From NCBI GenBank assembly GCA_036796175.1, contig DAIRDK010000002.1, positions 1 through 33,239 of the forward strand: 33,239 bases of DNA, in the 5' to 3' direction. Position numbers and translations under genes: made by a program. The notes under the pieces were generated by a model that saw only the letters and a program-made list of their open reading frames with translations, made no database searches and was not told the DNA's origin. The first letter of the stretch is position 1. Each line of letters begins with the position of its first letter. This document shows positions 1 to 33,239 of this stretch, in pieces. The stretch comes from Bacteroidales bacterium. Lineage in GTDB: Bacteria > Bacteroidota > Bacteroidia > Bacteroidales > FEN-979.

Positions 1-1146
1 GGCGTTCCACTCGAATGAGGTCGTCTCCCCTTCGGGTGTTCCGAGGAAATACCTGTAATCGCTGTAAATGGCCGTGAAGTTCCCGAAGAGCTTGCTGTTG
101 AATCCATGGTTCCACCGCAGTGTTCCCGTCCCGTTGCCCCAGTTGGTCCGTGCGAATCCATTCTTGAAGACGTCCCGGCCAAAATACCCGGAAAGAAAAA
201 CCTGGTCCCTGTCGCCCACCCGGTAATTCAGTTTGGCGTTGAGATCATAGAAATAAAGCTTGTTGTTCTTCAGATCTTCGTTCTTCGAGAAGGCCAGGAA
301 GAGGTCGGCATAGGTCCTGCGGGCAGACACGATGAACGAGATCCGGTTTTTGATGATTGGGCTTTCGACGGTGAGCCGCGAAGCGATCAGCCCGACCCCT
401 CCGGTCACCTCGAAATGCTTGTTGTTCCCTTCCTTCATCCGGACATCCAGCACCGAGGCCAGTCGGCCCCCGTATTGCGCCGGGATATCCCCTTTGTACA
501 AGGTGATGTCCCTGATCGCATCATTGTTAAACACCGAGAAGAACCCCATGAGATGAGAAGCGTTGTACACCGTCGCTTCATCCAGCTGGATCAGGTTCTG
601 GTCGGGGGCCCCGCCGCGAACGCTGAAGCCGCTGCCTCCTTCGCTTACCGACTGCACGCCCGGCAGCAGCTGGATCGCCTTGATGATATCCACTTCCCCC
701 ATCAGGGACGGGATCTTCTCGATCGTCTTGATGTCCAGCTTGAACACGCTCATCTCGGCTTCGGATACGTTCTTGTCCTGCTTCTCGCTGCTGATCTCCA
801 CCTCGTCGAGCACCTCGGCGTTCGGGACCAGTTCGATCATCAGCTTCCTGTTTTCCGACAGGCTTACGCTGTGTTCCTGGCTCTGGTAGCCCACGTAGGA
901 AAACACAAGGGTATAATCTCCCGGGAGCAGTGAAATGGAATAGTTCCCGTACAGGTCAGAGGCCGTGCCTGTCTTCAGCTCCTTCACAAACACAGTGGCT
1001 CCAATCAGGGCTTCCCCGTTCGACTGGTCCGTGATCCGGCCGCTGACGGTCATTTTTTTATCCGAACCGGGATGATCTCCCAGCGCCTTACCGGCAGACA
1101 GCAGCACACATAAACATAGTATCAATATAGAGATATGATGGTTCAT
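1..1146 (-). CDS. TonB-dependent outer-membrane receptor, first 382 codons (gene continues past window start)
   Basis: The minus frame is open from ATG 1146-1144 to position 1. It is absent from the ORF track because it has no stop in the window. Hand translation gives MNHHISILILCLCVLLSAGKALG (signal), then TVSGRITDQSNGEALIGATVFVKELKTGTASDLYGNYSISLLPGDYTLVFSYVGYQ (carboxypeptidase-regulatory-like domain), then IPSLMGEVDIIKAIQLLPGVQSVSEGGSGFSVRGGAPDQNLIQLDEATVYN (plug). Confidence 0.85.
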   Translation of the reverse strand, partial: MNHHISILILCLCVLLSAGKALGDHPGSDKKMTVSGRITDQSNGEALIGATVFVKELKTGTASDLYGNYSISLLPGDYTLVFSYVGYQSQEHSVSLSENRKLMIELVPNAEVLDEVEISSEKQDKNVSEAEMSVFKLDIKTIEKIPSLMGEVDIIKAIQLLPGVQSVSEGGSGFSVRGGAPDQNLIQLDEATVYNASHLMGFFSVFNNDAIRDITLYKGDIPAQYGGRLASVLDVRMKEGNNKHFEVTGGVGLIASRLTVESPIIKNRISFIVSARRTYADLFLAFSKNEDLKNNKLYFYDLNAKLNYRVGDRDQVFLSGYFGRDVFKNGFARTNWGNGTGTLRWNHGFNSKLFGNFTAIYSDYRYFLGTPEGETTSFEWNA

Positions 1147-1151
1147 AAGGC

Positions 1152-1715
1152 CTATTTCCTGATGATCTCGAATTCCCCGCTTTCCTTCAGCTTGATGATC
1201 GTCGAGGGCTTAACCTCCCGGAGGACGTCGTGGTATAACGTCACGACATAATCGACCTGTTCCCTGATCTCGTCGGGGATCAGCTTGTAGATCAGCGGGG
1301 CGGGTTGTCCTGACAGATTTGCCGAGGTGGAGACGATAGGCCGGTCAAACCGGCGGATGAGGAGGTCGCAGAACTCGTTCTTCACCATGCGGATGGCAAT
1401 GCTGCCGTCGCTTGCAATCACGTTCCTGGCCAGGTTACGGGCCTGGGGATAGATGATCGTCAGGGGGGTGTCGACACTATGGATCAAGTCCCAGGCGATC
1501 TCCGGTATGGGTCCGGTGTGGCGTTGGAGACGTGCTTCGTCTTCGACCAGGACGATCAGGCTTTTCGTTTCCATCCGTTTTTTGATCCGGTAGACCTTTG
1601 CAACGGCTTTGGGATTGGTGGCATCACAGCCGATGCCCCAGATGGTATCGGTAGGGTAGAGGATCGTTCCGCCCTGTTTCAGCACTTCGAGACATTTATT
1701 GAGATCAGTTTCCAT
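1152..1715 (-). CDS. tsaC: L-threonylcarbamoyladenylate synthase (YrdC/TsaC family)
   Basis: 187 aa. It carries the YrdC-type motifs ILYPTDTIWGIGCDA and VSTSANLSGQP, and the size fits a single-domain TsaC. Confidence 0.85.
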   Translation of the reverse strand: METDLNKCLEVLKQGGTILYPTDTIWGIGCDATNPKAVAKVYRIKKRMETKSLIVLVEDEARLQRHTGPIPEIAWDLIHSVDTPLTIIYPQARNLARNVIASDGSIAIRMVKNEFCDLLIRRFDRPIVSTSANLSGQPAPLIYKLIPDEIREQVDYVVTLYHDVLREVKPSTIIKLKESGEFEIIRK

Positions 1716-1744
1716 AGTATGTTCCTTCCCGACGGAGAAAACGG

Positions 1745-1752
1745 CAAAATTA
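1745..1752 (-). promoter_or_regulatory. Candidate Bacteroidota -7 box (TAATTTTG on minus strand) upstream of tsaC
   Basis: Plus-strand caaaatta is the reverse complement of TAATTTTG, matching the TAnnTTTG consensus, 29 nt upstream of the ATG at 1715. Confidence 0.4.
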
Positions 1753-1802
1753 TGGCAAAATCCGTCTGCAGCTCCGGGTCTGTTAAAAAATCCCCATCTT
1801 GC

Positions 1803-2789
1803 TCAAAGCCTTGCTGTTAACTTGTTTAATGAAATGGTATGTGCGCAGCGGAAATGGTGTTCCGGACACTCGTTCCGTCCGTGGAGACCGCAAGGCCTGC
1901 AGGCAAGCGGTTCATCGGTTTCCACGATGACCGAATCAGAGGAGAGCGGGCCGAATCCGAATCCGGGAACGGTGGAACAGTAGATCACGGTGACCGGAGC
2001 ATCTGTTGCCGAGGCCAGGTGCATCGGGGCGGAGTCGTTTGTGAAATTCATCCTGGCCAGTTTCATGAGCGCGGCCGATTCCAGGAGCGACAGTTTCCCC
2101 GCCAGGTTAACAGCCCCCGGGTGTCCGGCGCCGGCCATGATCTCATCGCACAGTCCGGCATCCGATTTTGATCCCAGCAGGTACACCTTCGCCTCTGCAG
2201 GGACGGCTGTCAGCAGCCCGATCCACTTCTCTTTCGGAAATTGCTTGGTGAACCAGAGAGAAGCGGGAGAGAACGTATATATTCTTCCGCCGGTCAACTC
2301 CCCGATCACGGCAGCGGGAAGGGAGGCGGGACTGTAGAGCCTCGGCCCTGTAAACTCCCTGTCCGTGATCTCACTTACCAGGTCCAGGTTCCGTGACACC
2401 TCATGGATGTTCGGTTCGATGCGGTGTTTGATCTTTTTGGTAAAGAAGAAGGAGAATGGATTCTTATCGAAGCCGATCGTCATCTCCGCCCCCGATAAAG
2501 CGGTCAGGAGACCGGTGGATGCGAACCGCTGGACATTGACCACGAGGTCGTACCTGGTTTTCCTGATCCGGCGGGCTAATCTGTACAGCCCGGCGTATTT
2601 ATTCCGGCTCTTGTCCCACACCAGTATGTCATGAAGGAACGGATGGCCGTCGAACAGGCTCTCGTTGCCCTTCTTGACCAGCAGGTCGATGGCGGCCCCG
2701 GGGTAAACACGGTGAAGTTTCTCCACCACCGGGGTGGCAAGGATCACGTCGCCAATGGAAGCGGTCTGGATGACGAGTACTGTGTTCAA
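1803..2789 (-). CDS. Glycosyltransferase family 9 (LPS heptosyltransferase-like)
   Basis: 328 aa. The N-terminus VLVIQTASIGDVILATPVVEKL and the C-terminal NDSAPMHLASA are typical of GT9 heptosyltransferases. Confidence 0.8.
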   Translation of the reverse strand: MNTVLVIQTASIGDVILATPVVEKLHRVYPGAAIDLLVKKGNESLFDGHPFLHDILVWDKSRNKYAGLYRLARRIRKTRYDLVVNVQRFASTGLLTALSGAEMTIGFDKNPFSFFFTKKIKHRIEPNIHEVSRNLDLVSEITDREFTGPRLYSPASLPAAVIGELTGGRIYTFSPASLWFTKQFPKEKWIGLLTAVPAEAKVYLLGSKSDAGLCDEIMAGAGHPGAVNLAGKLSLLESAALMKLARMNFTNDSAPMHLASATDAPVTVIYCSTVPGFGFGPLSSDSVIVETDEPLACRPCGLHGRNECPEHHFRCAHTISLNKLTARL

Positions 2790-2799
2790 AGCAGAGGGG

Positions 2800-3618
2800 T
2801 TAAACGGGGATATCGAATTCCCGCAGTGCCTGGTTGAGCGACGTCTTCAGGTCGGTGGATGGTTTGCGTCGCCCGATGATGAGGGCGCAGGACACTTGGA
2901 AATCCCCTGCGGGGAAGTGTTTGGTCACCGAACCGGGAATCACGACCGATTGAGGCGGGATACAGCCTTTGGTTTCCACCGGGATTTCTCCGGTCACATC
3001 CATGATGCGGGTGGATGCGGTCAGGACCACATTGGCGCCCAGAACGGCTTCGCGGCCAACCCGAACGCCTTCGACAACAATACACCTGGATCCCAGGAAA
3101 CAGCCGTCCTCGATGATGACCGGTGCGGCCTGCACCGGCTCCAGCACACCGCCGATCCCGACCCCGCCGCTCAGGTGCACATTCTTTCCCACCTGCGCGC
3201 AGGATCCGACTGTGGCCCAGGTGTCGACCATCGTTCCCGCATCAATATAGGCACCTATGTTCACATATGAGGGCATCAACACCACGCCGGGAGAGATATA
3301 CGACCCGTAACGGGCTACGGCATGGGGTACCACGCGGATACCAAGCTCCGCGTAATGTTTCTTCAGGGGGATCTTGTCGTGGAATTGAAGCGGTCCGGCT
3401 TCCGTCACCTCCATCTTGCAGATGGGAAAATAGAGGATCACCGCTTGCTTGATCCACTCATGGGTGATCCAGCTGTCGCCTGAAGGTTCCGCAACGCGCA
3501 ATGCACCGGAATCCAACCGGGCGATGACCTGTTCGATCGCTTCCCGCGTTTCCGGCTGTTTCAGCAATGCCCGGTCGTCCCAGGCCGCCTGGATGATATC
3601 CCTTGTATTATCAGACAT
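2800..3618 (-). CDS. dapD: 2,3,4,5-tetrahydropyridine-2,6-dicarboxylate N-succinyltransferase
   Basis: The ORF track entry is 2800..3639 with a TTG start. I prefer the ATG at 3618 (MSDNTRDIIQAAWDDR) because a -7 box overlaps the TTG. The protein has left-handed beta-helix hexapeptide repeats (GSRCIVVEGVRVGREAVLGANVVLTAST) and DapD length. Confidence 0.85.
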   Translation of the reverse strand: MSDNTRDIIQAAWDDRALLKQPETREAIEQVIARLDSGALRVAEPSGDSWITHEWIKQAVILYFPICKMEVTEAGPLQFHDKIPLKKHYAELGIRVVPHAVARYGSYISPGVVLMPSYVNIGAYIDAGTMVDTWATVGSCAQVGKNVHLSGGVGIGGVLEPVQAAPVIIEDGCFLGSRCIVVEGVRVGREAVLGANVVLTASTRIMDVTGEIPVETKGCIPPQSVVIPGSVTKHFPAGDFQVSCALIIGRRKPSTDLKTSLNQALREFDIPV

Positions 3619-3636
3619 TCCTGCTGTTTGATGATC

Positions 3637-3644
3637 CAAAGGTA
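3637..3644 (-). promoter_or_regulatory. Candidate -7 box TACCTTTG for dapD
   Basis: Plus-strand caaaggta is the reverse complement of TACCTTTG (TAnnTTTG), 18 nt upstream of the ATG at 3618. Confidence 0.45.
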
Positions 3645-3664
3645 GGTAAAAAAACAGAAATTGC

Positions 3665-3672
3665 TAACTTTG
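3665..3672 (+). promoter_or_regulatory. Candidate -7 box TAACTTTG for ruvX
   Basis: Exact TAnnTTTG match 12 nt upstream of the ATG at 3685, divergent from the dapD box. Confidence 0.45.
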
Positions 3673-3684
3673 CAAAAACATGGC

Positions 3685-4107
3685 ATGGGAAGGATCCTCG
3701 CTATCGATTACGGCCGGAAACGGGTGGGACTGGCGGTCACGGACGAGCTCCGGATGATCGCGACCCCGCTGGGAACGGTCCCGGCCGCCGGGGTGATCAC
3801 CTACCTGAAACAGTACGTTTCCGGGAATGCGGTCGACCTGTTTGTCGTTGGCGAACCGAAGGACATGAAGAACCGCCCGTCCGAAGCCGAACTTTTCATC
3901 AGGCCGTTTCTTGCGCAGTTGAAGAAGGCGTTCCCGGACATCGAAACGGTGCGGATTGACGAGCGGTTCACTTCGCTGATGGCCACGCGGGCCATCCGTG
4001 AAGCGGGGCTCGGGAAGAAAGGCAGGCAGGACAAGGCGCTGGTCGACCAGGTCAGTGCCGTGATCATCCTGCAGTCATACCTCGAAACCCTTTCCATGAC
4101 ACCTTAA
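3685..4107 (+). CDS. ruvX: Holliday junction resolvase-like RuvX (YqgF)
   Basis: The ORF track starts at TTG 3661. The first ATG at 3685 gives MGRILAIDYGRKRVGLAVTD, the canonical YqgF N-terminus. About 140 aa. Confidence 0.85.
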   Translation: MGRILAIDYGRKRVGLAVTDELRMIATPLGTVPAAGVITYLKQYVSGNAVDLFVVGEPKDMKNRPSEAELFIRPFLAQLKKAFPDIETVRIDERFTSLMATRAIREAGLGKKGRQDKALVDQVSAVIILQSYLETLSMTP

Positions 4108-4115
4108 TTGTTGAA

Positions 4116-4688
4116 ATGATGATCATGCCAGTTGTAGCATACGGACACCCTGTATTAAAGAAAGTCGCCGCGGAGATCACACCGGATTATCCCGATCTGC
4201 AGCAATTTGTCGCCGACATGTGGGAGACGATGTACGTTTCCGACGGCGTCGGCCTCGCCGCACCCCAGGTAAACCGCTCCATACGTCTTTTTGTGATTGA
4301 TACCTCCCCTTTTGCCGAACATTATCCGGAAGCCAGGGATTTCAAGCAGGTGTTCATCAATGCAAAGATTTACGAAGAAGAGGGGGAGGAATGGGCCTAT
4401 AACGAAGGCTGCCTCAGTTTTCCCGGCCTCCGGGAAGACATCATGCGCAAACCCGTCATCCGCATCCGCTATGTGGATGAGAACTTCAGGCCTCACGACA
4501 TGCGTTTCAGCGGGATCATCGCACGCGTGGTCCAGCACGAATACGACCATATCGAAGGCATCACCATGGCCGACCGGATCAGCCCGCTGAAGAAGATGCT
4601 CCTGAAAGGCCGCCTGGCCGACATCTCCAAAGGGAATGTCGAAGTCAGCTATAAGATGATCTTTCCGGCGATGAAGAGGAGGAAGTGA
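4116..4688 (+). CDS. def: Peptide deformylase
   Basis: Contains the three Def motifs GVGLAAPQ, EGCLSFPG and QHEYDHIEG. 190 aa, though the start could be 4116, 4119 or 4125. Confidence 0.95.
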   Translation: MMIMPVVAYGHPVLKKVAAEITPDYPDLQQFVADMWETMYVSDGVGLAAPQVNRSIRLFVIDTSPFAEHYPEARDFKQVFINAKIYEEEGEEWAYNEGCLSFPGLREDIMRKPVIRIRYVDENFRPHDMRFSGIIARVVQHEYDHIEGITMADRISPLKKMLLKGRLADISKGNVEVSYKMIFPAMKRRK

Positions 4689-4730
4689 AGAGTGAAGCCT
4701 GCCTGCCGACAGGCAGGAGTGAAAAGTGAA
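4685..4730. repeat. Copy A of a palindrome-containing element: AGTGAAG x2, then CCTGCCTG-CCGA-CAGGCAGG, then AGTGAAA x2
   Basis: Perfect 8-bp stem with a 4-nt loop at 4698-4717. The core 4685-4726 (42 nt) is identical to the reverse complement of 15331-15372. The def stop TGA (4686-4688) lies inside the first repeat unit. Confidence 0.9.
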
Positions 4731-4762
4731 TTTACACAGAGAAACTTAAAGAACAGAATCCA

Positions 4763-5125
4763 ATGACATCCAGCATGAAAAAAGAAATCACGGCGGCTAA
4801 AGACCTGATTGCTTTCTGCGGGCTTTACTGCGGAGCCTGCCGGTCGTACCTCAACGGGAAATGCCCCGGATGCAGGGACAATGCAAAGGCCACGTGGTGC
4901 AAAGTCAGAACCTGCTGCCTGGAGAACAACCTGCTGAGCTGTGCCGACTGCAAGACCATCGAACTGCATGCTTGCAAAAAACACAACAATTTTATCTCCA
5001 AGGTATTCGGGGTGATCTTCAATTCGGACAGGGCTGCCTGCATCGGTCGGATCAAAGAGCTCGGATATGATGGCTATGCGCTGGAAATGGCATCAGATCG
5101 TAAGCAAACCATTCCCAGAAGGTAA
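4763..5125 (+). CDS. Cys-rich DUF3795-like protein
   Basis: 120 aa. The pattern CGLYCGACRSYLNGKCPGCR...WCKVRTCC...CADC matches my recollection of DUF3795. The start may be at MKKEIT (4775). Confidence 0.6.
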   Translation: MTSSMKKEITAAKDLIAFCGLYCGACRSYLNGKCPGCRDNAKATWCKVRTCCLENNLLSCADCKTIELHACKKHNNFISKVFGVIFNSDRAACIGRIKELGYDGYALEMASDRKQTIPRR

Positions 5126-5156
5126 GTGATCTTCTTCTAAAGTAAACAATCCATTT

Positions 5157-5696
5157 ATGCAAAAAGTTCTTGCCTGTTTAGTGCTCCTGGCGGCATTCAC
5201 TGCCTGCCAGCCTTCGCGTGAAAAATTGAACGAACGGATCACTGCGACGGAAAAGAGACTCTTTTCTCCTAATTCGTCGGGATTTTCGAAGGCCTCAGCC
5301 GACAGCCTGATTGCGGATTACGAATTGTTCGTCAGGGAATATCCTAAGGATACGCTGGCCCCGGTTTATTTATTTAAGGGAGCCGGGATTTCCATGAACA
5401 TGGGTGAAGGAGGGAAAGCCATCGAACTTTACGACCGGATGATCAGCACCTATCCGGATCACCCGAAAGCTGCCCTGGCGCTGTTTTTCAAGGGATATGT
5501 ACAGGAGAACCTGCTGAAGGACCTCGATAAAGCGAAAGAGACCTATCTCCTGTTCATTGAAAAATATCCGAATAACGAGTTCACCGACGATGCCCAGGCA
5601 TCGATCAACAACCTGGGGAAGTCCCCTGAGCAGATGATCCGTGAGTTCGAGGCGAGAAAGAAGGCCGACAGCGCAGCGATTACCGGAAAAAAATAG
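5157..5696 (+). CDS. TPR-repeat lipoprotein
   Basis: Has a lipoprotein signal MQKVLACLVLLAAFTAC. TPR-like helices are present (AIELYDRMISTYPDHPKAALALFFKGYV, AKETYLLFIEKYPNNEFTDDA). Confidence 0.6.
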   Translation: MQKVLACLVLLAAFTACQPSREKLNERITATEKRLFSPNSSGFSKASADSLIADYELFVREYPKDTLAPVYLFKGAGISMNMGEGGKAIELYDRMISTYPDHPKAALALFFKGYVQENLLKDLDKAKETYLLFIEKYPNNEFTDDAQASINNLGKSPEQMIREFEARKKADSAAITGKK

Positions 5697-5699
5697 GGA

Positions 5700-6491
5700 T
5701 TATTCCTCCGCAAACGTACGCTCCAGGAAATCATTGAGCTGGGAGGGAGTCACGTTCTTCGTCAGCGAGCCGTCCATGCTGTAAGAGATCTCACCACGCT
5801 CTTCCGAAACGATCACGGCGATGGCGTCGGATTTTTCCGTTACCCCAACTGCCGCCCGGTGGCGGAGACCCAGGAACGAAGGCAGTTCCGGGCTCGTTGA
5901 GACCGGAAGGATGCAGCGTGCAGCCCGGATCCGGTCGCCAATGATCACCACGGCCCCGTCGTGCAGGGGAGAGTTCTTGAAGAAGATCGCTTCGATGAGG
6001 GGCTCCGAGATGCCGGAATCGATCACCTGGCCGGTCTCAACGAATGGCATGAGCTCGTTTTCGCGGGCGATCACGATGAGGGCACCCGTATGTTGATCCG
6101 ACATCTTCTTGCAGGCCTTCACGATCTTGTCGATGTTGAGGTTCACCGGGTTCTCGACCCGGAACTTCCACAACCGGAACCGCTTGGTGTTGTTGCGGAT
6201 GACCCTTGTGTTGCCCAGCATCAGCAGCACCTGACGGATCTCGGGCTGAAAGACCACGATCAGCGCGATCACCCCCACGCTGATGAACTGCCCCAGGATC
6301 TCTCCCAACAGCTGCATGTGGAGGGCATGCACTACCTTCCATACGAGATAGACGGCAAGGATGCCGATAAAGATCTTGACCGCCGCCGTTCCCTTCACGA
6401 GGTTGTAAACGCTATACAGCAACAGAGCAAACAGGATGATGTCGATGACGTCGACGATCCTGAGTGAAAATATTCCTGTAAGAAGGTTCAA
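5700..6491 (-). CDS. cdaA: Diadenylate cyclase CdaA (c-di-AMP synthase)
   Basis: Three N-terminal TM helices followed by a DAC domain with the DGA (LHDGAVVI) and RHR (GLRHRAAVG) motifs. The only start upstream of the TM region is TTG at 6491-6489. Confidence 0.9.
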   Translation of the reverse strand: MNLLTGIFSLRIVDVIDIILFALLLYSVYNLVKGTAAVKIFIGILAVYLVWKVVHALHMQLLGEILGQFISVGVIALIVVFQPEIRQVLLMLGNTRVIRNNTKRFRLWKFRVENPVNLNIDKIVKACKKMSDQHTGALIVIARENELMPFVETGQVIDSGISEPLIEAIFFKNSPLHDGAVVIIGDRIRAARCILPVSTSPELPSFLGLRHRAAVGVTEKSDAIAVIVSEERGEISYSMDGSLTKNVTPSQLNDFLERTFAEE

Positions 6492-6492
6492 A

Positions 6493-6555
6493 GTTATCGG
6501 TTATCGGTTATCGGTTATGACTACATGCTGATTGCCACATGCTACATGCCACCTG
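6493..6555. repeat. Contiguous period-7 tandem arrays: GTTATCG x4 (6493-6520), then CTACATG/CTGATTG/CCACATG/CTACATG/CCACCTG (6521-6555)
   Basis: Read directly from the sequence. The arrays fill most of the gap between the folP stop (6576) and the cdaA start (6491). Confidence 0.9.
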
Positions 6556-6575
6556 CAAAAATATCACAAATAATT

Positions 6576-7400
6576 CTATCCCAGTTCGCCGATCAGCTTC
6601 ACTGTTTCCACCGCCTCTTTAACGTCATGTACTCGGAGGATCCTGGCTCCGTTAAGAAGGGCGATGGTATTCAGCACGGTGGTCCCATTGAGCGCGGCCT
6701 CAGGATGGATCCCGAGCGTGCGCCAGATCATGGTTTTTCTCGACATGCCGGCCAGCAGCGGGTAGCCGTGATGACTGAATTCAGCGAACCGCGACAGGAT
6801 CTCGAAATTATGGCTCCTGGTCTTCCCGAAGCCGAATCCCGGGTCAAGGATGATCTTGTGGAATCCCAGTGCCTCCAGTTTTCTGACCTGGACATCGAAA
6901 AAGTAAGAGATCTCGGCCACCACATCGCCATATTGCGGGTCGTCCTGCATGGTTGCCGGAGTGCCCTTCATGTGCATCAGGACATAGGGGATGTTAAGCC
7001 CGGCAACCGTGGGCAGCATATCGGAGCTGTACATCCCGCCGTAGATGTCGTTGATCATGAATGCACCGTTCTCCGCGGCAATCCTGGCAATGGAGGGCCT
7101 GAAGGTGTCAACGGAGACCAGGCATCCCGGGTAGGCTTTCAGAATGGCCTGAACGGCCGGCATGACGCGCAACAGTTCATCCTCCTCCTCCACTTCCGCT
7201 GCGCCGGGACGGGTCGAGACTGCGCCGATGTCGATGACAGCGGCCCCCTCCTCAAGCATTCTTCCGGCCTGTTCCACCTGCGATGCGAGGTCCGGAAAGT
7301 ACCCGCCATCGTAGAAACTGTCGGGGGTCACGTTCAGGATGCCCATCACGGCGGGCGTGGTGAGGTCCAGCTTCAACCCGTTGAATTCGAGGAATTCCAT
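6576..7400 (-). CDS. folP: Dihydropteroate synthase
   Basis: The ORF track entry runs to 7496, but its first 32 codons are translated tandem repeats. The real start is ATG 7400 (MEFLEFNGLKLDL). Motifs are MGILNVTPDSFYDGG, IDIGAVSTRPGA and DPGFGFGKT. Confidence 0.9.
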   Translation of the reverse strand: MEFLEFNGLKLDLTTPAVMGILNVTPDSFYDGGYFPDLASQVEQAGRMLEEGAAVIDIGAVSTRPGAAEVEEEDELLRVMPAVQAILKAYPGCLVSVDTFRPSIARIAAENGAFMINDIYGGMYSSDMLPTVAGLNIPYVLMHMKGTPATMQDDPQYGDVVAEISYFFDVQVRKLEALGFHKIILDPGFGFGKTRSHNFEILSRFAEFSHHGYPLLAGMSRKTMIWRTLGIHPEAALNGTTVLNTIALLNGARILRVHDVKEAVETVKLIGELG

Positions 7401-7404
7401 GGGG

Positions 7405-7412
7405 CAAAGGTA
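7405..7412 (-). promoter_or_regulatory. Candidate -7 box TACCTTTG for folP
   Basis: The reverse complement of caaaggta matches TAnnTTTG. It lies only 4 nt from ATG 7400, which would imply a near-leaderless mRNA. Confidence 0.3.
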
Positions 7413-7418
7413 GGAAAA

Positions 7419-7493
7419 GGTGACAAGGTGACAAGGTGACAAGGTGACAAGGTAACAGGGCGAACATCGAACAACGAACATCGAATATCGAAC
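7419..7493. repeat. Tandem arrays GGTGACAA x4 plus GGTAACAG (7419-7458), then CGAACAT/CGAACAA/CGAACAT/CGAATAT/CGAAC (7461-7493)
   Basis: Read directly from the sequence. The arrays sit in the divergent folP / ferritin-like intergenic region. Confidence 0.95.
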
Positions 7494-7503
7494 CAAAAGT
7501 TGT

Positions 7504-7511
7504 TATCTTTG
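7504..7511 (+). promoter_or_regulatory. Candidate -7 box TATCTTTG for the ferritin-like gene
   Basis: Exact TAnnTTTG match 19 nt upstream of ATG 7531. Confidence 0.45.
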
Positions 7512-7530
7512 ACCATCAAACGTCACAACC

Positions 7531-8049
7531 ATGGGACAGAAAGCCGTAAACATCCTGCAGATCGACGTGCAGGAGCTGATCAGCAAGCTGAATGCCGCCC
7601 TCGCGGAAGAGTGGCTGGCTTATTATCAGTACTGGATCGGAGCCAGACTGATGGAAGGTCCGATGCGCAGCGAAATCGAACCGGAACTGTTGCTTCATGC
7701 GAACCAGGAACTGGGCCATGCGGTGCTTGTGGTCTCCCGGATCATCCAGCTCGGAGGGACGCCGGTCCTTCATCCTTCCGAATGGTTCAACCTGAGCCGG
7801 TGTGATTACGATGCCCCTGCAGATCCGTATGTCGAAGTGATCCTCGAGCAGAACCTCAAAGGCGAACGCTGTGCGATCCAGCGTTACCAGGAGATCGCCG
7901 ATTTCACGAACGGCAAGGACTTCACCACGCACCAGATGGTCACAACGATCCTGAATGAGGAATTGGAACACGAGCAGGATATCGAGGACTGGATCAATGA
8001 TATCCACCGGATGAAGGAAGACATGATGAAATTAAGAATTAATAATTAA
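7531..8049 (+). CDS. Ferritin-like / Dps-like (bacterioferritin superfamily) protein
   Basis: 172 aa, predicted four-helix bundle. It has di-iron-type ligand spacing (LAEEW...ELGH...EE..H: EEWLAYYQY, NQELGHAVL, LNEELEHEQD). Confidence 0.7.
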   Translation: MGQKAVNILQIDVQELISKLNAALAEEWLAYYQYWIGARLMEGPMRSEIEPELLLHANQELGHAVLVVSRIIQLGGTPVLHPSEWFNLSRCDYDAPADPYVEVILEQNLKGERCAIQRYQEIADFTNGKDFTTHQMVTTILNEELEHEQDIEDWINDIHRMKEDMMKLRINN

Positions 8050-8083
8050 TGATTACTAGTTAATAATTTATAATACAATAGTA

Positions 8084-8632
8084 GTGAATGAGTTGACGAT
8101 TAGGCAGTACGATGGCGTGCTGGCCGCCTGCCGGGAGATCTTTGCCGTGAAAATGAAAGATTACGGAACTGCGTGGAGAATCCTGCGGACGCCAAGCCTC
8201 ACAGACCAGATTTATATTAAGGCACAGCGCATCCGCAGCATTGAGGAGAAAGGGGTAGCGCATGTCAACGAGGGGATCCGGGAGGAGTTCATCGGCATTG
8301 TCAACTATTCCATCATCGCTCTCATTCAGATGGAACTCGGCACGGAAACCGAGCTTGCCCTGGATCCGGCCAGGGGAGAGGAATTGTACAGGAATTACGG
8401 CGAAAGAGCTAAGGAGTTGATGCTCAGGAAGAACCATGATTATGGCGAAGCCTGGCGGAACATGAGGGGCAGTTCACTCACCGACATCATCCTGATGAAA
8501 CTCATGCGCATCAAACAGATCGAGGATAACCTGGGCAGGACATTCATTTCCGAAGGGGTGGATGCAAATTATTACGACATCATCAACTATGCGCTCTTTG
8601 CATTAATCAAAATCGACCATGAAGGTACTTAG
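8084..8632 (+). CDS. DUF1599 domain protein
   Basis: 182 aa with an internal duplication (KDYGTAWRILRTPSLTDQIYIKAQRIRSIE and HDYGEAWRNMRGSSLTDIILMKLMRIKQIE), as in DUF1599. It has a GTG start, and no in-frame ATG is nearby. Confidence 0.75.
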   Translation: MNELTIRQYDGVLAACREIFAVKMKDYGTAWRILRTPSLTDQIYIKAQRIRSIEEKGVAHVNEGIREEFIGIVNYSIIALIQMELGTETELALDPARGEELYRNYGERAKELMLRKNHDYGEAWRNMRGSSLTDIILMKLMRIKQIEDNLGRTFISEGVDANYYDIINYALFALIKIDHEGT

Positions 8633-9731
8633 AACACTGTTCAGGATACTCGTAGGGCTTGTTTTCATCTTTTCCGGTTTTGTGAAAGGAGTCGATCCGC
8701 TTGGCACCGTTTACAGGATGGATGATTATTTCATCGCTTTCGGGACTACCTGGGCTATGCCGCTGTCGCTCTACCTTTCCATCTTTTTGTGCACGCTGGA
8801 ATTTGTCATTGGAATCAGCCTTCTTTTTAACCTGCAGATCAAACGAACCGCCTGGATCCTCCTCCCGGTCATGACCTTTTTTACTATACTGACCTTCTTC
8901 GATGCGCTGTACAACCTGGTTCCCGATTGCGGCTGCTTTGGCGATGCGCTTAAACTGACCAACGTCCAGACATTCATCAAGAACCTTATCCTGATGGGTT
9001 TCGTGATCCCGATCTTCATCTGGAGAAAGCAATACAAACCCGTTGTCCCGGCCTGGACCCGGAACCTGGTCCTGACCGTGTTCGCGGTGATGTTTGCCGC
9101 CATGGCGGTTCATGCCTACCGCTATCTTCCGCTTATCGATTTCATGGATTGGAAGATCGGCAACCAAGTGAACAAAACGGCAGACAAACCGGTGAAATTC
9201 TATGTTACTTTCAAGAATACCAGGACGGGTGAAACACAGGAGTACCTTGCCCCCAACTATCCCTGGAATGACAGCGTATGGATGTCGCAATGGGTGTTCG
9301 TTTCCCAGCGGCCGGCTGACGAAAGTGCCGTGAACACGATGACCCTCCGGATTGAAGATGAAACCGGGGCCGATCTTACTTCTTCCATCCTGGGCATTCC
9401 GGATTATCATTTCATCGCCGTTTCATATGATCTGACCAAGGCCGACACGGGCGCCCTGATGAAACTGGAATCCCTGTACCGGCTTGCTTCCGCGGATGGG
9501 TATTCGTTCATCGCGCTGACCAGCACGCTGCCTGAGCAGGTGAATGTGATCCGGGAGCAGAACAGGCTGGACATGCCTTTTTACTTTGCCGACGACGTGA
9601 TCCTGAAAACCATGGTCCGCTCCAATCCCGGGCTGATCCTGCTGAACAACGGCGTGGTTGTGGCGAAATGGCCCTGGAGGGACCTGCCGCTGTATGATGA
9701 CCTGATCAGGAAATATGTAAAGGGCAGGTAG
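8619..9731 (+). CDS. DoxX-like membrane protein with C-terminal thioredoxin-fold-like region (BT_3928 type)
   Basis: 370 aa. The N-terminal half is multi-TM (LVGLVFIFSGFVKGVDPLG, CGCFGD) and the C-terminal half is soluble. It overlaps the end of the DUF1599 gene by 14 nt. Confidence 0.65.
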   Translation: MKVLRTLFRILVGLVFIFSGFVKGVDPLGTVYRMDDYFIAFGTTWAMPLSLYLSIFLCTLEFVIGISLLFNLQIKRTAWILLPVMTFFTILTFFDALYNLVPDCGCFGDALKLTNVQTFIKNLILMGFVIPIFIWRKQYKPVVPAWTRNLVLTVFAVMFAAMAVHAYRYLPLIDFMDWKIGNQVNKTADKPVKFYVTFKNTRTGETQEYLAPNYPWNDSVWMSQWVFVSQRPADESAVNTMTLRIEDETGADLTSSILGIPDYHFIAVSYDLTKADTGALMKLESLYRLASADGYSFIALTSTLPEQVNVIREQNRLDMPFYFADDVILKTMVRSNPGLILLNNGVVVAKWPWRDLPLYDDLIRKYVKGR

Positions 9732-9757
9732 CAGATTGCAGGTGGCGGGGATAAGGT

Positions 9758-9811
9758 CGGACAACGAACAACGAACAACGAACATCGAACGCCGAACATC
9801 GAACAACGATC
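9758..9811. repeat. Heptamer array CGGACAA/CGAACAA x2/CGAACAT/CGAACGC/CGAACAT/CGAACAA/CGATC, ending directly at the ATG at 9812
   Basis: Read directly from the sequence. It belongs to the same unit family as 7461-7493. Confidence 0.95.
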
Positions 9812-10891
9812 ATGGTTCGTTTCATTTTAAAACGTCTTAGATACGGCTTCTGGGTACTCCTCGGGGTGGTTTGCCTGATCTTCTTCCTGTTCAACATTCT
9901 TCCAGGAGATCCGGCGCGGATGATGCTGGGACAGCGGGCGGATGTGGCTTCGGTGGAAGCGATCAACAAGGATCTGGGACGCGATAAACCGTTGCCCGTG
10001 CAGTTCCTGAATTACTTGAATGACCTCTCGCCGCTGTCGGTGCATGTCAATAATGACCCGGCGAGTTACTGGTACCTCGACCCGTCGAAGTACCGTCACC
10101 AATTAAGGCTGGTCAGACTGGGCAGTCATACGGTGGTGATCAAGGAACCCTACCTGCGGCGGTCCTACCAGTCTAAACGAGACGTGTCGGCGATCCTGGC
10201 CGAAGCCTTCGTCAATACCTCGATCCTGGCTGTTGTTTCGATGGCCTTTGCGATGATCCTCGGTATCGGGATCGGCATTCTCTGCGCCCTCAGACCAAAT
10301 ACCGTGTTCGACCGCACTGCCCTGGTGCTCTCGGTGTTCGGTATGTCCCTTCCTTCGTTCTTTGCCGCCATCCTCATCGCGTGGATCTTCGCGTTCCTGC
10401 TGGGCGGGCACACCGGGCTGAACATGACCGGCAGTCTCTTTTCGGTTGACGACCTGGGGCGGGGCGAGTACCTCGACCTGAAGAACCTCATCCTGCCTGC
10501 GCTTACGCTCGGCATCCGACCGCTGGCCATCGTGACCGAACTGACCCGTAACTCGATGCTGGAAGTTCTTTCCCAGGATTATATCCGCACCGCCAGGGCC
10601 AAAGGGCTGAAGAACCATACCATCCTCCTCAAACATGCGCTAAAGAATGCACTGAACCCGGTCGTCACCGCTGTTTCAGGATGGCTGGCCTCCCTGCTCG
10701 CCGGGGCAGTCTTCGTGGAATTCGTCTTCGACTGGAAAGGGATCGGAGTGGTGATCGTCAACGCACTCAACAAATACGATTTCCCGGTGATCATGGGAGC
10801 GGTCCTCTTCATCGCCGTGATCCTGATCGTGATCAACATCCTTGTAGATATCACCTATGGACTCCTCGACCCCAGGGTCAGGGTGCAATAA
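9812..10891 (+). CDS. ABC transporter permease, peptide/nickel (DppB/OppB-like) family
   Basis: 359 aa. The N-terminus FILKRLRYGFWVLLGVVCLIFFLFNILPGDPA and the EAA-loop region LSQDYIRTARAKGLK are typical of the family. Confidence 0.85.
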   Translation: MVRFILKRLRYGFWVLLGVVCLIFFLFNILPGDPARMMLGQRADVASVEAINKDLGRDKPLPVQFLNYLNDLSPLSVHVNNDPASYWYLDPSKYRHQLRLVRLGSHTVVIKEPYLRRSYQSKRDVSAILAEAFVNTSILAVVSMAFAMILGIGIGILCALRPNTVFDRTALVLSVFGMSLPSFFAAILIAWIFAFLLGGHTGLNMTGSLFSVDDLGRGEYLDLKNLILPALTLGIRPLAIVTELTRNSMLEVLSQDYIRTARAKGLKNHTILLKHALKNALNPVVTAVSGWLASLLAGAVFVEFVFDWKGIGVVIVNALNKYDFPVIMGAVLFIAVILIVINILVDITYGLLDPRVRVQ

Positions 10892-10904
10892 AAAAAGAAG
10901 AATT

Positions 10905-11678
10905 ATGAGAAACAAGATCGTTGCAGGAAACTGGAAAATGAACAAGACCTTCCGGGAAGCGGAAGATCTCCTGAATGAATTATATGAAGGGTTGGAAACC
11001 CTCGACCTGGGTTCGGTGCAGGTGATCCTGTGCGTACCTTTCCCTTACCTTGAGCTGGCCACCGATTTTGCCGAAGACACGCGGTTCATGGTGGGTTCGC
11101 AAAATGTAAGCGACCGCGACTGGGGCGCTTTTACGGGTGAAGTCTCGGCGCCTATGCTGAAATCTCTGGGTGTCGACTTCACCGTTATCGGCCACAGCGA
11201 GCGGAGGAAATATTTTAACGAGTCGGCGGAATTCCTTAAGGGAAAGACCGAGACTGCGCTGCGCCATGGGCTGGGCCCGATCTTTTGCTGCGGGGAGGTC
11301 CTGCCCGAACGCGAAGCCGGGAAGCATTTCGAGATCGTGAAGACTCAACTCGTGGAATCCCTGTTCCACCTGGCGCCTGAAGATTTCCGCCAGGTGATCA
11401 TTGCCTATGAGCCCGTGTGGGCGATCGGCACAGGCGTCAATGCCACCCCCGGTCAGGCGCAGGAGATGCACGCCGCCATCCGTTCCTGGATCCGGGAAAC
11501 CTATGGCGACAAAACCGCGGACGAAACGATCATCCTGTACGGTGGGAGCTGCAACGCCTCCAATGCCGGGGAACTCTTCGCGCAACCTGATGTGGACGGC
11601 GGTTTGATCGGCGGAGCCTCACTAAAGGGGGAGGAGTTTCTGCAGATCATTAAAGCTGCCGGAGCAAAGGAGGGGTAA
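10905..11678 (+). CDS. tpiA: Triosephosphate isomerase
   Basis: Starts at ATG 10905 (MRNKIVAGNWKMN). Motifs are GHSERR and AYEPVWAIGTG. Confidence 0.95.
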   Translation: MRNKIVAGNWKMNKTFREAEDLLNELYEGLETLDLGSVQVILCVPFPYLELATDFAEDTRFMVGSQNVSDRDWGAFTGEVSAPMLKSLGVDFTVIGHSERRKYFNESAEFLKGKTETALRHGLGPIFCCGEVLPEREAGKHFEIVKTQLVESLFHLAPEDFRQVIIAYEPVWAIGTGVNATPGQAQEMHAAIRSWIRETYGDKTADETIILYGGSCNASNAGELFAQPDVDGGLIGGASLKGEEFLQIIKAAGAKEG

Positions 11679-11679
11679 A

Positions 11680-11725
11680 CGTAGTACGTAGTACGTAATA
11701 CGTAGTACGTACCACGTCCCACGAA
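11680..11725. repeat. Heptamer array CGTAGTA x2/CGTAATA/CGTAGTA/CGTACCA/CGTCCCA/CGAAC..
   Basis: Read directly from the sequence. It occupies the entire convergent gap between the tpiA stop (11678) and the DUF1003 gene stop (11726). Confidence 0.95.
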
Positions 11726-12415
11726 CTACTTTTTACGTAAAATCTCCTCCATCATCTCAATCTGGACCTGCTGTATCTCCATCAGTTCCTGTTGCTGGTG
11801 CAGGATCAGGTGATCGAGTTTTTCATGGATCAGACGGACCTCGAGTTCCGATTTCAGGTTGATCATATAGTCTTTCCTTGCCCGTTCACGGTCCTTTTCC
11901 TCCTGCCGGTTCTGGCTCATCATGATCACAGGCGCCTGGAGAGCGGCAATGCAGGAGAGGATAAGGTTCAGGAGGATGAAGGGATAAGGATCGAATGCTT
12001 TGTTGGCGAGCCAGAAAATATTCACGCAGATCCAGAGAACCAGGAATCCCATGAAGAGGAGGATGAAGGTCCAGCTGCCGCCGAAATCCGCGACCTTGTC
12101 GGCCACCCGCTGACCGAGAGTCAGTTTCTGCCGGTCGTCGCCGTCGAGCTTGTCGGAAAGAACGCTGCCCTCCTTCATCGAATTGAGTACCTCGTTTTCC
12201 AGTTCGGAGAGTTCGCCCATCTCACGCACCATAAGTTCGGATATGTATTTCTCCCGGTACCGGTTCAACTCGCTGATGGCAAGGAAATGATCATCGCCGA
12301 AATCGGGGTGGTCCCTCCGGATCAGTTCCAGGATCCCCGGTCTGACCGCAATTCCCTGGACCTTCTCGGAATCAGGGAATGTTTCTTTCGACAGGTCGCT
12401 GATGAATGTATCCAT
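11726..12415 (-). CDS. DUF1003 membrane protein
   Basis: Has two TM helices (GGSWTFILLFMGFLVLWICVNIFWL, YPFILLNLILSCIAALQAPVIMMSQNRQ) followed by a coiled coil. The ORF track start 12454 would overlap the upstream gene by 35 nt, whereas ATG 12415 (MDTFISD) lies 4 nt after the upstream stop. Confidence 0.7.
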   Translation of the reverse strand: MDTFISDLSKETFPDSEKVQGIAVRPGILELIRRDHPDFGDDHFLAISELNRYREKYISELMVREMGELSELENEVLNSMKEGSVLSDKLDGDDRQKLTLGQRVADKVADFGGSWTFILLFMGFLVLWICVNIFWLANKAFDPYPFILLNLILSCIAALQAPVIMMSQNRQEEKDRERARKDYMINLKSELEVRLIHEKLDHLILHQQQELMEIQQVQIEMMEEILRKK

Positions 12416-12419
12416 GGCT

Positions 12420-12959
12420 TTATTCTTGGATAAAACGGAGTTTGTTATCTTCAACCAGGTACATCATCGGAGCGATCGTGATCCGGGGGTAGCGCAATCG
12501 CAGCCGTCGGGCTTCAGATAGCGTAAAATCGATCTCGTTACCGATCTCGAACATCGGGGCGAAGTTCATGAACTGGTTCTCCGCCTGCTCACGATCCCAG
12601 CCGCTGGCCTGGATGAGCCCGAGGATGAATGATTCCTTCTTTGACATCAGGTTCACCATACCACAATGGTTGTGCCCGATCAGCGCGATGTGGCGGACTC
12701 CGCCGATGGCGATCGCAAAGGATACCTTAAACTCGCTGAACCGGAGGTTGGCCCCTCCCGACCTGATGATGAACGCAAAATTCTCGGGAATGTGCAGATG
12801 TTTGCGGTTATCCATGCACATCCCCGCCAAAAGCTGCGCGGTTTGATAAGTTTCGAAAGGCCGGCCGAGATTATGGTATTCCACCAACAGGCCAATGGGT
12901 GTACCGCGGTAGTCGGACGGGATATCCGCTTCACTCAGGATATGGATCAGTCGCTTCAT
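12420..12959 (-). CDS. Beta-class carbonic anhydrase-like protein
   Basis: 179 aa. Zinc-ligand motifs CxDxR (CMDNR) and HxxC (HNHCG) occur at the appropriate spacing. Confidence 0.6.
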   Translation of the reverse strand: MKRLIHILSEADIPSDYRGTPIGLLVEYHNLGRPFETYQTAQLLAGMCMDNRKHLHIPENFAFIIRSGGANLRFSEFKVSFAIAIGGVRHIALIGHNHCGMVNLMSKKESFILGLIQASGWDREQAENQFMNFAPMFEIGNEIDFTLSEARRLRLRYPRITIAPMMYLVEDNKLRFIQE

Positions 12960-12969
12960 GGTTTCTGTT

Positions 12970-14556
12970 TTACCGGATAATGATTTTACAGGCCGATCGA
13001 CTGTGATCCGTATTCATCCTGGCGATGTAAATGCCTGGTTCCAGGTTGCGGACATCAATACTGACTGTTTCATTTCCGCAAGCGAAAGTCATCCGGATCC
13101 GGCCTGTACAGTCCAGGATCTCCAGCAACCCGGGCCGGGATGCCGTCACGGTGATCCGGTCGCCGGCCGGGTTTGGCCGGATCATCAGATCTTCCGGAAT
13201 TCCCGGCTCCTGTTCCGGGACCGGCGTCATGGTCGAATCGCTGAGGTTGGACCTGCGGCGGACATCATGCTGGAACATCGTCCAGGCCGGGCCGCGTCCT
13301 GCACCAGCCGAGATCATGTAGCCCCTGCCGTAATTATCCTGGAAGTTGGGGTACTCGGTATGACCGCCTACCAGGAAAATATCAATGGTATTGTCATTGT
13401 CGAAGTCGGCGATCACCGGTGCATGGTCGATCTCAAACGGATTGCCGTAATGGGCGGCCAGGTCGAGGTTGAAGATCACCGAGCCGTCATCGCCGTGCAG
13501 CGCGATCACCTTCCCGTTACTCGTTCCGAACGCCAGGTCGGGCATGTCGTCCCCGTCGATGTCGGCGATGGCGACTCCGCGGAATGCATTGCCATTACCG
13601 GGGATGGGGTAATACCAGTTGAGATCGCCGCCGGAGGTTAAAGAGCCCACACCCCACGCGTCACAGAAGACCACCTCGCTGAGCCCGTCGCTGTCGAGAT
13701 CGGCAATGGAAGCAGGTGCGCCGATGTAATAGTCGCCCTGGTAGTCCCAGGCTTTGCTGCCATCCTCGCCATTGAAGACGTACAGTTTGCCGTCGTACGA
13801 CCCGATGACCAGTTCGGGCTTGCTGTCACCGTCCAGATCGGCCACGGCGGTTCCATGGTAAACGACGTCAGGAAGCGGTTCCGACCACATCAGGGAGTGA
13901 TCGGTTCCCCGGTAAGCATAGACCCTGCTGGTGTCGTTCCCGAACGCCCAGGTGGCCACCACGAAAGCAAGGTTCCCGTCGCCATCCAGGTCTTCGATAG
14001 TGGGGGCTGTCTGCACCCAGGAGTTGTTGTTCACGGTAAGCGACCAGGCCACACTGCCATTTTCGCCGTTGATACACAGTACATGCCCGTCGAACCCGCC
14101 GTGCAGGATCTCCGGATTGACGTTCCCGTCCAGGTCGGCCACGGTCGGCGGGGAGTCGCTCCCTGCCGTTGGCGTTTGCCACTGTACGGCCCCGTTCGAG
14201 CCCCGGAAGCAGAAGGTCTTCGGGTTGCAGGAAGAGGGTACGATCACCTCGAGGCTGTCATCGCCGTCCATGTCGTACAACACCGGGGCCACGTCGTTAC
14301 AGCCTTCCGCTCCTGCAGGATGAGTATTGTATTTCCACAGCAGGGATCCGTCCTCGGCATTCAGTGCGTAAACACAGCTGTCGTTCCGGTAACAGCCGAA
14401 GACGACCTCGAATCGCCCGTCGCCGTCGATATCGCCAGCTGCGGTCTGCCCGAATGAAGCATCATGGGTGTCAAACCACCATTTGATCTGCGGGAACTGG
14501 GCTTCTGCCTGAACAAAACATAAACATATAAGGAAGGTTACAATGGTCTGTTTCAT
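12970..14556 (-). CDS. FG-GAP/VCBS repeat protein with T9SS C-terminal sorting domain
   Basis: Signal peptide MKQTIVTFLICLCFVQAEA. Has repeated Ca-binding FG-GAP motifs (DIDGDG, DMDGDD, DLDGDG, DLDGDS, DLDSDG, DIDGDD). The C-terminal ~75 aa are a Por_Secre_tail-like domain (IRPNPAGDRITV...GIYIARM...KIIIR). Confidence 0.8.
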   Translation of the reverse strand: MKQTIVTFLICLCFVQAEAQFPQIKWWFDTHDASFGQTAAGDIDGDGRFEVVFGCYRNDSCVYALNAEDGSLLWKYNTHPAGAEGCNDVAPVLYDMDGDDSLEVIVPSSCNPKTFCFRGSNGAVQWQTPTAGSDSPPTVADLDGNVNPEILHGGFDGHVLCINGENGSVAWSLTVNNNSWVQTAPTIEDLDGDGNLAFVVATWAFGNDTSRVYAYRGTDHSLMWSEPLPDVVYHGTAVADLDGDSKPELVIGSYDGKLYVFNGEDGSKAWDYQGDYYIGAPASIADLDSDGLSEVVFCDAWGVGSLTSGGDLNWYYPIPGNGNAFRGVAIADIDGDDMPDLAFGTSNGKVIALHGDDGSVIFNLDLAAHYGNPFEIDHAPVIADFDNDNTIDIFLVGGHTEYPNFQDNYGRGYMISAGAGRGPAWTMFQHDVRRRSNLSDSTMTPVPEQEPGIPEDLMIRPNPAGDRITVTASRPGLLEILDCTGRIRMTFACGNETVSIDVRNLEPGIYIARMNTDHSRSACKIIIR

Positions 14557-14569
14557 GCCTTGCTTTGAT

Positions 14570-15253
14570 TTAGTTCTTACAGATCCTGGTGCGGAGGGTC
14601 TGCTCGCCGATTTGAACCGTAACCAGGTACATCTGCTTTGCCAGGGGCCGGAGGTTTAATGTCGTTTCATTCTTTCCAGTCACAATCCCGAGGACCTGCC
14701 GGCCTGTCATGTCCGAAATCGTTATGGTCTTCACTCCGGGAAGGTTCGTTGAGATGGTTAACAGACCATCGGTGGGATTCGGGTATGCATCCAGGGAAAT
14801 GGGTTCCTGTGGTTTGATTTCCCCGTTTCCGGTCACCAGGCAACTGCTTTGATACCCGTCTTTCGCTTGATAGGTCGGGTACGTATTGGGATCAACGATC
14901 TCGAACGTGACACTCCCGACATAGTAGGGCAGCGTGCTTCCTGCCTGGGTGTAATAAACGTTGACCGAATAGTGGCCGGGGCGAAGTGAATCGACGGTCA
15001 CAGACAAGTTGAAGTCGCAATAGCAGTAAGCCCAGGCCCCGACGTCCTTCTGCAACCATTTCAGGGTATTGCCGGTCAGGGTGGTCACATACATCTCATA
15101 GACCGCCCCGCAGTTTCGATTCGCCGTATCGTCACGGAGAATGACCGTATCCCCGTGAACCTCGGCTGTCAGCTTATCTTCAAGCGGCAAGGCAGACTGT
15201 CCCAGGCCGATCAGGGGAACCAGGTACAGCCCAAAGCAAATGAACTTTTTCAT
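14570..15253 (-). CDS. Secreted protein with T9SS C-terminal sorting domain
   Basis: Start is probably ATG 15253 (MKKFICFGLYLVPLIGLGQS). The C-terminus LDAYPNPTDGLLTIS...ITISDMTGRQV...MYLVTVQIGEQTLRTRICKN is CTD-like. Confidence 0.65.
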   Translation of the reverse strand: MKKFICFGLYLVPLIGLGQSALPLEDKLTAEVHGDTVILRDDTANRNCGAVYEMYVTTLTGNTLKWLQKDVGAWAYCYCDFNLSVTVDSLRPGHYSVNVYYTQAGSTLPYYVGSVTFEIVDPNTYPTYQAKDGYQSSCLVTGNGEIKPQEPISLDAYPNPTDGLLTISTNLPGVKTITISDMTGRQVLGIVTGKNETTLNLRPLAKQMYLVTVQIGEQTLRTRICKN

Positions 15254-15330
15254 TGGCCCGATTAATAAGTACACCCCCTAAAGATACAGTAATTTTTAAT
15301 GAATCGCAGCACCTCAATATGCTATCATAA

Positions 15331-15380
15331 CTTTTCACTCCTGCCTGTCGGCAGGCAGGCTTCACTCTTCACTCTTCATT
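15331..15380. repeat. Copy B (inverted) of the palindrome-containing AGTGAAR element
   Basis: The sequence cttttcact-CCTGCCTG-TCGG-CAGGCAGG-cttcactcttcactcttcatt has its palindrome at 15340-15359. 15331-15372 is the exact reverse complement of 4685-4726. The stop codon of the 390-aa gene (15362-15364) lies inside a repeat unit. Confidence 0.9.
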
Positions 15381-16534
15381 CTAATAAGCGTTTCTTTTTC
15401 CAGTTCACACCACCTCGCCAGGGTGTCGTTCGCCGATTTCACGGTCCAGTCGCGGGTCCACTCATAGGGCCAGGCTTGTCTGATCACTTCGGGCAGGTCC
15501 TTTTCTTCAATGAAGCCAGGGATCAGGGTAGCGGTCTGGTACTGATCCACCGGCCCGGGGACGATCACGGCGTCGGCCAGGTCTTTCAGGCGGATGGAAC
15601 CGTAGCCCATGGTGTAGTAGGTGAGGGTGTCGGTCCGGTTGCCGAGGGGCGATTCCGTTGTGATGAAGCCGTAGGTTCTTTGTTTCTGCGGAAGGGATGC
15701 CGTAACCGAGTCGATCACGCCGTTAAATGGCCGCATAAATGTAACGCCCAGTTCCGGCTTCCTGGAGAGCGGAGCATAGAGGTAGATAGTCGCAGTCCGG
15801 GCCGGGTATTTGAGGTAGCATGCGGTCCCTTCGCGGTCGTTCTCGAACCGGATGAACTTCCCGTCGATGACGATCGGGTGCCGGAATTTGGAGAAGGCGT
15901 GGTGGAGCCCGCAATAGACAAGCGCCTTCTGCCCCCGGTCGAGGGCCTCGGTCTCGATCACCTGCAACCAGGTCTTGTTGTGCTCAAAGTCCCAGAAAGC
16001 CCTTTTCTTGTCGTGGTTATTCCAGTCTTCGGGTGTTTGAATGGCCTCGTAGTTGATATCGGGCATCACGCCGATGATGCGGAACGGTGGTTCGCCGGCT
16101 TTACGGTGGCGGTTCACCTCCCAGGCGGCGCGGAAGTTGTCGGCATACTCCTGCCAGGCCCAGTCCCACTCCGACCGTCTCAGCATGTCGTACACCAGTT
16201 TTTCGTTGTAATCCGGGGCGGTCAGGAGGGAATCGGAGAGGCGGGTGTCTGAATAGTTGGTGAACTCGTAAAACAGGACATGTACGCCTTGTTCCTGTAA
16301 GACAGGGATCAGGCTGCTTACGAACTCCACCTGTTGTTTGATGCGGTGACTCTCGCCCAGGAAGAGGACGTCGTATTGCCTGTACAGGTTGGCCATCAGT
16401 TCGGGGATGGGTTGGAGGGACAGGGACCGGGAAGTGTTGGTTCGCCGGCCGGGGGTTGAGGAGGCCAGGAGGAGGGGGAGAAGCAGCAGGAGGAGTATAT
16501 GGGTCATGGGTTTGTATGTTAAACTACCCTTCAT
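15362..16534 (-). CDS. Exported hypothetical protein, possibly Tiki/ChaN/erythromycin-esterase superfamily
   Basis: 390 aa with signal-like MTHILLLLLLPLLLASS (alternative start 16507). YDVLFLGESH and a later CGLHH (GxxH) resemble the ChaN/Tiki motifs. The family call is from memory only. Confidence 0.5.
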   Translation of the reverse strand: MKGSLTYKPMTHILLLLLLPLLLASSTPGRRTNTSRSLSLQPIPELMANLYRQYDVLFLGESHRIKQQVEFVSSLIPVLQEQGVHVLFYEFTNYSDTRLSDSLLTAPDYNEKLVYDMLRRSEWDWAWQEYADNFRAAWEVNRHRKAGEPPFRIIGVMPDINYEAIQTPEDWNNHDKKRAFWDFEHNKTWLQVIETEALDRGQKALVYCGLHHAFSKFRHPIVIDGKFIRFENDREGTACYLKYPARTATIYLYAPLSRKPELGVTFMRPFNGVIDSVTASLPQKQRTYGFITTESPLGNRTDTLTYYTMGYGSIRLKDLADAVIVPGPVDQYQTATLIPGFIEEKDLPEVIRQAWPYEWTRDWTVKSANDTLARWCELEKETLIRMKSEE

Positions 16535-17625
16535 TTACTACTGGCTATCTCCTGGATCAGGCAGCCGTCAAGCTTGTCTAAAAACCGTTCGTCGCGCAGG
16601 CCGGTACGGTTCATCATCATCACGCTGCCGATGCCCAGGTCCCGGTAAATCCGGAGTTCGCAGTAATAGCCCCCGCCCCCGCCTGCATGGGTGAAGTAGG
16701 TGTTTCCATGCAACTGACCGGTAAACCAGGCCAGGCACATTCCGGTGGGTTTGCCGTTATTTGTGCGGTTCTCCGTAAACATGCTGTTTAGTCTTTCGTC
16801 GGACAGCAGGCAACAACCGGGTTTTAGCAGTTCGCGGATGTATTTAACGAAAGCACCGGTTTTCCCGTTCAATCCTCCGTAAGGGGTTCCATTCACATAG
16901 AAAGGTTTGAACGGACGCCAATGGCCCTGCGGCGCTTCCATGTATTTTGATTTGTCAATGAACATACCGAGGATCAGATCCGACGGACTGAATTTCCGGT
17001 GATACCCGTTAGCCTTGATGGCATTCACGGAAGTCACGAAATCAAGATCTTCCGGGAGAATGCCCAACCTTTGAACCAGGTTGTTGCGGATATAGTCTTC
17101 GTAGCCCGATCCGGAGACCTGTTCGATCACTTGTCCCAGCAGGATATACCCAAGGTTGGAATAGCAGAATTTTTCATTCGGTTTTGACCTGGTTCTCCGG
17201 TTTTTTGTGATAATCCTCCCAAAGAACTCATTCCTGTCATAACCATCATGTTCAACTGCCAGGTGGATCCAACTCAATGGCACAGGATTGGGAATACCTG
17301 CCGTATGGGTGAGCAACTGCCTGATGGTTATCTCGTTTGAGTAGGGAAATCCGGGCAGGTATTCTATGACCGGATGGTCGATATTCAGCAGGTTCTTCTC
17401 TGCCAGCTGAAGAATGGCGATCGCAGTGAACGTCTTGGTGACGGAATACCAGTTGTAAACTGTGGGTTCACCGGGTTCGATCATTTTCTTTATATCGGCA
17501 AGCCCGTATGAAAACCTGTGTATTATGTTGTTTTGATCGAATATCATGTACTGGACCGACGGAGCATGATGTTTTTCCACCTGTCGGGTAAGGATATCAT
17601 CGATGGTATTAAAGTTTCTATTCAC
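16531..17625 (-). CDS. Serine hydrolase, beta-lactamase (class C/PBP4*-like) family
   Basis: 364 aa with SxxK (YSVTKTF), YxN (YSNLGY) and a C-terminal HAGGGGGY motif. Its stop overlaps the downstream start in ATGA (16531-16534). Confidence 0.85.
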   Translation of the reverse strand: MNRNFNTIDDILTRQVEKHHAPSVQYMIFDQNNIIHRFSYGLADIKKMIEPGEPTVYNWYSVTKTFTAIAILQLAEKNLLNIDHPVIEYLPGFPYSNEITIRQLLTHTAGIPNPVPLSWIHLAVEHDGYDRNEFFGRIITKNRRTRSKPNEKFCYSNLGYILLGQVIEQVSGSGYEDYIRNNLVQRLGILPEDLDFVTSVNAIKANGYHRKFSPSDLILGMFIDKSKYMEAPQGHWRPFKPFYVNGTPYGGLNGKTGAFVKYIRELLKPGCCLLSDERLNSMFTENRTNNGKPTGMCLAWFTGQLHGNTYFTHAGGGGGYYCELRIYRDLGIGSVMMMNRTGLRDERFLDKLDGCLIQEIASSK

Positions 17626-17675
17626 AGCTTCTTCTATGAGATCGGTTATATTTTGTAATACCTGTGTTCCTTGCT

Positions 17676-19007
17676 CTAATCTTTCAGACAGCGTACACTG
17701 AAATTATATTCCTTGAACTGGAGGTCGAGGAAGCTGGTTGGGTCGTTGTAGGTCATTAAACGGCTCCGGGCCCTCTCGCTGTCTACCTGAGTGGAAGTCC
17801 ACCAGTAACCGCCGGAACCAAGGAACTCGTACAACCCAAGGGAATATCTGCAGCCGCCGGGCTTTCCGCCGAAACCGTACAGGTCGGTCCCGTTGCCATT
17901 TTCATCCCAGTCGCTGGTTGACTTCAGGTTCTTCGCGGCATCGAACCCGCGGTAATCTGACAGTCTGTCCCACTCGGGATCACCAATCCCGTACTGACTG
18001 TCCGCAACGCCTTCAAGTACCATCCAGTCTTCATCGGTCGGCAGGTGCCAGCCGGGAGGGCATATCCCCTGAGTTCCCTGCTGGGTGTTATATTTCATCA
18101 TCTCGCGCCAATTGTACATCCCGCCATACTTGGTGCAGCTGTCAGGCCTGTCGAAGTAGCAGTATTTCTCTATGATCCCGTTATCGGTTTGGGCTGTTGC
18201 CTGGCCGAGCATCACGCCTGCGTTCAGGTTCTCCCTGAACCAGCACTGGCTGAAGATCTGGATAGTATTGTATACCTGTCCTTCGAACTCCACCGTGGGA
18301 GTTCCCGGACAGGGGATGTTGGTGGCGTACTGGAAAGTATATGTGGTGCTGTCCATGGGAGTGCAGGCGATGCCCGATTCCAGCCCCGTCGAATACCCAA
18401 TGCAGAGCAGTTCGTTCCCGGGGGTGAAAATGAATTCTTGGAGATCGGTACTTGCCTTTATGCCTGTGGGTGAAGAAGTACGTCCAATGTATTCAAGGGA
18501 CAGCGAACGGGTGCCGGCCGACCGGTTCACGATCCTGATGCTGCAGATCAGGCCTTGCCATTCTACGGAGAGGAAATAGAATTCACCGCTGCCCGGGGTC
18601 AACCGGAAGGTGTGTATCCCTTCCTGCAGTAATCGCACATTCCGCAGCAAAGTTCTTCCTTGCAGATCGGTTATGAGGATGCATGCATTATCCCTTTCGG
18701 GGATATACACTGAAATTGAGGTTTCGTCTGTCACCGGGTTCGGGTGGTTCTGGAATACCCGGAGCGGTTTGTCGCTGTTGCCGGTTTCAGAAATGCCGCT
18801 GTACTGGATCGAAATGGTCGTATCGGGCCACAGCAAAACCGTATCACACCCCCTCGTACGGTTCATGATCCTGATGCTGTCAAGCTGAACCCGGGCTGTA
18901 TTGTCAATCCCCGTGAAGATGAGTTCGAGCGCAGGTTTTTGTCCGGATGCATCCAGGGCAAGCAATGAAAGAAGGAAAGCTGAAACGAACGTTTTGATAC
19001 AATCCAT
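17676..19007 (-). CDS. FISUMP (Fibrobacter succinogenes major paralogous) domain protein with an internal T9SS-CTD-like beta-sandwich
   Basis: Signal MDCIKTFVSAFLLSLLALDASG. Residues ~80-165 (FQNHPNPVTDETSISVYIP...ITDLQGRTL...GEFYFLSVE) look like a Por_Secre_tail domain. The C-terminal half has FISUMP hallmarks (WFRENLN, YGGMYNW, CPPGWHLPTDEDW, GGYWWTST, FSVRCLKD). Confidence 0.8.
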   Translation of the reverse strand: MDCIKTFVSAFLLSLLALDASGQKPALELIFTGIDNTARVQLDSIRIMNRTRGCDTVLLWPDTTISIQYSGISETGNSDKPLRVFQNHPNPVTDETSISVYIPERDNACILITDLQGRTLLRNVRLLQEGIHTFRLTPGSGEFYFLSVEWQGLICSIRIVNRSAGTRSLSLEYIGRTSSPTGIKASTDLQEFIFTPGNELLCIGYSTGLESGIACTPMDSTTYTFQYATNIPCPGTPTVEFEGQVYNTIQIFSQCWFRENLNAGVMLGQATAQTDNGIIEKYCYFDRPDSCTKYGGMYNWREMMKYNTQQGTQGICPPGWHLPTDEDWMVLEGVADSQYGIGDPEWDRLSDYRGFDAAKNLKSTSDWDENGNGTDLYGFGGKPGGCRYSLGLYEFLGSGGYWWTSTQVDSERARSRLMTYNDPTSFLDLQFKEYNFSVRCLKD

Positions 19008-19064
19008 ATTCCATGAGTTGTTCTTTTTCTTCTGATATTTTCTTCATTCTGGTCCTACTTGTTG

Positions 19065-20015
19065 TCAGGATTTCCAAACCAATGCAACTTTCCCTTTTGT
19101 ATGCATGGCTTCGATGTAGCGCAAGGCTTCGGGGATCTCTTTATATGACCAGGTCTTCTCAATGTGAACTTTAATTTTCCCGTCCCGGATCCATGTTGCC
19201 AATGTTTCCAGATCCTTCGTGTTGGCTTCTGCGGTAAACTGGGCCAATGGAAATTTGCTGAACGGTTTTTTCAACAGTACCGAGATCATGTGTCCCAGGG
19301 TAGTGAAGCCGACCATGACGCCTCGCTGTCCCATCCGTTTATAATCTTTATGGAAAAGGTTGCCGTTCGTATCCACGATCAGGTCGTATTTCCCCTGGTG
19401 CAGGTGAATGTTTTCTTTATCGTAGGCGATGACCTGGTCAGCGCCCAATGTTCTGACAAAGTCCGCGTTTCTGTCCGAGCAGACCGCTGTGACTTTTGCG
19501 CCAAATGCCTTTGCGATCTGAACGGCAAAATGGCCAACGCCGCCCGAGGAGCCGTTGATCAGGACCGATTCGCCTTCCCTGAGTTGTCCGTGCGTGGTGA
19601 GTGCCTGTAAAGCGGTGACACCGGCAATGGGGACGCAGGCCATTTCAGGAAAGCCGGCACCGTCAGGCATCAGCGCACAAACAGAAGCCGGGGCACACAC
19701 GTATTGGGCAAAAGCGCCGCCCTGCAAGTTCTCTCCGAATACCCGGTCGCCTGCCTTGAACGGACCGGCGGTATTTCCAACGGCTTCGACGATCCCCGAA
19801 AAATCAGCTCCCGGGATGCTGCCTTTGGGCCTGAACAGCCCGAAAGAGAATCGGGCAAAGAACGGCTTTCCCCGCAGAATGTGCCAGTCGGCGGGATTGG
19901 CTGAATTCGCCATGACTCTGACCAGGATCTGATCCTCCTTCACGACCGGTTTCTCCACCTCCTGCAGCCGGAGAACCTCCGGTCCGCCGTATCTTGTACG
20001 TGTATATGCTTTCAT
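19065..20015 (-). CDS. NAD(P)H-dependent quinone oxidoreductase / zinc-type alcohol dehydrogenase-like (MDR superfamily)
   Basis: Starts at ATG 20015 (MKAYTRTRYGGPEVL). Has the Rossmann motif INGSSGGVGHFAVQIAKAFGAKVTAV. Confidence 0.85.
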   Translation of the reverse strand: MKAYTRTRYGGPEVLRLQEVEKPVVKEDQILVRVMANSANPADWHILRGKPFFARFSFGLFRPKGSIPGADFSGIVEAVGNTAGPFKAGDRVFGENLQGGAFAQYVCAPASVCALMPDGAGFPEMACVPIAGVTALQALTTHGQLREGESVLINGSSGGVGHFAVQIAKAFGAKVTAVCSDRNADFVRTLGADQVIAYDKENIHLHQGKYDLIVDTNGNLFHKDYKRMGQRGVMVGFTTLGHMISVLLKKPFSKFPLAQFTAEANTKDLETLATWIRDGKIKVHIEKTWSYKEIPEALRYIEAMHTKGKVALVWKS

Positions 20016-20204
20016 GTTGTTGTCTCTGGTATAAATCATTTCTGGTAAACGACTTGGCTGCTAGACGCTTCGCCGCAAAACACAGTAGGGGATTTCCTTT
20101 GTAGATCGTTTCATTATCCTTATAATTTATAGGTTTTGTGAATGATGGTGCTCGGAGACCTGCCCCTATTGTGGTTAGCGGCTCGTTGTGCATGCGAGCA
20201 GGTA

Positions 20205-20768
20205 CTATTTCTTTTTTACTAAAATAACAGACCTGTTAAGAAAGGATTTCGGTCTATCTATTATCTCAAATCCAATTCCTTTTACTTTATTTAGCATGTT
20301 TTCAAAAGATTTTCCTGAAACATGAAACATGGGTTCTACAATTAGAATTCTTCCATTCATTTGTAAAATTGAATATAACTCCTGAAATAGTTTATCATGA
20401 TTTGGCACTTCGTGAATCATATAAAATGCAAGAATAAAATCGATTTTTTCTGTAATCCCGATATTTTCCTCCTGGCACTGATGAAAAATAATGTTGGATT
20501 CTAATGCAGTTCCTTTAATTTTTTGTCTTAACTTTTCAAGCATTCCCTTCTGCAAATCAGCTGCAATGACTTTTCCTGTGTTATTAAGCATTCTTGCAAT
20601 TTCTATTGTAAAATAGCCTGGACCACACCCTAAATCAAGTACCGTCATTCCTTCTTTAATATGCGGTTTTAACACGTTATTCGGATTTTGTATTATCCTC
20701 CTGATTTTATTGTCTAATCCAGCCGCATATTCTACAGGACAAATTCTTTTGTTTTTATCTTTATTCAT
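20205..20768 (-). CDS. Class I SAM-dependent methyltransferase (small, stand-alone)
   Basis: 187 aa with motif I VLDLGCGPGYFT and a post-I acidic residue (AADL). The gene is conspicuously AT-rich with A/T-ending codons compared with its neighbours. Confidence 0.85.
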   Translation of the reverse strand: MNKDKNKRICPVEYAAGLDNKIRRIIQNPNNVLKPHIKEGMTVLDLGCGPGYFTIEIARMLNNTGKVIAADLQKGMLEKLRQKIKGTALESNIIFHQCQEENIGITEKIDFILAFYMIHEVPNHDKLFQELYSILQMNGRILIVEPMFHVSGKSFENMLNKVKGIGFEIIDRPKSFLNRSVILVKKK

Positions 20769-20896
20769 AATTTCTTATTTTAAGTGTCAATACGAAGTAT
20801 TGTCTTTTGCATGAGGTACAACGCTCGTATGACTCTTATATAAGTGTTTTCTGTCCCTGAACGATGTGATTGTCTAATGTTATTTGTCTAACACGG

Positions 20897-20918
20897 CCGG
20901 CAACTGAATGGTTGCCGG
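20897..20918. other. Stem-loop CCGGCAAC-tgaatg-GTTGCCGG
   Basis: Perfect 8-bp stem with a 6-nt loop. It is an isolated GC-rich hairpin inside AT-rich intergenic DNA and has no clear U-tract on either strand. Confidence 0.6.
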
Positions 20919-20982
20919 TTCAGGAGCACATCCAAATATAATAAATAATTAAATATTCTGACAATTGGGAATAAATTCTAAT

Positions 20983-21017
20983 TTTCACTTCTTACTCTTC
21001 ACTTTTCACTCTTCACT
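20983..21017. repeat. Heptamer array TTTCACT/TCTTACT/CTTCACT/TTTCACT/CTTCACT (reverse complement of AGTGAAR)
   Basis: Read directly from the sequence. It belongs to the same unit family that flanks the palindromes at 4685-4730 and 15331-15380. Confidence 0.9.
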
Positions 21018-21026
21018 ACCAGAATG

Positions 21027-21096
21027 CAACCCTTCCGGGGTTGACGTGGTTCCCCGTTCCCCATCGTGCTACCATAATTGAACCCCTCCGGGGTTC
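21027..21096. repeat. Two related stem-loops: CAACCC-ttccg-GGGTTG (21027-21043) and GAACCCC-tcc-GGGGTTC (21080-21096)
   Basis: Read directly from the sequence: 6-bp and 7-bp perfect stems sharing an AACCC/GGGTT core, 36 nt apart. Confidence 0.75.
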
Positions 21097-21116
21097 GCGC
21101 GCTGCCTCAACTTAAG

Positions 21117-21228
21117 CCACCTGCCACCTGCAATCCCATCATCCTGCTGTCCCGCCATCCCGCTATCCTGCCATCCCGTTATCTCGTCATCAGGCAATAG
21201 GCAATAGCAATAGGCAATAGGCGATAGG
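21117..21228. repeat. Back-to-back arrays: CCACCTG x2 (21117-21130), octamer GYYATCCY-like x8 (21130-21193), GGCAATA-like x5 (21193-21228)
   Basis: Read directly from the sequence. The octamer units are gcaatccc atcatcct gctgtccc gccatccc gctatcct gccatccc gttatctc gtcatcag. They are followed by ggcaata ggcaata gcaata ggcaata ggcgata. Confidence 0.9.
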
Positions 21229-21315
21229 TTTTCACCGGCGTCGTAATCCGTCTTTCGTAATTGAGAGATCCGCTTCAGGATCGAGGGAGATTTGAGTTTC
21301 ACCCTTTTTAGGATC

Positions 21316-21699
21316 TCAGAACACCGTTTCCCCCTCGATGAACCACGCGATGCCAAAGCTTTCAACGGCGCCCGATGCGGCCACCAGCAGGGCGATGACC
21401 ATCGCCATATAAGCCAGGCAGCCCAGGTACCCCGCGGCGGAAAAGGAATGAAATCCCTTCCTGAACCCACTTACTTTCAAAATCGTGACGGAGTAAGGAA
21501 AGTTGGCGTCGTTGCACACGTTGGTGATATTGTCCGTGGGGAACAGCACTACACACAACACAAAGAGCACGGCAATGGTGGAGATGATGAAGTCAACGGG
21601 ATCAGGACCTTTGTAAATGATCAGGTAAGTTACATCGAAATGGTTGATTTTGGGTCTGAGTAGGTATAAGTAATTACTTAGTTGTTGTGACCCTGTCAC
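21316..21699 (-). CDS. Hypothetical small membrane protein (start uncertain; possibly 5'-truncated)
   Basis: Has two hydrophobic segments (FIISTIAVLFVLCVVLF, LGCLAYMAMVIALLVAASGAV). The overlapping plus-strand ORF looks like an antisense shadow. The only in-frame start before TM1 is a GTG that lies inside the octamer array. Confidence 0.35.
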   Translation of the reverse strand: MTGSQQLSNYLYLLRPKINHFDVTYLIIYKGPDPVDFIISTIAVLFVLCVVLFPTDNITNVCNDANFPYSVTILKVSGFRKGFHSFSAAGYLGCLAYMAMVIALLVAASGAVESFGIAWFIEGETVF

Positions 21700-21732
21700 C
21701 CTGTGACCCTGTCACCCTGTTACCTTGTCACC
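21687..21732. repeat. Octamer array GTGACCCT/GTCACCCT/GTGACCCT/GTCACCCT/GTTACCTT/GTCACC
   Basis: Read directly from the sequence. It is the reverse-complement family of GTGACAGG/GTGACAAG (27092-27139, 7419-7458). Confidence 0.95.
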
Positions 21733-21741
21733 AAAAACCCC

Positions 21742-21749
21742 TACATTTG
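21742..21749 (+). promoter_or_regulatory. Candidate -7 box TACATTTG for prmA
   Basis: Exact TAnnTTTG match 31 nt upstream of ATG 21781. Confidence 0.45.
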
Positions 21750-21780
21750 TCCTGAACCACCACCTGAAGGGTCGAAAGTT

Positions 21781-22608
21781 ATGGAATATCTTGAAATTCA
21801 AATAGAAAACGTAGCTCCTGAGAAATCGGAACGGCTCACGGCCGCACTGATGGATACCGGCTGTGAGAGCTTTGCCGAGGAGGAGGGACGATTTTGCGCC
21901 TATATTCCTGTCCATGTCTATGATGAGAATAAGCTGAAACAGGTGCTCGGATCGGTGCTGGGATTCGATCATGCAAGGTTCTCGGTGAACCGGCTGGAAG
22001 ACAAGAACTGGAACGAGGAGTGGGAAAAGAGTTATGAACCGGTGCTGATCGGCGGGAAATGCCTCATCCGGGCTCCCTTCCATCCGCCGGTCAGCGGGGT
22101 GAAATACGATATCGTGATCGAGCCGAAAATGTCGTTCGGAACCGCCCACCACGAAACCACCGCACTCCTGATCCAATGGCTGCTGGAGGAACCGGTCGCC
22201 GGTAAGCACGTCCTCGACATGGGCTGCGGCACGGGCGTGCTGGCCATACTGGCCGCCAAACAGGGAGCGAAAGAGGTGAGGGCTATCGACAACGACGAAT
22301 GGGCTTACCGGAATGCCAGCGAAAACTGCCTCAGAAATAATGTGCCCCACGTCCACGTTATCCATGGTGATGACGGCGCCATTCCGTGGGGCCCTTTCGA
22401 TGTGATCCTGGCCAACATCAACCGGAACGTCCTGCTCGAACAGATCCCTGTCTATGACAGGGTGCTTGGGGCAGGAGGATTGCTCTACCTGAGCGGCTTC
22501 TACCAGGCCGACTTGGAAGTGATCCGGGAACAAGCCGGGGCGTGCGGCTTCGATTACGTGGACTCCAGGGAGAAGAATGGCTGGCTGGCGGTAAAATTCC
22601 TGAAATGA
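21781..22608 (+). CDS. prmA: Ribosomal protein L11 methyltransferase
   Basis: Starts at ATG 21781 (MEYLEIQIENV); the ORF-track extension to 21703 is translated repeat. Motifs are MSFGTAHHETT and VLDMGCGTGVLAILAAKQGA. Confidence 0.9.
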   Translation: MEYLEIQIENVAPEKSERLTAALMDTGCESFAEEEGRFCAYIPVHVYDENKLKQVLGSVLGFDHARFSVNRLEDKNWNEEWEKSYEPVLIGGKCLIRAPFHPPVSGVKYDIVIEPKMSFGTAHHETTALLIQWLLEEPVAGKHVLDMGCGTGVLAILAAKQGAKEVRAIDNDEWAYRNASENCLRNNVPHVHVIHGDDGAIPWGPFDVILANINRNVLLEQIPVYDRVLGAGGLLYLSGFYQADLEVIREQAGACGFDYVDSREKNGWLAVKFLK

Positions 22609-25600
22609 CCCGGCGGAAGATGATCAGATATATCCTTGTCCTGCTGTTGCTCGTGCCCTGTTTTCGGGCCGGCGCGCAGCAGATGACGAAGTTTTCCGGC
22701 GACTCGACCAGGTTCATCGGGGAACTCAACCAGCTTTTCTCCACCCTGAGCGATGAAGACCGGAAGATCGTCGAACAGGAGATGGTCACGTTCGTCATGA
22801 ACTGGAACGCCGAAAAGTTCGACCCGTCAAAGAAACAATGGATCTATACGCTCACCGGCCAGATGCTGAAGAAGAAACTGCGTCCCTTCCCCGACATCTA
22901 TAATTACCTTCGCGCTCTCGATGCGTTCCTGGCTACCGGCCAGCCCGATCGCTCCTTCTACGACTGGTCCGGGATTCTTGGCAAACTCTGCGAATCGAAA
23001 AATGCCCGCAACCTGGTGTCGTTCATCGAGCAGACCCGAAGCCTCTTCGCGGGAAACATGCTCTACCAGAGCGCATCCACCACGTGGACGGCATCGTCCA
23101 AATCGTTTGCCTTTTCCTATGATACCGTTCCCGTGATCCTTTTCAATACCACTGACCTGGTCTGTTTTTCCAACCGCGACAGCCTGACAATCTACGATAC
23201 CCGGGGAAGGTATTACCCGCTCACCACGAAATGGTACGGGCAAGGGGGCAAGGTGGACTGGCGGCGTGCCGGGCTGGACCCGAACGTCGTCTTCGCCATG
23301 CTCGGAGATTACCAGGTGCAGATGAAATTCTCCAAATACACGGCCGACTCCGCCGGGTTCTATAACCGGAAATATTTCTCCTCTTCACTGCAGGGGCAGC
23401 TCATCGACAAGGTCCAGGCCGACATGGACGAGGAGAAGGCATCGTACCCGCGGTTCCATTCGTATGAAGGATTTCTCGGGATCCGGAATATCTTCAACAA
23501 CATCGATTTCTACGGCGGGTTTGCCATGGAAGGAGCGCGGGTCATGGGCTTCGGCGACAAGGACCGGGACGCGGTGCTCATCTTTCACAAGGACGACCGG
23601 GAATTTCTCACGGCCCGGTCCAAGCATTTCGTGATCCGCCCCGACCGCATCAACTCGGGACTCGCTTCGGTCTCCATCTATCATGACGAAGATTCGATCT
23701 ACCACTCGGGATTGCAGTTTAAGTACCTCGACGAGCAGAAAGAGCTCTCGATGACCAAGGATGAGCGCGTCGCGGTGATCAGTCCCTGGTTTGACTCCTA
23801 TCACGACATCGAGATCTACTGCGAAGCCCTCTTCTGGAAGACCAACCAGAATGTCATCTCCTTCGGCGTGGAACGCGGCCCGGGCACAGAGGGGAATGCG
23901 GTCTTCGAATCGGACAATTATTACTCGCTGGAACGTTATGAACGGCTCCAGGGCATCGACCTGTTCAACCCCCTGGATGTCATCAAACGTTATACCGACC
24001 GCAAAAAGACCAGGGAATTCACGCTCGATGAGATCTCCCGGTACATGGAAAAACCGCCCGACCAGGTGGAAGGGCTTCTGCTCCTGCTGAATGCCCGGGG
24101 ATTTCTCATCTATGACATGGATGACAAACGGGCCGTGGTCAAGGACAAGCTCGTACACTACGTGGATTCGAAGAATGACAAGACCGACTACGACATCATC
24201 AACATCAGCTCCTCCGTGGCGGGAGAAAACAACGCCGTGCTCAACCTCGAGAACTTCAACCTGAAGATCCTCGGCGTGAAGCGCATCCTGCTGAGCGATT
24301 CCCAGCAGGTGTTCGTCTATCCTGCAGCCGGCGAGGTGGTGATGCAGAAGGACCGTAACTTCTCTTTCTCCGGGAAGGTGGAGGCCGGGCTGTTCGACTT
24401 CTACGGGAAAGGATTCTCGTTTGATTACGGCAACTTCAGGCTGACGATGCCCTCCATCGACACGATGGAGTTCTATACCCGGAGTAATAAAAAGGATCCA
24501 AAGACGCAGGAGTACCAGATGGTGAAGGTGAGATCACAGCTGAACCACTTCTACGGGCAACTCCTGATCGACGCCCCCGATAACAAGTCGGGACGAAGGG
24601 TGCTGGACCAGTACCCCGTGTTTGTGAGCAGTGACACCGCCCGTGTCGACTGGGATAAAAACTACGTTTACAACGGCGTATATGATAAGGACCGCTTTTA
24701 TTTTGAAGTATTGCCGTTCACGCTGAGCAGCCTGGATAAGATGGTCCCCGATACCCTGCGGTTCGACGGCGTGCTGACCTCGGCTGGCATCTTCCCCGGC
24801 ATCCGGGAGAAACTGAAGGTCCGTCCCGATTACTCGCTCGGTTTTGAGAAGCAAACACCCCCGGACGGGCTTCCTGTCTATACGGGTAAAGGAACCTTTA
24901 TCGCGAAAGTCGACCTGAGCAACCAGGGATTGAAGGGGGAAGGCACGTTGAGATATCTCAATTCCACCTCGGTGGCTGACAACTTCATCTTTTTCCCCGA
25001 TTCCATGAAGGCTGTGGCACGTACGTTCACTACTGCCGAGCAGCTCGCCGCAGTGGAATACCCGTCAGTCGCCGGCGATTCGGTGGTTGAGTATTGGATG
25101 CCCTACCAGGACTCGATGTCGGTGACGACCATCAAAAAGGAACTGGCCATGTACAACAGCCAGTCGACCTTTGCGGGCACGCTGTCCCTGACTCCAGGCG
25201 GGATGATGGGCAACGGCACCATCAAGATCCGCGATGCCGAAATGGATTCCCGCGGATTCAACTTTAAGCAGCATACCTTCGATGCGCTGATCGCCAATTT
25301 CAGGATCAAATCGTATGACCTGGCCGCACTCTCGATATCGACCCGGAATTACCGGACCCACTTCGACTTCGAACTGAGGCGCGGTGAATTTAAATCCAAT
25401 GTCGGGATCTCGCGGATCGAGTTCCCGTTCAACCAGTATATCTGCTCGATGGACCGCTTTGACTGGATGCTCGACAACGAAGAGATCACCCTGATGAACG
25501 AAGCCTCTGGCCAGGCTTCAGCCGATACGGTCAGTATGGCCGGGCTGATCGATGTGGGATATACCGGTTCCGAGTTCATTTCGGTGAGGCCCGACCAGGA

Positions 25601-27092
25601 CTCGCTTCGCTTCTTCGCGTTGAAGGCCCGATATAACCTCAAAAGCAACGTGATCAATGCCGAAGAGGTGAAGATCATCAAGGTGGCGGATGCAGCCATC
25701 TTCCCCGATTCCGGGAAAGTGAGGATCATGAAGGACGCCCGCATGGAAGTTCTGCATAACGCCGGGATCATTGCCAATACCACGACCCGGTACCACAACT
25801 TTTACCAGGCAGATGTCGCCGTGGCTACCCGTCACAAGTATGATGCGAAAGGGTTCTACGATTACGTGGATATCACCGGCGACCGCCAGCAGATCTACTT
25901 CACGCGCATCGCAGTGGACACCTCGGGTACGACCTTTGCCAAAGCCAGTGTCAGCGATTCGGCCCGGTTCCGCCTGTGTCCGCAGATCGGGTTCGAAGGG
26001 GACATCCTGCTTGACGCCCCGGAGAAGTTACTCACATTCGACGGTGGCTACCGGCCCATTCCCGGCTGCGAGCCGTTGCAGCCCCAGTATGTACGCTTCA
26101 CCGCGCCGGTTGACCCACAGCATGTCCTGCTGCCGGTCGATCCCCAGCTGAAGAACACGGTCAGGGAGAACATCACGGCCGGCCTGATGATGTCGAACAC
26201 CCAGGGGAGGATCTATCCCATTTTCTTCGAGAAACGGAACAGCTTCAGCGATTCGGTCATGGTCCAGGCCTCCGGGTTGCTGGATTACCAGCAGGAATCG
26301 AACTCCTTCCGCATCACTCCCAAGGAGATCGCCGTGGCAGGCGGCGCCGAAAATACGTTGCAGCTGAGTTTGGATCAGTGCGTCCTGAGCGGAACAGGGA
26401 CGGTCAATGCCGGCATGAATCCCGGGAACCTGAAGATGGAGACCTGGGGGACGATCACTCATTACATCCTGCCCGATTCCACCACGATGAAGATCGCCAT
26501 CGCGCTGAACAACCCGTTCAATGACGAGGCCTTGCTGAAGTTCCGGCAGCAGCTGACGACGGTGAACCTGCCCGGCGTCAGCCTGCTGAACACCCCCTAT
26601 GCCAATGCTTTGGCCACCAAGGTGAACCGGAACGACCTGAACAACCTCCGGACCGAGATCGAGCAGTTCGGCCGGTTCAGGCGGTTCCCCGAAGAGATGA
26701 AACGCACGATCTTCTTGTCCGAAGTCACCCTGAGCTGGGACAGCACGGCCAAAGCCTGGGTCTCGCGGGGGCCGATCGGCATCGGCAGCCTCGGTGACGA
26801 GCTCATGCCGAGGTATGTGGAAGGCAAGGTCGAGTTTGTCAAGAAGCGGAACGGCGACGACTTCACCTTCTACCTGCAGCTCACCGATAACATCTGGTAC
26901 TTCTTCAATTATCGCAACAATATTTTCCAGAGCATATCCTCGAACCAGGAGTACAACGACCTCATCATCCAGGCCCAGCAGAACGGCGCCGAACAGAAGC
27001 GGGTGGATAAGGAGGCTAAGGGGTACAGGTATACGATATCGACGGAGAGGAAGAAGAGGGACTTTTTGAGGAAGTTCGAAACATTGGAATAG
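22605..27092 (+). CDS. Very large (about 1495 aa) exported protein of unknown function
   Basis: Single uninterrupted ORF. Its ATG at 22605 overlaps the prmA stop (ATGA 22605-22608) and gives MTRRKMIRYILVLLLLVPCFRAGAQQ, a signal peptide. I recognise no catalytic or domain motif, and there is no internal repetition. Confidence 0.85.
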   Translation: MTRRKMIRYILVLLLLVPCFRAGAQQMTKFSGDSTRFIGELNQLFSTLSDEDRKIVEQEMVTFVMNWNAEKFDPSKKQWIYTLTGQMLKKKLRPFPDIYNYLRALDAFLATGQPDRSFYDWSGILGKLCESKNARNLVSFIEQTRSLFAGNMLYQSASTTWTASSKSFAFSYDTVPVILFNTTDLVCFSNRDSLTIYDTRGRYYPLTTKWYGQGGKVDWRRAGLDPNVVFAMLGDYQVQMKFSKYTADSAGFYNRKYFSSSLQGQLIDKVQADMDEEKASYPRFHSYEGFLGIRNIFNNIDFYGGFAMEGARVMGFGDKDRDAVLIFHKDDREFLTARSKHFVIRPDRINSGLASVSIYHDEDSIYHSGLQFKYLDEQKELSMTKDERVAVISPWFDSYHDIEIYCEALFWKTNQNVISFGVERGPGTEGNAVFESDNYYSLERYERLQGIDLFNPLDVIKRYTDRKKTREFTLDEISRYMEKPPDQVEGLLLLLNARGFLIYDMDDKRAVVKDKLVHYVDSKNDKTDYDIINISSSVAGENNAVLNLENFNLKILGVKRILLSDSQQVFVYPAAGEVVMQKDRNFSFSGKVEAGLFDFYGKGFSFDYGNFRLTMPSIDTMEFYTRSNKKDPKTQEYQMVKVRSQLNHFYGQLLIDAPDNKSGRRVLDQYPVFVSSDTARVDWDKNYVYNGVYDKDRFYFEVLPFTLSSLDKMVPDTLRFDGVLTSAGIFPGIREKLKVRPDYSLGFEKQTPPDGLPVYTGKGTFIAKVDLSNQGLKGEGTLRYLNSTSVADNFIFFPDSMKAVARTFTTAEQLAAVEYPSVAGDSVVEYWMPYQDSMSVTTIKKELAMYNSQSTFAGTLSLTPGGMMGNGTIKIRDAEMDSRGFNFKQHTFDALIANFRIKSYDLAALSISTRNYRTHFDFELRRGEFKSNVGISRIEFPFNQYICSMDRFDWMLDNEEITLMNEASGQASADTVSMAGLIDVGYTGSEFISVRPDQDSLRFFALKARYNLKSNVINAEEVKIIKVADAAIFPDSGKVRIMKDARMEVLHNAGIIANTTTRYHNFYQADVAVATRHKYDAKGFYDYVDITGDRQQIYFTRIAVDTSGTTFAKASVSDSARFRLCPQIGFEGDILLDAPEKLLTFDGGYRPIPGCEPLQPQYVRFTAPVDPQHVLLPVDPQLKNTVRENITAGLMMSNTQGRIYPIFFEKRNSFSDSVMVQASGLLDYQQESNSFRITPKEIAVAGGAENTLQLSLDQCVLSGTGTVNAGMNPGNLKMETWGTITHYILPDSTTMKIAIALNNPFNDEALLKFRQQLTTVNLPGVSLLNTPYANALATKVNRNDLNNLRTEIEQFGRFRRFPEEMKRTIFLSEVTLSWDSTAKAWVSRGPIGIGSLGDELMPRYVEGKVEFVKKRNGDDFTFYLQLTDNIWYFFNYRNNIFQSISSNQEYNDLIIQAQQNGAEQKRVDKEAKGYRYTISTERKKRDFLRKFETLE

Positions 27093-27168
27093 TGACAGGG
27101 TGACAGGGTGACAGGGTGACAGGGTGACAGAGTGACGGGATAATTCGAGAAATCGTGAAATCGTGAAC
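27092..27168. repeat. Octamer array GTGACAGG x4/GTGACAGA/GTGACGGG (27092-27139), then TCGAGAAA/TCGTGAAA/TCGTGAAC (27145-27168)
   Basis: Read directly from the sequence. It starts at the last base of the TAG stop of the 1495-aa gene and ends 3 nt before the plsY ATG. Confidence 0.95.
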
Positions 27169-27171
27169 TAA

Positions 27172-27804
27172 ATGTGGCTGATACCGGTTGAAATCCTTAT
27201 TGCGTACCTGATCGGTGCGATCCCGACGGCTGTTTGGGTAGGAAAAATATTTTACGGGCTCGACATCCGCGAGCATGGCAGCGGGAATGCGGGGGCGACG
27301 AATACGGTCCGGGTGCTGGGGTACAAAGCCGGGATCCCGGTCCTGCTGTTTGATGTGTTTAAAGGCTGGGCGGCAGTCCAGATCGCCCTGCTCTTTCCCC
27401 CCGGCCAGTTCTCTCCCGATCTGCTGATCTACCTCCGGATGGCGCTGGGAGTGGCGGCTGTCCTGGGGCATGTGTTCCCGGTGTATGCCGGTTTCAGGGG
27501 AGGGAAGGGGGTAGGGACCCTCGCCGGCGTCGGGATCGCCCTCTACCCGTTGGCGTTGCTCATCGTCCTGGGGGTGTTCATCATCACCCTGGCGATGACG
27601 CGCTATGTCTCTGTCTCTTCGATCCTTGGAGCGCTGGTCTTCCCCCTGGCGGTGGTCTTTGTCACCGGGCAGCACCACCCCGGGCTGGTGATCCTGAGCG
27701 TGCTGGTAGCCGTGTTCGTACCCCTCACCCACATGAAGAATATCAACCGGTTGCTGAAGGGGGAGGAAAACCGTTTTGATTTCCGGAGGAAAGATAAAAA
27801 ATAG
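27172..27804 (+). CDS. plsY: Glycerol-3-phosphate acyltransferase PlsY
   Basis: 210 aa multi-TM protein with the GSGNAGATN motif and HVFPVYAGFRGGKGV. Confidence 0.9.
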   Translation: MWLIPVEILIAYLIGAIPTAVWVGKIFYGLDIREHGSGNAGATNTVRVLGYKAGIPVLLFDVFKGWAAVQIALLFPPGQFSPDLLIYLRMALGVAAVLGHVFPVYAGFRGGKGVGTLAGVGIALYPLALLIVLGVFIITLAMTRYVSVSSILGALVFPLAVVFVTGQHHPGLVILSVLVAVFVPLTHMKNINRLLKGEENRFDFRRKDKK

Positions 27805-27825
27805 GTCGATTTTGAAATTCTGTTG

Positions 27826-27833
27826 TATATTTG
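27826..27833 (+). promoter_or_regulatory. Candidate -7 box TATATTTG for dnaN
   Basis: Exact TAnnTTTG match 28 nt upstream of ATG 27862. Confidence 0.45.
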
Positions 27834-27861
27834 AACAGATTTAACCAAACCTTATTTTACC

Positions 27862-28986
27862 ATGAAATTTATCATCTCGAGTTCACTGCTGCTGAAGAAT
27901 CTGCAGGCGATCATCGGTGTGATCAACACCAATAATACCCTCCCCATCCTGGACGATTTCCTGTTTGATCTCAGGGACGATGCGTTGACGATCACGGCCT
28001 CCGATCTTGAGACGACCATGAGCGTTGCGGTTAAACCCGACAAGGCCGAAGAGGACGGCAGCGTGGCGATCCCGGCCAAGATCCTGGTCGATACCCTGAA
28101 GACCTTCCCCGATATCCCCCTTTCCTTCTCCATCAACGAGAATACGCTCATCGTCGAGATCTCCGCGGGTGAAGGGAAATACAAGCTTTCGGGCCACAAG
28201 GCCGACGAATATCCGCGCACGCCATCACTGGAGGAGACCACCTCCGTGGAGATGGATTCCATGACCCTGGCCCATGCCGTCAACAAAACCCTTTTCGCCA
28301 CCGGCAACGACGAACTCAGGCTGGTCCTTTCCGGCGTCTTCTGTGAGTTGTCGCAGGAAGATACCACCTTTGTGGCCACCGATGCCCACAAGCTGGTGAG
28401 GTACAAGCGCACCGACGCCACTTCGGCCGAATCGGCCAATTTCATACTCCCCAAGAAGCCCCTGAACCTGCTGAAAAACCTGCTTGCTTCCCAGGAAACG
28501 AAGGTGAAACTGGAATATAACAAGACCAACGCCTTTTTCTCTTTCGGTAACCTCAACCTGATCTGCCGGCTCATCGACGGGAAATACCCCAACTATGATG
28601 CCGTCATCCCGACCAACAATCCCAACAAGCTCACCATCGACCGGCTGGCACTGCTGACTTCCATCCGCCGCGTATCGATCTTTGCCAACCAGTCGACTCA
28701 CCAGGTCCGGTTCAAGATCTCGGGTAAGGAACTGGTGCTGTCGGCCGAGGACACCGATTTCAGCAACGAAGCTAAGGAAAGGCTGACCTGCAGCTATGAA
28801 GGCGACGATATCGAGATCGGATTCAATTCGAAATTCCTGGTCGAGATGCTGAACAACATCGAGACCGACGAAGTCCTCCTCGAGATGTCGGCCCCCAACC
28901 GCGCCGGGATCCTCCTCCCCGTGAACAACGAAAACAAAAGCGAGGATATCCTGATGCTGGTGATGCCGGTGATGCTGTCGAAATAA
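27862..28986 (+). CDS. dnaN: DNA polymerase III beta sliding clamp
   Basis: 374 aa. The N-terminus is MKFIISSSLLLKNLQAI, with DGKYPNYDAVIP and C-terminal MLVMPVML typical of DnaN. Confidence 0.95.
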   Translation: MKFIISSSLLLKNLQAIIGVINTNNTLPILDDFLFDLRDDALTITASDLETTMSVAVKPDKAEEDGSVAIPAKILVDTLKTFPDIPLSFSINENTLIVEISAGEGKYKLSGHKADEYPRTPSLEETTSVEMDSMTLAHAVNKTLFATGNDELRLVLSGVFCELSQEDTTFVATDAHKLVRYKRTDATSAESANFILPKKPLNLLKNLLASQETKVKLEYNKTNAFFSFGNLNLICRLIDGKYPNYDAVIPTNNPNKLTIDRLALLTSIRRVSIFANQSTHQVRFKISGKELVLSAEDTDFSNEAKERLTCSYEGDDIEIGFNSKFLVEMLNNIETDEVLLEMSAPNRAGILLPVNNENKSEDILMLVMPVMLSK

Positions 28987-28988
28987 AA

Positions 28989-29011
28989 AAGGCGGCCTTC
29001 CGGGCCGCCTT
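28989..29011. terminator. Bidirectional rho-independent terminator between dnaN and csp
   Basis: The sequence is AAGGCGGCC-ttccg-GGCCGCCTT, flanked by an A-run (28985-28990) and a T-rich tract (29010-29021). Confidence 0.75.
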
Positions 29012-29039
29012 CTTCATTTTTCAATAGGTATGGTCGAGG

Positions 29040-29231
29040 TTAATCTTTCTTCACATTGATCGCTTTTTTCCCTCTCTTGTCCTCTGTGATGTCGAACGAT
29101 ACCTGGTCATTTTCGCGGATCTTGTCTACCAAGCCGCTGACGTGTACAAAAATGTCCTGCTGACTTTCGTCGTCCACAATGAAACCGAAACCTTTTCTTT
29201 CATTGAAAAATTTTACTTTACCTGTTGACAT
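29040..29231 (-). CDS. cspA: Cold-shock domain protein
   Basis: 63 aa with RNP1 KGFGFI and RNP2 IFVHVS. Confidence 0.95.
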   Translation of the reverse strand: MSTGKVKFFNERKGFGFIVDDESQQDIFVHVSGLVDKIRENDQVSFDITEDKRGKKAINVKKD

Positions 29232-29260
29232 AAAACTTAGAAATTAAATTAAAACTTTTG

Positions 29261-29268
29261 CAAAGGTA
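29261..29268 (-). promoter_or_regulatory. Candidate -7 box TACCTTTG for csp
   Basis: The reverse complement of caaaggta matches TAnnTTTG, 29 nt upstream of ATG 29231. Confidence 0.4.
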
Positions 29269-29289
29269 TAATAATATTTTGAAATTCTA

Positions 29290-29297
29290 TACTTTTG
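29290..29297 (+). promoter_or_regulatory. Candidate -7 box TACTTTTG for the malic enzyme gene
   Basis: Exact TAnnTTTG match 14 nt upstream of ATG 29312. Confidence 0.4.
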
Positions 29298-29311
29298 AAA
29301 AAAACCTTGCC

Positions 29312-30772
29312 ATGAAAGAGATTAAGCTCGACCTGAGCAACCTGAACGAAGTGTTTCCCGATGACTTCACACAAGACCAAATTGCTAAAGCTAAAACACT
29401 GTTTCTCAAAAAGTTATCTATTGATGCTCACACCTTCTACCATGGGAAGATCCAAACCGTACCGAGAGCCCCGGTAATCGGGTTCAACTGGTTCAACGTA
29501 TGGTACACACCCGGGGTTTCTAAGATCTCCACGTCCATCCGGGAGAATCCCGACTGCAGTTTTTACCTCACCGGCCGCGGGAATACGGTGGCTGTTGTGA
29601 GCGATTCCACCCGCGTGCTGGGCGACGGCGACTGCACCCCGCCGGGCGGCATGGGCGTTATGGAAGGGAAAGCATTTCTGATGAAGTACCTGGGCGGTTT
29701 TGACGCGGTCCCATTATGTATCGACAGTACGGGAGACAAGTGCCAGAAGGACCCGGAGAAGATCATCCAGTTCGTGAAGATGGTCCAGCACAGTTTCGGC
29801 GCCATCAACCTGGAAGACATTTCGCAGCCCAACTGCTTCCGCGTGCTGGACGTATTGCGGGAAGAGTGCGACATTCCGGTATGGCACGACGACGCCCAGG
29901 GAACGGCCTGCGTCACCCTGGCGGGGGTGATCAACGCGCTGAAACTGGCCGGAAAGAAAATGCAGGATGCGAAGTTCGTTATGTTTGGCGCCGGCGCTTC
30001 CAACACCACGATTGCGCGGCTGCTGATCGCCGACGGCGTCAATCCGAAAAAGATGGTGATCTTCGACACCAAGGGCTCCCTGAACACGGGCCGTGAAGAC
30101 ATCCGCAACGATACGCGTTTCTACCGCAAATGGGAACTTTGCCTCACCACCAATGCGAACCAGGTGATGACCATGGACGAAGCCATGAAGGGCGCCGACG
30201 TGCTCATTTCACTCTCCACGCCGGGTCCTGACGTGATCAAGCGCGAATGGGTGCGCAGCATGGCTGACCGGTCGATCGTATTCGCCTGCGCCAACCCTGT
30301 TCCCGAGATTTATCCTTATGCGGCCAAGGAGGAAGGCGCATTTATCGTGGCCACCGGCCGCGGCGATTTCCCCAACCAGGTCAACAACTCCATCGGTTTC
30401 CCGGGCATTCTCAAAGGCGCCCTGATGGTGAAAGCCAAGAAGATCACCGACAACATGGCGATCCGTGCCGCTCATTCACTGGCCTCCTATGCCGAACAAC
30501 GCGGAATTCATCCGGAAGACATTGTCCCCACGATGGATGAGGCTTCGGTCTTTCCGAATGAATCGGCCGACGTGGCGATGCAGGCCATTGAAGACGGCGT
30601 TGCGCGCATCCATATGACCCGTGAGGAGGCGTTCGAAAGGGCGAAACACGATATCGAACACGCGCGATCGATGACTAAATTCCTCCAGGATAACGGGTTT
30701 ATTGAGAAACCGTCCCAGGAGATGGTGCAGAAAGCACTCGATTGGGCGGTGGAACAGATCAGGAAGGGGTAA
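29312..30772 (+). CDS. NAD(P)-dependent malic enzyme (short form, no PTA-like domain)
   Basis: Starts at ATG 29312 (MKEIKLDL). Contains VAVVSDSTRVLGDGD, GMGVMEGKAFLMK, INLEDISQPNCF, WHDDAQGTA and the NAD(P) fold FGAGASN. Confidence 0.9.
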   Translation: MKEIKLDLSNLNEVFPDDFTQDQIAKAKTLFLKKLSIDAHTFYHGKIQTVPRAPVIGFNWFNVWYTPGVSKISTSIRENPDCSFYLTGRGNTVAVVSDSTRVLGDGDCTPPGGMGVMEGKAFLMKYLGGFDAVPLCIDSTGDKCQKDPEKIIQFVKMVQHSFGAINLEDISQPNCFRVLDVLREECDIPVWHDDAQGTACVTLAGVINALKLAGKKMQDAKFVMFGAGASNTTIARLLIADGVNPKKMVIFDTKGSLNTGREDIRNDTRFYRKWELCLTTNANQVMTMDEAMKGADVLISLSTPGPDVIKREWVRSMADRSIVFACANPVPEIYPYAAKEEGAFIVATGRGDFPNQVNNSIGFPGILKGALMVKAKKITDNMAIRAAHSLASYAEQRGIHPEDIVPTMDEASVFPNESADVAMQAIEDGVARIHMTREEAFERAKHDIEHARSMTKFLQDNGFIEKPSQEMVQKALDWAVEQIRKG

Positions 30773-33035
30773 CCTTCTTCAGTTTCAGCATCCGTGCTCC
30801 GTGCGGCAGCACCTTCACTTCGAAGTGATCCCTGATCGGACCGAGGTCACGTTGTGACCAGAGATCGCGCAGGTCCCATTTCCCTTCCATCCGCAGGTAT
30901 TCCATCGTGACATGGATGAACATGGGATGTTCCATGAGGTTGAATACCCCGATGACCACCGTGCTGTCTTCCATCTCTTTCTTCCAGATCTGCCACTCTT
31001 CATTGGCTTGGATCTGCAGGGCCTGCCTCCCCAGCGGATCCTGGTTCACGGCCAGCACTTCGTCGTTGGTGAGGAGGTTCAGGGTGAACGGATCGAGCTG
31101 GCTGAGGTCGCAGCCGATCAGCAGGGGAGCGGCCAGCATGGACCAGAGGGTGATGTGGGTGTACTGCTCGTTCGGCGTGAGGTTGGTGTAGTGCAGGGCA
31201 GGACCCCAGCCGACCCATCCGACAACGAGCATGTCCGGGTCGTTCCAACGCCCCGGGGCTGCGTATGGCGAGCATTTTCCCTGGCTGAATCCGATCTCCG
31301 ACAGGCTCTCCCAGGTGTCGGTGATGTCGCCGGTGGTGCGCCAGGAGTTGCCGTCCACCGTCGCCCCCCATTTCCACACTTCCCCCATGCCATACTGGCA
31401 TAGGCTGTAATGGATGTCGCGCCCGTAGGTCCGGATGGCCCGTTTCATCAGCTTGTAGGGACGCTCCAGCTGCTCCTGGGAAGGGTTCGGCGCGATCTGG
31501 AAATAGGAGCACCAGTCGTACTTCAGGTAATCGATGCCCCATTCCGAATAACTTTTCGCATCCCGGAATTCATACCGGTAACTTCCTTCGTACCCGCCGC
31601 ACGTTTTCGGCCCGGGAGAGGAATAGATCCCGGCTTTAAGGCCAAGGGAGTGGATGTAACCGCATAGCGAGTACATGTTGGGGAATTTGGAATTCGGGCG
31701 GATGACGCTGTCAACATGCGTATCTTCCCATCCATCATCAATATTTATATAGGTCCATCCATGGTTGATCAGCCCGCTGGACACCATGTAATCGGCCGAT
31801 TGGCGGACCTTTTCGTCCGACACGCTCAATCCCCAGCAGTTCCAGCTGTTCCAGCCGAGGGGAGGGGTGAGGGAGATCAGGTCTCCCGATTCGATCCGCA
31901 ATTCGCGCTCGCAATGTCCCAGGTGGTTTTCAACGCAAAGGCGAACCACATAGGTCCCTTTCTTTTCCATCCGGCCGGTGATGATGCCGGTGATGGAATC
32001 CATGGTCAGCGTTTCCGGCAGGTCGAACGCGTGGTACCTGAGCGGCGGTTCGCCGGTTGCGGCCACTTTGAACAGGAACGGTGACCAGGGCCGTACGCCG
32101 AATACTTTGGCCCCGTTGATCCGGGGCTCTTTCGGCGCCGGCGGGGTGAGGATGTACGGCAGTTCGATTTCGGCGGAGACTCTCGAACCCGAGGAACCTT
32201 CGGTGAACGTAACGGATGCCATCACCGGTTGGCGGATCCCTTCGGCCGATGAAAAGGAGAACTCCTGTTTCCCGTTCTTCGGAATGGCCGCAAAGGTGTC
32301 CTGCTCAAAAATGACGTTCCCGTTGGTGCAGGAGACAAGCCTGATGTTCAATACGCCGGAAAAGTCGTTTGCCGATGACAGGTTGGCCAGCGTGAATGTT
32401 TTGCTGACCAGGCTGTCTCCTGAGAAAACCCAGCCGGTGGAGGTGAGATCGAACTTCACGTAATCGGGAAGACCGGCCATGCAGATGGACCGGGGTTTGT
32501 CGAACAGGCCTCCGAGCCCGTCCTGGTCGTAAACACGGATCGCGATCACGTTTTCCTGGTCCCAAAGTATGCGCGGATCGGATACAGGCAGGACATACCT
32601 TCGCGGGGTGTCCCAGATGCCCTGTGCGCCGGTGAAATCGGGCGAAGGTGTTTTACCGCCGGTCATCGTGAAGCAGTTTTCGCCTACCAGGTGTCCGTTC
32701 AGGTAAACCTGGTCGCAGTCGTCGATCTTTCCCAGCAGGAACTGCAGGCTGTCTTTCATTTGGCTTCTTTCCCTGAGCTGCGACGGGATCATGACCCTGA
32801 TCCGGTACCAGGCGTACCCGTTGAGTTTTTCGAACCCCTGCCGTTCCCAGGGTTTGTCGGGCAGTAGGGTCACCCACCCCGAGTCGTCAAAGCCGGGCGC
32901 GGCCCATGCGGTATCGTCACCGGGCTTGAATTTCCACGCCTGGTTCAGATCGACCGCCCCGCTTTGTTCTTCACGGGAGCAACCGGCAATAATCATGGCC
33001 AGCAGGCAGATGCAGAGTAAGAGATGTCGTTTCAT
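30759..33035 (-). CDS. GH27 alpha-galactosidase / alpha-N-acetylgalactosaminidase with N-terminal galactose-binding-like domain
   Basis: Lipoprotein-type signal MKRHLLLCICLLAMIIAGC. The N-terminal jelly-roll resembles GH2-N sugar-binding domains (WKFKPGDD...GWVTLLP..WE..G...NGYAWYR). The catalytic domain has PPLGWNSWNCWG, YINIDDGW and IDYLKYDWC (GH27 nucleophile motif). Confidence 0.85.
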   Translation of the reverse strand: MKRHLLLCICLLAMIIAGCSREEQSGAVDLNQAWKFKPGDDTAWAAPGFDDSGWVTLLPDKPWERQGFEKLNGYAWYRIRVMIPSQLRERSQMKDSLQFLLGKIDDCDQVYLNGHLVGENCFTMTGGKTPSPDFTGAQGIWDTPRRYVLPVSDPRILWDQENVIAIRVYDQDGLGGLFDKPRSICMAGLPDYVKFDLTSTGWVFSGDSLVSKTFTLANLSSANDFSGVLNIRLVSCTNGNVIFEQDTFAAIPKNGKQEFSFSSAEGIRQPVMASVTFTEGSSGSRVSAEIELPYILTPPAPKEPRINGAKVFGVRPWSPFLFKVAATGEPPLRYHAFDLPETLTMDSITGIITGRMEKKGTYVVRLCVENHLGHCERELRIESGDLISLTPPLGWNSWNCWGLSVSDEKVRQSADYMVSSGLINHGWTYINIDDGWEDTHVDSVIRPNSKFPNMYSLCGYIHSLGLKAGIYSSPGPKTCGGYEGSYRYEFRDAKSYSEWGIDYLKYDWCSYFQIAPNPSQEQLERPYKLMKRAIRTYGRDIHYSLCQYGMGEVWKWGATVDGNSWRTTGDITDTWESLSEIGFSQGKCSPYAAPGRWNDPDMLVVGWVGWGPALHYTNLTPNEQYTHITLWSMLAAPLLIGCDLSQLDPFTLNLLTNDEVLAVNQDPLGRQALQIQANEEWQIWKKEMEDSTVVIGVFNLMEHPMFIHVTMEYLRMEGKWDLRDLWSQRDLGPIRDHFEVKVLPHGARMLKLKKVTPS

Positions 33036-33071
33036 GGGGTCTTGTATTTCGTTGGATGTTGGTTTGATGTG

Positions 33072-33239
33072 CTAACGGGTGATGACGACCTCGATCTGGT
33101 CGGTGCGGAAACGGCTTTTCATCCAGTTCTCCAGCCGCTGGCGTTCGGACGGGGCCGGCAGGCGGGTATAAGTGAAACAGCCTAACAGGACCGTGTCGGA
33201 GGAATGGTTTTTAAAGTCCCCGACAACAGATGAGGTAAT
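33072..33239 (-). CDS. C-terminal 55 codons of an unidentified CDS (starts beyond window end)
   Basis: Hand translation of the open minus frame gives ITSSVVGDFKNHSSDTVLLGCFTYTRLPAPSERQRLENWMKSRFRTDQIEVVITR followed by a TAG stop (33074-33072). No family is recognised. Confidence 0.4.
   Translation of the reverse strand: MTSSVVGDFKNHSSDTVLLGCFTYTRLPAPSERQRLENWMKSRFRTDQIEVVITR

Follow-up and report, generated by a model that had tools for sequence, protein, structure and literature searches.

The window, the whole 33,239-nt stretch of DNA analysed here, belongs to a member of the Bacteroidales, as indicated by T9SS sorting domains within it and by the best FolP matches, which are Bacteroidales MAGs. 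Many gaps between its genes are filled by tandem arrays of short units (Table 1). In the gene map, intergenic DNA occupies 2,080 bp (6.3%) of the window; about 627 bp of it (about 30%) is array, and arrays are found in 8 of the 11 gaps of at least 75 bp. At a TRF cut-off of score ≥40 and ≥3 copies, the whole window yields 11 arrays, with periods of 7, 8, 14 or 16 exclusively. Our own tally counts about 12 period-7 and about 5 period-8 arrays, built from at least 10 distinct unit families and spread along 23 kb. At the same cut-off, no array appears in 100 dinucleotide-preserving shuffles of the window, nor in 50 kb of E. coli K-12. The intergenic 7- or 8-nt arrays described in an earlier note on this DNA are thus confirmed as real, and they are confined essentially to non-coding DNA. 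They are flanked by housekeeping genes rather than by genes for surface proteins or antigens.

The same arrays are seen in an ENA megahit contig, an NCBI MAG contig and several Logan assemblies of different samples. As these assemblies are independent, an assembly artefact is ruled out. TRF recovered most of the arrays listed in the earlier note. Two repeats were missed there, the AATTAAT array at 8030-8074, a TRF hit, and the degenerate GCARGTR run at 9732-9756.

Table 1. Repeat features of the window
Position	Strand	Feature	Detection	Context
4684..4727	+	44-nt element, copy 1	exact 44-mer match to 15330-15373	deformylase TGA stop inside first AGTGAAG unit
6493..6520	-	CGATAAC (=TAACCGA) ~x4 on sense strand; + strand GTTATCG	TRF 6493-6518, x3.7, 100% matches	abuts cdaA TTG start (ends ≤1 nt before), sense strand
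6521..6555	-	degenerate GCARGTR heptamers x5 (sense); + strand CTACATG-like	TRF 6521-6549, x4.1, 63% matches	between -7 box TATTTTTG (6556-6563) and CGATAAC array
7417..7460	-	TTGTCACC x4 + CTGTTACC; + strand GGTGACAA ~x5	TRF 7417-7457, x5.1, 96% matches	directly upstream of TTTTCC-TACCTTTG, the folP -7 box
7461..7495	+	CGAACAW x4.7 (TRF: CGAACAT, 7461-7493)	TRF	upstream of Dps/ferritin -7 box TATCTTTG (7504-7511)
8030..8074	+	AATTAAT x6.4, AT-rich	TRF score 55	covers Dps stop codon and 34-nt gap before DUF1599
9732..9756	+	degenerate GCARGTR heptamer remnant		directly 3' of MauE/DoxX stop
9757..9811 (TRF to 9813)	+	CGAACAW ~x7.7-8	TRF	intercistronic; reaches ATG of ABC permease; gap without -7 box
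11679..11725	.	ACGTAGT ~x6.5	TRF 11675-11717, x4.7	fills entire convergent gap TIM / DUF1003
15330..15382 (element 15330-15373)	-	44-nt element, copy 2, plus one extra AGTGAAG unit	TRF 15360-15382; reverse complement of copy 1	TGA stop of 381-aa gene inside a unit
20982..21017	-	AGTGAAR x5	TRF	sense strand for both flanking genes
21116..21228	-	three abutting arrays; + strand GCCACCT x2.3, CATCCCGC-like x7, AGGCAAT x5.4	TRF, repeat search	
21686..21732	+	alternating GTGACCCT/GTCACCCT (GTSACCCT) x5.9	TRF	terminates in CTGTTACC-TTGTCACC, just upstream of prmA -7 box TACATTTG (21742-21749)
27092..27139	+	GTGACAGG ~x6	TRF 27092-27136, x5.6, 97% matches	begins at stop of 1495-aa gene
27145..27167	+	TCGTGAAA x2.9	TRF	last base 4 nt before plsY ATG

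Hairpins, promoters and gene boundaries

The stretches at 4685-4730 and 15331-15380, previously read as plain AGTGAAR arrays, turn out to be two copies of a 44-nt hairpin element. It consists of two AGTGAAG units, a hairpin with an 8-bp stem (CCTGCCTG-CCGA-CAGGCAGG) that appears in the centroid fold, and AGTGAAA-AGT. At copy 1, def ends within the first AGTGAAG unit, whose AAG TGA is the native Lys-stop of the gene; the stop is placed at its native position because the Def C-terminus is conserved in relatives. The DNA retrieved from other species contained no third copy. With n=2 copies, the element agrees in part with REP/BIME/MITE sequences (20-150 nt, internal palindrome). The arrays themselves do not, since they mostly fold no better than shuffles.

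Two arrays are self-complementary, so that the earlier description of most arrays as non-palindromic holds for the majority but not for 11679-11725 and 21686-21732. The units of the former hold the palindrome TACGTA and form a long hairpin on both strands (MFE -19.7 and -23.4 kcal/mol; z -3.9 and -3.6). In the latter, GTGAC and GTCAC alternate, and the hairpin is moderate (z -3.5). Leader and intercistronic arrays are unstructured, with z around 0 (-0.1 for the array before the permease gene), and the GCARGTR run at 6521..6555 probably forms the 5' UTR of cdaA.

The gaps with arrays include tandem, divergent and convergent ones, as the earlier note had stated, so a single promoter or terminator role is insufficient. 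Many arrays lie in operon-internal gaps without a promoter. The hairpin at 28989-29011 is the only one in the window that qualifies as a canonical terminator, in line with the single one seen before, and terminator-like matches in the window show no excess over shuffles. No array of the window is located between -33 and -7 elements, which leaves the suggested tuning of promoter spacing unsupported. At folP, the second-last unit of the array at 7417..7460 provides a TTG at a distance of 19 nt from the -7 box, and such a periodic array keeps TTG at the -33 spacing at any copy number.

Base composition differs between the two ends of genes. In two separate sets, start-proximal arrays hold 11% G and 37-42% A, and stop-proximal arrays 23-27% G and 8-12% C, a rule partly confounded by ORF-based gene calls, in which stop-containing sense-strand arrays terminate the ORF. 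The two-array gaps of the window show the same start/stop pattern.

Recurrence and turnover of the unit families

Exact 12-mers are common to 9 gap pairs vs about 0.3 expected, and 14-mers to 5 pairs vs about 0.02, both expectations being our own estimates from sequence length. Of about 10 gaps, each of four families occupies 2-3. Because unlinked gaps hold exact 12- to 44-mers in common, the recurrence of the families at unlinked loci and in both orientations, which the earlier note had pointed out, is genuine. A 13/14-mer links the 20982..21017 array with both copies of the hairpin element, GATTGCAGGTGGC links the arrays at 21116..21228 with gap 9732, and TTGCAGGTGGC of the 6521..6555 run is also present in gaps 9732 and 20769. 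The 18-mer GGTGACAAGGTAACAGGG (reverse complement) is common to 21686..21732 and 7417-7460, and the 18-mer CGAACAACGAACATCGAA to 7461..7495 and 9757-9811. Both 18-mers span variant-unit junctions, which looks like inter-locus copying rather than independent seeding.

Between the window strain and the ENA strain, about 31.5 kb of compared sequence contains 63 substitutions and only three true indels, each of whole units within an array. A 16-bp deletion (2x8) at 27096, found in L001, leaves the other strain with 4 copies of GTGACAGG. An insertion of 21 bp (3x7) at 9727 gives the other strain three extra GCARGTR units. A deletion of 8 bp (1x8) at 7424 makes L087 and L091 one unit shorter and is present in two independent assemblies. 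Since all three inter-strain indels are whole-unit changes within arrays, slippage is shown: the arrays gain and lose whole units. The comparison bears out one of the roles suggested earlier, that of slippage-prone spacers or a lineage-specific mutational process. Logan contigs end at 27101, within the array at 27092..27139.

Relatives retain three of the arrays at the same site, in the same orientation and with 22 of 22 unit positions unchanged, although folP four-fold sites there are 41% identical vs a random expectation of 33%, with synonymous sites near saturation. At the cdaA site, the CGATAAC family is present in L428, and L431 carries TAACTGA x3 followed by TAACCGA x2. At the folP site, the TTGTCACC unit and its geometry are also found in L431, in degenerate form in L428 and as a variant in L429; the units adjoin TTTTYC-TACCTTTG in the window, L431 and L429. 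At the permease site, L428 has CGAACAT x5 and L094 an 18-nt repeat-free gap. In the window, L428 and L431, CGAACAT extends to the permease start codon and CGATAAC/TAACTGA to that of cdaA.

On the other hand, relatives with the same gene order have repeat-free gaps of 9, 13 and 18 nt vs 79-84 nt of array sequence in the window; the 9-nt gap is the array-free plsY site of L432. Neither L432 (20 kb) nor L094 (14 kb), both from the same sample, holds any 7/8-nt array. In L096, a relative of 69% identity, AGTGAAR occurs in the DUF1599-to-dps gap. The arrays therefore turn over between relatives.

We also collected TRF rows from an unbiased set of Bacteroidota folP loci (1.42 Mb). Period 7 accounts for 40 arrays and period 8 for 17, compared with 3, 6 and 5 for periods 6, 9 and 10. 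Among 56 non-overlapping arrays, 52 are intergenic, 3 lie within genes and 1 at a contig edge. Array density is overdispersed among genomes (p=3e-4), and the window holds 11 arrays vs 2.9 expected from the phylum rate. No purine-strand bias is found in these unbiased loci (15 v 14). In viral contigs, the families outnumber their composition-matched scrambles (AGTGAAR, at least 120 v 24; GTGACAGG, 8 v 1; CGAACAW, 37 v 18), which, with one scramble per family, hints at a sequence preference. The Bacteroidota phage contigs with window families also hold many other heptamer arrays. In the larger samples, GTGACAGG is sense to genes in 12 cases and antisense in 24, and of 130 viral TAACYGA cases, 95 face a gene end. 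Other genomes also carry transition variants such as GGTAACAG, which are seen 23 times in the metagenome loci.

Relation to described repeat classes

The earlier note knew of no described element class that fits, and here we disagree: the window arrays belong to the long simple sequence repeats, of the STRR and TAACTGA kind (PMC4679880, PMC4692102). Long simple sequence repeats, as relayed from Mrazek et al. 2007 PNAS, have units of 5-11 nt among which heptanucleotides predominate (via PMC4679880, PMC4692102). The richest genomes in that survey, again at second hand, are those of Burkholderia, cyanobacteria, actinobacteria and Xanthomonas (Mrazek, Guo and Shah 2007, via PMC4679880, PMC4692102, PMC4060949). 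Published work already covers the class as such, with its bias towards heptamers, a sporadic distribution and slippage as the proposed origin (PMC4679880, PMC4692102, PMC4060949). Like them, the window arrays are head-to-tail short units of a length beyond chance, intergenic, predominantly of period 7 and sporadic among lineages, and they change by whole units. In contrast to the described cases, the host is an uncultured member of the Bacteroidales, octamers come a strong second, and a single gap can contain several abutting families.

TAACTGA heptamers have been reported in Beggiatoaceae, Cyanobacteria and five Bacteroidetes (MacGregor 2015, PMC4679880), and their gaps in Bacteroidetes also hold other heptamer repeats (PMC4679880). 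They are intergenic, often a few bases before a start codon and in forward orientation, and the cdaA array of the window is so placed. Relatives of the carriers have shorter, repeat-free gaps, and contigs stop inside the repeats (PMC4679880), as we notice for the window. Unlike those genomes, the window lacks TAACTGA proper and has TAACCGA, one base off, instead; most of its arrays are AGTGAAR, GTGACAGG, CGAACAW or GCARGTR, and many lie away from start codons.

The cyanobacterial STRR1-3 have the units CCCCAGT, TTGGTCA and CAACAGT, none of which equals a window unit. Calothrix PCC 7601 carries three tandemly repeated heptanucleotides (PMC4692102). STRR, from heterocystous cyanobacteria (Mazel et al. 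1990), resemble the window arrays in having few tandem heptamer families at many intergenic sites in both orientations. They differ in phylum and in unit sequence, and the window has octamers as well. The GGGAATC and GGGGA(T/C)T heptamers of Xanthomonas and Nostoc (Rehm et al. 2015, PMC4692102) are also intergenic, kept between the same genes in related species and highly variable in length and sequence. Their G-tracts can form quadruplexes, whereas the window units have no tracts of three or more G except at GTGACAGGG junctions.

Other classes were set aside. The contingency-locus repeats of host-adapted pathogens share copy-number polymorphism by slippage, but their units are of 1-5 nt (occasionally 7), lie in the frames or promoter spacers of surface-antigen genes and switch expression. 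The window units are of 7-8 nt beside housekeeping genes; the arrays are placed in leaders, between cistrons or 5' of -7 boxes and never in frames, and we reject phase-variable contingency repeats. The directly abutting units also differ from CRISPR arrays, whose repeats of about 23-47 nt are separated by unique spacers of similar length. Replication-origin repeats and plasmid iterons do not fit scattered arrays in a window with no GC-skew switch and no DnaA-box cluster (one-mismatch hits, 2 vs 6 expected). The arrays have no match in Rfam, and the earlier judgement that they are neither CRISPR nor REP/BIME stands.

Candidate origins and roles of the arrays

We favour, with a probability of roughly 0.55, slippage arrays seeded on short conserved gene-boundary sequences and filtered by local constraints. 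Replication slippage would make loops of 7-8 nt. Mismatch repair is efficient solely for 1-3 bp loops (PMC4060949), and, extending this statement, we assume that it handles the longer loops poorly. Slippage might then repeatedly duplicate a short gene-boundary sequence, candidate seeds being a stop codon, a hairpin stem, the bases that immediately precede a start codon, or the -33 flank of a promoter. We propose that a constrained gene-proximal copy re-seeds its own unit, and this would account for the three arrays whose unit is unchanged in diverged relatives. Arrays would persist solely at sites whose local signal is compatible with their strand composition and unstructured state: A-rich, G-poor arrays before starts, and arrays with more G than C and frequent TGA after stops. 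Most copies would be dispensable spacer DNA or RNA, and a few may be co-opted, such as the palindromic array as a hairpin in the convergent gap and the one array that supplies TTG at the -33 spacing. The conserved seeds are what we infer; single-copy seeds in array-free relatives are weakly recognisable. Local slippage alone does not predict common families at unlinked gaps, and a neutral array should have drifted, yet 22 of 22 unit positions are kept. Nor does slippage account for periods of 7-8 over 5-6.

That conservation, near synonymous saturation at three orthologous sites, would suit multivalent binding platforms, a reading we regard as doubtful. Each unit would be one site for a single-strand nucleic-acid-binding domain (S1/cold-shock OB fold, RRM), acting on the mRNA leader or intercistronic RNA and tuning translation initiation, coupling or RNA stability in a phylum that is not known to use Shine-Dalgarno pairing. 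In support, cdaA, the permease gene and plsY each have an unstructured array that comes within 0-5 nt of the start codon, start-proximal arrays are A-rich and G-poor, and some families exceed scrambles. The cdaA array is of the TAACTGA family, for which MacGregor proposed such a role, with the remark that each CspB protein binds one heptamer (PMC4679880). However, at least 10 unit families in 33 kb argue against a single reader protein, and several arrays are probably outside the gene's mRNA (upstream of -7 boxes, in the convergent gap). Close relatives lack arrays, copy number varies within the population, and orientation is inconsistent in the larger samples for GTGACAGG, TAACYGA and the purine strand.

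The common families could instead point to copy-and-paste or templated spread, in which a selfish repeat population draws on a lineage-wide unit pool; we consider this unlikely. Units could travel by way of a small mobile element that resembles the 44-nt hairpin element, through ectopic template switching or gene conversion between arrays, or with the help of a unit-adding enzyme. It would fit the identical 44-mer at two loci, both at stop codons, the 18-mers across variant-unit junctions, and the window families in other gaps of the 69%-identity relative and in phage contigs rich in heptamer arrays. Patchy presence among relatives agrees as well, as do short-read contigs that break inside arrays, expected if long array k-mers recur genome-wide. 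Against this, the window holds no transposase, reverse transcriptase or integrase, and neither target-site duplications nor terminal inverted repeats flank the arrays. The indels observed are in-place unit gains and losses, not new insertions, and orthologous persistence fits in-place maintenance. Moreover, since GGTAACAG and similar transition variants appear independently in genomes besides this one, the common junction words may be convergent.

Action at the DNA level, as copy-number contingency loci that switch or tune promoters or as arrays of operator or nucleoid-protein sites, seems to us quite unlikely. No array interrupts a core promoter or a reading frame, many have no promoter in their gap, the neighbours are housekeeping genes, and whole-unit changes leave core promoter geometry unaltered because the array is periodic. 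In favour of such action, copy number is polymorphic in the folP/dps divergent promoter gap, and TTGTCACC arrays of like orientation immediately precede the -7 boxes of folP and prmA, with TTG at the 19-nt spacing at folP. The alternating GTGAC and GTCAC at 21686-21732 belong to units that we take to resemble CRP/FNR-type operator half-sites.

Arrays between the genes of the window

TRF recovers nearly all coordinates at which the earlier note had placed tandem arrays, and independent assemblies reproduce the arrays, which argues against an assembly artefact. With a cut-off of TRF score at least 40 and at least 3 copies, the window holds 11 strong arrays, whose periods are all 7, 8, 14 or 16. 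No such array occurs in 100 dinucleotide-preserving shuffles or in 50 kb of E. coli K-12. On the gene map, built from the gene calls attached to same-species contigs, the non-coding sequence between genes amounts to 2,080 bp (6.3% of the window); arrays cover about 627 of these bases and are found in 8 of the 11 gaps of at least 75 bp. The stretches at 4685-4730 and 15331-15380, which had been read as plain AGTGAAR arrays, do contain AGTGAAG and AGTGAAA units, but they are two copies of a 44-nt element, in which AGTGAAG x2 is followed by a hairpin with an 8-bp stem and by AGTGAAA-AGT.

Features of the window and of two further contigs (a single number is the start of a family member)
Position	Feature	Setting
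1-1146	Minus-strand TonB-dependent receptor gene	Window opens within it
106-933	275-aa plus-strand ORF, no family match	Probably a shadow ORF
4684-4727	44-nt element, AGTGAAR family	At a stop codon
6493-6555	Array pair	Between -7 box and start codon, inferred cdaA leader
6521	GCARGTR family	
7401-7412	folP -7 box, TACCTTTG or close variant	
7417	GTGACAGG/GGTGACAA family	
7461	CGAACAW family	
8030-8074	Array overlooked in the earlier note	
9732-9756	GCARGTR family, overlooked in the earlier note	
9732-9811	Arrays	Intercistronic gap without promoter
9757	CGAACAW family	
11679-11725	ACGTAGT array, self-complementary	Fills a convergent gap
15330-15373	44-nt element (reverse complement), AGTGAAR family	At a stop codon
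20000-21000	Low-GC island (34% vs about 55%)	May be horizontally acquired
20205-20768	Class-I SAM methyltransferase gene	In the island; adjoins a 547-bp gap with five arrays
20982	AGTGAAR family	
21016-21106	38-nt unit twice, starts 53 nt apart, with GC-rich hairpins AACCCTTCCGGGGTT and GAACCCCTCCGGGGTTC	Between GCAGGTG and AGTGAAR arrays
21116	GCARGTR family	
21686-21732	GTGACAGG/GGTGACAA family, self-complementary	
27092-27167	Arrays; GTGACAGG/GGTGACAA family from 27092	Intercistronic gap without promoter
L003:7715-7766	49-bp insertion with perfect hairpin TTGGGGCGACTCGCCGAGTCGCCCCAA	Interval between a DUF302 gene and a 1215-aa BNR/T9SS gene
L019:4221-4260	Terminator-like hairpin GCCACCTGCCTG-AATG-CAGGCAGGTGGC	Bacteroidales MAG CSSed10_131

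The unit families recur at unlinked gaps, as the earlier note had stated, and the gaps have long exact words in common. An exact 12-mer is common to nine gap pairs (about 0.3 expected) and an exact 14-mer to five (about 0.02 expected), where both expectations are estimates from sequence length. The members of the GCARGTR family have the word TTGCAGGTGGC in common.

The Bacteroidota -7 promoter motif is TAnnTTTG, from promoter work in Bacteroides and Flavobacterium. It has 14 matches in the window, 12 of them intergenic, so that the motif marks promoters here. At folP, a TTG in the second-last TTGTCACC unit has a spacing of exactly 19 nt to the -7 box, and because the array is periodic, gain or loss of a unit keeps this geometry. 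Only 3-6 nt, in most cases 4, separate the end of the folP -7 box from the start codon, which implies a leaderless or near-leaderless mRNA; the short distance is found in every relative examined (L093, L094, L096 and L427-L431, loci of related species). A sigma-70 scan was uninformative: it gave 16 hits per half-window, about 1.2-1.8 sd over shuffle means, with a tool that omits Bacteroidota promoters.

The base composition of the arrays varies with their position. Three tandem gaps contain a pair of arrays, and in each of them the array on the stop side has more G than C (GTGACAGG, GCARGTR). The start-side array is A/C-rich in two of them (CGAACAW, CGATAAC), whereas in the third it is TCGTGAAA, A-rich and yet with G>C. 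In each of two separate sets, arrays near starts are poor in G and rich in A, and arrays near stops have more G than C; ORF-based gene calls partly confound this pattern. A general sense-strand rule was rejected: among the matches listed, AGTGAAR stands 41:11 in sense on phage contigs, but GTGACAGG stands 12:24 and TAACYGA mostly faces gene ends, and the unbiased Bacteroidota loci have no purine bias.

About 4.5 kb past the window end, on a same-species contig (L003), one Logan assembly has the 49-bp insertion and two others lack it, so that a terminator-like palindrome is polymorphic for presence or absence.

Whole-unit slippage between strains and persistence among relatives

The window genes are a Bacteroidota housekeeping set, including FolP, CdaA, PlsY, DnaN, T9SS sorting domains and a Fibrobacter-type domain. 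Among species representatives, the best match of FolP (61%) is to uncultured Bacteroidales MAGs. Same-species DNA, more than 99.5% identical, is found in a 45.7-kb ENA metagenome contig, the NCBI MAG GCA_964599865.1 and several Logan assemblies.

Comparing the window with the ENA strain (contigs L001 and L087) revealed 63 substitutions over about 31.5 kb and three true indels, all within arrays. One is 16 bp, or two GTGACAGG units; one is 21 bp, or three GCARGTR units; and one is 8 bp, a single GGTGACAA unit, which is also seen in the Logan assembly of another run. The arrays make up less than 2% of the compared sequence, yet hold 3/3 indels. The check for copy-number polymorphism across strains proposed in the earlier note thus finds changes of whole units at three arrays, and the strain comparison shows whole-unit slippage. 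Short-read contigs begin or end within arrays (at 27101, 7445, 4698 and 7483), so the arrays fragment short-read assemblies. Such breaks bear on the quality of Bacteroidota MAGs.

Gene order is kept in relatives at 68-83% FolP identity and 79% PlsY identity. Three relatives enter the comparison by their gap lengths only. The folP-cdaA gap is 84 nt in the window, and repeat-free with 13 nt in L427, 25 nt in L096 and 37 nt in L093. The gap between the MauE gene and the permease gene measures 80 nt in the window and 18 nt, repeat-free, in L094; that before plsY measures 79 nt in the window and 9 nt, repeat-free, in L432. L432 (20 kb) and L094 (14 kb) hold no 7/8-nt arrays. Both represent related species that share the gene order of the window species and coexist with it in ENA sample ERZ27282986. 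It follows that the arrays are dispensable and lineage-specific in abundance. Single-copy seeds are only weakly recognisable in the array-free relatives.

At 76-78% FolP identity, on the other hand, three arrays retain unit, site and orientation. The TTGTCACC/TTGCCACC array upstream of TTTTTC-TACCTTTG is kept in L431, is degenerate in L428 and appears as CTTGGTCC in L429. CGATAAC or TAACTGA/TAACCGA abuts the cdaA start in L428 and L431, and CGAACAT abuts the permease start in L428. Four-fold degenerate sites of FolP are 41% identical across these species, against 33% at random; with neutral positions thus near saturation, drift would be expected to have altered an array that was purely neutral.

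One compact locus thus shows slippage by whole units between strains that occur together, unit families that were copied to unlinked gaps or arose there anew, and three arrays that retain unit, site and orientation across relatives saturated at neutral sites; sister species of the same sample are array-free. Sister species with many arrays and with few can be contrasted as a direct means of searching for the determinant, be it a replication/repair variant or a binding protein.

Heptamer arrays in the literature and in other genomes

Arrays of repeated heptamers were already known around 1990. The earlier note knew of no matching element class; the class is already in the literature, as long simple sequence repeats and TAACTGA heptamers, and the window is a new, array-rich example. 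Long simple sequence repeats were defined by Mrazek, Guo and Shah (2007); in the passages on that work in PMC4679880 and PMC4692102, heptanucleotides are the top long-unit class, the phylogenetic distribution is sporadic, and slippage tied to the polymerase footprint is proposed. Mismatch repair is very efficient at 1-3 bp loops and falls for longer ones (Mrazek and Huang, PMC4060949). MacGregor described TAACTGA repeats in Beggiatoaceae, Cyanobacteria and five Bacteroidetes, often directly upstream of start codons (PMC4679880); the Bacteroidetes gaps also hold different heptamer repeats, their counterparts in relatives are shorter and repeat-free, and contigs terminate within repeats. The window cdaA array differs from TAACTGA by one base. 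In Xanthomonas, heptamer arrays lie between the same genes with variable length (Rehm et al., PMC4692102). No match to Rfam was found in the window at gathering thresholds, and for the arrays CRISPR, REP/BIME, iterons and oriC were rejected on anatomy and missing DnaA boxes. The 44-nt hairpin element, with its two copies, partly resembles dispersed palindromic elements of the REP/BIME/MITE type.

In an unbiased set of 1.42 Mb of folP-centred Bacteroidota loci, TRF arrays of at least 3 copies peak sharply at periods 7 (40 arrays) and 8 (17), with 3, 6 and 5 at periods 6, 9 and 10. The 56 arrays that do not overlap one another comprise 52 between genes, 3 within genes and 1 at a contig edge. Array density is overdispersed among genomes, and the window stands at the rich end (11 vs 2.9 expected). 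Flavobacterium, which can be cultured, offers array-rich examples, with ACTTCCA or AACCTAC arrays at loci L051 and L048.

We searched IMG/VR with exact three-unit patterns and one composition-matched scramble per family. AGTGAAR was found in at least 120 stretches (24 for its scramble), TAACYGA in at least 119, CGAACAW in 37 (18) and GTGACAGG in 8 (1). Whatever their sequence, heptamer arrays thus lie far above chance, with a preference for some families. We checked two contigs that bear AGTGAAR; both are Bacteroidota phage-like, with many further heptamer arrays, and protein searches place L111 and L119 among Bacteroidota phages. The array-dense L111 had no match in a megablast search of plasmids and phages. 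In metagenomes, GTGACAGG x3 turns up in at least 120 stretches of GC 41-71%; of ten put through an exact cluster look-up, one was named (Saprospiraceae). The octamer also occurs outside Bacteroidota, as contig L234 (Ga0105049_10007391) carries a GTGACAGG array of at least 6 units and a SecA about 72% identical to Gemmataceae (Planctomycetota) proteins.

L111, L156 and L164 are small contigs that resemble Bacteroidota phages or plasmids. They encode a DUF6291 replication-type protein and carry, in 6-10 kb, 10-20 distinct heptamer arrays, with TCATTAT x21 and CTTCACT x23 among them (18-30 TRF rows). The 21-nt super-periods in some of these arrays could be iterons.

Origin and possible roles of the arrays

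We favor, with a probability of roughly 0.55, the reading that slippage built these arrays, that short constrained sequences at gene boundaries anchor them, that local composition and structure act as a filter, and that the arrays are for the most part dispensable. Slippage was one option of the earlier note, and the strain indels provide direct evidence for it. The gene-proximal unit would overlap a constrained signal, either the -33 side of a promoter or the bases before a start, and would be re-duplicated over and over. Such anchoring, a step that we infer, would account for the arrays persisting in diverged relatives. The def gene fits anchoring: its native end, AAG-TGA, forms the first AGTGAAG unit, and its C-terminus is conserved.

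A direct role of the DNA as promoter or operator is very unlikely: no array in the window lies between the -33 and -7 positions or within a reading frame. Some arrays lie upstream of the -7 boxes of folP, dps, prmA and the methyltransferase gene. Copy-and-paste spread of the units is quite improbable. Two 18-mers common to separate gaps bridge junctions of variant units, which suggests copying between loci, although transition variants recur in unrelated genomes too. We regard binding platforms at the RNA level as rather unlikely. MacGregor proposed S1, cold-shock or Csr proteins as readers of TAACTGA (PMC4679880). In the window, the leader and intercistronic arrays do not fold better than their shuffled counterparts. 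In the ACGTAGT array both strands form strong folds (z -3.9 and -3.6), and real hairpins are seen only in this palindromic array and the 44-nt element. A terminator role was rejected, as terminator-like sites are not above shuffles.

It is also doubtful, to a slightly greater degree than RNA-level binding, that the limited 7-8 nt repertoire (AGTGAAR, TAACYGA, GTGACAGG/GGTGACAA, CGAACAW and others) is a read-out code and not slippage debris. Abundant single-strand-binding proteins (S1, cold-shock or RRM type) would bind the units, one per domain, and would thereby control how translation re-initiates and what becomes of transcripts in bacteria without Shine-Dalgarno recognition; copy number would be a fast evolutionary dial. 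This idea is based on units retained at the same gene boundaries despite synonymous saturation, common to Bacteroidota chromosomes and phages and in part to other phyla, and differing with position, being rich in G behind stops and in A/C ahead of starts.

The L019 hairpin joins the stem of the 44-nt element to the GCAGGTGGC word of GCARGTR arrays, a hint that some heptamer families may be derived from hairpin stems.
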